Assembly: GCA_003971905.1 (NCBI GenBank)
Contig: RSEE01000065.1
Location: 186,001-250,000 of the forward strand
From: Moniliella sp. 'wahieum'
Taxonomy: Eukaryota
DNA length: 64,000 nucleotides
Direction: 5' to 3'
Of the stretch, positions 1 through 64,000 are shown one piece after another (the first letter of the stretch is position 1; every line of letters begins with the position of its first letter). Under the pieces are notes generated by a model that was given only the letters and a program-made list of their open reading frames with translations, ran no database searches and was not told the DNA's origin. The translations under genes were made by a program, and so were the position numbers.

Positions 1-3000
1 GTCCGCAGTGGCGAGATAGATGTGCCATGCAGCCTGCAGTCGTAGCTCGGCATGGAGAGTGAAGAGGATGGTGCGGGCCAGGTGGGCAAACGTGGGTGCA
101 AGCTGTGAAGCGACGAACCATCTCCTCCGTGAGCGGAAGCTCAAGGATGGTAGACGGCTTATCCATCGCCTCCGGATCCACCTTCTCGGGAAGCGTAGCA
201 ACTGGCTTCAATCGATGCAAGAAGGTGGTAAAGTTATCAACCGAGTGCTTCAGCGTCGCCAAGGCCACCATGCGTCTGCGCGCCGGCTCGGGAAGAAGCT
301 GCTCCATCGTCACCTTTGACCCGTCGCCCGAGAGGGAGGAAGAAGGGCCACTTCATGCATCAGCAGTGTCTCCCGCCTCTTGTCCGTCGTCTCTCCCACT
401 TCAGTCAGAATGGAGACAAGATCCGGCTTGCTCGCCCACACAGCGCAGGTGTACTTTCCCTTGCCCTCAGCTTCCGAATCCCGTGTGACGAGCGCTGTAT
501 AACGCGCGGTAGCCCCTTTGTACAGTTCGACCACCAGTACGACCATCAGGCGCGCAACACGGCGTTTCTGGAAGGGCATGTGCTGGAGGATGAGATATGT
601 GTCCTGCAAGAGGCGAACAGTGTTGGGCACAGCCTTGGACACGGGCTTTTCCCCTGCACCGCTCGCACCGTCCGTCTCGAGGGAAGACATGAGAGCAGGA
701 GGACGGTCGCTCCCCGGCATAGTCTCGGGACGGAGAGACTCCTCGTCATGGCTAGGCACCACATCCAGGCCCGAGATCGCAGTGGTAAACTGCGCCTGCA
801 CCCGTGCCTCCAGGTGAGGGAGGAAGTGTGCCGCACAAACCGGCGTAGGAACTGAGAATACGAGTCGTTTACTACCGTGCCAGGGTCTTCCTCTTCGTTC
901 TGGGCCGCGCGCCGGCGCGAAAGGGAGGTAGACTCCTCCTCGTCTTCCTCTTCCTCGTCATCCTCCCCAGCCCCCTCCGCATCAGCGGGGAGCACCTGCT
1001 TGGCACGTGCAATGAAGACGAGCACCGGGGTAAAGAGTTTGGACAAACCCGCAATATCTGGTTTGGCAAGCGTACGGTGTGCGTTCGCTCCCGTCTCGGA
1101 CCCGGGCGCATGGCCAACCGCGCCCAACCAAGCGCTCAAGTCGATGGCTGCCAGCTCCGAAGCAAACCCGGTGCCAACGGGGCCGGCGTCGGCCGATACC
1201 AAGCCGGGAAGGTAAGTACGAATCGTCTGCATAATCTGCTCTTCGTACTTGCGTGTCGTATTGCGGTCGGCCGTTGACACAACGCCCACTCCATTGGGCG
1301 GGACGCTTACCCCCCCGTCGGGGGCCAAATTGAACAACCGTTTCTTGCTGTCGCGCTCCACACGACCCATCCGCAGAACTTCATTTACATCTACCATCGT
1401 CCTGCGTGCCGACGCCGCCACTGCACCAGGGGAGAGATGCGCATCGTTCGCCCCTGCCGCCAAGTGGAAGAAAGAATGCCCTGCAGTTGATCCTGCATAT
1501 GCCGCCAAAGATTGCGGGGTTTGACTGACGTCCGCTTGTCGCCCCGGGTGCCTCCACTGCGGGTGGAGAGCCGAGAGCAGACCTCGTACACCACCCGGTA
1601 GCACTGCAGCACCGCATCAAACTTGGCAAACATGGTCCAAAACAAGTCGCGCAACGTCTCTTCGTCCCTCGCTTGGGCATAAACCTCGGCCGCGCTCTTT
1701 CCCCGAGAGCGCCTGGGGCAAGATTGGTTAGTGCAAGCAAGGCCGAGTTGGGAGCAGCCGTGGGCCCGCCCGAGAAAGTGAGGGTGCGTGCCCCTCCATT
1801 TCGGGTCACAAGGCTCGATCGGTTGGCCCATGGAGCCGAAGAACCCCGGTTCAAGTTCGTCCCCCACTGTGCTTCGGCATCGTGGCGCCGCTCTACCTCA
1901 TCAATCGTACCTTCGACGAGTTGGTGCAACTCTGCTTGCTGCCGCTGCAAAACGGCATCCAGCACTTCGGGCAGCTTACCCAACCGGGCAGCGCTTTCCA
2001 GCAGCATTTCAATGTATGCAAACGGATCGCTGTCCGCTTCCGTGCCGAGGCCCAAGCCTTCCCCGTTCCCTAGCCCAAGACCCGACGTGAGCCCCACGGA
2101 TGCGGGACCAGAGGCGGCCAATGTAGGCGCATCCGCCAAGGTTACTGTTGCTCCCGAACGAGCCGAATACCCGCCGCTCGTCCCTGGGGCCGAGAGATGG
2201 TTAAGGAACCGATCCAGCGCAGCAAGGGGGGTGGCAGGTTCCGTGTCATCCGGTAGCTCATTAGTCGGGATATCGGTGTCCGCATATGCATCCACATTTT
2301 CATCGCCGCCAGTGGCCGCGGCCGCTGCAGTTGTGGCTGCTCGGTCCAGAGGGGAGGCTCGCAGCTCGGCTTGTCCGGGCTCATACGGGCCCAGAGAGCG
2401 TCGTCGGCCGGTGCTTTGAGATAGAGATGGTTGTGCAGCTCCTCCGTGATGAGGTCCAAAATGGAGTGCTGCTGCTGAGCAAGATAGTTGCGTACGTCGG
2501 CAATCGCTGCAATGTCCTGCATTTCAGGTGACGTGGCGGTACGTTCGGCAGCCATAATGAGCGTCACGGCATCATAGAAGAGCTTGTTGGCGATCAAGCG
2601 TTCCAAGGCAGGAGGCGTATCGCGCAAGCGCTCGGCCGTGTTTAGCAGTCTAATCGACTCTTGTACTGCTTGGGACTTTTGCCACAGACTGACTAGATCC
2701 CCCCTGCGAGCACTGAGAGCATCCCGTGCGTCATTCAGCTTGCGCCGCGCTTGAAGCACGTTCTTCTGCGCTGTCCCCAAGGCCGAGAGCACCTGATGGT
2801 GGCGGGTGATGGCCGCCGCAAAGGCCTCGTAGTGGTCTTCCACCGAACCCTGCAACGCGGCATCGAGTAGGGCCGACATGCGCTGGAATTCGTCCTGCAG
2901 TGCCTCCTGAGCTGGTGATTCAATTATATCAAGGGCCAAGGCAGCCGGGTTAATATCATCCTGGACCAAAGGTACCCACTCCAACCGCGCTTTCTGCAGG

Positions 3001-4072
3001 ACAGCAGCGATAGCTAATAGCTCCGCTGGCGTGCGGCCAGCCTTCTCGGCGGCCCGTTCGTACGCCGCCAGCGGCCGCCGTTTGACCTGCAACACTTGCT
3101 CAATCCCCATCGGACCAGACGATGAGGGGCCCTCATATCCTGCCCCGGCACGTCGGATCCGATCCACTTGGTGTTTACGCCCTGCCGACTGGAGGGCAGC
3201 GACAGCACCCCGCAGCGCCTCGGGAGCATCGCTCTGTTGGCCGGTCAAACTGCCCATGGGGCCAGGTCCGAATCGACAGTACGCGCGCGTTCGGGGTTAC
3301 GGACATTAGGGTGATTGTGATGATGATGGTTGCGGGATTTCGACGTGGGTGCTTGCGCGTGGGCCTGGGGATAGGGCTGGTCGTAGCTTTGATCATACGC
3401 CTCGTACGCTTCATCGTAATGCTGGGGTTCGGTTTGGCGGCGCACGCGGGGATCCGTACCCCTCCGTGCGGGCACAGAAAGGGGCTCTTGGGAATGAACG
3501 CGGGCCGATCGGGGGAGAGGGATGCCAGGCTCCTCGGGGTCGAATGATTCGTCAGAGGGAGAGACGGGGCGACGGTCGGGGCGCATGGAGGCCGGGAGAG
3601 ACGCGGCGGGAGTGGCGACGGAAAAGGTCGGCTGCTGCGAAGGGCGACGCACAGAGCGGGCGGGGCGTGCGGGCAACGGCGAGTCTGGGGCGGGGGAGGA
3701 GGAGGAGGGCGGCAGCGGGGGGATGAGGCCGTCGGAGGGCGAGTCGAGGCCGGGGGCATAGGGAGCGGGTGGAGGGAGAGGGAGGGCTGCTGCGGGGCGT
3801 GGTGTGGGCGAGCGTGGGGCGGCTGGGGCTGGATGCGAGACGGCGCAGGCGAGTAGCCCAGTCGGACGGGGGGCTCGTCGATGGCGGCGAGGCCCTGGGA
3901 CGGAAGGCGCGCGGCGGAGAAGGCAGAGGGGGGCCCTGGACAGCGCCCATGCCGAGAGCCGGTTCTCATGGCGGATCTTGGCGCGGACGCGGTCCTTGTC
4001 GCGCTCCCTGTCGCGGTCCTTGCCCTCGGTGAGCTTGCGCAGCGAGAAGGAGCGCGCGACGCGGTCCACCAT
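1..4072 (-). CDS. SEC8: Exocyst subunit Sec8, 3' part beyond the window start; several frameshifts
   Basis: ORFs 3245..4072, 2142..3257, 1381..2295, 546..1604 and 310..801 tile one gene. Sec8-like segments include 'SVEDHYEAFAAAITRHHQVL', 'LITEELHNHLYLK', 'DPFAYIEMLLESAARLGKL', 'LFWTMFAKFDAVLQCYRVVYEV'. The start codon is inferred. Confidence 0.85.
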
Positions 4073-4715
4073 GGCGCTGCGTCGGGGAGGCGATGGGCGG
4101 CGGCGGTGGATGCGCTTGCGGTGGCGGCGCAGGCCCGCTGCACGTGGCGCCCCGCCTCACGTAAGCGGCTGCTTACGTAAGCCGCTTCCCCCGCACGCAC
4201 GGCCTCTGCGCGGCGCTACCCGCTTGGGCGCAGGGCGGGGCACTGCTGTGGATGAGCTACCGGAGCGTGGCACTGTGTATATTGAGCATTCGGTACAACT
4301 GGGCACGTGCCTCCCGCGCCTCACGCCTGCCCCGTGTCATGCATGACACGTGGCCATCATGCATCAGATCTCACCGGGTGGGCTGAGTACCAGACAGGCC
4401 GCCTGGGTGTGTGAACATTTCATTCTCCCAGGGGCCCCGCTGTGCACCGATGCATGATGCATGACATGGATGATGGTCGATCATCGATCATCCGACGGAG
4501 GCTGGCCAGCGGAGAAAAGTTGATACGAAGACCACGCCATCCGGCACGGCGCCGTAGTCATAAGTCGCTTGTCACTACGTTGCCCAGTTGTAGTTACTAG
4601 TTGGCAGTTACCGCGGCTAATAAACGGCATCGCTCCTTTCGACTCCGAAGCATCTCAACCGCCTTTTTTTCGTCCCGCCCTATTCCTTCTTCCCGCCCAC
4701 CACATCTCTCACACC

Positions 4716-7027
4716 ATGGCCCAATTCTCCCACCCCCTCATCCGTGACGGCTGGTTCCACGAGATCAACTCCCAATGGCCCGGCGAGGCCATGGGCTTGC
4801 AGGTGGTCCGCATCCTCCACCACGAGAAGAGCAAGTTCCAGGACGTACTCGTCTTTGAGAGCACCACCTTTGGCAATGTTCTCGTTCTCGACGGCGTCAT
4901 TCAAGCCACCGAGCGCGACGAATTTTCGTACCAGGAGATGATCGCTCATCTCCCTCTTGCCAGCCACCCTAACCCCGAGCGTGTGCTGGTCATTGGCGGT
5001 GGCGATGGCGGTGTGCTGCGTGAGGTCGTCAAGCACGACTCGGTCAAGGAGGCCATCCTCTGTGACATTGATGAGGCCGTGCCGCGTGTCAGCAAGCTAT
5101 ACCTGCCCCACATGGCCCAGGGCCTTACTCACCCCAAGAGCACTGTGCACATTGGCGATGGCTTTGCTTTCCTCAAGTTGCCCGAGAACAAGGGCGCCTT
5201 TGATGTGATCATCACCGATTCCTCCGACCCTGTGGGCCCAGCCCAGGCGCTGTTTGAGAAGCCCTACTTCCAACTGCTCAAGGAGGCCCTCAAGCCTGGT
5301 GGACACATCTCTACCCAAGCCGAGTCGCTCTGGCTGCACCTTCCGCTCATCCGTGAGCTGCGGCAGAGCACCAAGGAAATCTTCTCGGTGGCCGACTATG
5401 CCTTTACCACCATTCCCACCTACCCCTCTGGGCAAATTGGCTTTGTCATCTGCTCCACCGAGCCGACGCGCAACGTGCGTGTGCCCGTGCGTGAGGTTCC
5501 GGGTTGCAAGTACTACAATGCCGATGTTCACAAGGCGGCCTTTGTCCTCCCCGAGTTTGCTCGCGCGGTCATTGAGGATGGGGCGGCGGCGCCGGGCCCT
5601 GTCGTGGCCTCGGGCGATGGTTCGGGCCCCGCGTCCCGTGACGCTAAGAATTCTTCTGTTGGGCTCGGGCTACGTTGCCCGTCCGTTCGCCGAGTACGTT
5701 CTGCGTTACCCCGAGTACAGCTTGACGGTCGCATCGTCGCGGTTGGCCAATGCCCAGCGCCTGGCTGAGGGTCTGGCGCGTACGACGGCCACTTCGGTTG
5801 ATGTGAACAACCATGCTGCTCTGGCCGAGCTGGTGGGGCAGCACGACATTGTCATCTCGCTCATCCCCTACATTTACCACGCCAAGGTGATCGAGGCGGC
5901 GATCGAGAAGAAGGTGGATGTGGTTACCACTTCCTACGTCAGTCCTGCCATCCGCGAACTGGCGCCCAAGATTAAGGCAGCGGGTATTACAGTGATGAAC
6001 GAGATTGGTCTTGACCCTGGTATTGACCACCTCTATGCCGTCAAGGCCATTGCCGACATTCACGCTCAGGGGAAGAAGGTCAAGGAGTTCTACTCGTACT
6101 GTGGTGGTCTGCCTGCCCCCGAGGCGGCAGACAACCCGCTGGGATACAAGTTTTCGTGGTCCTCGCGAGGTGTTCTGCTTGCCCTTCGCAACACGGCCAA
6201 GTTCTGGCAGAAGGGAAGTAAGGAGCCGGTCACCATTCCTGGCCCTGAGCTGATGAAGTCGGCCAAGCCTTACTACATTAGCCCCGCCTTTGCCTTTGTC
6301 GCGTACCCCAACCGTGACAGCACGCCGTACCGCGAATGGTACAACATCCCCGAGGCTGAAACGGTGGTCCGTGGCACGATGCGCTACCAGGGCTTCCCGG
6401 AGTTTGTCGAGGCACTGGTCAAGCTGGGTTTCCTCGACGACTTTGCCAAGCCTTACCTCACTCTTCCCAACACCAAGTCGTGGGCTGAAATTTTGGCGGC
6501 AGTGACGGGCTCGCAGAGCACGGAGCCGGCTTCGCTTGCGGCCGCGGTGCGCAAGGTTGTGGACTTTAAGACGGAGGAGGAGGCGGACATGGTGCTCCGT
6601 GGTTTGCGCTGGCTTGACCTGTTCAGCTCAGAGGTGCCCGCAACCGTCCGTGGCACGGCGGAGCAGGAGAAGGAGCAGCAGGGTAACCTTCTGGACTCGC
6701 TCTGCGCTACGCTCGAGCTTAAGTGCCAGTACGGTCCCGAGGAACGTGACATGGTCATGCTTCAGCACAAGTTCGTCACCGAGGACAAGGACGGTAACCA
6801 AGCGACCCTCACCTCGACGCTGCTCGACTTTGGTGTTCCCAACGGCTTCTCTTCGATGGCCAAGACGGTGGTGTGCCGTGTGCAATCGCCACCAAGCTCA
6901 TCCTTGAGGGCCACCCGGGCTGAAGAAACCTGGCGAGATTGTCGCCCCGTACTCGCTCGACGTTACGGAGCCCATTCGTGCTGAGCTTGAGAAGGAGGGC
7001 ATTGCTCTTGAGGAGCGCTGGGTCTAA
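4716..7027 (+). CDS. SPE3-LYS9: Chimeric spermidine synthase / saccharopine dehydrogenase (Spe-Sdh, SPE3-LYS9 fusion)
   Basis: N-terminal spermidine synthase: '[24 protein letters not shown]', '[10 protein letters not shown]', '[10 protein letters not shown]'. It is joined by a short linker to saccharopine reductase: '[12 protein letters not shown]', '[12 protein letters not shown]', '[25 protein letters not shown]'. Frameshifts at ~5650 and near the 3' end. No introns seen. Confidence 0.95.
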
Positions 7028-8018
7028 GCGAAGAACTGCCAAGACGTTATTGCGCTCTATCTATTTCCTGTGGAAGCCGAACTTGTTTGTCATAGCACGA
7101 AGCTTTCGCAGTTCCCACATCTTCTCGTAGTATGACAGCAATACTAAGCACAACTACTAGGAAGTACCTGTTGATGGTCGCAATCTCTCTTTCGCTTCAT
7201 ATTTCCGTCCGTCTGGTGTAGAGCTCTTCAACAGTGAGGCTTGATGGGAAAATGGATAGTCGTTCAAGACCCAGCCCATTCGCCCAACATGCCGTCTGCG
7301 CTGACGACTACTAGCTACGCTCTGTGTCCACGATGATGTATGACGTACCCTTCAATTGCATTATCGACCTCATCATGAACGGTTACTTGGGCTTCCCTAT
7401 AAGGAACCAGAGCTTGGCCAACGCTCTTGATCCATGTTTTTCTGGTCGGCCACATCTATAAGCGGATGGCTGATTGTCCTCGACAATCGACGCCCAACAG
7501 GGGATATGTGGCTCGCCCATCACAAACGGAGCGGCTGTTTTTAGTGAGCGAAGCCCTTGTGAAGCATGAACATGAACATCGAAATGGCCAGACAGGGGAT
7601 TTGAGATCTCTTCCTCATATCAGATTGATTCTGGGTTGACGTATATTATGCCGCGGAGCTCCTTTTTTTCTTCTTCCTCTCCCTATTTCCTCTCTTTACC
7701 TTCTGTATCTTTAATGTTTTGTATGGCTATTGGTTCGTAGACCATCACATCATTTATGGCTCCTTTATACCAAAGATGTAATCTATCTTCTTTCTAGGTT
7801 ATACGCAATCGCCGCCTCTAAACAAGTAGAAAATGTGTGCAAGTGAATGAGATGGACGGCGGTTTTCCTCACAGTAAAAATGCCTTGAAATAGTGAAACT
7901 ATGATTGCCTCCAAACCAAAATTGAGCTCTCCACCATCAGGCATCTCATCAAACCACTCTTCACTCCATCACTCTTTCTCTTCTTTCCTTTCTCTCCCCT
8001 CCCCATTTGCTCATCACC

Positions 8019-9117
8019 ATGTCGTCTGAGGTGGAAGTGACGAGCGATGAGGCATATCGCATGCTCAAGCTCCAACCGGGAGCCAGCGAAACACAGATCA
8101 AGAGCGCCTATCGCAAATTGTCCCTGAAGCTGCATCCGGACAAGCGTCGTGACGTTTCGTCGAGGTGGCCGCGCATGAATTTCACCAGCTTTCGGCCGCC
8201 TATGCCTTGCTCAGCAATCCGATCAGCGCCGCAAAGCCGAGGAGACCGCTGCGGCGGATGCTGCGCAAGCTGCACGCAGGGGAGCGTACGATTCCAAGCG
8301 AAAGGCCGCCGCCGAAGACCTCCTTCGCCGCGAAGAAGAAGACAAGAAACGCCGGCGCGCCGCTGCCAAAGCTCAGGCCGACCTCGACACTCGACTGAGA
8401 GATGCGCAAATGGAAAGCGAACAAATGATGGAGATGGCTTCCAAGGCTCGGGATAGCGCTCCTGCACCACCATCTATGCCTGACCTCTCTACTGCCAGCG
8501 ATGACCCACCCCAACTAGGTTCTATGGACAAGATGGTCCTGATCAAGCTTCCATTTCGCAGACATCTTCGCTTTTGGGTGTTTCTAGCGAGGCGCTTCTC
8601 GGCCACTCTCTGCACTGGATACAGCAAGCACGCGCTTGGCGCGTGCCTTGGGGCATGTCTTCGGTGCTGTGACCCATATCGTGGTCCAGCCTCCCAAACG
8701 GCGCAAGAAGACGGGGAATCTCAGTTCCGAGGTGAGCGTATTGGTCGAGTTTGAGGATGTGATGGATGCCTATGCAGCGGCGACGGCAGGGTCCAGTTTG
8801 TCTGCCCCGCCACCACTGGACGAGTGCTGGATGGGGTGGGCATCGGCGAGCAAAAAAAAGGATGCTGTACCATGGGAACCTCCAAGATCTCGTGGATGCG
8901 GTCCCGAGGACTCCTGCCTACCTCGGCGAGCCCTAGACCAGGTGCGATGGCACCAAACACATCGGAGCATGCCTCCAAGACGCCCCCCGCGTCTACTACC
9001 TTCTCCTTTAAGCCACCCAGCGGACAGACCGGTCCTGACTTTGAAAGTGCGATCCTGCAACGCCTGCGGGACGCAGCAAGGAGACGAGCGGATCGAGAAG
9101 ATGGGGCGACTGGCTAG
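8019..9117 (+). CDS. CWC23: DnaJ-domain protein, Cwc23/DNAJC17-like splicing factor
   Basis: J-domain with HPD ('IKSAYRKLSLKLHPDK'), then a charged coiled coil, an RRM-like 'VFGAV...SVLVEFEDVMDAYAA' and C-terminal 'FESAILQRLRDAAR'. Several frameshifts. Confidence 0.7.
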
Positions 9118-9275
9118 ACGGCAAATACGATGGTGTCCGTCCACGTTCCCGTGGCTGTGCGGATCATAGGAGTGATGTTGCGTTGAGCCAGTGGAACTTG
9201 TGAAGCACTCAATTTTGAAATTTGCACGCCAGCTGGAGCGATGCAAGGTCTAATCGTCCCTTGTGCCTACTCCGT

Positions 9276-10553
9276 ATGTCTGCTGCCGTTGCAACCACCA
9301 TGGGGTGCGGCGACTCATCCCAGACGCCTCTCCCGCGTGTCGGGACGCTGGGAATGTTCATAGTGGACACCTTCCAATACCTCCACCCGACGGATCCCCC
9401 GAATCCCCACCGACCGCGGGTACGGCGCCCAAGTGGGCGGCGGGGGCACTTACGTCGCTGTCGGTGTGTAGCTCTTCCCCTCGTTCCTGAGCCCAGCCCC
9501 AGCTGACTGTTTCTCCTCTCTGGTCCAGGGGCCAGCATGTGGTATGTGTTCATGCTTCCTCCTTCGAATTCCCAGTGGCATCTGCTGACCACCACGCTTG
9601 GCCAGGGTCGCATCCAACCGAGTGTGCATGCTGGTCGATCGCGGGTGCGACTGGGCTGCCGATTGGCAACGCCAACTGGACCAATACGTTGATGCATCCT
9701 CTTTACGTGAAGGAGAGACGGGCATCTGGAAGTACCGCGCTCGTTTGGACAAAACGACGCTAGCCGTCAACATTTTTACTGGTGAAACGCGGGACTTTCA
9801 GTATTTGACAGCCAAGGTGCGTATCGAGCCAAAGGACCTGTTGATGAAAGACGTTCATTCGGGCATGATTGGACTGCCGGAAGTGATCCACTTTGTGTGC
9901 TCACCCGAGCGGGCGAATTCGATTGCCGATGAGATCAGCAAGTATGCCTCCCAAGGGCAGGGGGCTTTCCGCAATGGCGATCAGGACCCCATGCCAATGC
10001 TAATCTGGGAGCCCATGCCGCCCGATGCGGTACCAAAGAACTTGGACGCTTGTTGCGCTCTTTGACAAGGTCCACCTCTTCAGCCGAACCACGAGGAAGC
10101 TGCCTGTCTCCTCTCAGTAATCCTTCCCCCTGATGAGGATGAAGAGGAGATGAAGTCCGCTGTTGAGGGAATGGCCCAAATTATTGGCTTTGGCGGCGAA
10201 AATGACGTGCAGCAGGACCCCCGTGATTGGCCTGAGATCGGGCAAGTTGGGGACTACATTGAGCCCGCCCATCTCTCCCCCTCAGGTGAGGAGGACCGGA
10301 TAGGCTTCTGGGTCCCGGCATACCACGATCGTACTATGGCCAAGCGTGTGTCGACGTGACCGGCGGAGGCAACGGTTGGCTTGGTGGGTATGCATCTGGG
10401 ATGGCCGATGCGGTTGCGGCCCACCCCAAGCTCGTAGCCATGACCGACAAGGAGATCTTGTGCGTGCTGCTGTACGGGGTAGCGTTTCTGCATGTAAGTT
10501 CACATTCCGAGTTCGTGACGGGACATGACCGGTGGCCCCTTCAGCCTATATGA
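9276..10553 (+). CDS. PfkB/ribokinase-like protein (MAK32-like)
   Basis: 'TLGMFIVDTF', 'LVDRGCDW', 'LIWEPMP', 'PNHEEA' and the PfkB C-terminal signature 'VDVTGGGNGWLGG' lie in successive frames. The 3' end is uncertain. Confidence 0.7.
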
Positions 10554-11734
10554 TTGAGCAACCATCACTTCCTCTGGCTTCCAATTTTCTTGCTGGCGCA
10601 CCTGCCTTGGGTAGTGAGGAAGGGGTTGATGAAGGAGTGCAAGCCCGTTTCGACCGGCTCTATGGGCGAATCACTGGAACAAATCAAGCATAGTGCACTA
10701 ATGTACATCTGTGCTCCTCGTAACCAAGGAGCCAATAAGAATCATTGCAAACAGAGAAAACTGCCCACATGCGTTATGGTGAAGGAGCGAAAACGAAAGA
10801 ATGAAGAAGGTAGGAACCTCGATATGAGATTGGCCTCGCTGGCGCCAACAAAGCCGCTCTAGATGCTCCTCCGGCCGTTGCACCTTTCAATCCCCACTCC
10901 TTCGACAGTCGTCCCCGGCCCAGCTGGCAGAAGAAGACTGCGGCGGACACCGACCGGCAATGTCGCCCTTTGAAAGCATCCCTCAATCGGCACGATACCG
11001 CATTACTACCCACCGGCGCATCAAACAGGCCATCCGTATCAAGGTCAAATTGAGGTTGGGGTCTCCTGAAATGTCTCGCCCTTGCACCAGTCGCACGCAC
11101 GGCTGCCACGACAAATGGTCTCCACGTCGTCATAGACCGTGCCTCGGGCTGGATGTCCTCCTCGTTGTGCTGTCGGGGCTCCTGGCTTCCGTATAGGATG
11201 GAGCCCACTGAGGATATGACGCACCCACGAATGTACAGCAGGAACTTTGGCCGGAGGTCTTTGCTGGAATGGATTTACAAGAGGATGGACCGTAACTGAC
11301 CGCGGCGCCGCGTTCCACCTTCAGACTTCAGAGTGTGCCATACCCTTGGTCGAAACATCAGCAAACGCACCATCGCGGCATCTCAGCTGCTCCGATCCAG
11401 CCAGGTCTTCCATCGATTCGTCTGTCCCCCAACCACCGAAACACGCGATGAGGCGGTCGTCATATAGCAGAACAGAGCAGAACAGAACAGAACAAAACAA
11501 GTCGCGGTTGAACGGTATAATGCATTGGAAGCTTGCATATCATCATGTTACATTTGCATCGAGCACGGCGTGTTTGCCTTGCTCGAAGGGTTAGGAGGTT
11601 CGGCCTCACGTCAAGACGCAAGGACGCTGGATCTCGGCACCTGGTCGCGGTTGAAGGAACAGGTAGCACGAGAACGATGGGGGGAAATGAGGACCAAACG
11701 AGGCATGGCAGCTAAACAGCTGGCAACAGGGTGC

Positions 11735-14641
11735 TTAGAACAAGCCCTGCACCTCGCCATTTTCATCCAGGTCAATGTCGTAGTAGCCTGGACGAGTCGA
11801 GAGACCCGGCATGGTCTGCATGGCGCCCAGCAACGGGTAGACAAACCCAGCCCCGCAGCGAGCTTGACCGAGCGAATGGGGACGGTGAAGCCCGACGGGC
11901 GGCCCTTGAGCTTAGGGTCGTGGCTGAGCGACAGGTGGGTCTTGGCCATGCAAATGGGCAAGTGGCCAAAGCCTTGTTGGGTGTAGGTTTCGATCTGTTT
12001 GGCCGCCAGCTCGCTGAGCTCAATCCCATCCGCCCCGTACATCTCCTTGGCGATCGTCTCAATCTTGGCCGGGATAGGCAGGTTGGCGTCGTAGAGGAAC
12101 TTAAAGTCGGATTGGGTGCCCTCCAGCTGCTCAATTACCGCCTTGGCCAGGTCCACCGCACCTGCTCCACCCTCCTCCCAGTGGTTGCTCGGCACCGCCG
12201 CATCAGCACCCGCCTTGAGCGCCTCCTCCTCCTGCACCACCTTGATCTCGGCCGCCTCCGTGTCGGTAGCAAAGCGGTTGATGGCAACAATCACCTTGAG
12301 GCCAAACTTCTTGGCATTCTCAATGTGTTTGGCCAAGTTGGCGCACCCGGCCCGCGTGATCTCAACGTTCTCCTGGGTGTACACATCATCCAGCGGCTTC
12401 CCCGGCGTCACTTCAGGACCGCCACCGTGGGTCTTGAGGGCGCGCACCGTTGCCACCAAAACGGCCGCGTCCGGTACCAGCCCCGACTCACGGCACTTGA
12501 TGTTGCAGAACTTCTCCATCCCAATGTCTGCCCCAAAGCCAGCCTCAGTGACGACGTATCCAACCTGGTCCGGAGCATCCCCTTCCTCAAGACCAGCGAG
12601 CTTGAGTGCGATCGCATCCGCAAGGATCGAGCTGTTGCCATGGGCAATGTTGGCAAACGGACCGGCATGGACAAAGACCGGGGTGCCCTCCAGCGTCTGC
12701 ATCAAGTTTGGCTTGATCGCATCCTTCATCAGCACCGTCAGAGCACACCGCAACCAATGTCGTCGGCGGTAACCGGCTGGCCGGACTTGGAGGTGGCAAC
12801 GACCATGTTGCCCAGACGCTCGCGCATGTCCTTCAGGTCGCGAGCAAGAGCCAACCACAGCCATGCACTCCGATGCAACCGCAATGTCAAAGCCTGTCTT
12901 GGGTCAAGCCTTTTCCGTCGGGGCCTCGCCCACCGTGATCTCACGGAGGTACCGGTCGTTGGTGTCCACCCACGGTGCCAGTAATCGTGTCGGGGTCAAT
13001 GTCGAGACGGGCCCATTTGACCCGTTCCTCGGGCGTCAGGTCGTCAGGATTGGTCTTGTCGATGCCCAACTTCTTGAGACGCTTGAACATGACAGGTGCA
13101 AATGTCCGCACACCCTTTTCTTGGGCGTCAGGCGGTCGAACAAAGGACCATCCTTCTGGGTCGCCTCGTGGAACATGCGTGCATCAATGGCAGCCGCCAA
13201 AAGGTTGTTGGCCGCCGTGACAGCATGGTTGTCGCCCGTCAAGTGCAGGTTGAACTGTCGCAGCACAAGTGTCAGATCAAACAAATCAGAACAAAATAGG
13301 AAGTCACGTACCTCCTCCATAGGAATAACCTGAGAGAATCCTCCCCCGGCCGCACCACCCTTGATGCCAAAGGTGGGGCCCTGCGACGGCTGACGCACGC
13401 ATGCAAACGCAGGTTTGTGCAAGTGGGCCCAGAGCTTGAACCAGGCCGATCGTGGTAGTCGACTTGCCCTCGCCCAGGGGAGTAGGGGTGATACCAGCGA
13501 CGACAATGTACTTGCCATTGGTGCGGTTCTTGAGCCGGTCCAAAATGTCCAGAGAGACCTTGGCCTTGACATCGCCGTAGGGCTCAAGCTCCTCGGACAG
13601 GATGCCTACTTCGTTGGCAACCTCCGCAATTGGGCGCGGGGTCTGCGAACGGGCAACAATGATATCGGCAGGAACGGGCTTGATGAGCTTGATGGGTTGG
13701 GGTAGCAACCCCACGGGGGTTGTACAGGCCCTTTCCCAGCAAACGCTGAGCTCCCAACAACACATTCTCCATTAAGCAAGCGATGGTCATCGGGCCCACG
13801 CCACCGGGGGACAGGGGTGATTGCCTTGGCCACCTTAGATGCCGAGGCAAAGTCGACATCCCCACCAGACGGTGGCCCGACTTCTTGCTTGCGTCAGGAA
13901 CGTAGTTGATCCCACATCAATCACCACCACGCCGGGCTTGAGCCACTCGCCCTTGACGAATGCGGGCTTACCCATCGCAGCCACGACAATGTCAGCATTC
14001 TGAGGTACTCGGGTAAATTCTGGGTACGGCTGTGCACCTGGGTCACGTGCAGTTCTTGGAGCGCAACAGACTCGACACGGGGTTCCCCACAATGTCCGAG
14101 CGGCCAATCACAGTGGCGGACAAGCCCGACAAGTCGGTGAGACCAGCTTGGGCCAAAGTTTGATGCAGGCGGCCGGGGTGCAGGGCTCAAACATCGGGTG
14201 GCCGCCTTGGAGGAGAGGTGACCAATGTTGAGTGAATGAAAGCCGTCGACATCCTTGGTAGGAGACACCTCTCCGTCACGCGGCGCTCAGCGTCTGCATC
14301 AATGTGGTCGCCGAGAGGGAGCTGGACGAGCACGCCGTGAACAGAGGGGTCCTGGTTCAGCAGACGGACCTGCTTGCGGATCTCCTCCTCGGTAGCACCA
14401 TCGGGGAGCTGGACGTGGGTGGCTTTGATGCCGCACTCCTCAGCTGCCTTGAGCTTGCCGCGGATGTAGGTGCTGCTGGCACTCTGAGCGCCGACCTGGA
14501 CGATGCAGACGTGGGACGGAAGGTAGAAAACCTTGGCGCGCGTCTGCTAAATCGTCTCCTTGACGTGGGCAGGGTGGCCTTGGCCAGCTCGGTTCCGCTG
14601 ATAAGCGCGGCACCCCCCTCGGAGGCGGACAGGGAGGACAT
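11735..14641 (-). CDS. ADE3: C1-tetrahydrofolate synthase (dehydrogenase/cyclohydrolase plus formyl-THF synthetase)
   Basis: 'KDVDGFH', '[10 protein letters not shown]', '[18 protein letters not shown]', '[19 protein letters not shown]', '[32 protein letters not shown]', '[11 protein letters not shown]'. One GT-AG intron at ~13255-13311. Many frameshifts. Confidence 0.95.
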
Positions 14642-15337
14642 GGCGTAGGCGCAGCGGGGTGGGGGGGGGCAGGAAGAGGCACCAGGTGGTGGTGGGGGGG
14701 TCGGGGGCGACGAAGCGAGGACGCCGAGAGAAGATCCAGACGGGGCGGCTGCCAGCGGAGAAGCAGTGGTCGACCGTGAGATGATCGGTGGTCACAGATG
14801 GGGCTGGCCGGACGGCGGGCGCAGGGGCAGTGTCCGGGGCAACGGCACGGCCGCAGCGCGGCTGTGGGCGGACTTGTGCCGTGGGCGACGAATCGGATGC
14901 GAATTCCATCTGCAATGCACATCTGCAATCTGCCAAACCGGCCGTCTTCACTCGGCCGCCGCCAGCAGCCCAGATGGGACTGCGTCGCTGTGCACACGGC
15001 GACGGACAAACGATCTCTGTATCCACCCAGTCTCTCGCATCCCACATGTCACATCTGACTCTTGCCACCGCACCATTTTCTCCCCATCGCCCCTCCTTGC
15101 CGGACAAAGCCGTGGCCTACTTGCAAATGTTGGCAAGGGGAAAAGCGGGAAAACGTCCCAGCCGCCAGAATGCTACGACGCCGTGTCCCCGACCGCCTGT
15201 CGCATCACGTGATGAGCGCACGAGGCGCGGTTGAACGTTGAACGTTGAAGGTCTTTGTCCCCCCCCCCATGCGGTTTGAACGTGTCTCCTCCTTCTGGTC
15301 CTGAGGGCGTCACTGATGACAACCAAGATGGAGATGA

Positions 15338-15539
15338 TGTGCAAACCCATGGACCCGATAGTGAACTGGCGTAGGGACTCTTTCCAATGCTCAAGAGGCA
15401 GAGAAGCTCGTCATACCATCAAGCAAGTGTGGAGCGGGAGCTTGCGGTCTCTATTATAGGAAAAGACAGAAGGGAGAGAAGGATCCCGCCTCAGTCTGTC
15501 TGTGCAGTGCTGATGGTCTGGTGACCAGTCGTGACCACA
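15338..15539 (-). mobile_element. Probable degraded solo LTR related to the adjacent LTR
   Basis: The minus strand starts TGTGGTCACGACTGG at 15539, resembling the start of the LTR at 15728 (TGTGGTCACACGGTCACGACTGG). TATA-like site at 15451-15460. The other end is uncertain and no TSD was found. Confidence 0.4.
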
Positions 15540-15727
15540 ACGGGCAATCTTAATAGAGGCGCAGAATCGTGCTACCTTCGGGCACGGATGCTACGAGCAC
15601 GAAATGCAGGGCGACAACATGGACTCAGTCTGGCATGAGCACGAACATATGGTGTCTCTTCCGCCTCAACAGCATGTACTTGAAGAAAGGGAGGACGCAA
15701 AAACACCCTTTTTTTGTGGATTCCCTC

Positions 15728-16127
15728 TGTGGTCACACGGTCACGACTGGATCAAGTTCCCGAGTGATTATACTAAGATCGGATCTCCTTTGGCACATTA
15801 GCATTTTGACTGCCGTCAGTATTTAGTGCCATGGGCATGATTCCAAGCCAGTCCACAACCGCATGGCAGTGAGCTTGTGGACAGAGGGGTATAAAAAGCA
15901 TTCGTCAGTCTGCGTGGCAACAATACGAATACGTATCCTTGGGTTGTGTCATAGTTTGGCTGATCTCGCTCCCATTTCCAATTTCTTCGTCTCGAGCGTC
16001 TCGCTCCTTCCCTGTTCCTTCCACTTCGCACCATGTCCTCTGTTCTTGCTTCTTCCCCACGAACGATTGCTACACCCCTTGGCCTAGTCCGATCCTGGTC
16101 TCCCTCGCCTTAGCCCCGACTGTGACA
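15728..16127 (+). mobile_element. 5' LTR (~400 bp) of a truncated Ty3/gypsy-type retrotransposon
   Basis: TGT...ACA termini and TATAAAA at ~15890. The 3' half (15951-16127) matches the reverse complement of 61316-61344 plus ~61570-61725. Directly followed by a gag-like ORF. Confidence 0.8.
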
Positions 16128-16168
16128 TTATCGTTCGTCTAACCGTCAACAGGCGAGCCCGACCAGAG

Positions 16169-17095
16169 ATGTCCTCGATCCACGACAACCCCCATGACCC
16201 CAGTAACCCTAGCGCGCCGCACCCCATCGCGCGGCGCGGCCCGATCCGACCCCCGTCCGACCCCCCCTCTGACGCTCCGTTCGACGACGATGGCCCGGAG
16301 TGGTTCCACCCGGCTGGCCCTCTGACCCCCCATGCAGCTCCGTCTGTTGCGCGCCCGCCCCCGGGGTATACATTGCCTGCCTCCGACCTGTCCGGCCTGG
16401 ACCTCGAGGCCGCTCAGCGCCGGGTCGATGAGGCCCGCAGAATGCGCCAGCTTCTGTTGACGGAGGCCCGGGAACACCAGGCCTACCTTGCAGCCCAGGA
16501 GGACCAGCGCCGCGCTTTCGAGATGACAAGAGGCGAAGCGCCGTGAGCACCGCCTCCGTCAGCGGCGGGAGAGGCGGCGCTCGCCGCGGAAGAGGCCCGG
16601 TTGGCCCGCTCGGTACGGGAGGCTCAAAACTGGCGTGGTGTCCTCGGGCCCCGCCCCGCTCCCGCCCCTGGGCCTTATGGTGATGTGACCGCCATCCCGA
16701 ACAAGGTGTCGGAAGAGCCGAAGATGTTCGAGCCCGTTCGTTTCCGCCCGACGTCTGGGTGCGAATCCCAACTCTCGGGACCGGGTCCAGGCCCAGCACG
16801 TCGTCACCTCCTTCGAGATTTACGCGCGCGTCGCCCTCACGCATCTGGGCGCGGCGGCATGGATCGACCGCTTCATGGGCCTGCTGCAGGGGAGGCCCTC
16901 ACTTGGGTCGAGCAGTTCGGTTCGGAGGTGGCCCTTCCCCTGGAGGCGCGCACCACACCCGCCCTCCGGTCTTGGCCTGCGTTTCGCGCAGCTTTCCTGG
17001 AGCAGTGGGGCGAGCGCAACCCGGCGCTGAAGGCGTTTGAGGAGTTTGGTCGTCTTCGGATTCACAGACTGAGGAGGATATCGCGCAATGAATGA
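16169..17095 (+). pseudogene. Retrotransposon gag-like ORF, frameshifted and truncated; no pol
   Basis: 'GEALTWVEQF...SWPAFRAAFLEQWGERNPALKAFEEFGRLR' matches the Ty3/gypsy capsid pattern (A..W...W..F...F...). Located 41 nt after the LTR end. Confidence 0.7.
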
Positions 17096-17540
17096 TTTCA
17101 CAGTTTTACCCCACTGTACGTTTTCGTACACTGCGGTGGTGCTCTCCGCGCGTTTGGAACCAAGCAAGAAAATTATACCAAACACACGCTGCCACCGAAG
17201 CATCACACATGTCACACCGCTACAGGCCATGTCCCCCCGTCCACCACTGATGGTCTTCATTGGCGCAGTCACTAGCCAGTACTCAATCTGAGTGCTCAAC
17301 GCCTGTGCAAGAACGGGAATTGACAACTGATTGCCGGGGCTCCATGCGCTCCATTGACATTATTGTTGACAGGCATGACAAGAGTGACAGCATGCGATAG
17401 CCAAACGCATCTTGCCTTTTGCATCATGGGGCCGCGGGGAAGCGGCACACGGGCTATACCAAGGCACAGAGGCCACACAGGGCGCTCGTTGTCGCACGCG
17501 TGTTAGATGCGCCGTGCATCCAGTGGCGCAACAACCCCAG

Positions 17541-17710
17541 TCACATGTCACAGGCCTCAGTCCTCAAAAGCTTCAAGCTTCAAGCTTCAAGCTTCAGGCC
17601 AGCTTCAGCTTCAGGCCTCAGGCTGAGGCCTCAGGGCAAGAAGGTGAGAGGCTCAGCACGGCTCAGCAGGGCTCAGGGCGCATGCAGTAAGGCTCAGCAT
17701 GGCTCAGCTG
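17541..17710. repeat. Heptamer micro-arrays (TTCAAGC)n and a (C/G)CTCAG-rich tract
   Basis: TCA-AGCT x3 at 17573-17596, TCA-CATG-TCA at 17541, TCA-GGCC-TCA at 17611, then repeated GGCTCAG. Confidence 0.85.
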
Positions 17711-17734
17711 CGCTCGGGCACATGCAGGCGAGAG

Positions 17735-17975
17735 TGTAAAGTCTGTTGGCCTAGGGAGCCGGACGGGCAGAAGGATGAGGAGAAGGTGATGGATTGGAGC
17801 CAGAGTTGGGTCTGGGTACAGAGGCATCTATATAGGAGGCCGGACTAGGCACAGGGACAGTGAGTCACACAGGAGAGAGTGCAGGGCACAGGGACAGTGA
17901 CACGCAGGACGTCAGCATGGAAGCCGATGGAACCGAGGCGAACCTGGTCTACCGACTGGGAGCCAGAGGATCACA
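17735..17975 (-). mobile_element. Possible solo LTR
   Basis: TGTA...CACA ends, TATATA at ~17830 and an internal direct repeat GGCACAGGGACAGTGA (x2). No TSD found. Confidence 0.3.
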
Positions 17976-19758
17976 GTCAACAAAGTCGAATTAGCGCCCC
18001 CACAGACCTTTCCTGCGGCCCCCCGCAGCCGTATTAGGAAGTAGGATTTGTCCTGCTTTGTCCTGGTTTGTGCCCCCTATCCCCCCCCCATCACTGCATC
18101 AGGCGGACCGTTTGCGCCGGCCATTCAGGGGTTTCAACTTTTGACGAGAGAGTGCTAAAGATGTCGAGTGAAACGCCCAACTACCCCTTATACCGTCAGT
18201 CCACCAGTCCAGAGGGCTGTTTGGAAGAGACGCCATTTAATGCGGTCCTCCAGCTTCCAATCAGTAGAGAGCAGGTACGCCTCGGTTCTCCGCCGGCTTT
18301 CACGCTGCGGGCATCATGCCGGCGTGGTGCTGCCCCTGCTCCCCTAAGGCCTAACCCTTTCTCCTGTACTATGCATCACTGTGGTCCTGATGTACCCAGT
18401 CCGGCCTCCTCCAGGTGGATGCCTCTGCAAACGTTCCGATCTATATCACCTTCCCATCCTTCTGCCTATCTCCCTAGGCCACCAGAGCATCGGATCTGCT
18501 GATATGATGCATGCTGGTAATGAAGCCTGAGAGTGGAGGGGTCAGCCAGTCAGATTGAGGGCTCATCGATCATCGCAGCTTCGCGATCCCTTTTTCCACG
18601 ATTTACTCCCCCTTGTGCAGGACCAGGAAGAGCTCTGGCGTCCTGTGGGTACAACCAACGACGGAGAGATATGGCGATTTTGCCCCATAAAGCGACGAGC
18701 CGGCGCTGGGTTTGAACATGCACACAACAATGCGGCCACGCTCGGCCAACATGCTGGTGAGACTTAGCGCGCTCAGCGCTCAGCCTGGGCGCTCATGCCA
18801 GCCCGGCTCAACATGATCTGGACGGATGATCGAGATGCGTAGGAGTGTTGGTGTAGAAAGACGGAGAAGCGACCTGAGGCCAGAGGCCCGTTGAAGGAAC
18901 CCCAGCGTATAGCGTACCGCGCAACTGCGCACACAGATAATGTCCGCTCGCCGAGTTGGCCCATGCTTGTGAATCGGTCAGCATTAGTACCGTTAGGTCG
19001 AGAGGGAGAGCGGGTCTCATCTGTATTTTTTAACGGATGAGCTCGATGAGGGTCGGCCCAAGTGGGCCGGTGGTGCAATTAGCAAAGACGCCCTGAGATC
19101 CTGAGAGTAGCGTTTGTTTCGAAGAAAATGGTGCCAGTCGTCTCTGATGCATCAGTGGCTCATCTTTGCTTCTCTCCTGCCCCCCATTACGAGTTGAATG
19201 GTGCATGACATTCATGTTGACATTGTGAAGTGACATTGCATGACATGCAAACAATCATGCGGTGTGAAGGATGATTAATGATTGATGCGCCTGATCTAAT
19301 GTCCTTCTCTTATGTCCACGGCGTGAAGAAGGAACCGAGGCCGAATGCAATAAGACCAAGGAGGCGGGGAAGAACAGGTAAGCGCGGTGTGGTAGAAGGG
19401 TGCAACCCATAATGATGTCTGCGGCGGTGCTGTGGCATTAACAGCGCTGCTGGTGTTGGATGTTGGGGACTTTTGTGGTCTGAGCGTCTGGGGGTGGGCG
19501 TTTGTGGGCGTCATTAATCATCAATCATTGCCTGTGGTGCTGTGGCAGCTGGTGCACGTTGACGTTGATTAATGATTACACTTGCGATGCCACTCGAGTG
19601 AAACGGAGCCTGAAGCTTGGAGACTGGCATGGGCTTGGAAATTGGACGGGACATACTGGGGAAGAAGGCGAAGGGCTTGTCTAATGTACTGCGCAGATGC
19701 GAAGAAAGTTTGATTCGCGCCAGGAACACAGGAGGGGACGCGGGGGCGAGTGGGGCGA

Positions 19759-20235
19759 TGATGCATGATGCATGATGCATGATTGAAGGCAGGTGCCTAG
19801 TGCTCGTGCCCCTTGCATGCGGGGCAGCGCAGTAGCACAAGGCGGAGCCCCACACCACCGGCACGGGCGCTCTGATCCACTCCAAGCCAAAGCCTCAGCG
19901 CCTCAGATGATCGATGATCGATGATCGATGATCGATGAGTTAATCATTCACACTGTACGAATGTCACATGCATCACACACGATGAACCCTCGGCCTCAGC
20001 GGTGCGGCGGGAGTACAGCAGTCCCCACCCTGCGATGTCAGAATCCCACATCTCTTCAGATGGGTGCCAGCTCGTGACCGGTGGGTGGGTGGCATGCGTG
20101 ACATGGCCCGTGGTCGATGATACGGTGACACGAGTGACATTCGGCCGATGGGAGCATGGGAGCATGTGAACATGTGAACGTGTGACGCGTGATGCATGTG
20201 ACATTGATGCATGATGCATGATGCATGATGCATGA
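19759..20235. repeat. Heptamer micro-arrays (TGATGCA)n and (TGATCGA)n upstream of CreA/Mig1
   Basis: (TGATGCA)3 at 19759, (TGATCGA)4 at 19908-19938, TGA-CGCG-TGA at 20183, (TGATGCA)4 at 20205-20235. Confidence 0.9.
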
Positions 20236-20740
20236 TGTCGGTGCATGGCATCGATCACACATCTTCCATGCTGGAGTGGGCTTTGGTCGGGGCATTCGGA
20301 TGGTGCGGGGCGGGGGACGGGGGCAGTGTCTCTCCGCATTCGAGTCCTGTCGCCCCGTGCGTCAAGCATCATGCACCATGCACCATGTACCGTGCATGCA
20401 TGGCCCGCCTCTGGCCCCGTGCGCCGGCGGTGTGCGCAGGGGCAACACAGGGCGACACTGGCGGGGTGCGGGGGCGGCGCAGGGGCCGACGGCTGCCGGG
20501 GCTGCCGGTCATCCCGGATGAATACGATGCATCCACCGGGGGCCCAGCCAGGCCACGCCAGGCCACGCCAGGCCACGCCAGCTGGGGTTGCTGCCATGTC
20601 CACCGCCGTCTCCACCACCGTCTCCGCCTTCACCACCACTCCCGACAGCGCCGCGCGCTGTGCTGTGTAGGGTCAGTCGTCGTTGTTCCGCGCCCACGCC
20701 CCCGCCGCCGTCGCTGCCTCTGCTGCCTCTTCCTCTGGCC

Positions 20741-22799
20741 ATGCCCTCCTCCGGCACTGCTACCGCCAGCGGTGCACCCGACCGTAGCAAGATTCCTCGC
20801 CCCTACCAGTGCCCGCTGTGTCCCCGCGCGTTTTACCGTCTGGAGCACCAGGTGCGTCCTTCCCTTCGCCGTGTTGGTTCCCTGTCCGGTACCCCATGCT
20901 GACCGTTCCCGGCTTCGCCCGTCGCCGTCATGCAGACACGCCATATCCGCACTCACACGGGCGAGAAGCCCCATGCCTGCCAGACATTGGCTGCGGCAAA
21001 CGTTTCTCCCGTTCCGACGAGCTGACCCGCCACTCGCGCATCCATTCAACCCCCAAACGCATCCGCATCCCCCACCCCGCCCCACCCGTCCCCTTCGTCC
21101 CAGGCTGCGCCCCCGCTCCCTCCATGTCTCCCGACTTGGCCGCGCGGGAACCTGGCACACTCCCCTTTGTCCCTGCTATGCCTGTGCCGGTCCCGATGGC
21201 GATGCCCATCCCCATGCTCCCACCTACTGCGCCACGAGCCGTGGGGGAAGACGGCTGCCCCATGTCGTGGGAAGAATCCTACCCTGGGCTCGAGCCATAC
21301 CAGGGAGCAGCCATCCGCCTCGTCCGCAAGGCGGGCCGTTCCGGTTCGTAAAAGATGCCGATGTCAGCATGGAAACTGAGCCGGAGCGCGAAACGCCCTA
21401 CTCGCTCCTCCTTTCCGCCGCTCGGGGGTGGGAACAATATGAATGCGCTGGCCATGCTGGCTGCAGAGGAGCTCGAGGAGCTGAATCAGTCCGCTACTTC
21501 CCCCCCGGGCCCAGCTCCATCGCACTTGGGCCCAACACGACCCGCATGCGAGCACGAAGGGTGTATGGAATCGTACCATGAACAGATTGCTTCGGCGGTG
21601 CGAAGCAATTTTCCTGTCCCTGTTCCTGCTCGCGGCCGGCAGAGTCCTCACTATGCCCACCCTGTCTCACAGTCTGTGCCTGTGGATCGCTCATACTCTG
21701 GTTCGGCCTATCGCACCATGCGCCCCGCGCCCGAGTCGGTGCTTAGTTCTATGGCACCATCGCCCCGGATGAGCGCACTGGACCGCCCGGGGTCTGGGGA
21801 GGACGTTGAGTCGGACGGGGAACTGCCGCCTCCGGTCAGCTACGCGTCTGGGTCGTCGGTGCCCGTGTCTCAGCGGGCTTCTGCCAGCTGCCGGCCCCGT
21901 ACGTTTTTCACGCCGTCGGCTCGCCGATGTTGGGTCCGCTGCGCAACATGAGTCTCCGCTCTGCTCGGACCATGCCCAATACCCCTCACACTTCGCGTCC
22001 TGGGTCGCCAGTGCATCTGCACCGCTCGCACCCGTCTCATTCGGCCATGGTCTCGCCCCCGCTTGGGCCGCGGGGGACGACCCAAGGCTTGGACATGGTA
22101 GCGTCCGACTCTGGGCTGGTCCACACGGGCGCCAGCCACCATTCTGTCCACCGCCACCGTTCGCACCGTACAGTCCTGGCTCCACCTGTCAGCTCGGATG
22201 CGGCACGGGCTCGGGCTGGGGTGCGCGGTCGTTGCAATTGACTGCCTTGCCTGTGGAGAGGGACGAGGCCGAGGTGGGATCACGTCCTTTGGCCCGCTCT
22301 CGCTCGTTTGGTGCCCATCGACGTGAGGAGGAGGGGGTGGAGGAGATGGAGATGGTGGGAGCAATGGGGATCACCACGGCGCCCAAACGGCGGAAACGAA
22401 TTTCCGACTTGTTGTCGGCCGCACGGGGCCTCCACCTTTGGCGCCCCCCCTTCCCCGGCGCCCGCTCTGCCCCTGGCAGCCCACCAGCAGGACACGCGGC
22501 ATCACGCCCGTCACCGCACGTGGCTCAGCCGACTCATCACCCGCGTCGGAACCGCGAGAGTTGCCCGGGCTGACCTACCATCCTTCGGCCGCCTCGTCGG
22601 TTTCCCATTTGGCCAGTGCTACCGGCCCCAGTTCACCTACCGACACGAGGGCCACCTCGCCTGCGCCTTCGTCTTTGCTTTCCTTGGCAAGTACAAGTTG
22701 CCTCCCCTGAGCGCCATGACACCCATTGTGCCCAACGAACACGCATCCTCCCCGGCCGCCACGGCGCTGCCGACGTTGCGGACGTTGTTGAGCGAGTAG
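20741..22799 (+). CDS. CRE1: CreA/Mig1-family C2H2 zinc-finger carbon catabolite repressor
   Basis: '[19 protein letters not shown]' | intron 20852-20935 | '[15 protein letters not shown]...[19 protein letters not shown]'. C-terminal 'LPPLS...LPTLRTLL' resembles the Mig1/CreA repression motif. The true start may lie further upstream. Confidence 0.9.
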
Positions 22800-24831
22800 A
22801 TTTTTTTTTGTTGCATTTATATTGTACCTTTTTTTTGCGGTAGCGAGCTTACGGTCCTGCCTCCTTGGGGTGCTTGGATCGGTGCCAGATGGCACGACGA
22901 AGCGAAACCAAGGAGGGCAGGGCCTGGACAATTTCTCTGTTGGCATTCATCGGTCCCGGTGTTGGTCCCCGGAGCTGACGCTTCTTCGTTCGTTCCAATG
23001 TACCATGACGCACGAAGGAAGGAAAGAGAGTAGCTTTGATCAATGTAGGGGGGAGATGCTGGTGGATTCGATGGATCTCTGCACCTCAGTTCAGTCAGGC
23101 CCAGCCACGTCGCTGTCATGGGGGATGCGGGCTGCTGCGCGCTTGACGCACGGTCTGAGGAGAAACAGTGCTATGGTTTCCAGGCCTGTTGTGACCAGGC
23201 GGAGGGGGGCTACCACAGCTTCTCTCTCTTTAGCACTCAGCTTTCCATCCTTTTGTTGGGTGATCCAACACCTCGTCTCTCAGGGCGGCGCGGCCTGAAA
23301 AAAAATAAAGGACGCCTGTCGGGTCGAACGACGCAGGGGTCGAACTGCAACCTCCTGATTACAACCAGTCGTATCAGACGCGCTACATTGCGCCAGCCGT
23401 CCTTGTATGCCGATGAAGTGGACACGGCCATGAGAGGTGGACCTTGCATTAAAACCAACGTTAGTTTATCTGGCTCAGCTTTCTCTTTTTAGCTTCTGCG
23501 CTCATGCATGACTACCCCAACGCCAATACCAACCACGCGATCGCTACAGGCGCCGCAAGCAATACTTTAGAATCCAGCCTGGGCATGACACAACACCGAG
23601 TAGAGAGGTAGGTTGAGAGGAGAGAGAGAGAGGGAGAGAGAGAAGAGATGAGGAAAAAAGAGGCGCAGGCAGGGGCAGGACGATCGGCAGTCGGTAGGAA
23701 TGGCGTGACGGTGTCCGGCCACTAACCCCAGAGGCGCGATTGACCTCATCAAGTCTGTGTTGGGAAGGGAACGGGTTGTACATCCGGGCCTCTTCGATCA
23801 ACGGTTCCAAGTTGCGTTCCTGCACTGCCGTGCGCACACACGCCTGTACGAAGCAAACAGTTTTGTTGCAATCGTCAAACTTGGCTTTCGTTGGCGCGTT
23901 TGGCCGCGGCAGCGGGCGCGCTGGTGGGCAAGTGGGCGTAGCTGGCTTGTCGCTGGCGTGGGTGGATTCCCCCACGGCTCTGCACCTTCCTCGGTGCGAG
24001 ACCAAGTGTTCAGCCAGCTGCGTTTCGCCTGCCCCGCCAGCTCTGGCTCGTCCTCTGGTCCGTTTTCCCCTCCCGACCGGACCGCCTTGTCATCCCAAGG
24101 TACTCTTCGAACCAGAGGTTGAAGCACGTGTCCGTACGAGTGCTTCAAAGGCGTGCACTTGGCCTCCATCGACGGCATCCGGCCCAGTCCCGTCACGCCT
24201 TCGGCATCTGCCATGGGCGGCGAGGGCACGCGGGGGGTTTTTTCCGACACCATCTGCGCACCTGGGGTCAGCACGCTGGCTTCAAACTGGACCCACCGGA
24301 CAGGCGGGGGCTCAGCAAGGAGCCAAAGAGAGGAGGCAACAGGTACCACTCATCGTAGGTCCGAGAGAACCGGGTGATGACATCCTCGTCGGCACCCGAC
24401 ACCTGGTCGCTTGATGGGGGAGGGGGGGGGAGTACGGACCGAGAAGGAAGGCAGGCAGGAGTGCAGAGGAAAGAGATCGCTGGGAAGGAAGATGCGGCCC
24501 CCAGTGACTAGCGAGTGAGTGACTGGGTGCGGCTGCTTTTTCCCCAATGGACTGTCGCCCGTATCCGCCCCGCTCCTTCCGCCTCGGCCACTTGCCTGCT
24601 CGTCCCGCCGACGGCTACAATTGCGAGGCTATCATTGGGCTTCGTATTCATCAGAGCGCCTTCTGCCAGGGCGGTGGCCAGGCAGTGCGCTGCCGCCGCC
24701 GGCGTCAGTGGGTAACTGGCAGCTGGGCAGCGAGCGTCTGTTTCTGCCTCCACCGTGTTCCAAGGTTCAACAAGTTCGTATCACAAAGAGCGTGTCAACG
24801 CGACAGAAGAAAGAGGTAGAGCAAAACAGGG

Positions 24832-27210
24832 TTACGCTGCAGTTCCCATTAAGGAAGAGGATATGAAGTGAAAGTGGAACCGCAAGAGGTCTCTTTTAAT
24901 ACTGGTACTCATACTGCGGTGTGTACGAGCCATGGTAGCCTTCGCCGTGGTACTCTCTGCGATAGCCAGCCTCGCGCCCCTTGCGCGTTGCCTCCCCTCC
25001 TCCAAGCGGTAGTCATCGGCAAAAGTACGGTCCACATATGGCTCGGGGAACTTTGGAGGCGGCGATTGGTAGTCCTCTTCATCCTCGGGAGCAATCTTAA
25101 CCACCCCTCGTTCCGGTCGCTTGCCCGACGTTGCTGCCTCGGTTGAAGCATACGTCGGCCCCGCCTCCTCCTCCAAGTTGACGGGGTAGTCGTCATCATC
25201 AATCGTTGCCTCGATCGAGTCCATGATACCAGGGTAGACCACACGCCAAGCATCATGAGCAAAGAGAAAGTCAAGGTGCTCGTAGCCATCCAGCTCGACG
25301 CAGTGCAGCACATCCACGTTCCGCTCGTACGTCAACAGCCGATCCGCCAGTGGTTTGCCAATCACCAACATGTCTACACTCCCGTAGAACATACTGTGGG
25401 GCGGGAAGGAAGGAGGGAACCACGGCACCTCCGAACGCGGGTCAAAGATGCAGCCCCGATGCGCCAGGCGGCCATGTACCAGTACAGCAATTCACTCGAC
25501 GTTGCCACCGCTGCGGTACGGAACACCTTGGGAATTTGCCGCTTGGGCGTGAGGCGCATGTTGAAGTTAAACATAAACGCAAACAGGGCGGCGGCAATGT
25601 GGCCAAACAGCCAGGTAGGGAGAACGCGTGTGAAACAGCCCAATTGCGGGAATGTAGACCTTAACCCCAAAGGCAAGGGACCACCATTGTCGAGACCGGA
25701 AACGACGCATCAGACTGAATGGGAACCTCCGCAGCACGGGGCCGGCGTAAACAGATGGACCAAGCGCGACAAAGACACTGAGCCTCTCCCCAAGCTCTGG
25801 CACCAGTCCGGGAGAAAGAGCGGGCGTACATCGATCCTGAGCCTTGAGAGTGGCCAATGTAGGCCAGCCGCGGGAAGCCCGTTACCTCACAGACAAACTC
25901 GACCACGTCCTTGAGGTCCAACGCAAGTTCCTTGAGCCCAAATGCCCAGAAGCGGGGGTCGTCTCTTCCGAAATGAGTGTGGCCAGCGCCGTAATTGGAA
26001 CGAATGTTGGTGAGCCACACGTCGTAGCCCTGGTCGACCAACCAAAAGGCAAGGCTTCGCTCCTCGCACACAACAAAATGCGACGAGTTACACAAGATGC
26101 CATGCTGGCAGACAACAGGGTACCCCGGTCCTCCCCGGCGACGTGGATCGCTAATCCGATGTGCCTTGAGGATCCATCCGCCCTCGGTTACAATCTCATA
26201 CTCGTCGCAAACGTATCCCCAGAACTAGAAAAGTGTCAGATCGGAACCATCTCGCATGTCGGAAAAGGAGACGTACCTCAGCGTAATACTGCACACGTGC
26301 ACTGCCGCGTTCTCCCGTGATACGCGTTTCGTACTCTCGGTCGGCACGGGAGCGGGGCGGACGTTTCCAAAGGGGTTCATCGCATGGGCTACTGAGACGA
26401 AGAGAACGGCGCTCAAGACACCAAAAGTGAGCAAGAAGGAAAAGAACTGACGCATTGCCAGTTGAACCTTTTCCGTAGGACCAAACTCCCCATAGCGCTG
26501 AACAACATGATCAAAGAAGGGCATCTCGAGTGGCTCTTCGTGCATAAAGTCTTGCCAGGTAGGGTCAAAGAACGGCTCCTGGTAGTCGCCCGGGTGCCCC
26601 ACCACCCCGGCGAGTGCATCCGCATCGGTGGGCATGTGCTCGACGGAGAAGGGGTGCCCACGGTCCGCCTGGCGCGACGAGGCGCGATGGACGAGCGCCG
26701 GTCGAGGCTGTTGGAGCAGGCCGGTGGCCACCGCCTGTTGATGGGAAGGCTCGGCAAAATGAGTGCCGGCGGGAGCCTCGGGAAGGGAGCAGTATTGTCT
26801 TGCTGGGTGAAACCATCGTAGGCATCGTTCGGGTTGACACCGGATGCATGCAGGACGGCGCGGCTAGCCGGCCGGCTGGCTGGGACGCTGCCCACGTCTT
26901 CGTACTGCGACTCGCGATCCGACTCTTCGACATCGTGGATGGGTGCCGAGGTTCTGTGCGGCGGGGGTCAAGGAGACGGGGTGGGCCGGATGGGCTGGAA
27001 CGGTGGGGTCGTGGATGGCGGCACCGAGGGGGGCGCTGTCGGTCAAGGAAGGGGTGCCGGTGTGCGTGGTGGAGCTCATGTCGTCGGTCTCGGTGGGCGT
27101 GTCGAGGTCGCTGGCGGCGGTGGTGGCCAGCGGGGGGCGCAGGTCGGGAGGGGCGTAGGGGGCGCCTGCCCCTGGCCGCGCGAGCGGGAGGGGTAGGCCG
27201 GGATGGACAT
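24832..27210 (-). CDS. Alpha/beta-hydrolase lipase / sterol esterase (Tgl1/Yeh-like)
   Basis: 'SLAFWLVDQGYDVWLTN', nucleophile motif 'YIGHSQG', catalytic His 'YEHLDF' and an N-terminal hydrophobic segment. Both ends are approximate. Confidence 0.85.
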
Positions 27211-27859
27211 GGCGGCGGCGCGTGGATGGTGGGGGCGGGGCAGACGGCTGGATGCGGCGGGGGCAGCCGCTCTCAAGTACGATGGCCGCGGCGGGCTGCG
27301 TCCGGAGTGTGAGTTCCCAGCGCCCCGCCGCCCACACTCGCCGGCTGCTGCGCCGGCCACGGGGGCAGTGCGCAGCACAAGCCCCAATTGCGGGAACAAA
27401 GCCAACCGCGCGTCCCTCACCGATGGGTGCTGCTGCAACGCATGACGGCGGATGCATGATGCAGGCAGGGGGGATGCGTGAGCGCCCAAAGCGACGGCGA
27501 GGGCCGACTGGCCCCGTGGCCTGCTTTTTTTTTGAAACGATCGGCGCCCCCACTGCCCCCGGAAGCACACGGGAGCGCCGACGAAACGACGGCCTGCTTG
27601 GAGGGTGGCCACTGGAGAATGACCTCATCGATATTGATATTGATCAGCCACTAGTCGCGTTCGACGTTAGCCAACGCTTGCCGGTTACCCACCCTTCCCC
27701 CCCGCCCGCGCCGCCATGCCCTCAATCATCGCAGGCGTCGATCTGCAGGCGAGCTCCCCTGCTCGCGTCGCCCCACCGTCCCACTGCCCCACTGTCCTGA
27801 GCCATATACTCCAGCCCACGACATAGCCGTGGCAGCCTTGTCCCGCCTATTACCAACTA

Positions 27860-28000
27860 CTGTAGCTATACTGTATTGACAGAAGAGCTTAAGGCTGGTG
27901 GGACAAAGAAACGCTGCGTTCAAACTACAAGCACGCGCCAAGACATATCGCCCGAGAGGAAAACAAGATTGCCACGCCGTCTATCGGTACCTTGGGACGT
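27860..28000 (+). mobile_element. Degraded fragment related to the 5' part of the Helitron-like element at 39788-40350
   Basis: ATTGACAGAAGAGCTTAAGGCTGGTGGGACA...AACGCTGCGTTCAAAC (27876-27925) aligns with the reverse complement of 40281-40326 (ATTGACAGAGCTTAAGGCTGGGACA...AACGCTACGCCTAAAC). Confidence 0.5.
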
Positions 28001-28381
28001 CTAATCTCGGTGGCACAGGTAGGCTGCGCATCGAGGGACAGAGAATGGGGTATGGCATTGACAGGGGCACCAGCGATACCGGCTTGTCACCAGTAGCAGA
28101 TCAAAGAGGGGCAGGGGGAAGAAATAGAATGGGAAGATTCTTCAGTATAGAGAGAAAGAGGGGGAGAAGAGCAAACAGGGAGAGAGAGAAGCAGAACCAG
28201 GGTTGGGATATCTATTGACAACAGTTGGGGGCCTTGGCGCCTTAGCCTTCATTGGAGGCGTAGAAGGCAGCAGAATAGAGTAACTTTTGGTCGTTCTTTT
28301 GGTCTCAAGAGAGAGGCACCAGGATCCCTGCTAACGTTGTTCCATTTCCTTGGTCCCACCCGCGCCGCACCAATCATTCAA

Positions 28382-29982
28382 TCATTGGCGACCGCGGTCA
28401 CCTCGGACAAGAGACACAATGCGGGAAGTACGGCGGGTCGGTTTCGTGTCGACGCTGGATTCCGTCCCGACAGATACGTCTCCCTCCGCGTCGGCGGAGA
28501 TGTGCGTGTGGGAATGAGAGCGAGGGTGCCGGAGTGTTCCCAAGAGGTGCAGTGTCTTGCTCTCACTGGATGAGCGGCGATGAAAGGAGAGCCGCAACTT
28601 GCGCAGATTGCCCGACGTGTGCCGCTTCACAAGCAGCCCATCCGCCTCACTTTCTTGGGTAGGTTTGGCCTGCCCTGATAAGGCGTGATCGAAGGAAACA
28701 CTTGCCTCTCCTTTGGTGGGACTGCCGGTCGTATCGACGCTGCTTGTTTCTGCATTAGTAGAAGGGTGTGCAGCGCGGGCAGTTGCGTTGACCCCCTTAA
28801 ACGCTGAGGGGGGAGGCGGATGTTTAGCCTGTTTAGAGTGTGAGACGGGGGCTTGCTGCGGTCTCCTTGCTTTGGGAGCTGGTCTGATTCTCATTTGGAC
28901 GATGAAGAGAAGAGGAACGAGCCGGCACCAAAGGAGTTGTTACTGCTGCCTCCATAGCATCATCAGGAGTTACCTGCTGCGTTTCTTGCACAGTCGGTTT
29001 CTCGGTAATGGGATGAGAAACGTCCTGAATAGGAGCAGCAGCCTCTTCCGCCGCCTTGACAGAAGCGGGATGCTCAGTTTCATTACATGTGCAGTAGCGT
29101 CTTCCACTGGTTGATCAGACACTTGCTTTTCAACGGCCAAATCCCGTTCCGTAGCCAACGCAGGCACCTCAGGTTCGGCTTCCGGTGCGGGCGTCTTAGG
29201 TTCAGTTTCCACCTCGGTCGTCTCATGTGCCGTTTCCCCACCCGGCGCCTCCTGTGCCCGATCTAGGGTGTCCACCGCCGACTTGGTTTCCACTGCACCC
29301 ACCTGAGGGTCACCCGACTCGGAAGCTGGCTCAGGCGTCTCGTCGGGGTTCATGTTGGCAGGTTCCAGCTTCTGCACCGAGGGGATGCGTTTACCTCCTC
29401 CGCCTCACCCTCGAGAGCCGGGTAGTTGGTGCGGTCGAGTCCCGTTCCTCTTCCTGGGCGTCATGCTGGCTGGACGCTTGGGCCAGATCAGGAACGGCAA
29501 TGGCTCTAGACGGTCCCCTCATCCGGGATCTTGGGTGTGGGTCGGCGATAATACCCATTGACTTGGAGCGGAACTGGGCTGAGGGTAGCCAGCCCGTCCG
29601 AGTTGAGCTGCTGCTTTCTCTTTCCTTGTTTTTCACTGCTGCCTTGCGGTGATCAATTGCGTGCAGAAACACCAAAACAACCAAAACGCATTGCCCTAGA
29701 GCAGCGTAAGAGGTACCAAAATGAGCCAAGTGCTCCGTCGCCAAGGCGGGAGGGAACTTGGCCAAGGGAAGGTCGCATACGACGGGCGATGAGAGAAGCG
29801 CCGCGTCCATCACCATGACTGGCAGCAGGAGCACCTTGGCTCCTTGAGCGTGAACCAAGAGCCCAAGCTTAAGCGCTACTAGCCCCGAGCGCGGCTGGGT
29901 TGGGTGTGGCAGACCGGAGAGCAACGGCGGCGGCCTCGGTAGCGGCCAGGGCCAGTGCCCCAAGCGCGGGCGCAGCAGACAT
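28382..29982 (-). CDS. Hypothetical protein: hydrophobic N-terminus, then an acidic Pro/Glu/Thr-rich tail
   Basis: Consecutive minus-strand ORFs (29391..30197 in part, 28970..29377, 28382..28894) with coding-like composition. ATG at 29982 follows a pyrimidine-rich leader. Possible GTAACT intron donor at ~28972. Confidence 0.5.
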
Positions 29983-30795
29983 GAGCGTGGGTAGGAAGGG
30001 GAGAAGAGGGTGGCGGTGGTGGTGGTGGTGGTGGTAGTGGTAGCGGGGGTTGGCTTGGGGGGGAGGCAGCCAGCTTCCAACGCCCATGCGCGTCTGGGAC
30101 GGGTGGCGCTGATAGGACAGCGGATGGACCGTGTGGTGCTTCTGCGCCGGCACCGCGCTGCCGCCCGTGCACACTGGCGCTGTGCCCGCCTCTGCATGCA
30201 TGTGGGACACAGGGGCTAGGATGGCCGGCCGTGGCTGCCCGCGTGCGCGGCGGCGCTGCGAAGGCGAAGACGATCGCGCAAATCGTATAATTTTGGGGGG
30301 GGTTGCAGAAGCAAGCCAAACAGCGGAGAGAAGTTTTCCCAAGCCAGTTTGTGCCCCTTCGATGCTAGCCAGGCTGCGTGCGTTCTGAGATCTATGATTA
30401 ACAGGCCATCTGTGCTCGTACACCCCCTTCGCACATCTTGCGCAGGCGCTCGCCCACCGCCAAATTCGAAGGTAGAGAGAGTGGAGGAACAGATACCAGA
30501 CATACAAGTTGCTGTGTGGTGTCTATCAATACAGGTCTACCATGGTCAGGCCTCGGGGCACATCTGAAGGCAGGCACAATCTGGGGTGGATTTCAGGCAT
30601 CAAGGCACCGGCTTCAGCTTCAGGGCCGCTTGTCCCTACAGCTTGAGCAGCAACTTGAACGCAGAGACTTCAAAGAGCCATCCGGGCAAAAAGAGGAGAG
30701 CAAAAGAAAGTAGGCAGCAAACGAGAGTGTGTGGGAACATAGAAGGGAGAGAAAAGGGGTTGAGCGCTGATGTTGATGGGCCGGATCCGAGTGGT

Positions 30796-33700
30796 TTAGT
30801 TGCCCAACAAGATTTCCAGCGCCCGCTCTTGACGGTAGTGGCCAGTTCCAGGGCACTGACCACTTGACTCCGACCAAAGCCCATGGCAGCAACCGCTTGA
30901 CGGGGGGAATGTCATCTGCCATGGCAGGCTGTGGGCGCGCGCGGCACGGGCGCTGGCGCCGGCACCGCACTCGCCTTGGCCGGCGCAAACAGTCGTCAAA
31001 CTTAAAGTCTGGCGCTTCCTGAGACGCGTGCGCCGAGAAGGGAGCAGACGAATCAATCCCGCGTTGCCAAACGAATCATCAAAGAGAAGCCAGTGTTCAC
31101 ATCCGGATGGTAGAACGGGTGCGCCTGTGCTACTCGTCGAAATGGGGCCCCAGACGAGCTGCTTTGGTCGGCGGGGGCGGGGGCATACGGCGCGAGTGGA
31201 TCGAGTAGGCGCGGGAGCTGAGGCAGCCGCAACCGGAGCAGCAGCCGCCGTTCCAATGAGGGGCAAAGGTAAAGTCGTTATCAAACGAGTCGGCAAACGT
31301 GCTCTTCGACTGCACCCGGGCGCGTTCGCATGCAGGGAAAGAGTTGTAAAGTCAGCAAACGAGGCCGCAAAGTCGTCCATGGGGCCCAACGCAGCCGCTG
31401 AGGAGGCCGGTGTGGCCGCGGGGGGGGCGAAGCCACTCGCAAAAGGATCTTCCTCAACCTGGACGGAGCAGTCTCCCCGCGTGCCTTGGGAATGGGAGGG
31501 GGAGCCGACGGGACTTGGTCGTGGACGGAGTGCGAACAGTCGATTGAACCGCGGGGGGCTCTGGTTTAGCGGTGGCAGCTGCCACGGGGGCTGCAGCCGT
31601 GACGCCGTCCCAATAGGGGCGAAATCGTCCCCAAATGCAGAGTCAAAGGCAGAGAAGGCAGCCTTTGGAGCCGCGGACGAGGAAGGAGCCTGGACCGGAA
31701 CCTGGGGTTCGTTCAAAGCCAACTTGCTTGTTTCGGTCGTCAGGCCCGAAATTGGATCAACCGAGCTGGTCTGGACGGGGGAGACGGAAGAACCCTGCAC
31801 ATCTCGGGACGCGTCCACTGACGGGGCAGGAAGCACAGCAGCCTTCTCGACCGTCGGCTCAGCAACAACGGGCTTTCGAGAGAGGTCCAGCAATCGCAGG
31901 CCCAGCACCCTCAGGCTCCGCAGCTGCAGACTCAGAAGCCACAGGTGCAGCGAAGGCAGCAGCTGGCGCAGCGACCGCAGGCACGGCAGCCGCATCCCCA
32001 ATGGCTTCCGTCGGCTGTGCAAATCCAGAGGGGAGATGTCTGTTGGCTCCTCCGTGATTGTCTTGTCAACCCGCTCCGATTCGGGCTCAGCTTCACCGTC
32101 GAGCGCATCAACAAAGTAGTCGTCTGCGCTGGACACAGTGTCGCTGCGAGTACCACGACGTGTACTGGGTACCGGGGGAGGCGAGCGGGGCCGGGGCCTG
32201 GGGTGGAATGGGGGCATGGTGCACATTGGGCTCCCTAACGTCGGATACGGGCAGAGCCTCCCCAGCTGCCGCAACAGGGGCAAGACCGAGGCCTGGGCAT
32301 CGCCCGAACGCAACGGCGTCTCTAGCGCGTCCTGGAACCCATCGCCCGGAGTTCCTGAGGCAGAACGAGGCAAATCAAGGCTTGCTTCGTTCTCCGTCTC
32401 ACGCGGGGAGGTAGTCGCCAGGTTCACTGCAGCGGCAGGGGGAGGTGCGAGAGTAGAGTTCACCCTGCAAAGGCTCCACCGCGAGATCAGCAGCAGGGCT
32501 AGCAACAGGCTGAGTGGGCTCAGTGGCATTTTCAACGGCGGGCTCGGAAATGGGCTCCGTGGCAGCTCCGACGCAGGAGTCGCAGTTGAATCACAACATG
32601 GGCCTCCGACTCGGGCTCAGCTGCAATGGGGATATCCCGCTGCGGTTCCGTAGCGATGGGGTCCTCGTTCTTGACCAGATTCGGTTGAGCCACCTCTTCC
32701 GGCTCGGTCAAATCGGACTGTTCGGGCAGCGGATCAGGGTTAGACTTGTGCCCCCAAAAGCGAGTGCCGACACTGGAAATGCGCCGAGCGAGACCCAATC
32801 CGGCAGCGCCGGCTGCCGCAATGCCCAGGCCTAGGTGGGAATGGTGATGGCCGTGCTCCGCTTCTTCCGTCGACGGGAACGCCACCTTCTCCTGTGGCGC
32901 ACTCGCATCGGGGACCTGAGAAGCGGTAGGCACAGCATCCTGCGCAACAGTAGCGGCCTCAGCAGGGGAAGGATGTCCTCAGGGACCGTCAACCCATCCT
33001 GTACGGCAGGCTCGACGGTATGGGTCGCAATGCCTGTGCCCGGAACGTCAGACGTCTTCTGAGCCAACTTGACCTCTGGAGACACCGGAGCGACGGGAGC
33101 AGGACCATCGACCTCTGTAGACACCGGAGCGACGGGAGCAGGACCCTCGACCTCTGTTGACACCGGAGCGACGGGGACAGGACCCTCCGCGCCAGGCACA
33201 TCCGGGATCGCCTCGGTATTGGGGACATCTTCTCCTTCCGGGACAGGAGGGATGACAGGCTCTTGTGTCACTGTCGGCTCAGTAGCTTGGATGTTCCCAC
33301 ACCAATAAGAGGAGAGCTGCTGGTTGCGATTGGCTCCCCCTGCAGGGTAGGTGGTGTGGCTCCGATTCAGCAGCGGCGTGGCTTTTTTGAGTTCATCGGC
33401 ACATGAAGAGGCGCCTCTGCCTCCGACAAGACCTGGGTGGTTGCCTCGGCAGGTAGCTCGCCTTCGGGGGCCTGGGCCGACGTGGGGGCGTGTAGCTGGT
33501 TCAGATGAGCCAGCGCTGCCAGACTTGCCGCGCCAGCAGCGCCCGCGCCAACGGCTACACCGGCGGAAAGGGGTGCTTCCACCTTGAAGCAGGCTCGGTT
33601 GGGAGAGCTGCCGAGGGGGGGGGACCCGCTTCGTCCACCTGTTCGGACTGTGCCACACCTCGGCTTGAGAAGGGAGAAGGTAGGAGGCAGGAATGGGCTC

Positions 33701-36700
33701 AGCCTGGGGCTCAGACACGGGGACTTGGTCGCTTCGTTTGCCAGGCCCAGATACTGCGGTAGGCTCCGCGCAGGAACGACTACATCGCTTGTCAACCCCA
33801 CCTCGTCCGAGTGAGCGCCTGTAGCGAGGTGGCTGGGTCGAACAGGTCCTGCGACGGCTGTGTGGGCTGAGCGTCCGAGTGGAAGATGGATCAGCCACGC
33901 CGAGCGGCTGCGAAGAAGGGATTTGAACCGCGGGCAGGCCGGTCGTGGCACTTGAGAGAGCCCGTGCTTCAGCTTGAGCCGCTTCTGGTCCTGCGAGAGA
34001 GAAGTTGCTCTCTCCTCCCAGCGTGGGAACTGTGTATCATCTTCGTTGAACTCTGTCGGCTGAGATGCAGGCTCAGCAAGATCAGCTGAGGCTCCACATG
34101 GTCAGCAGGAACAGAGGAATGCTCCACAGGCTCCTCTGGAGGGGCCTGGCCCGCACACCAAAGTCCTCTTGGAAGTCAATGGGGGCAGGGGCACGAGGGC
34201 CCTGCTGTACTTCTGAGCTCGGGGAAAAGGCGTGCTCGCTTGCGAGTCCGCTTGAGTTTCGTCCAAGGAGGACGTGGGGTGGAGCTCAGCCTCGCGCGGA
34301 GACGGGTCAGCGTGCGGGAAGATACACCGGAAGGATCGGCGTCGTGCGTGGCTGCAGAAAATGCGGGGATGCGGCCGCACCAGACCAGCACCAACGACCG
34401 CAGGCGCGAGGAAAAGTCATTGTCGAACCCGTGCGCGGCGGGGTGCTTGCTGAGCAACGGGAACATCAACGTTGTCGTCAAAACCGGCAGGGGAAAACTG
34501 GGAGGGTCTCCCGGCAAATCACGAGCCAGGTCCGGCGAAGTAACATTTGTCTGAGATATGGGCTCGGCCAAATTTTTCGTCAAGTTCGAGGGCTTCCGTG
34601 ACTGGCGCGACGGAGTTGGTTCATCCTTACAGCCGACAAGCGCTCCATACTCTCGCCCCACGGGGGGGTCCGAAGCGTCTTTGGGGTCCGACACGAGCTG
34701 AACTGGACAGGGACCGGTGCTGCGATAGGAGCAGGGTCGCGCTTTTCAATCTCTTCCGCCGCTGTGGCGAAATCAGGGGCCGAGGAGATAACATCTGCGA
34801 TATTGGCATCAGGGCCCCATTCGGGCGGCTTAGATGCCTCCTTGGGGTCCGAAACAAGCTGCATCTGAACGGGAACCGGCGCCATATCAGCAGCAGGGTT
34901 GATCGCTTCGATCTGGTCGGCTGCAGTGGCAAAGTCAGGCGCAGAAGCAAGGACGCCTGCCTCTTGCGGAACATTTTCCGGAACAGGCTTAGATGAGACG
35001 TTCTCCCCCCGCACTTGGTTGAGGCGGGTCAAAGCCCGTGGCTTCGTCAAAGGAAAGGCCTTGCCAAATTCAGGAGCCGGCGCTGCTGCGGAAGCAGAAG
35101 CAGGAGCAGGAGCAGGAGCAGGAGCAAATGAGTCGCCAAACGCATCGTCAAACGAAGAGTTGAAGGCTGGCGCGGGCGCAGGGGACGATTCGTGGTGGTG
35201 AGCGAAAGCAGCCGCGCAGCACCCAGGGCCCCACCAGCCAGAGCACCAGTGGCCCAAGGAGAACCGAAGGTGCAGACTGTTGCGGGGGGAAGAAAGCTTG
35301 ATCGAAAGGGTTGGTGCTGCGCTCCGAGGCCACAGGGCTAAAGGCAGCAGGGCAGCAGGGGCAGCAGGGGAGGCCAATTTGGTGTCAGTGGCGGGGAGTC
35401 CGGATGGGCTGCAGGAGCAGCACCGGCAGCACGGTAGCTTCCTCCTGCTTCTTCTGAAGGGCAGCCTCTTCCTCTTGCTTCTTTTGGAGGGCCTCTTCCT
35501 CCTGTTTCTTTTTGAGAGCCTCTTCCTCGGCATGCTTCCGGGCCGCTTCCGCGGCGGCGGTAGCAGCAGCAGCAGCAGCAGCCGCGGCCGCGGCAGCTTC
35601 AGCTTCACGTTTCTTCGCAAGTTCATCTTTCAGTGCCTGGATCTCAGCTTCCAGTGCGGCTGACTTGGACTGAATCTGGCCCACTTGCTCGTTGGCAGCC
35701 TGAATCAAAGACTTGTCCTGCTCCATCTGATGCAGCAGTTCTTCCTTCTCTTGGCGAAGCTGGGTCTGTTCTTGTTCCAATTGAGTCAGTTGGGTCTTGA
35801 GAGCATCCAGTGCCTTGGTCTCTTCCTTGGCTTTGGCCGTCAGCTCGTCAAACGCCTTTTGCTCATCGTCAATCTCCCCCGGCGACATTGAGCCGGGCAC
35901 GCATCTCGGCCACCGCATCTTCGTCCGAGGTAATGCCCTCTTGGATTTTCTGGCGCTCAGCCTGCACTTTTTGCAGCTCCCGCTGAGCCGCCTCGAGGAA
36001 GACGGCACTCGATTCGGCGGGAGGCGCGCGAGACGCCTGCACCCCCCCACGGTTCCTACCGTTGTTGTCGATGCGGCACGGGCAATGGGTTGGGGCGGCA
36101 CCGAACTGGTAACGGTTGGGCTAAGCGGTTGTGAACTGGGAGGGGGGGCATTCAACGCTTGTTGCCGCAACGGTTGAGCCGCGTTCGCCGCGTTCGCCAC
36201 AGCCGGCACGCCCATCGGCGGTGCTGTAGTGACCAAGGACGAGTCAAAAGCAGCATCGAACGCTGAGGGCGGGTAGTGGATCGACGTTTGTCTGGAGCGC
36301 GAGGCGGAGGGCAGAACCGACTCGTCAAAGGCCGTGTCGAAGGGAGTGCTAGCCTGGCTCAAGCGACGGGTTGAAGCAGCACGGCTGAACGCACCCTGCG
36401 TCGAAAAGGGCAGCGCTCCCGCAGTCTGCCCAGCGAAGAAGTCACGCTGCGTATCGCTGGTTTGAGGGTTAATCGGCGAAGGCAGGGGCTTGGCTCCGCA
36501 AACTCGGTGGCACCAACGTCGAAGGGAGCACGTGAGGAACTTCGGTCCCAGCCAAACGACGGTTGATCAAATGCATTGCCACAGCAAATTCGTCCCTTGA
36601 CAGCGACCCCGTTTGGGTCACATCCGCCAAGTCCCTGTGGTTATCGTAATCATCAGTCAGAGATGGGACGCATCGATTGGCGGATGAAAGAAAACGTACC

Positions 36701-37837
36701 AGACACGAGCCAAGGTGGTCTCGTCCAATTTGGATTGCAGGAAGAAGGGCACGGCCAGAGCTCCTTGCAATTGACCCGTTTTGTTCGAGTCGAGGTTGTC
36801 AAAGAAACGATTGGCATTGGCCTGCTCGGCGGGGTGATGTCCCAGACCGGAGCACCATATGACCCGGTAGGCTGCGCGGAGATGGATGCAAACCCGGTCG
36901 CCGAACGGGATGGGAGTGTGCCTGTGCGCTGGGGGGCAATGGGCGCAGGAGAGAAGGCAGTAATGGACTGGCGCGAGGGGCGCGCTGAACCTGTGCAGGA
37001 GTGTATCCGCGCGAGGGGGCGCGCTGGACCTGCGCAGGAGTGTATCCGCGCGAAGGAGGCTGGGCGGGAGTGTAAGATCGGGTGGGCAAGGATTGGCCAC
37101 CGGAGGCTTGCTCGTACAGTCCCGGCGGCAGCGAGGCGGGGATACTGGGGATGGAACCGCTCATGAATCCCTGGATGTAGTACATGGCGATGGTGAAATC
37201 AGTCAAATCCAGTGCACCGCGCGAGTGGGTGTCGGCCAACGCCCAGATGTGTCCGAGCTTGTCGAACGGGAGCTTGGACTTGAGGAAGACTTCCTTGGCC
37301 TTTGCGCCGTCCAGCAGTCCGCCTACGGGGCCGGCGTTTGCAAAGATACGCGCGTAGCGTGACTTGGACGCGGGGCTCAGGTCAATAGCAGCGGCCGGAG
37401 TGGAAGCGCGGCGCGCGGGACGGACATGACGGAGGCCGAACGGGAGGGGGGCTGCTGGACCTGTGGATACACAACGCCGTCGAACACGGGCGGGGCGATG
37501 GGGCTCGAGGCGAGGGCAGGGACGATGGCGTGGCCCTGCTGGGCATGGGAGATGAGGCGGAGGGCAGTGCCAAAGCTGCTGGGGGTGAGGAAGCCGACAT
37601 TGTCGCTGTCGGCAATGGCCCAGATCTGGCCGAGGACCGCGGGGGGAGGCGGGAGGCAGCAAAGAACTTGACGGCCTGGTCGCCCACCAGCACGCCAGAC
37701 TGGCCTGGATCAGCGAGCGACCAGAGATGGGCGAACGCGGTGCGCTCGGCCGGGGTGAGTGCCACTGTGGCGCGGGCGGGAGAGGGGCCGTCAGGATCGG
37801 ATGGGGGGGTCGAGGAGGGGGGGCACGTACACGACAT
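30796..37837 (-). CDS. EDE1: Ede1/Eps15-like endocytic adaptor (3 EH domains, coiled coil, long low-complexity region, C-terminal UBA)
   Basis: EH1 'LTPAERTAFAHLWSLADP', EH2 'AKEVFLKSKLPFDKLGHIWALAD', EH3 'VPFFLQSKLDETTLARVW'. Coiled coil at ~35500-35950, FDDAFG-type motifs, UBA 'MGFGRSQVVSALE...ERALEILL'. Introns 37765-37830 and 36635-36699. Confidence 0.85.
33078..33190. repeat. 39-nt coding tandem repeat (x3) in EDE1
   Basis: GACACCGGAGCGACGGG... recurs every 39 nt and encodes 'PAPVAPVSTEVEG'-like units on the minus strand. Confidence 0.85.
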
Positions 37838-38385
37838 GAGGGATACCAGTGGCGGGCAACGGCGAGGGCGGGGGCGGGGGCGAGGACAGCGGCGAGGGCA
37901 ATGGCGCGGGAGGGGACGGAGGGCGGAGGAGGCAGCCAGATGGAGGCTGAGCTGAACGGGAGCGCTGGCTGAATGCATCCTCCGAGCGCAGCCAGCGCAG
38001 GCCAGCAGGGCTGCGCAGGCGCAGTGCTGGCGGTGCGGCGCCCTGCCAGGCACTGCCCCGTGCATGTGCGCTGCCTGCGTGCGCACCTGCGCAGCCCCCT
38101 TGCGTCATTGGCATCTACGCGCCCCCCCACTTGCGCCGTGCGGCCTGCGTTATGTAAGGTGCCGATCATTGTCTGCCCAAGCCATCCTCCGCGGACAGTG
38201 TGTATCTACACCAGCGCAGCACCCACACAGCCCACTGCAACACTCGCGTCTGTTTGCTGCTCCTCCAACTCCATTGCATTGCAGGCGCCCACCACCACCG
38301 GCCACAGCAGGCAGGCAGGCACGCGTAGTGTACAAGAGGGACATTTCCGCCGCTCGCAGCCATCCGGCCCGCCGCACGCCCGCAC

Positions 38386-39393
38386 CTACGCGTGCCGCTG
38401 GTACTGCGCACCAGCATCGCATGGTCACGCTCATACGGCTCCAGCGTCAGCTGCTCCCGTGGCCGGAACATCTCCCCCTGCAGCTTCTTGACCTCCGACG
38501 CAAACACCGCCTCCGCCGGTGCCGTCGAGTCAATGCACGACGCCTTGATGGAAATGACGACATGTCCTTGGTCCTTGAGGAAGTAGTGCGCATTCAGCGC
38601 CACAATACGTGCCTGGTCTGGCTGCGCCACGTCGGCAAAGATCACGTCCACCGTGTCCACCAGCATGCGGTACTTTTGAGGGTGACGCGCGTCCTCAATA
38701 ATAGGAATCACATTGGTGCGCTTCTTGGCCATGTTGATCAGATCCCGCCCACTGCGATGCGAAAATTCAACAGCGTACACCACACCCGTCGGCCCTACCA
38801 CGTCGGCCACATGCGAAACCGACGTTCCGGAAGCAGCTCCCAGATAGAGCACCTTGGCACCAGGCTGGATGTGGATGTGGTCCAGACCACCGAGGATACC
38901 AGCAGCAAGCTTCGAACGGAAAGGGTTCCACACACGGTACTCCACCTTGGCGCCAGGCACACCATCATCTTGAACCACGTCGACCGAAATGCGCTTCTCG
39001 CCATACACCGAATCACCGGGTGCCATGTTCTTGGTCACCAGCAAGTGCTCTTTGCCTTCCGCAATAAACACGCCGGCGTGACGGTGCGGCTTGACAATCA
39101 CCTTGCTTCCACCGCGAGCACCCCCTCGGGCGCACCCCGTCCACGAGGAGCACCCCGTCCACCACCGCGAGCGCCACCACGTCCGCCACCACGTCCGCCG
39201 CCAAACCACCTATCGATAGAGAGAAAAAAAAAAAAGTCAGTTAGCCGGCAAGAATCTCGTGTGGAGACGCCAACATACCACGTCCACCAGGAGCACCACG
39301 AGCACCACCACGTCCCCCACGACCAGGGGGTCCGCCACGCCCACCGCGGAATCCACCGCGTCCTCCACCACGTCCACGGTCACCAAAAGCCAT
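38386..39393 (-). CDS. NOP1: Fibrillarin (rRNA 2'-O-methyltransferase)
   Basis: GAR/RGG N-terminus, '[14 protein letters not shown]', '[17 protein letters not shown]', 'LEPYERDHA'. Intron 39210-39278. Restoring one base near 38410 gives the C-terminus VAQYQRHA*. Confidence 0.97.
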
Positions 39394-39787
39394 TGTGTCA
39401 GATGAAGCAACGATGTGGTTGGGCTGGGCTGGGGGGTAATGCTGTTTTGCCGTGGACGGTCAAGTCGAACGGCAGAAATTTTAGTGCTTACGTACAGGTT
39501 TCTGTTCCGCCTGTGGAGAAGCGGAAACTTGCTGGTGGATTTTGAAATGGATCGGTCCGCCCTCAACCGTTCAACCTCAGCGATAAGTAGGTGCGATAGC
39601 TCGACCATGTATTAAAGCATGCCTTGGACGATCTGGAAACGGAAACAGTGGGCGCGTTGATGGTACACGGATGGCATCGATGGCACCACTGCCAACTTCG
39701 TCCTCCTTCGGTCTCAACATTGAGACCGTCAACCCGCCTTTTTTCAATTCGCACTTTTCGTCTGCATCCGGCCGCATATAACAATCA

Positions 39788-40350
39788 CTAGAAGACCACC
39801 GGGCCTACGGCCCGGTCTGGGCTTCGCCCCAGCTTGGTGCTTGGTGCTGCGTCGCCACCTTACCCACCGTTCCTCCGGTCCACCTTCGCCACCGTAACCA
39901 CCGTTCCCCTTCGCCACCGTAGCCACCGTTCCACCGTTCCACCGTTCCACCGTTCCACGCTGGAGAGCGGAATGGTATTCCCCACTCCGCCTTGGGCGGA
40001 ATTTTATCACCCATGTGCAGCAGCGGGACTGGAACGCGCCGGTGGACTGGAACGTGGCGGGTGGCACGATTACCACATAAACTGCAGCTGGCAAATAAGC
40101 CGCCGCTCTTTTATAAATGGTTCCTCGCTCGTATGTCAACCACGTTCCTCCGTGTCCACACGCGCTTCCTAGGGTACGGGACCGGATGGCGAGAGCCGGA
40201 GGGTCCTGATATCCTGGCAATCCCCCTGGTTCCTTGACCTTAGTGGCGCTTCCAACAACCCCCGCAAGATGAACGGTTCGGTTTAGGCGTAGCGTTCCCC
40301 CTGTCCCAGCCTTAAGCTCTGTCAATGGAATGCACACAACATAGGGTAGA
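39788..40350 (-). mobile_element. Candidate non-autonomous Helitron (~560 bp)
   Basis: Minus-strand 3' end: hairpin ACCGGGCC-GTA-GGCCCGGT (39798-39816), 6 nt, CTAG, then T. Candidate 5' end A^TCTAC at 40350. Internal (CCACCGTT)n repeat at 39885-39958. Confidence 0.65.
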
Positions 40351-40531
40351 TTGATGGAATGCAATGTGCTTGATGTAGCGGGCAAGTGTCTGTTTTGGGG
40401 GTGGCCACAAAGCCAGTCGAAGTACAAGATGAGGCTTTCCGCCTGATGCGAGCAACCTTCCCCACGCAGTACAGGGAGGGAGAGGCATGAGGGGGGGGGG
40501 GGGGGAGAGTGGGGGGTGGAGGAGACGGGTA

Positions 40532-42684
40532 TCACTCCCCGACGATGGTAGTAGCGAAGGTGGCGATCTCCTGTTCGACCGAGGGTGGCTTGAAGGGCCA
40601 AATGTCAAATACGCGAGCCAAAGCGACAAGCTGTGTTGTAGACAAATCGCATACCCTCGCCCTCGGATCCACCTCCTCCTCGGGGGAGTGGGCAAACTCA
40701 GTGTCGCCCTTACCCAGGCGGTACACAATTTCCTCTGCCCCCGGCGCGACGTGGCGCAGCGAGTCAACAATGGAGTGATTGCGCAGCACGAGCACATTTT
40801 TCATCAACCAGTCAAATGTGGGGAACAACGCCACTGGTACTAATGGATCTTTGCGCGGAGTGATCGTGACAAAGGCAAGACGCTGTCGGTTCAGCGCCGA
40901 CGCCGCATTGTCGCTTTGAGGCCCTCCATTGGTCTTGACCAAGCGGGAGTAGGCTCCTTTTCCCACGATCATATGTTCAATGCCATAGATGTGCTCGTAG
41001 AGTGGCAGGAACTCATCCCCACGCATGTGATACTCCACCTGCGCCAGCGCGTCGGTCACCACATTCACCTTGGATCGGTGATGATTCCCTGGTGTGATCA
41101 CCAACCGATCTGCCAAGCTCTCGGTTATAATCAGGTGCATCTTGACCCTGCCATAGCGAAAGAGCCAGGCACGAGATCCCATGGCTGAAATCATCTGAAC
41201 CACCAATTGCTCCCCCAACGTGGTGTTAGGGACCGTCATAAACACTTCCAAAGGCGAGTCCGCTTTCCAATCGGGGGTATCGAACGACATGTGGCTGTCG
41301 GATTCTGTTTTGGAAGGTACGAGGCCGTGGAGCGCAAGGGATAGTCAAATGCTCCGCCCTTTTCCAAATCACTGTACGTGCTCCACTCCCACGCAGAGTA
41401 GGGGAACACAGTGAGCCGGCTCCGATCCACCTTGGACGATTCGGGTGCATTCTCCAAGCGGACAAGCCAGGCCCAATAGTTCAACGCATCCTCCAGGGCA
41501 TAGACGTGCTCCACATTGGGGTGGCGGAGAAAGCGCTGAGTGACGGAACCTACGCCTGCATAGCCCTCAAGAATGATGCGGGGTGGACCCTGGTCGAGCT
41601 TCATGTAGGAAACGACCTTCTCCACAGTCGAACTGTTGTTGAGGAACATGTGGTTCAGCGCATGAAAGGAGGTGTCCCTCTCAAAGCCAAACTCAAACGC
41701 CTGGCCCCACTGCTTGACCGGTGGAAGATGAGGAAAATCTTGATGGGTCTGAGCCAATTTTTTTTGGCCTTGAGTGGGCAAGTCCCAAAATCTGGTGCGT
41801 CGCAATGAGTTCTTCCATTCGCTTTTGGCGCTTGCGCAGCCGGGCCTTTGAGATCCGCGTTCGTCCCAGGAGAAACTGGGTATCAGGGATAGGTGTCATG
41901 GGGGGATCATTGATCACCGCATCCTCATCCCCTGGCGCCTCACCATGATGGTGCATCTCCGCCATAGCCAACGCTTGAGTGATTGACAAGAGTGACATCG
42001 CGCTGCGTCGAGGCGTGAAGTCTGGGCATCCAATACGTTCTGCCGAAGAAGTTCCGCATCGTACTCTGGGGGTCTTACGCCAAACGCACCGGGGAGCGAG
42101 TGTGCGTGGTCTCGCTTTCTTGGGATTTCGTGCTAACCGGGGTGATATTCTGCGCAGCTTCGGAAGAGGGGATGGACTCCGACGGAGCGGGAGGGGATGG
42201 TGCTTCGGAGAGAGGGACGCGTCTTCTTCATCAACTTGCCTTTGGGAAGAACTGCCGAGAGAGGGCATACGATTTGGATCGCGATTGGACGATAGAGAAG
42301 ACACCTCCTCCTCCTCAACAGGCTTTTTGCGAGAACGAGGCCGACGTGGCTGTTTAGCAGGCGTCTCGGCATCAGATGCTGGGGGTGCCGGACGCGCGTT
42401 TCCGCGGGAGCGCTTTTCGGAACTTTGGCGCTGGATTCATCAGCAGCACCAGCTGTAGTAGGAGTCTTTCGGGGCGGGCGGCCGCGTCTTGGACGGGGCG
42501 AGGGGGTGTCGGTCACTACATTGGCTTCGCCCTGGAAGCAGGTTGAGGCGGCACTGAAATGGCGATAAGGAGTTGCAAGAAGAGCCCCCGCGGGAGGAAG
42601 GGAAGTCTGGGTGGCCAACAGGCTTGGTGCTGCCAGCCGCGGGAGGGCATGGGCGACACGAGCGGCACGAGCGGCGAGCGCCAT
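40532..42684 (-). CDS. MTF1: Mitochondrial transcription factor Mtf1 / KsgA-Dim1-like methyltransferase fold
   Basis: Presequence-like N-terminus 'MALAARAARVAHALPRL...YRHFSA', SAM-binding-like 'ILEGYAGVGSVT', 'SRAWLFRYGRVKMHL', and terminal 'FDIWPFKP'. Frameshifted. Confidence 0.8.
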
Positions 42685-43051
42685 GCCGAGCGAGAAGATG
42701 GTGCTGCTCTGTTGAAGCCAAGTGTCTTAGCAGCGCGGCTGGCCCGGCCTGGCACGGCTGAAGAAGCCAGCGACGCGACAGCGATTACCTAAGCTGTTAT
42801 CACGTGTGCGTTCGCTGCCACGCCTGCGCAAATATCAAGTAACACTGAGTAGGTGGACTTGCCCACAACCCGGATCGAAGTGGTGTCCCCCCAAGAAGAG
42901 TCGGCAACAAAGCCACAACTCTCTCATCCGCACTGCAGTGCACAGATGTATCCTACCGCACCACTACTACACCTGATTCACCTACTATGCGCTCACACAT
43001 ACATGCAACATGGTCGATTACCGAGACAGCCCCCGGATACGACGGGCCTCA

Positions 43052-45353
43052 TCACAGTCGGATCATATCGATCCGACACCGCTCGGCAAAGCGATAGTCG
43101 ATCTGCTGCCCGTCCTCGGCCGGCAAGTCCTGCATGGGCGCAACAGTCACCTCGGCAAAATACCCCCCCCGGTCGCCCGTCCTGCCTCCCAAGCGACCTG
43201 GGTTGAGGCAGACGGTCGGAAGCACTTCCTTGACCGATGGCGGCAGAGTTGACGGAAGTACCAACAGATCCGGCGTAGCGTTCACAAAGTCGGCCAAGTG
43301 CATGTGAGCAATGTCCACCGCCAGCGGCATCTCCCCTTCTTCCGGAGCGGACGGTGTGATGGGGTAAAAGTTGCGTTGCGAGATGACATGCAGGAAGGAA
43401 CGGAGGATCGGGTCGCGCGTCGTCTTGGAAGTAGGCAAGGGCGTCTTCGAAGGCAAAGTGACCATCATCTCCTGACTGCACAGATCGCGCAGGACATCGG
43501 CCGTGCTCAGGCCCAAAAGGCATTCGTTGATCCACAACCCGCACGGATTGGGAAGGAGGACCAGACGGCGGTCCTCAAAGAGACCATGGTGCACGTCAAA
43601 CATACCTTCCTCGGTGGACGTCTCCTTCGACAGAGCTGGTTGAGGATAGGCAACGTGGGAACTAATATAGTCATCGGTGCTGGCGACGATGGCGATCCTG
43701 AGGGTGGGGATCGAAGCTAGTAGCGTCTTGAGCCGCCCCGAGAACCGGCTGCGGATAATTTCTTCCGGGAATGCCTCAGGATCCTCCTCCAACGCTTTGT
43801 GTTCCCCGACAAGATCGGACCCAGCAAGACCAACACATCGGGCGCAGCTTGAACAACATACTGAGCCAGCTGGGCCAGAGGTTGGAACAAAAGGTCCGAG
43901 GCTGAAGTGAACGGTCCGCCGCCACAATCACTTTGAGCGGCTGGCCATTCATGCTCTTGGGGCTGAGCTGATACTTGCGCAACTTCTTGACTTCTTCTTT
44001 TCCTGCGGGCAGCCGAGGAGGCAAGAGGACCTCCGACACGACAAAACCCAAATCGCCCGACCCGGATCCGGTACCATTCCGCCCTCGAAGTCCGACAAGC
44101 ATGCCGGGGAAGAAGCTGACATGGTCAGTGCGCTCCAAGCCATCGTCCTCATCCCCTGGCTGACTTCCAGGAGCGGGAGGCGCAGAGCGCACTTGGCATC
44201 CCATAGCAAACGAAAGTTTGACCCGATCCCCATCCCCCGTTCGCTTGCTCACCTCCAGTCCCATTCCCATGTCCGCCAGCTTGGGAACCCCCGTCTCGAG
44301 CCAGTCAGCGGAACCATCATCCTCCCCTTGCTCTGCCCGCTTGGCCAAGTTCCGCACTTCCCCCGGCGAGTCAACCAAAGGCACAATTCGCCCCACAGTG
44401 TATACGTCCTGTTGGGTCTGGACACTGGGATCTTGAAACACGCTTGGGCTATCCAGGTTGTAGTACTCAGCCAGCACAACCGCCATCTGCTCAATATTGT
44501 CGTCCAGCACTGGAAATGGGAGGCAGGCAGGTCAGTGCCTGGGAGAGGATGGGGAGAAAACACATACCCGAGGTGACCGCTTTCTTGGGTGTGAACATGT
44601 ACCGGTAGTTCCACTGGGACGGATCAACAGCAAAGAGAAAAATGCCTTGCCCTTGTGGACACTGGGATCAATGTGAGTGTCGAGGTAAGAGTTAAATCAA
44701 GTTGGGCAAGGGGGAGAAGGGGTGTGGGTGTAGCTGTTGTCGGCACGGGACTTTGCTTGGGCCACTTGCTGCTTGGTAGGGAGAGACTGAATATTCTGTG
44801 TGTTGACCTGCTTGATGGTGGCGGTCAAGTCATCAGTCTTCCCAGCGCCGGAGCGTGAAGGAGTGGTGGGCTCGAGCTGCCCAGCAAAGTCCGACCAATC
44901 GTCATCCATGTCCATAGACACATCGCCCGAGACCCTACGAGTTTGCTGACGGCCGGGGGTGGTGCCAGGGATGCTGCTCAGCCTGCGGGGTGGAAGGTGG
45001 GGGGGGAGGGGGGGGTTAGTGACCACGTCGATGGGTAGACGAAGACGACATACAAACTACTTTTGCCGCGGCGGGTAGTGGAGAGGACATTGCGAGGCGT
45101 GGCGCGCGGAGTGATTTGGTCGGCGGCCGAAGCAAGGCTCTGACGAAACGCGTCGATGTTCTTGGGGTTAAAATCGAGCATGGCATTGTCCATGCTGAAT
45201 GCTTCCCACTTGAAAAAGAGGTCTTCAGCGCTGAGGGCATGGGAGGTGCACAGCTGTGCCACAGCCGACAAGGCATCGCGGGCGTCGTCTGAAGAGAAGA
45301 CCAAGCTGCTGGGAGAACGTTGATCCGAGTTGGCGCTGGAGTGGGTCCGTCAT
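43052..45353 (-). CDS. POL12: DNA polymerase alpha-primase B subunit
   Basis: 'EDLFFKWEAF', 'QDVYTVGRI', 'SFFPGMLVGLRGRNG', 'AYPQP', 'LLPNPCGLWINE', 'ISQRNFYP', 'CLNPGRL', terminal 'RCRIDMIRL'. Probable introns near 44990-45055 and 44510-44570. Confidence 0.9.
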
Positions 45354-45727
45354 ATCAGAGACGATACCAGGCTGGTGGTGGTGGTGGTGGTGGTGATGGG
45401 GAAGACAGAACGGCGGGGGTTGGGATTGGCTGGCACGTCGCGTCGACATCGCGCTTCTGACGCGACGCGCATTGGCGTTGTTTCAATTTCACTTGCGTGG
45501 CCGCGATTTCGCTTCTTCCAAGCATCCCACCTGTGATTGACACCTGCGACTAAATGATAGGCGGGGTGCGCCAGCTTATATACTTCTACAACTCGCCCTC
45601 TCGGCTCTATTCGCCTCCATTCCCACTTCTGTGGTTCCTCGGACCTCCAGTCGCAGCTGAGCTCGTAAGGATATGCATACATAGGAACAAGGGCAAGGGG
45701 AATCCAGAATGGAACTAGCAAATGCAC

Positions 45728-47356
45728 TTAGATCTCCTCAATAACCAGGTCGGGATCATACTCCTCTTCCTCCTCAGCTTCGGCTGGCCGCTTGGCTGGT
45801 GTGACCTGTGGCGCCTCGCCGGCATCATCATCCAGGTCTTGAGCGTAGCCTCGCTCTCGTCGCGCTTCAGAATGTTGACCAAGCGGACAACGGCTTCGGT
45901 AATGCGTTCATCCTCTTCACGCAGATGGGCCTCGCGGACCACAATGTACACCCCGCGATGACGCAGACACTCCCGTCCATACAAGGTCGTGCATAACAAC
46001 AAGAGCGACTCGACCAGCATCAACCGCAGCGCCGGATCCCGTTCTCTCTCCTTGTCCTCCGAAGGGAATGGCACGACTCGGGCAACGATTCTTGGTCTTC
46101 CATGTCCAATTCAGCCACCTCCTTCCCATTCACCAGTGGGATCAAAAGTGAGGGCAAAAGATCCAGTCCGGCAGAAGGCCGTTTGACCGACGCCAAAGCC
46201 TGGACATGAGCTCCTTTCCCTTCGGGAATGTGGGTGGGCGGGGCAATGAGCAGCCTGTGTTCTGCCTTGAGGAATAGGATGTTTCTATCACACCCGAGAT
46301 TAGCGCAAGAAAGGCCCACGTGAGAAGGAAATACGTACTTGAGCGTGCTCACCACGCCACCTCGCCGGATCAAGTCGGGGTGCTCAGTGTAGATCATGAT
46401 CCGGGCAATGGGTAAGAGCAGAAGGAATGTTCCCCTCAGAAGCAATGAGTGCCAAATTCTCGGTATCAGCGGTAGCGTGGGTGGGTTCAACAAACCAAGA
46501 ACGGCCCTTGGGGACAATGGAAACATTAGCAAATACGCTCGCGAGGAAGTTGCAATTGGACTTGCGCTCGAGCTTCGGCCTGCCGTCAGGGCCAATCTCG
46601 GGTTTGGGGGCCTCTCCATTGTTGGCATCCTTTTGTGCCTTTTCCACCCGTGCCTTCATCTCTTCGAGGGACGAGGCATTGCTGGCGACTGCTGCCCCCT
46701 CCTCAAACGCATCTAGAAGACGGTTGAGCGCTGGAACAAGTTTCTTGGCCTCCTCTTCTTGTTTCCGCGCTTGAGCGGCCAAGCGAGACGCGCTCTTGCA
46801 TCTCAGCCTTCTTGGCCTCAAAGTCGGGAGCGTTGGGGTCGGCATCCATGCGCCCATGAGAGATCGGATGTCAGCTTGTTGAACAAACTGATAGAAAGGC
46901 GCCTGCGGCACCTGCAGGTTGAGCAGGTCCCCTGAGACTTTGTCGTCCTGGGTCAAGTTGGACAACAGCATACACGCCAAATCGGCCAGCAGGGACACGG
47001 GATCGGCAATGTATGTGACGAGGAAGGTGAGGAACTCCTTGTCCCCGATTCGCGTCCTCAGCCCTGGTTCGTCTGCCAAATTGATGAGCGTGGAGAATGC
47101 GGATGGGCAGCCATGGGCTGGTCCTTGCACAGCGCTTTGAGGTCCTCGATCTGGTCCACAGGGCGGTGGTTGCGCCCAACCAAGATGCCACGGCCATTGG
47201 GCGCCGAAAGGGTGTTGGGCGCGGCAGTGAGCAGCTTGCGGAAGGGACTGTCTTGGCGGAGCCGGCAACATGCTCGACAGCCATTTGGCGGGCAGTGTTG
47301 TTCGGGTCAGAGAGGAAGGTGAGGAGCTCGAGAGCCACCTTGGTGTTGGCATCCAT
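45728..47356 (-). CDS. HGH1: Hgh1 (FAM203) eEF2 chaperone
   Basis: 'ELLTFLSDPN', 'LADLACMLLSNLT', 'FLASVFANVS', 'IRRGGVVSTLK', 'KERERDP...LVESLLLL...GRECLR..GVY...LVNILKRDE'. One intron at ~46285-46337. Confidence 0.9.
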
Positions 47357-47796
47357 GATGGGCAGCTGGGACAAGGGGCGATGGTGGGGAGGAACGGCGG
47401 GACACGGAGCGGTCGTCCCTCAGGCTCAGGCTTCATGCGAAGCAGGAGGGCAAGACATCCACTGCTGCATGACGTCGGTCGCCTTCGCTGGGCTTCAAAT
47501 TTTTCGTCCGCATGGCTTCAGGCTCAGGGCCTCAGGGCCTCAGCATGCATCCAAGGTGCCGCCTGCCTATTCCACAACGCCCAAGGCCAGCTGTTCAGTA
47601 TTTCATTTCAGCGCTTAGCTCAGCCCAAGGCCCCTGCCTCGCTCCCATGTCAGATTCAGAGGAGGAATGCTCCCACTTCCGCTCCGTAGCTCCGCCGCGC
47701 CAATCCACCACGGCCTGCCAGCCCAGCCGACCAAGTTATCCGACTGCCGACTAGCGTCTTCCTCCTGCTCTGAACCCTCCCTCGTTGTCTGTCACG

Positions 47797-48724
47797 ATGG
47801 GCTTGCTCACCATCATCCGCAAGAACAAGCGTAGGTGCCCTCCCTTGCGTTCTGCTGTTGTGTAGCTTACTGATTTGCTCCTCTAGTCAAGGAGCGCGAG
47901 TTTCGCATCCTCTTCCTTGGTCTCGACAATGCTGGCAAGTCGACCATCATCAAGAAGATCAATGGCGAGCCCATCGACTCGATCAGTCCCACCCTTGGCT
48001 TCAGCATCAAAACGTTTCTGCACAGGGGGTGCGTTTTGCCCCCCCCCTTCCTCTTCATGCCTAACCAACCTATGTTTTGCTTTCACCAGATACACCCTCA
48101 ACGTTTGTATGTCGCTCTCCTTCGCATGTGCTTGGGTTACTGACGAGCGCAGGGGACGTGGGTGGACAACGAACGTTGCGTCCGTACTGGCGCAACTACT
48201 TTGAGCGCACCGATGCTGTCGTCTGGGTTGTGGACAGCAACGATGTGGACCGGATTGCAGATTGTCGACACGAGTTCCAAAGTCTTTTGAGCGAGGAGGT
48301 ACGTGCCCCTTCCGCCCTCCCCCCCTTTTGTCTTTGCTGTTCTAATCCACTCTGGGCCCCCAGCGACTGGCAGGCGCGTCGATCCTTGTGTTTGCCAACA
48401 AACAGGACATAGCAGGCGCGCTGAGTAGTGACCAGATCCGCCAAGTACGTTTTCTATCCTGCTCCTCAGTCCCAACTCTGACCTCTTCTGTCGGTCCCTC
48501 GACCCCAGCTCCTCGGGCTGGACGAGATCAAGTCCCATGCCTGGCGCATCCAGCCCTGCAGTGCCGTGACGGGGGACAATTTGCTCAAGGGGTTTGACTG
48601 GATGATTGACAATGTAGCCTCGCGCGTGTACTATTTTGGTGCCGCTCGCTCTGGCACCGTCGAGCCAGGCTCCGACGCCCGCCCCGTGCCCGCCCCTGGC
48701 ACCCCCGTTGCCCCGGCTCCTTGA
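47797..48724 (+). CDS. ARL2: ADP-ribosylation factor-like GTPase Arl2 (Cin4/Alp41)
   Basis: The spliced product reads [27 protein letters not shown]...[18 protein letters not shown]...FANKQD...CSAVTG. Five GT-AG introns: 47831-47887, 48029-48089, 48107-48152, 48299-48363, 48445-48508. Confidence 0.95.
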
Positions 48725-48821
48725 ATCATCGCTCTGTAACATGTACGCCTCAGGGCTTTCTCCCATGTAGTCGTCACCCCAAAATGTGAGATAGTTCAAT
48801 GGGCGCTCCAGGGTGCCATGG

Positions 48822-51621
<2,800 letters not shown>

Positions 51622-53886
51622 CCGTGACTTCGACCTGGTCAAGACTGGGCTGTGGTGGATTAATTCAATATTCTAATTCCTCGCGCGAGCTACTGCCTGC
51701 TACTGCCTTGTACCGGCCATTACAGACTTAATCGTTGGACAGAATGCGCCTGTTCACCCAACCGACTTGGGTGTGGGCTTGGAAGGCAGGCTGGGGCTCC
51801 GCTCGCATCGGCAATCGTTCCCGGGAGAGCATCTGCTTTCGCTCTTGAAGCTTGATGTTGCTTCCTCTTCGGTTGTTTTCGCTGCGCGGGTTGGTGGGAC
51901 CTTAGGCCTCAAGCTAGCTCGACTCGATCCTGTCGCAGAACACAACCGCGCTTCCTCCTGCCGAGGGCGGAATGAAACCTGGCGGGAAGCAGGTTTCCGC
52001 CACGGCGCTTTTCGCTACCCCTGCTCGCCCTTCTCCCCACCTCTCAGGGCAGCGGCGCACAGCTGCGCTGTTTCGGCCCACGGCTCATATCATCAACAAG
52101 CGCCAAGCTTCAAGCTAGCTCCCCATTCCCAACAGCCACATGTGCTGCGTACCTCTACCTCGCCCCCTCGCCCGACCATAGCTTATAAGTCTTTGGCATG
52201 CTCACCAGAATCCCGTCCAACAGAAAGACGGAGAGATGCCGCCTCAGCGTATATATCCACAGGCGACAGACAGGTGTGTGTCCCGGCAGCAAAGGTCAAG
52301 GAAGCCCACCTGTTCCTCGTTCCTCTGTAGTAGCTGCCGCAAGTCGTCCACTAGGGGCTTTCCTTGTGTTGCGGTTTGTACAGTATGTATATTTGCTGCC
52401 GCAACTGTGCTTGCTTGTCTGGCAACAAAGCAGTTCAATTTGGGACTATAGCCCGCTCCCTCTTCCATTTGGGCACCTTATAGAAACGGATGGTGTTCCA
52501 TTGAGTTGGGTCATGGGCCATGTTATGTACCCTCGTACAGCAGACACGAGTCATTCGCGGTCATGGCGCTACCCAATTCGTTGTGTGCCTCTCTAGTTGA
52601 GTCGTAGGAGGCAGGTCTTGGCAGAGATGGTGCTTGAGAGGTGGGACTGTTGCGAGCGCCCCACCCTATTGGGCAAACTTCTGCTGATGGTGCAGGTATC
52701 CATGTGGGATAGTAGGTGCTACCATTGAAAGTGCCTCTCATAGACCCACACTGCAGTGAAACCTGTTTGCTCACAAACGCTTCGCCGAGAGAGACTAAGT
52801 TCCTGCTGCTTTTATTCTAACCGTCTGATCGCCTCGTTTCTCCATCTCCAAATCATCCCGTACGCACCTGTTGGGTTGAGGACCAGATACGAATGGGCGG
52901 AGTCGGACGCAAGGCTATGGGCTGTGCGTGGTTAAAGAGAAGGCGGGGAGGAGAAGGGACGAGGAATGGGCGCGGGGCAATGAGTAGTACGGGTAGTCTG
53001 GTCAACTCCAAACAGAGAGCCACTCTTTGGGGAGATCTCCCTTCGAAATACACCCCAGTCCCCTGGTGAGATGAGATGACTGATCAAAAAGTGCTACTTG
53101 TGTGTGTGCGTGTGTGAGAGTCCACTCCCGATCCCATCGAAACACAGCCGGCCAACATCAACTCAGATACACACCCCCGCATTTTCCTTTCTTTCCCAGG
53201 CTTCCGCCTGGACACACCACAGCGAGATGGTGGCATCCGTAACCCGCATGGTTGCCAACGGAGCCGTCAATGAGGCCTGAAGAGGGGCAGCTCGACGATA
53301 AAGTGCGAATGATGCCTTCACCATCAGGCGTGGTCACCGGTCACGCGGGCACGCGGTCACGCGTCCGGTACAAGCCTAGTGCCACGTGTCGGTGCAAAAC
53401 CGGTGTATCCGAACCCCCCGCCGGCGAGGGACCTGTTTTCAAACCCGCAGCCGAGTCGGAACATTCATTTGGAACGCACACACTTGCTATAGCCCCTCGG
53501 TCATTACCGGCCATAGTCCGTGCGCTGGTACGGATCGACCCGTAAGCGCAACCATGCTCACGCGCTCACGTTCGATTCAGGCCGTTCTTCAAGCTTCATG
53601 AAGCGTCAGCGTCAGGTCTCAAGGCACAGCTCAGGCTGCTCAGTCTGAGCTTGAGGGCTCCTGCCCCATCGCGGGCTCAGGGCCTCAACGGTTCAACGCT
53701 GGCTACGCTGAGGCGCTGAGGCCCGTGCTTGCGGGGTCACCCAGTCGCCGGTCACGTCATGCCTTTTGCTGGTGCAATCGCCGACGCTGACAGATGTGCT
53801 GGGTATTTAAAATTCTGCCCTCAGCCCCACCACTCATCCGCAGCTTCATCGTTCCTCTTTTCTCTCTTCCACCTCCAACGTTTCAA

Positions 53887-54733
53887 ATGTCCTCTCACCA
53901 TCCTCATCTTGGCGGGCACGGCAAAGTGGCCCAACACCTTACCCGGCATGCGCTTGCTGCTGGCCACACGGTCTACTCGGTGCTGCGGCAAGAGGCGCAT
54001 TTCAACGATCTGCCCAAGCCCGAGGGGGCAGGCAAGGTGGTTCCGGTGCTGGAAAGCATTGAAACGGCGAGTGTATCGTCGCTGAGTGCGCTGTTGCAAA
54101 AGCACAAGCCTAATGTGGTCGTCTGGTCCGCTGGGGCCGGCGGTAAAGGCGGTCCGGAACGGACGAGGGCGGTGGACTTTGAAGGAGCCAAGAAGGTGTT
54201 TGATGCGCTGGAAGCTAGTGGTTTGCCTACCTCGTCCACCTTCGCCGCTTCATCATGGTCTCGGCCATTGACACGCGCGACCTCTCTCGTCCCCCGCCCT
54301 CGTGGTACACCAAGGAGGACATTGCCAGCAGCCAAGCAGGCCATGGCGCCATTCCGTTTTACTATGAAATGAAGTTGGCTGCCGACCAAGACTTGGTCAA
54401 GCGCACAGCGTTTCCCTGGTTCATCTCCGCCCTTCGCTCCTCAAGGATGGGCCGGAACAGGCAAGGTCAGCCTGGCGCCCATACTGCCATCGGCACTCCG
54501 GTACGTATTCTCCTGCGTTGGCATTGCTAGGATGTACCCCTACTGACCTGTCCCCTTACCCTCCCTCTCCATTCCAGGTCTTCCGTGATGATGTGGGCCG
54601 TGTGCTGTTGGGCATCGCCGAGGAGCCCAAAGGCCACTTCGATGGTTGCCCTCGACCTGACCAATGGCGAGGTTCCGATTCCCCAAGCGCTTAGCGAGGC
54701 GCTCGCGCGCGGACGGACGACTTTGAGCCCTAG
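53887..54733 (+). CDS. NAD(P)-binding Rossmann-fold protein (YMR090W-like)
   Basis: 'ILGGHGKVA', 'VVWSAGAGGKGGPERTRAVDFEGA', 'MVSAID', 'YEMKLAADQDL', 'LDLTNGEVPI'. One intron at ~54501-54577. TATTTAAA at ~53803. Confidence 0.85.
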
Positions 54734-57420
54734 ACTGGGCCGGTTTGACTGTACGACGCACCTGCCCTGCATTCTGCGATGCGCGAACTGCAGAAAGAAT
54801 CTTGTCTTTGTCAACCCAACTCAACCCAACCAAAACAAAACAAAACATGGCATGAGATTGGACTTTGGTCTCTTCTTCTTTCTGGCTTGGAGCCCAAGGT
54901 GGCGCTACGGGCCCCATGGAGGATGGACGAGAGATGCTGGTGCATGGGGACGGGTCTTCTTTTAGTTTCTCTGTAACTGCCAGTGTGTCCATCTTGATCA
55001 CCGAGAGGCAATGGAGTCGGTCACGAGAAAGAACACCTGATGCGTGTTCTGAGCCCGTGTTCTCGAAGCGGGGGGCTTTGAGACGTTGATGGCTTGAAGG
55101 CCTAAATGAACGATGGTAGCTACCATGGTCAGATTGTTGTAGGGCTCTGCTAATGCGGATGAGATGTCCCTTCTGTCCCAACGGGCGGGGGGGGGGTGAA
55201 GGTACGAGATGCGCAGAGGGCCATCCTGGTCTCGTTTGCTCATCTGTGGCTGCCAAGCAGATGAAGGCACAGCCAGAAGGTTGGGGGGGTAATAGATACA
55301 CTGCAAAGCGAACGCAGCAATTGCCGGGGGCAGTCGGAGCTGAGGGCCGCCGCCAATTCCAACTTAGTAGCCGAAATCCGACAGTTGGGCGGAGTCCGAA
55401 GGACAAAAATTCCCTCTCTTATGTTGCTGATGCAGGGCCACATATACACCGCTTTTGGCTTTTGGAAGACAACCTGTGTGCACTGATACTATGGATGCTG
55501 GATGCAATCCCATATCCCGTCTCTCAGCATACCGGCGCTCGCTTGCGGCCTTTCATGCGCGTCCGGAAAACGGGTGGAAGAGGGAGAAGTGGAACGGACG
55601 CGGAAGAGGGTGGGATTGTGACATCATTGATGTGCCGCCGCAGCTGCCGTTTCGGAATGAATCTTGAGTGTCCTAATGCCTAAGGCCTCTCATAAAGGCA
55701 GCCTGCAGTGAGGCATGGATTGCATCTTGGGCCGAGGGCCTGGCCCCTCGTCTGAGTCACACGCGTACAGGTTAATGGTGGCTCGCTCCAAGAAGCATAT
55801 GTTGATCGTGCGCGCCGGCTTGTTTGCAGTCAACCGGGCGCTGCGTGGTTGCGCACGTCCAAAAAGGTGTCTCTCTCTTGTCGGGGGGGGCGAGGGAGGC
55901 GGATCAGCGGTGACCCTGATCCATCAGTGTCAGCACAGGTCAGCACGCACAGCCTCAGGATTATGCTGTCTGTCTGTCGTTCCTGTGCGTGAGGAAGCTG
56001 GGTGGTGTCGAGAAAACATGGCAGACCTCAGGCGATGTGGTGAGTGAAGCTCCCTATATGACGCTGCTGCGAGTTGGTTTGGATTCCCAGGCGGCTGAGT
56101 ACTGATGAAGCAGAGAAAGGAGACAGAGGGGTACACATGCAGCACAGGGGGGAGGCTGCGCTGAGCGAGGCGCAATGGGCAGTGGAGGGGCAAGGGCGCG
56201 TTGGCCTTCTCCTTTTGCATGCAAGGGCAATGCAGGGGGAGGGCGGTATGCGGAGGGTGAGGTAAGCGTGTGAGAGTGTGCGGGAGGACAAGGCAGAGCG
56301 AGGCGAACGGAGGCTGCAGGAGCTGCGGCGCGCTGTCGCCTGTCGCGTGATGCAGTGAGGCCGAGCTTGGAGCCGAGGGTGGAGGCCTAAGGCTCAGGCT
56401 GAGCACTCGTGTGGGGGGCGTGGCAGGTGGCATGCATGCCAAGCGGACCCCCGCGCGTGGCCAGACTGGGTGGCGCAGCGCCGGAGGAGGCGTGGCATGT
56501 GCTCCAACGGCATTTGGTATTTGCGACGCATCTGCCGCGATGACGTCAAGGGCGCCATGACGTGCATGACGTAGCCCGGCACCCAGGCCAGGCCAAGCCG
56601 GGTGGCTTTTGGGGTCCAACGTCCAACGTCCAACGTCCATCGACCATCTGGCTCCATGCGGGTGGGGTGACCGGTGAGTGCGCAGCCCGGTGAGCCACCG
56701 CTCAGCGCTATTGATATTGACGCGTGACGCGTGACGATTGTGCGTAGTGGCGCGCGGGGAAGGCAGGGCGGGGCGGCAGTGTGCCCCTGGCGGAGGCACC
56801 GGATGGCATGCATGCATGCGCTGGGCCCGGCACTGGCTCCGCAGCACGTGGGGGGCGCGGGCTGATGCATGATGGGTGAGGGACTCCGAGTAATTGATTG
56901 GGGAGCGTGGGGTGAGGGTGATGCGGACGGGGCCAGTGGGAGGGCGGGGGCTGCTGGGGATGCATGTGGGGGATGCGCGGGATGATCGGCTGGGTGGTGC
57001 GGTGTCTTGCAGGCTGTGGACAGCAGCGCAGGCGTGCTGCGTCCCTCTCCACGCGGGCGGCGACAGCCGGACACGCAGCGCTGCGGAGCGCCGGGGATAG
57101 CGCAGACCAGGATCACAGCAGGCGATGGGACATGCCGGCAGCTAGGCAGTGTGCCGCCGGTCGCTCGCTTGCGTCACGCACTGCACCACAAGGCGCTGGC
57201 AAGCACACGCACAACACGCCCCCCTCAGGCCTCACTCGACCCGTCCTGTGCCCGTAGCCACTCGCCATCCCCCCGTCGCTCTCAGCCCCCATCCCCCTTA
57301 TTACTCCGCCTGTCGCCCCCATCCTGCCCTCGCCACCTGCTCCCACGTGCTCGGCGCCCCCCGCCTCGGCTTTCGCTTCTGCTGCGCCACACCACACCAC
57401 CACCACCATCCGTCGCCACA

Positions 57421-58808
57421 ATGGCCTGCGCCAGCCGCCCCCATCCCCAGTAAAAACCCTCCCACTGCTGCCCTTCCCTGCTTCTCCCCCCCCCCCCCAT
57501 GCCCAGCCACAACGCAGCCGCCGAACGCGACTCCTGGCGCTCCCTCCTCCCCGACGGAGACCCGTTGTTGGCCCGCCCCCACAGCTCCACTCCCTCTTCG
57601 CTCCTCCGCCTCCAGCGCCACCTCCGCTCAAAGGCTGCCTCCTCTGCCTGCCCTGCCGCCCCCTGCACCCCTCGCCATGCCTTGCCCGCCCTCGATCCCG
57701 ACCCTGCTGCCTCGCTTCCGCCCCAGCCGCTGCTGCCGCCTGCCCAGTCCCAGCCCACCTCCTCGGCATCAGAGTCCGTCACAAGCAGCGCCAGCCATTC
57801 GCTTGCATATACCGAGCGCAGGCTCTCGTCCCAGTCGCAGTTCAGCGCACGCACCCAGCTCAGCGCCCGCTCCCAAGCCAGTGCTGCCAGCGCCTTCTCC
57901 TCCGACTCACTCTTCCCCGTTGCCCCCATCATGGAGAGCCCTGCCGCGGTAGACCTCGACTCGGAGCACGAGCCCGACCGTGTTTCCTGCTGCTCTGCCT
58001 CACCCCCTCTGGCTCAGCGAAAAGCGCGTGCTGTCGCGCCTTTATCCCTACCGAGCGAGGCAGCACCGGGCCGCAGCATGGACGCCGAAAGTAGCACCGC
58101 CCCATACCCCCCTCAAGCCTCGCCTCTCCCCGCCCGGCCAAGCAGTACCCGCAGTTGGAATGGCCAGGAAGGCCAGCCTGCCTATGTCATCCGTCACTCG
58201 CCTATGACCACCACGCCGTTTTTAGAGAAGCGCCCCGCCCCGCCTGAAACAAGGCTGGATGTGGAGACTCATGCCAAAGGGTATACCATCCGGCTCAACC
58301 TGCCTGGGTTCACCATGGACGGTATCTCGCTTTCGGTCAAGCGTACGTATGCCTTCCGTGTTTTGTGGTAGAGGAGTGGTAGCTCATATTCTCTTTGCTT
58401 TCCTCACGTTCTCTTCTTCCCGTTGCCGCACTTGTTCCAGACCATCGCACCATCCACATTGTCGCCGACAAGTGGGACGATGAGACGGGGGGACACTTTG
58501 AGCCCAGCGTCGTATTTGGCCCCGACGCGGATTTGCACAATGTGCGTGCTCAGTTTGACGGTACTCTGTTGGTAATCGATGTGCCGCTCAAGTTACAACG
58601 CCCGTCCTCGATGGGAGGCAGACGGTCCAGTACCCTGACTACCCGCTCCGAGCCAGGCGGCCGCTCACGCGTAACCCAGTCCCGGGCGCTCCCCCGAGCG
58701 CAACCAGCGGCGGCTCCGTGGCGTTCGAGTCCTGTGGCTGGATTGCCTCCGTCGACGGAGGAGGATAAGGGCAATAAGTCTGGCGGTAGCGATTCCCCAA
58801 CTCCCTAG
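57421..58808 (+). CDS. HSP20/alpha-crystallin-like domain protein with a long Ser/Pro-rich N-terminus
   Basis: 'YTIRLNLPGFTMDGISLSVK' | intron ~58343-58440 | 'TIHIVADKWD...GGHFE.SVVFGPDADLHNVRAQFDGTLLVIDVP'. Start at 57421 or 57499. Confidence 0.7.
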
Positions 58809-60460
58809 CGGTCGAACGACACGTTTTTTCCTCGTCCCCTCTCGTTTTCGTCCACAACTTGTTTTCCTGCACCTCTTGTGCACCCCCACTGATCCTACTC
58901 GGAATCGCCTTGGATGAACTCATCTTTGACGGTTGAACCCCGATGGAAGCAGAGGCCCACCCCCGCTGGGCCCTTGCCGTACCCTACCCAGACCGGTTTG
59001 CCAACGCTCCATCCAGCTTCATGGTAGCACGTGCACCTGCCTTTCACATACCTCGCACCCGATACCACATGTCCCTCACATATAAACACAAACTCCCACT
59101 TTGCTTTCGCTCGTTGTCTCGATTCCCATCCCATTCTGTTCATCCTCCCTCTCTCTTTTCCTCTCCATTTCCCTCTGCCGCACCCTCCCCCTATCACTGC
59201 CTATTTTGCCAGGCCTCATCTCATCCTCCGTCCCTTCTTTCCTCCCTAGATCCACCGGACCCGCCCCGACCCGTCTTGCTCGCACCCCCTCTCCCCGTCA
59301 TCTGCTGGCCCAATAGTCCATGTGTGCCGTTGGACCCCCTATCAGTCTCTCTCACCACCATGGGCTGCGCGGGCTTGGAATATCGAGTCTCTTGACGAAC
59401 CAGACCCCGATCCAGACCCCGATCCAGATCCAGATCCATAACCATACTTCTACGTGTCTACGTCAGCCCCCCCTCCCCCCCTACATCCCTTTTCACTTTC
59501 CTATCGCTGCTGCTGCCCTTCCATCCTGTTCTGTTCCGATCCACCTCGCTTCTGTCGCGCGCCTCTCGCTCTCGCTCTTGTTCCCCCCCAAAAAGAATCG
59601 CCCCAGTCGCGCAACCTATTCTTGCACTAGCACGCTCTTCTCGTTTCGACGTTTGGGTTTCGCGATCCGACAGAGTGGCAGCGGCTGCGCATGCTAGCGT
59701 TGCACCCGCTTGGGGACCTGCGGCGCGGGGTGGCGGGTCGTAGGGGCAAATGCCCTACGGCAGGGTGTGGAGTGTGGGTTGTGCGTTATGCACTGTCACA
59801 TTCACGCTTCAAGCTTCAAGCTTCCCCGCTTCGATCAATATGGCGCGTGAAGCTAGTATCGTGAAAGGCTCAGGCTGAGCGCTCAAGTGCCCGAAACAGC
59901 CCGGTTTCCGTGCCTTGGCAGACCCCTAGGGATGTGTGGATAAATGGAATGCAGGAGGCGGACGTGGTCCGGTCTGTGGGCGCTTGGTGGGCGTTCCGAG
60001 TTGGGCGGTTGTAGCGCGCGGTCCCGTACGGTCCGGCTCAGCTTTCCTCCTCCCTCCCGATCTGTATGCGTTCTGGGCACCGGTGCCAAGGCACGCGTGA
60101 CGTTTGTTTCACGGTACGCCCGATGGGCAGGGCGGGGTCTCGGGCTAGGAATAAGCAAAAGGGGAACAGCGGCTCATGCGCATATCGGTATCCAGGATGT
60201 TCCTGTCGCTGGGCAAATAACAGTGGTGGGAAGGGGGGCTGCGGCGCTGAGGGCCAATTCAAAAAGAAGGCGACTGGCTTGGGAGCTGTGGGAATGTGGA
60301 ACCCGAGAACGGCGCAAAGGAGTAATTATAGTAACTAGTAACCGGTAACCGCGGTAGTATAGGCACATGGGCTCCCTCCCAACACACAATCTCAATCTCC
60401 GTCCTTCTCTTGGTCGCGCTGTAGCACTGGCAGGCGTAATGGCCACATCACACGGTGGAC

Positions 60461-60519
60461 GGGCGGTGGACGAACAAAGCCAATAAGCAGGGCGGTGGAC
60501 GAACAGAAGCCAATAAGCA
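60461..60519. repeat. 29-30 nt direct repeat (x2) containing CCAAT
   Basis: GGGCGGTGGACGAACA(G)AAGCCAATAAGCA repeated in tandem. Confidence 0.85.
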
Positions 60520-61063
60520 GGGCCGTGCACACGGGCGCAGTCCCTCTGCGGTGGTTCGTGCGGGCGCGTCCCCCCTTTTTTAATTGCGGTCCCTGTTTTT
60601 TCCCTCGGACGCCCCGTCGGTCCATTGGCTGCTCGACCTTCAAGCCTCGTCCCACATCAAAAAGGAGTCCACGGACCGCGCTCCGCGCTGTGCCTCGCAC
60701 TCCGCACGACGCGGCGTGCACGGGGGGGGGGGGGGTTCCTCCTGTCCCCCACGTGCCCTACTGCGCTGGCCAACGTGGCTAGCGGTCACCGTCCTCGCGC
60801 GGCGCAGCGTATACTAAGGGTACAAGGTACCACCCCAACAATCAGCAGGTTCGCACCCTCCGCCTCACCTAGCTCCTCTCACAACCGCGCCAGGGAGAGC
60901 GGAGCGAAGGAAAAAGAGAAGAAAGCACCGGAAGCTCATGATATACTCACTGCAACAACAGTGCCGGAAATGTGCATGATGCAAGAGTGCATGAGTGAAG
61001 AGAGATGCCTACTAGGAGAGAACAGCATTATGGTACCGTAGTGCATTAAATTAGACGCAGCAG

Positions 61064-61256
61064 TGTCAGACTCACGCCGTGCTAGGGGCCCTTGGCCCAC
61101 TAGGCCCGTATGGGCACTATGGCGTGATCTTATCAGTTGGGAGATCCTGTGTCCACCTCTCGACTGTCCCCTTCCTGCGGAGGTACATATACCTCCTGTG
61201 CGTCCATAGATGTATGCAATCCATCTGCACCCTTTCCCCATCTCCGTCTCCTGACA
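61064..61256. mobile_element. Solo LTR, 193 bp, with a perfect 5-bp TSD
   Basis: TGTCAG...CTGACA inverted termini flanked on both sides by AGCAG (61059-61063 and 61257-61261). Confidence 0.85.
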
Positions 61257-61315
61257 AGCAGCACTACTCGCGATGTTATTCTGCAAACAAAGGAAACAGT
61301 GCTATTGTCGGAGTC

Positions 61316-61800
61316 TGTCACAGTCGGGGCTACGGCGAGGGAGAGTATGTTGGGACCCGCTGTCCCGTACGTAGGCCAAGGCGCTTTAACACCCTTTGCC
61401 CCTTATTATTTAACCTCTGAAGCCTCCATGTGTATACTCAGGTTGTTTGAACCCCTGTCTCCTCTAGGTGTGGCATAAGACTTAGACCTAACGGCCACCA
61501 CCGCGATTGCATTGCTCTACATTTCCAGAGGTTCATCACGCAACCCCTTGGGTCCCCCCGGTCTTACAGAGCCGAGTCGAGACTAAGTCGAGGGCTGAAT
61601 CAATCCCTCGTGGGCGAGAAGCATGAGCAGATGACGTAGTGCGAAGGGGAAGAACAGTAATGAAGGAGCGAGACGCCGCTCGGGACGAAGAAATTGGAAA
61701 TGGGAGCGAGATCAGCCAAACTATTATATGACCCCGCGCCAGGCACATCTTGCACACCGCATCGGGCCCTGGGTGGGGATATACACTGTGTGTGATCCAT
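61316..61800 (-). mobile_element. Solo LTR of the same family as 15728-16127, interrupted by a nested insertion
   Basis: 61316-61344 is the reverse complement of 16099-16127 with 1 mismatch. Similarity resumes at ~61570-61725. The 5' boundary is uncertain (~61800-61877). Confidence 0.75.
61348..61568. mobile_element. Nested solo LTR (221 bp) inside the preceding LTR
   Basis: TGTTGGGACC...GGTCTTACA termini. It accounts for the gap in the alignment to the 16 kb LTR. Flanks GAGTA/GAGCC form a degenerate TSD. Confidence 0.65.
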
Positions 61801-63793
61801 ATGCCCCTATGGCCGAAAAGTCTATTAGGACATAGAGGATCCTTAACTGCAGTAGAGGCTGATGATCATCGATCACAGATGGTCGCGCGTTTTAAAATTT
61901 ACCCCAAGCGCTTGGGTACACACCATCCATGTAACCCTAACCTCGCCTCCCCTGCATGGGGGCAGTAGCACATAACGCATGGCACCGACCACCTATAAAA
62001 CGCTATAGCAGACCAAATTGGTCCAAGGCCTAAGGCGAAACGCGGAACGGCAATGCATCGGCATCGCTCTTGGTGGACTAGTGCATTACATTGGTATGCA
62101 CCTTGGGCCTTCGCCCAGCCGGCCAGACGTACCAGATGAGAGTGCCACCACCACACCGTTTTTTGCTTATACTCTCCGAGAGTAGTGTCGTGTCATTATA
62201 TTTTGCTGTGTGCTTTTCGCAGATTGAGTGAGCAGGGAGGGGTACCACACCAAAAAAGAAAACATATTCACAGAAGCCACAAGCACGCTCATCGACATCC
62301 CTCGGTCAACTGACACACGTATGTGAACGATATGCATTACATTAGCATATGCAGTCGCGCCTCCCTCAGCCAAAACGGACACACATCTCGTGGGGTACGA
62401 TCCTTTGGAGAATGGAAGGACAACTCAAGGAAGGTTTGTGCTTGAGATGGTTAGTGGATCAGAGCAGAGCTACAGCAAAAACGATTGGCGTCTCGGTGTA
62501 TATGTAGCAGAGGAGGCTGCACGTGTGGCAAGGCTGCATATTCACCGTCGGCTTGGGCACAAGAACACAATGGGAGGAACGTTTCTGAAGCCTCTCCGGG
62601 ACTTAGACACGTGAAGAGGCAGCGAAGGACAAACACTGAGGGAGCTGGGACCGGGAAGAGACGATATTGGGCTGCTGGTAGAAGAGAAACCCAGACACAA
62701 CAACAAGACTGTTGGGACTGAGCTCGACGTGGCCAAAGGTGAACTCACCCGAGTTGACTGATGGAAAGCTGAGAACGGGAGGACGGATGACGACGAGATG
62801 GTAATCAAGTGGAGAAGATGTTGCCTGTATTGGACTAATTGGCTGGAAACCGACAGTAAGTGAACAGGAGAGGCAGAAGGGGACGGAGCTGGAACATGGG
62901 AAAAGACCCCTAACGGCTACCAACAGGGTTACAGAGGCGGATAGATATAAAAGGGCAATCACAGGCGCAAGGGGGATGTAGAAAGGAAAACATATAGAAA
63001 CGGTGGTTTGGTTGCCAAAGGCGTAACAGAGAAAGATAGAGGTAAGCGGGGACGCGGCGACAACTGTCGCAAGTAGGATACCACCGACTTATTGCTGGCC
63101 TCTCATTGCGGCCACCGCCTTCACCTTGAGCACGAGGTGACTATTGACGCATGGATGCGTGGCCACTCGGGCCACCGTACCAGCAACGGTCAAAAACTTG
63201 GTCGGACTTATTGAGAGCGTGATCCACTGGGTATATAGGTAGGGCAGGAAGGCGGCCTTAACTTGGATCCGACCATCTCAGATCCGACACGTCCTGTAAC
63301 ATGCTATTGCACCCTTCTCTCTTGTCACTTTTTGATGAAGCACACGTATAACCCCTCTTTTGTTGATGGTATGTGCCCCCGAAGGCCCTCCGCTGGGCTT
63401 ATTGTACAAGAAGCAATTCAGAGCCATTTCCCTTTTCGCTCTCGACCCCACCTCCGATGCCGTCTCTGGACTGCTTGCTGTGGTGCTGTGGCTTATCGCT
63501 GTGAAGACGTGGATGCGGGGCAGCAGCGGGGCGGCGGGGCGTCTTAGCTAAGCACGCCCGCCCCCCCGCCACCCAGGAGGCAAACATGCCAGCCAGCTGA
63601 ACGCGCGCCGGCGCGCTCCATTGTTCGGGCAGTCACATGTGATCTGCGTGTGACCCACCGTCACACGTCCTGTCGCCGGCACAGCGGCCTGCTGCTGCTG
63701 CGCTCCAGGCGGCCTTCGCTTCGGCGCCTCCCTCCACCTCCCCCCCCCTTCCCGCAGCAGCACCGCCGCCCCGCTGCCCCTCCCCTCGCCGCC

Positions 63794-64000
63794 ATGCCTG
63801 CGACGACGGCGTCGGCAGGCCAGCCCCCGCTGTCCACGCCAGATGCGGCGCCCCCCGCCCCCTTCTCTCCCGTCGAGACCACCAACTTCAACGCCGTCAA
63901 GGCCCTCGTCGCTGCCCATGGCCTCACACTCGATCCCTGCATGAGCGCCGAGCAGGCTGCCGCTGCCGGCGACCTGGGGCAAGGCACCCCCTATGTCATC
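63794..64000 (+). CDS. 5' part of an unidentified gene running out of the window
   Basis: GCCGCCATG start, open to the window end ('MPATTASAGQ...NFNAVKALVAAHGLTLDPC...'), with the C-ending codon bias seen in other genes here. Confidence 0.55.
   Translation, partial: MPATTASAGQPPLSTPDAAPPAPFSPVETTNFNAVKALVAAHGLTLDPCMSAEQAAAAGDLGQGTPYVI

Follow-up and report, generated by a model that had tools for sequence, protein, structure and literature searches.

Genomic setting of the repeats

The window analyzed here is a 64-kb stretch of nuclear DNA from a Ustilaginomycotina fungus, and all results refer to this one window. Its non-coding DNA carries seven-base repeats, TGA or TCA plus any 4-base palindrome, far above chance. 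An exhaustive scan found 42 positions at which a palindromic N4 is enclosed by two copies of TGA or two copies of TCA. These positions form 30 chains of one core type each, which use 12 cores and give 29 loci when neighbors within 14 nt are merged. Twenty-four chains have one core, and two chains each have two, three or four. TGA chains are on the plus strand and TCA chains on the minus strand. No transposon copy, RNA family or tRNA was found in the window.

The loci are present in upstream or intergenic DNA. Coding segments were called by codon usage, a conservative map that covers 38.7% of the window. All 30 chains are outside these segments, as the preliminary description had claimed for the copies it listed, and the open reading frames that overlap arrays have negative codon scores. 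The sole exception to the upstream or intergenic placement, absent from that list, is TCA-TGCA-TCA at 353..362, inside the open frame of a Sec8-like gene (minus-strand reading L-L-M-H-E-V). Since it lacks a flank extension, it probably belongs to the 1-3 matches expected by chance and not to the phenomenon.

Between the Sec8-like gene (minus strand) and a Spe3-Lys9 gene (plus strand), a divergent promoter contains a 12-nt unit with core TGCA, CA-TCA-TGCA-TCA (4355..4366), which has one TCA in common with TCA-GATC-TCA (4364..4373). Nearby are GA-TGCA-TGA-TGCA-TGA (4449..4464), a 19-nt array if a single T>C change at the 5' end is allowed for, and TCGA-TCA-TCGA-TCA-TC (4477..4492), which precedes the Spe3-Lys9 ATG by about 225 bp. 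GT-(TGA-ACGT)x2-TGA-A (15230..15249) is upstream of a minus-strand C1-tetrahydrofolate synthase gene.

A C2H2 zinc-finger gene has 13 chains in the 2.7 kb upstream of it. TCA-CATG-TCA-CA (17540..17552) opens a composite block (17541-17635) with mixed cores CATG, AGCT and GGCC; an (AGCT-TCA)x4 array (17568..17596) comes next, and TCA-GGCC-TCA-GGC (17611..17623) is followed by the inverted form TGAGGCCTCA at 17624-17633. Further along are TCA-TCGA-TCA-TCG (18563..18575), GCGC-TCA-GCGC-TCA-GC (18769..18784), TGA-TTAA-TGA-TT (19271..19283), TCA-TTAA-TCA (19511..19521), after which stands a decayed unit, TCAA-TCA, and TGA-TTAA-TGA-TTA (19566..19578). Then come a 26-nt array, (TGA-TGCA)x3-TGA (19758..19783), a 33-nt array, GA-(TGA-TCGA)x4-TGA (19906..19938), and TGA-CGCG-TGA (20182..20192), which continues into TGA-TGCA-TG-TGA-CAT. 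A second 33-nt array, (TGA-TGCA)x4-TGA-TG (20205..20237), stands about 550 bp before the point where coding evidence for the C2H2 gene begins.

The remaining chains lie farther along the window. TGA-GCGC-TGA (30761..30770) and TGA-GGCC-TGA (53271..53280) have no flank extension. CT-TGA-AGCT-TGA is at 51844..51855, GG-TCA-CCGG-TCA-C (53332..53344) leads into the 8-nt-period run GTCACGCG (53332-53363), and CT-TCA-AGCT-TCA (53587..53598) lies about 300 bp before the ATG of a gene for an NAD-binding protein. Next are TGA-GTAC-TGA (56095..56105), GG-TGA-CCGG-TGA (56666..56677), the 19-nt (TGA-CGCG)x2-TGA-CG (56718..56736) and TGA-TGCA-TGA-TG (56863..56874). CC-TCA-GGCC-TCA (57223..57234) precedes an ATG at 57499 by about 270 bp, GCT-TCA-AGCT-TCA-AGCT-TC (59806..59824) is a decaying array of three units, and GA-TCA-TCGA-TCA is at 61864..61875.

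Abundance relative to chance

Palindromic cores outnumber non-palindromic ones in both orientations, with 25 against 12 for TGA-N4-TGA and 17 against 13 for TCA-N4-TCA. In 100 simulated sequences at each Markov order (1, 3 and 5), palindromic positions averaged 1.7, 1.5 and 2.9, with a top single value of 10, as opposed to 42 in the real window. The 25 non-palindromic positions are at chance level (simulated means 27, 22 and 20). Only palindromic cores are thus enriched within the window in the comparison that the preliminary description had proposed, and its estimate of about 2 copies by chance was right, since the Markov controls give 1.5-2.9. All 23 loci it listed are present with their cores and copy numbers, each coordinate having been checked. 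The list had been made by eye and, as it acknowledged, was not exhaustive; it missed 353, 4364 (GATC), 30761, 51846, 53271, 56096 (GTAC) and 57225.

The bias is already present in loci with a single core, where 18 are palindromic and 21 non-palindromic (18/39 against about 6% expected, an enrichment of about ten-fold). Ten of the 13 longest exact period-7 runs (at least 16 nt) obey the same grammar. One-mismatch forms of the repeats number 74 against 35 expected, and two-mismatch forms 341 against 356.

We found no evidence for a sequencing or assembly artifact, although some platforms can miscount short tandem repeats. Such an origin is extremely improbable, as the 30 chains have 12 cores, are set in unique sequence and avoid coding sequence. 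We know of no platform that produces single 12-mers, the commonest form here.

The elementary unit

The preliminary description took the unit to be a symmetric heptamer. The period of 7 and the constant TGA/TCA hold, but the basic unit is a polar 12-mer, [TSAde][e'd'][TSAde], where S is G or C. It consists of a 5-nt direct repeat whose spacer is the reverse complement of the last two bases of that repeat. As a result, the 4-nt palindrome de-e'd' arises for any d and e. The duplicated five bases are the TSA pivot and two bases on one side of it; either flank may be used, and either strand may carry the G. When both strands are counted, the two spacer bases are e'd' in 49 of 54 TSAde-NN-TSAde 12-mers. 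It is always the flank end of the duplicated block, and not its TSA end, that supplies the inverted copy; P-nucleotide-like copies from the TSA end are seen only where they coincide with the observed form.

Arrays lengthen by whole 7-nt units, to 12, 19, 26 and 33 nt. Of the 30 chains, 19 continue the period for at least 2 nt past the outer TSA on one side only, 3 do so on both sides and 8 on neither. Modulo 7, run lengths are 5 in 12 chains, 6 in seven, 3 in four, 4 in three, 2 in three, 1 in one and 0 in none. Runs of 14 nt, which plain 7-bp tandem duplication predicts, do not occur among the 30 chains.

Symmetry and period, rather than the core sequence, had been described as the conserved properties. 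An arbitrary palindromic core at period 7 is indeed found, but the T-S-A pivot is conserved as well. A 6-nt palindrome followed by one base and the same palindrome occurs 15 times, each time with A..T as the outer bases and G or C as the spacer, and palindrome-N-palindrome repeats of any other kind are absent from the window. Pivots other than T-S-A and periods other than 7 show no enrichment in the window, nor do core lengths of 2, 6, 8 and 10; length 4 alone is enriched.

TAA and CCA are rare alternative pivots. In AG-TAA-CT-AG-TAA-CC-GG-TAA-CC (60329..60351, plus strand), two 12-mers of opposite polarity have the middle TAA in common, and CC-TAA-GGCC-TAA (18343..18354, plus strand) is a second TAA unit. 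CCA follows the same grammar in (CCA-ACGT)x3-CCA-TCGA-CCA (56614..56648, plus strand), and CATGCA-CCA-TGCA-CCA-TG (20370..20387, plus strand) is a further CCA run. Different cores are mixed on one shared pivot within 17541-17635, 53334-53363, 60329-60351 and 56614-56648. Isolated palindrome-TSA-palindrome units number only three in the window: GA-TGCA-TGA-TGCA (27451..27463, plus strand), which has no outer TGA, CA-AGCT-TCA-AGCT (52104..52116, minus strand) and TGCA-TGA-TGCA (60973..60983, plus strand).

Folding and array expansion

The predicted fold of the arrays is a hairpin that has a TSA triloop and a 1x1 S.S mismatch every 7 nt, which confirms the earlier proposal that they are self-complementary except for G.G or C.C mismatches. 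For the three arrays of 29-33 nt, predicted energies lie between -7.3 and -9.2 kcal/mol; arrays of 19-20 nt reach only -3.2 and -5.0 kcal/mol. The heptamer e'd'TSAde would form a mini-hairpin by itself, again with a TSA triloop. The arrays thereby resemble CNG repeats (CAG/CTG, CGG/CCG), in which single-stranded tandem units also form hairpins that contain one mismatch in each unit, and whose copy number presumably likewise changes by slippage. CNG repeats have a period of 3, whereas the period here is 7, the sequence is variable except for the TSA pivot, and most loci have 1.7 copies.

Ordinary microsatellite dynamics would need no special birth step: chance 7-nt proto-repeats would expand, and self-complementary units would do so more readily through hairpin-stabilized slipped strands. 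The arrays are purely head-to-tail, their copy number falls off and they fold as CNG repeats do. This origin is nevertheless doubtful. Single-core loci already have the ten-fold bias, so that the birth step itself, and not expansion alone, is biased. Run lengths are non-uniform modulo 7, and other self-complementary periods and pivots are not enriched. With 60% G+C in the genome, hairpin stability would favor closure by G/C pairs, yet all 15 palindrome-N-palindrome repeats have the A..T pair around a G/C center, a specificity that hairpin stability does not explain. The data favor the direction of the earlier suggestion, a structure-driven expansion or repair process, but hairpin propensity alone fails because the T-S-A pivot alone is used.

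Possible regulatory elements

The repeats could instead be selected cis-acting elements, either putative binding sites, at which a factor would read directly repeated TGA at a 7-bp spacing, or hairpin or cruciform structures in promoters or 5' leaders, with the palindromic core kept since structure matters. Loci occur near promoters, at distances of about 225-800 bp ahead of four inferred start codons. They cluster strongly in the long region upstream of the C2H2 transcription-factor gene, where TGACAT words are frequent too: 10 occur there, and the remaining 34 kb of non-coding DNA has 9. Decayed copies are few. Orientation is locally uniform, with all chains TCA from 17541 to 18773 and all TGA from 19566 to 20205; by simple arithmetic, the 30 chains form 11 orientation runs against about 16 expected. 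Because the period is 7, a series of at least three TGA units stops every reading frame of its strand.

Other evidence makes selected cis elements unlikely. Twelve differing cores cannot amount to one recognition sequence, and direct arrangements (TGA..TGA or TCA..TCA) outnumber inverted ones (TGA..TCA or TCA..TGA) by 42 to 7, although a symmetric dimer needs inverted half-sites. Both points argue against the shape-read site for a dimeric factor put forward in the preliminary description. Palindromic sites of the bZIP type, TGA(C/G)TCA and TGACGTCA, likewise have TGA half-sites in an odd palindrome with a G/C center, but their halves are inverted while those here are direct, and the symmetry center here is T-S-A rather than A-S-T. 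Most loci are single 12-mers, too short for a stable structure, and opposite orientations within one promoter (4355-4492) argue against an RNA-level signal. Structural selection would tolerate other pivots, none of which is enriched, and the polar 5+2 boundary is a property of making rather than of reading.

Transposon footprints as a possible source

P-nucleotide junctions are left by hairpin-forming DDE enzymes, as in V(D)J coding joints and the excision footprints of hAT, Mutator and Transib elements. DNA transposons also prefer promoter-proximal DNA. The repeats could be excision footprints of a cut-and-paste element that leaves a duplicated target and palindromic P nucleotides at each excision. 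The element would insert at T-N-A (PIF/Harbinger, IS5-type) or make 5-bp target duplications with hairpinned flanks (Transib, RAG), and re-insertion into the regenerated target would build arrays and mixed-core blocks. A fixed-length direct duplication with an adjoining 2-nt inverted copy, that is, a short inverted copy of break-end bases beside a direct target duplication, has this appearance, and mixed cores at one pivot fit repeated visits. P-nucleotide junctions vary in length and come from either end, whereas here exactly 2 nt are always copied, from the flank end, beside a 5-nt duplication. One related paper is PMC5499845.

The constant trinucleotide recalls the 3-bp TNA target duplication of PIF/Harbinger and IS5-group elements, whose main target in PIF/Harbinger is TAA/TTA (PMC6850418). 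The center here is mostly G or C, not A/T, and the duplicated block is 5 nt. Published footprints are heterogeneous or precise. For mJing, 11 different footprints were counted among 97 excisions, and they included 6-45 bp deletions and 1-15 bp insertions (PMC6850418). The scar here is uniform. Period-5 repeats (duplication without P nucleotides) occur 8 times, unrelated to the loci, and period-9 forms (P nucleotides at both ends) do not occur. The window has no transposon-like dispersed repeat family of at least 30 nt and no convincing inverted-repeat element; one TSA-flanked non-array candidate has an 11-nt terminal inverted repeat with one mismatch allowed, of which about one is expected by chance on a rough estimate. 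About 29 intact scars in about 39 kb of non-coding DNA would demand very high activity in a seemingly repeat-poor genome. Excision is accordingly a rather improbable source.

The canonical Tc1/mariner footprint, TA-C(A/T)G-TA, is also a regular scar, with a duplicated target and a 3-nt odd palindrome that has a two-way center base. Under this analogy, the target would be the 4-nt palindrome and TSA would be left over from the transposon ends, so that palindrome-bounded runs of 11, 18 and 25 nt are predicted, whereas the runs here are 12, 19, 26 and 33 nt and begin or end with TSA.

A possible insertion scar

We tentatively propose, as a possibility that falls somewhat short of probable, that the repeats are the scar of a sequence-specific 7-bp insertion at T-S-A in open non-coding DNA, amplified by slippage. 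Each locus would be born by one specific insertion at a TSA trinucleotide. A break or displaced end beside TSA may copy back 2 nt, in the manner of P nucleotides from off-center hairpin opening, after which 5 nt would be re-copied and the ends sealed. Arrays would then grow and shrink by replication slippage, which predicts the falling copy-number distribution. Mixed cores on one pivot fit repeated independent events there, and the placement may mirror accessible promoter chromatin. A TSA-recognizing protein, such as a nuclease or a transposase-like or topoisomerase-like enzyme, may be involved, because TSA and exactly 5+2 bases are strictly required, a specificity that a generic DNA structure would lack.

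Several points weigh against the insertion scar. To our knowledge, no enzyme or known pathway yields an exact 5 + 2 product, and known break-repair and transposon scars are heterogeneous while those here are uniform. That the 2-nt inverted copy comes only from the flank end is not expected under a simple symmetric break model. Local orientation coherence is not predicted by a purely neutral, strand-blind process. The scarcity of two-mismatch relics fits rapid precise loss but could alternatively reflect purifying selection, and thus function.

No description of such repeats or of such an insertion process was found in the literature searched. As a class, they are short quasi-palindromic heptanucleotide microsatellites. 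They look more like an insertion scar than like a gene or a protein-binding code, and most likely they would be a neutral by-product that turns over rapidly through precise 7-nt loss.

Enrichment of palindromic cores

The motif, in which TGA or TCA is followed by a 4-nt palindromic core and by the same trinucleotide again with a period of 7 nt, is present at all 23 loci (23/23) listed in the preliminary description. An exhaustive count across the window found a palindromic N4 in 25 of 37 TGA-N4-TGA positions and in 17 of 30 TCA-N4-TCA positions, compared with about 6% expected. The TSA-N4-TSA positions, where S is G or C, join into 50 chains. Thirty of these chains, each with one core type, are palindromic, and between them 12 of the 16 possible cores are represented. 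Seven loci (353, 4364, 30761, 51846, 53271, 56096 and 57225) are additional to those listed before. Tandem Repeats Finder and a separate run scan describe the period-7 sequences as head-to-tail runs of 12-33 nt with 100% matches. The motif rule is followed by 10 of the 13 longest exact period-7 runs, and two of the three exceptions have a CCA pivot before a palindrome.

The background was set by 100 simulated sequences for each of the Markov orders 1, 3 and 5. Palindromic positions number 42, against simulated means of 1.7, 1.5 and 2.9, respectively, and a maximum of 10. Non-palindromic positions number 25, close to the simulated means of 27, 22 and 20. The excess is therefore limited to palindromic cores. 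Chains with a single core are divided between 18 palindromic and 21 non-palindromic cases, and the palindrome bias therefore precedes array growth.

The elementary unit

The 7-nt period continues for at least 2 nt past the outer TSA on one side in 19 of the 30 chains, on both sides in 3 and on neither side in 8; the chance level of such an extension is 1/16 per side. Run lengths modulo 7 are 5 (12 chains), 6 (7), 3 (4), 4 (3), 2 (3) and 1 (1), with no chain at 0. The run lengths form a series of 12, 19, 26 and 33 nt with chance one-base extensions. Among TSAde-NN-TSAde 12-mers on both strands, where d and e are the flank bases, NN is the reverse complement of de in 49 of 54. Because of the one-sided extension, the run-length series and this identity of NN, the elementary structure is [TSAde][e'd'][TSAde], in which e' and d' are the complements of e and d. 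In this 12-mer, the pivot is repeated directly together with two adjoining bases as a 5-nt block, always from the same side, and a 2-nt inverted copy of these flank bases forms the spacer. Such a structure makes a 4-nt palindrome automatic, and any palindrome is therefore found as a core. Either side can provide the flank; at 60329-60351, two 12-mers of opposite polarity have one TAA in common. In the polar reading of 19 oriented loci, S is G in 11 and C in 8, with G on either strand.

Other ways of building a 7-nt period fit less well. A simple 7-bp target duplication centred on S needs 14-nt runs and a two-sided extension of 2 nt, but there are no 14-nt runs among the 30 chains, none has a length of 0 modulo 7, and only 3 extend on both sides. 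A 3-bp duplication of TSA with a free 4-nt filler should leave the flanks unextended, but an extension of at least 2 nt is present on one side or both in 22 of 30 chains. If the palindrome were the target and TSA an end remnant, as in a mariner-like event, isolated palindrome-TSA-palindrome units would be expected; just 3 are present, and the run lengths do not fit. Variants to be expected from a loose break-repair process are missing: the window has no 9-nt-period forms, and the TSA end is never copied in inverted form unless the result is identical to the observed structure. Its eight period-5 repeats are unrelated to the motif loci.

Some neighbouring repeats have other periods. An array with a 10-nt period (GGCTCAGCAC and variants; alternatively a 41-nt repeat) at 17649-17727 has five copies of the palindromic heptamer GCTCAGC, which is the odd-palindrome form e'd'-TCA-de in a period other than 7. 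Runs with an 8-nt period at 20155-20185 (CATGTGAA) and 53332-53363 (GGTCACGC) adjoin 7-nt arrays and carry TGA or TCA beside CATG or CGCG. These runs may be variants of the motif-forming process with one additional base.

Specificity for pivot, period and core length

A scan of the general form [X Q][reverse complement of X][X Q], in which the pivot Q had 2-6 nt and the flank X 1-3 nt, gave enrichment only for TGA, TCA and TAA with a 2-nt flank, or for an equivalent description of these. A wider rule that accepts any palindromic pivot or flank length was therefore rejected. Versions of the motif with a TAA pivot (18343-18354 and 60329-60351) or a CCA pivot (56614-56648 and 20370-20387) are rare. 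TSA-spaced cores of 2, 6, 8 and 10 nt are palindromes in 10/31, 0/46, 0/26 and 0/31 cases in the window, and with this lack of enrichment palindromic fillers of variable length were rejected. A 6-nt palindrome followed by one base and the identical palindrome occurs 15 times. All 15 have A and T as the outer bases and G or C as the spacer, and no such repeat with other outer bases or spacers is found in the window. Lone palindromic heptamers NN-TSA-NN outside the repeats make up 92 of 985 (9.3%) in non-coding DNA, compared with 6.1% overall; this enrichment is too mild to be the main signal. A logo of the flanks of the 19 oriented loci has no conserved base beyond the unit. TG follows the last TGA in 8 of 30 chains by our own reading, against a background of 9%, an excess that is partly due to TGCA cores.

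The pivots are direct in 42 cases (TGA..TGA 25, TCA..TCA 17) and inverted in 7 (TGA..TCA 3, TCA..TGA 4). A shape-read site for a dimeric factor, one of the possibilities raised in the preliminary description, is not supported, given this predominance of direct over inverted half-sites and the use of 12 different cores. Arrays bound by bZIP, homeodomain or MCB-type proteins have one conserved recognition sequence, which is absent here, TSA alone being constant. A protein-binding code does not account for the core diversity, the direct arrangement or a boundary rule that reflects repeat formation. A perfect 10-bp palindrome at 17624-17633 (TGAGGCCTCA) is one of the seven inverted forms in the window, and it adjoins direct-form units with the same GGCC core.

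Gene content and location

The window has a G+C content of 59.7%, and it carries fragmented open reading frames (ORFs) of eukaryotic type, identified with Pfam. The Pfam search covered 15 long ORFs and 150 of the 346 ORFs of at least 90 codons, the 150 being drawn from 7-11.6 kb, 13.8-24.9 kb and 51-64 kb. Open frames encode an exocyst Sec8-like protein, C1-tetrahydrofolate synthase, an EH-domain protein, a MOZ/SAS acetyltransferase, a DnaJ protein, a C2H2 zinc-finger protein and an NAD-binding protein. A chimeric spermidine synthase/saccharopine dehydrogenase gene (Spe3-Lys9; Pfam Spermine_synth and Sacchrp_dh) lies at 4569-6984 on the plus strand. Among named relatives, the chimeric enzyme is closest to those of Violaceomyces palustris (72% identity) and Tilletiaria anomala (70%); one further match reaches 91% identity, and the fusion is found repeatedly among the basidiomycete matches. 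Similarity to the two named relatives assigns the window to the nuclear DNA of an Ustilaginomycotina basidiomycete. There are no tRNA genes and no Rfam matches at gathering score in the window. Dispersed repeats in the window are confined to three short families.

Three other features belong to this map. Tandem repeats of 39 nt at 33071-33187 and 36971-37053 (3.0 and 2.2 copies, 93% matches) lie in minus-strand segments called coding and are presumably in-frame 13-residue protein repeats. Two open frames of the same phase at 16088-17092 (+), with no Pfam match, are separated by one stop codon (16544-16546), which may belong to a short stop-containing intron or mark a true gene end. A homopolymer-like, G-rich run of 26 nt (76% G) is present at 40491-40516.

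All 30 palindromic chains lie outside the coding segments called from codon usage, on a crude and conservative map that assigns about 30-39% of the window to coding DNA (38.7% in the version used here). The non-coding location proposed at the outset is thus upheld, with a qualification for one previously unlisted chain: locus 353, without flank extension, is inside the open frame of the Sec8-like gene and is probably one of the few chance matches expected. Codon scores are negative for the long ORFs that overlap arrays, and the translations of these ORFs are rich in Arg, Pro and His, as is usual for spurious frames in DNA of high G+C content.

Clustering of the loci is strong. The divergent Sec8/Spe3-Lys9 promoter has four chains within 140 bp, and the region upstream of the C2H2 zinc-finger gene has thirteen within 2.7 kb (17541-20237); three chains are upstream of the NAD-binding protein gene and five upstream of the ORF starting at 57499. 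Loci for which a start codon could be inferred precede it by about 225-800 bp. Upstream or intergenic positions are thus the rule for the loci, as they are for nearly all non-coding DNA in a compact genome. Orientation is balanced overall, with 15 chains each way, and locally coherent, with 11 runs among the 30 chains against about 16 expected by our own arithmetic.

Within the intergenic region 17541-20237, the plus strand reads TCA in the five chains at 17541-18773 and TGA in the five at 19566-20205. Transcription or replication could change direction at this switch. The segment 17100-20300 has 10 copies of TGACAT (ATGTCA), compared with 9 in the remaining 34 kb of non-coding DNA; for GTGACA the counts are 8 and 10, respectively, with the arrays masked. 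With a TGAC core like that of homeodomain or bZIP sites, TGACAT is a putative binding site that recurs in the long region upstream of the C2H2 gene.

Predicted folding and turnover

As single-stranded DNA, the arrays are predicted to form hairpins of the kind that had been foreseen, with one S.S mismatch per seven bases. The TSA pivot forms a triloop, and stems of 5-6 bp are separated by the 1x1 mismatch. The three arrays of 29-33 nt have predicted energies of -7.3 to -9.2 kcal/mol, and those of 19-20 nt only -5.0 and -3.2 kcal/mol. The composite block 17541-17635 reaches -23.2 kcal/mol, compared with -10.2 ± 2.0 for shuffles. Single 12-mers, which are the bulk of the loci, cannot form a stable structure. 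Enrichment does not follow hairpin-forming ability as such, being restricted to a T-S-A pivot (rarely TAA) and a period of 7. Hairpin-favoured slippage alone likewise fails to account for the pivot specificity and for the palindrome bias of single copies.

Decay was assessed from mismatches to the 10-nt pattern, with expectations from 30 order-3 simulations. One-mismatch forms number 74 against 35 expected, and two-mismatch forms 341 against 356; decayed relics therefore leave no tail. Either copies are lost quickly and precisely, which is feasible because of the 5-nt direct repeats, or they are maintained.

Comparison with known systems

Transposon footprints have target duplication and P-like bases in common with the scar described here. 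The 5-nt repeat, with its one-sided extension, corresponds to a direct target duplication of fixed length, and the 2-nt spacer to P nucleotides (inverted copies of the bases beside a break end) next to the duplicated end. The usual spectrum of scars, with no P nucleotides, P nucleotides from either end or nibbling, is not seen, and right-end P nucleotides appear only where they coincide with left-end ones. The 64-kb window contains no donor elements with terminal inverted repeats and a matching target duplication, and searches of it for TSA-flanked elements with terminal inverted repeats and for dispersed repeats gave nothing relevant. The present scar is far more uniform than published footprints: in one excision study, 11 kinds of footprint, deletions and insertions among them, came from 97 excisions (PMC6850418). 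PIF/Harbinger elements share the T-N-A pivot. CNG-type hairpin repeats, P-nucleotide junctions and regular Tc1/mariner footprints are among the closest known systems, and each has one feature in common with the motif but not the others. The mitochondrial 'palindromic microsatellite' described in PMC7218506 is an unrelated phenomenon. A search of the full-text literature, with subscription journals and supplements outside its scope, found no published description of such repeats.

Proposed origin and significance

The 5+2 product is evident in the sequence itself. Since slippage alone, a binding code and the published footprints each fit poorly, we tentatively favour a specific insertion of 7 bp at T-S-A with slippage afterwards, a reading to which we give somewhat less than even probability. 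All of the evidence comes from one 64-kb window with an approximate gene map. The insertion would write the 5+2 product at T-S-A, perhaps through a hairpin or copy-back intermediate and a TSA-recognising protein, and slippage would act on it afterwards. A bolder and rather doubtful extension is that an undescribed activity, sequence-specific and either DNA-breaking or strand-switching, exists in this fungus and perhaps in related species. It would read T-S-A where promoter DNA is open and leave an exact scar of 7 bp, composed of a 5-bp duplication and a 2-nt inverted copy. A domesticated transposase or a topoisomerase-like enzyme might be responsible.

If 5+2 at T-S-A is a real signature, it would denote a specific molecular event, a break or strand switch beside TSA with a 2-nt copy-back, that could be searched for in any genome. 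It would also be a new route for microsatellite birth and would explain the origin of varied short palindromes in fungal promoters. Dimeric regulators typically bind palindromic hexamers, and a new hexamer A-xyy'x'-T would arise with every event; the process could therefore feed promoter evolution. If the arrays are instead selected, they would represent a cis-element defined by symmetry and not by sequence, which would be equally unusual. If the bolder reading is true, the scars of this activity would be a substantial share of the small insertions in non-coding DNA and would constitute a new mutational signature. Promoters would receive a continual supply of hairpin-prone heptamer repeats and of new palindromic hexamers (ACGCGT, ATGCAT, AAGCTT and others), and the activity would be a built-in generator of regulatory sequence variation.
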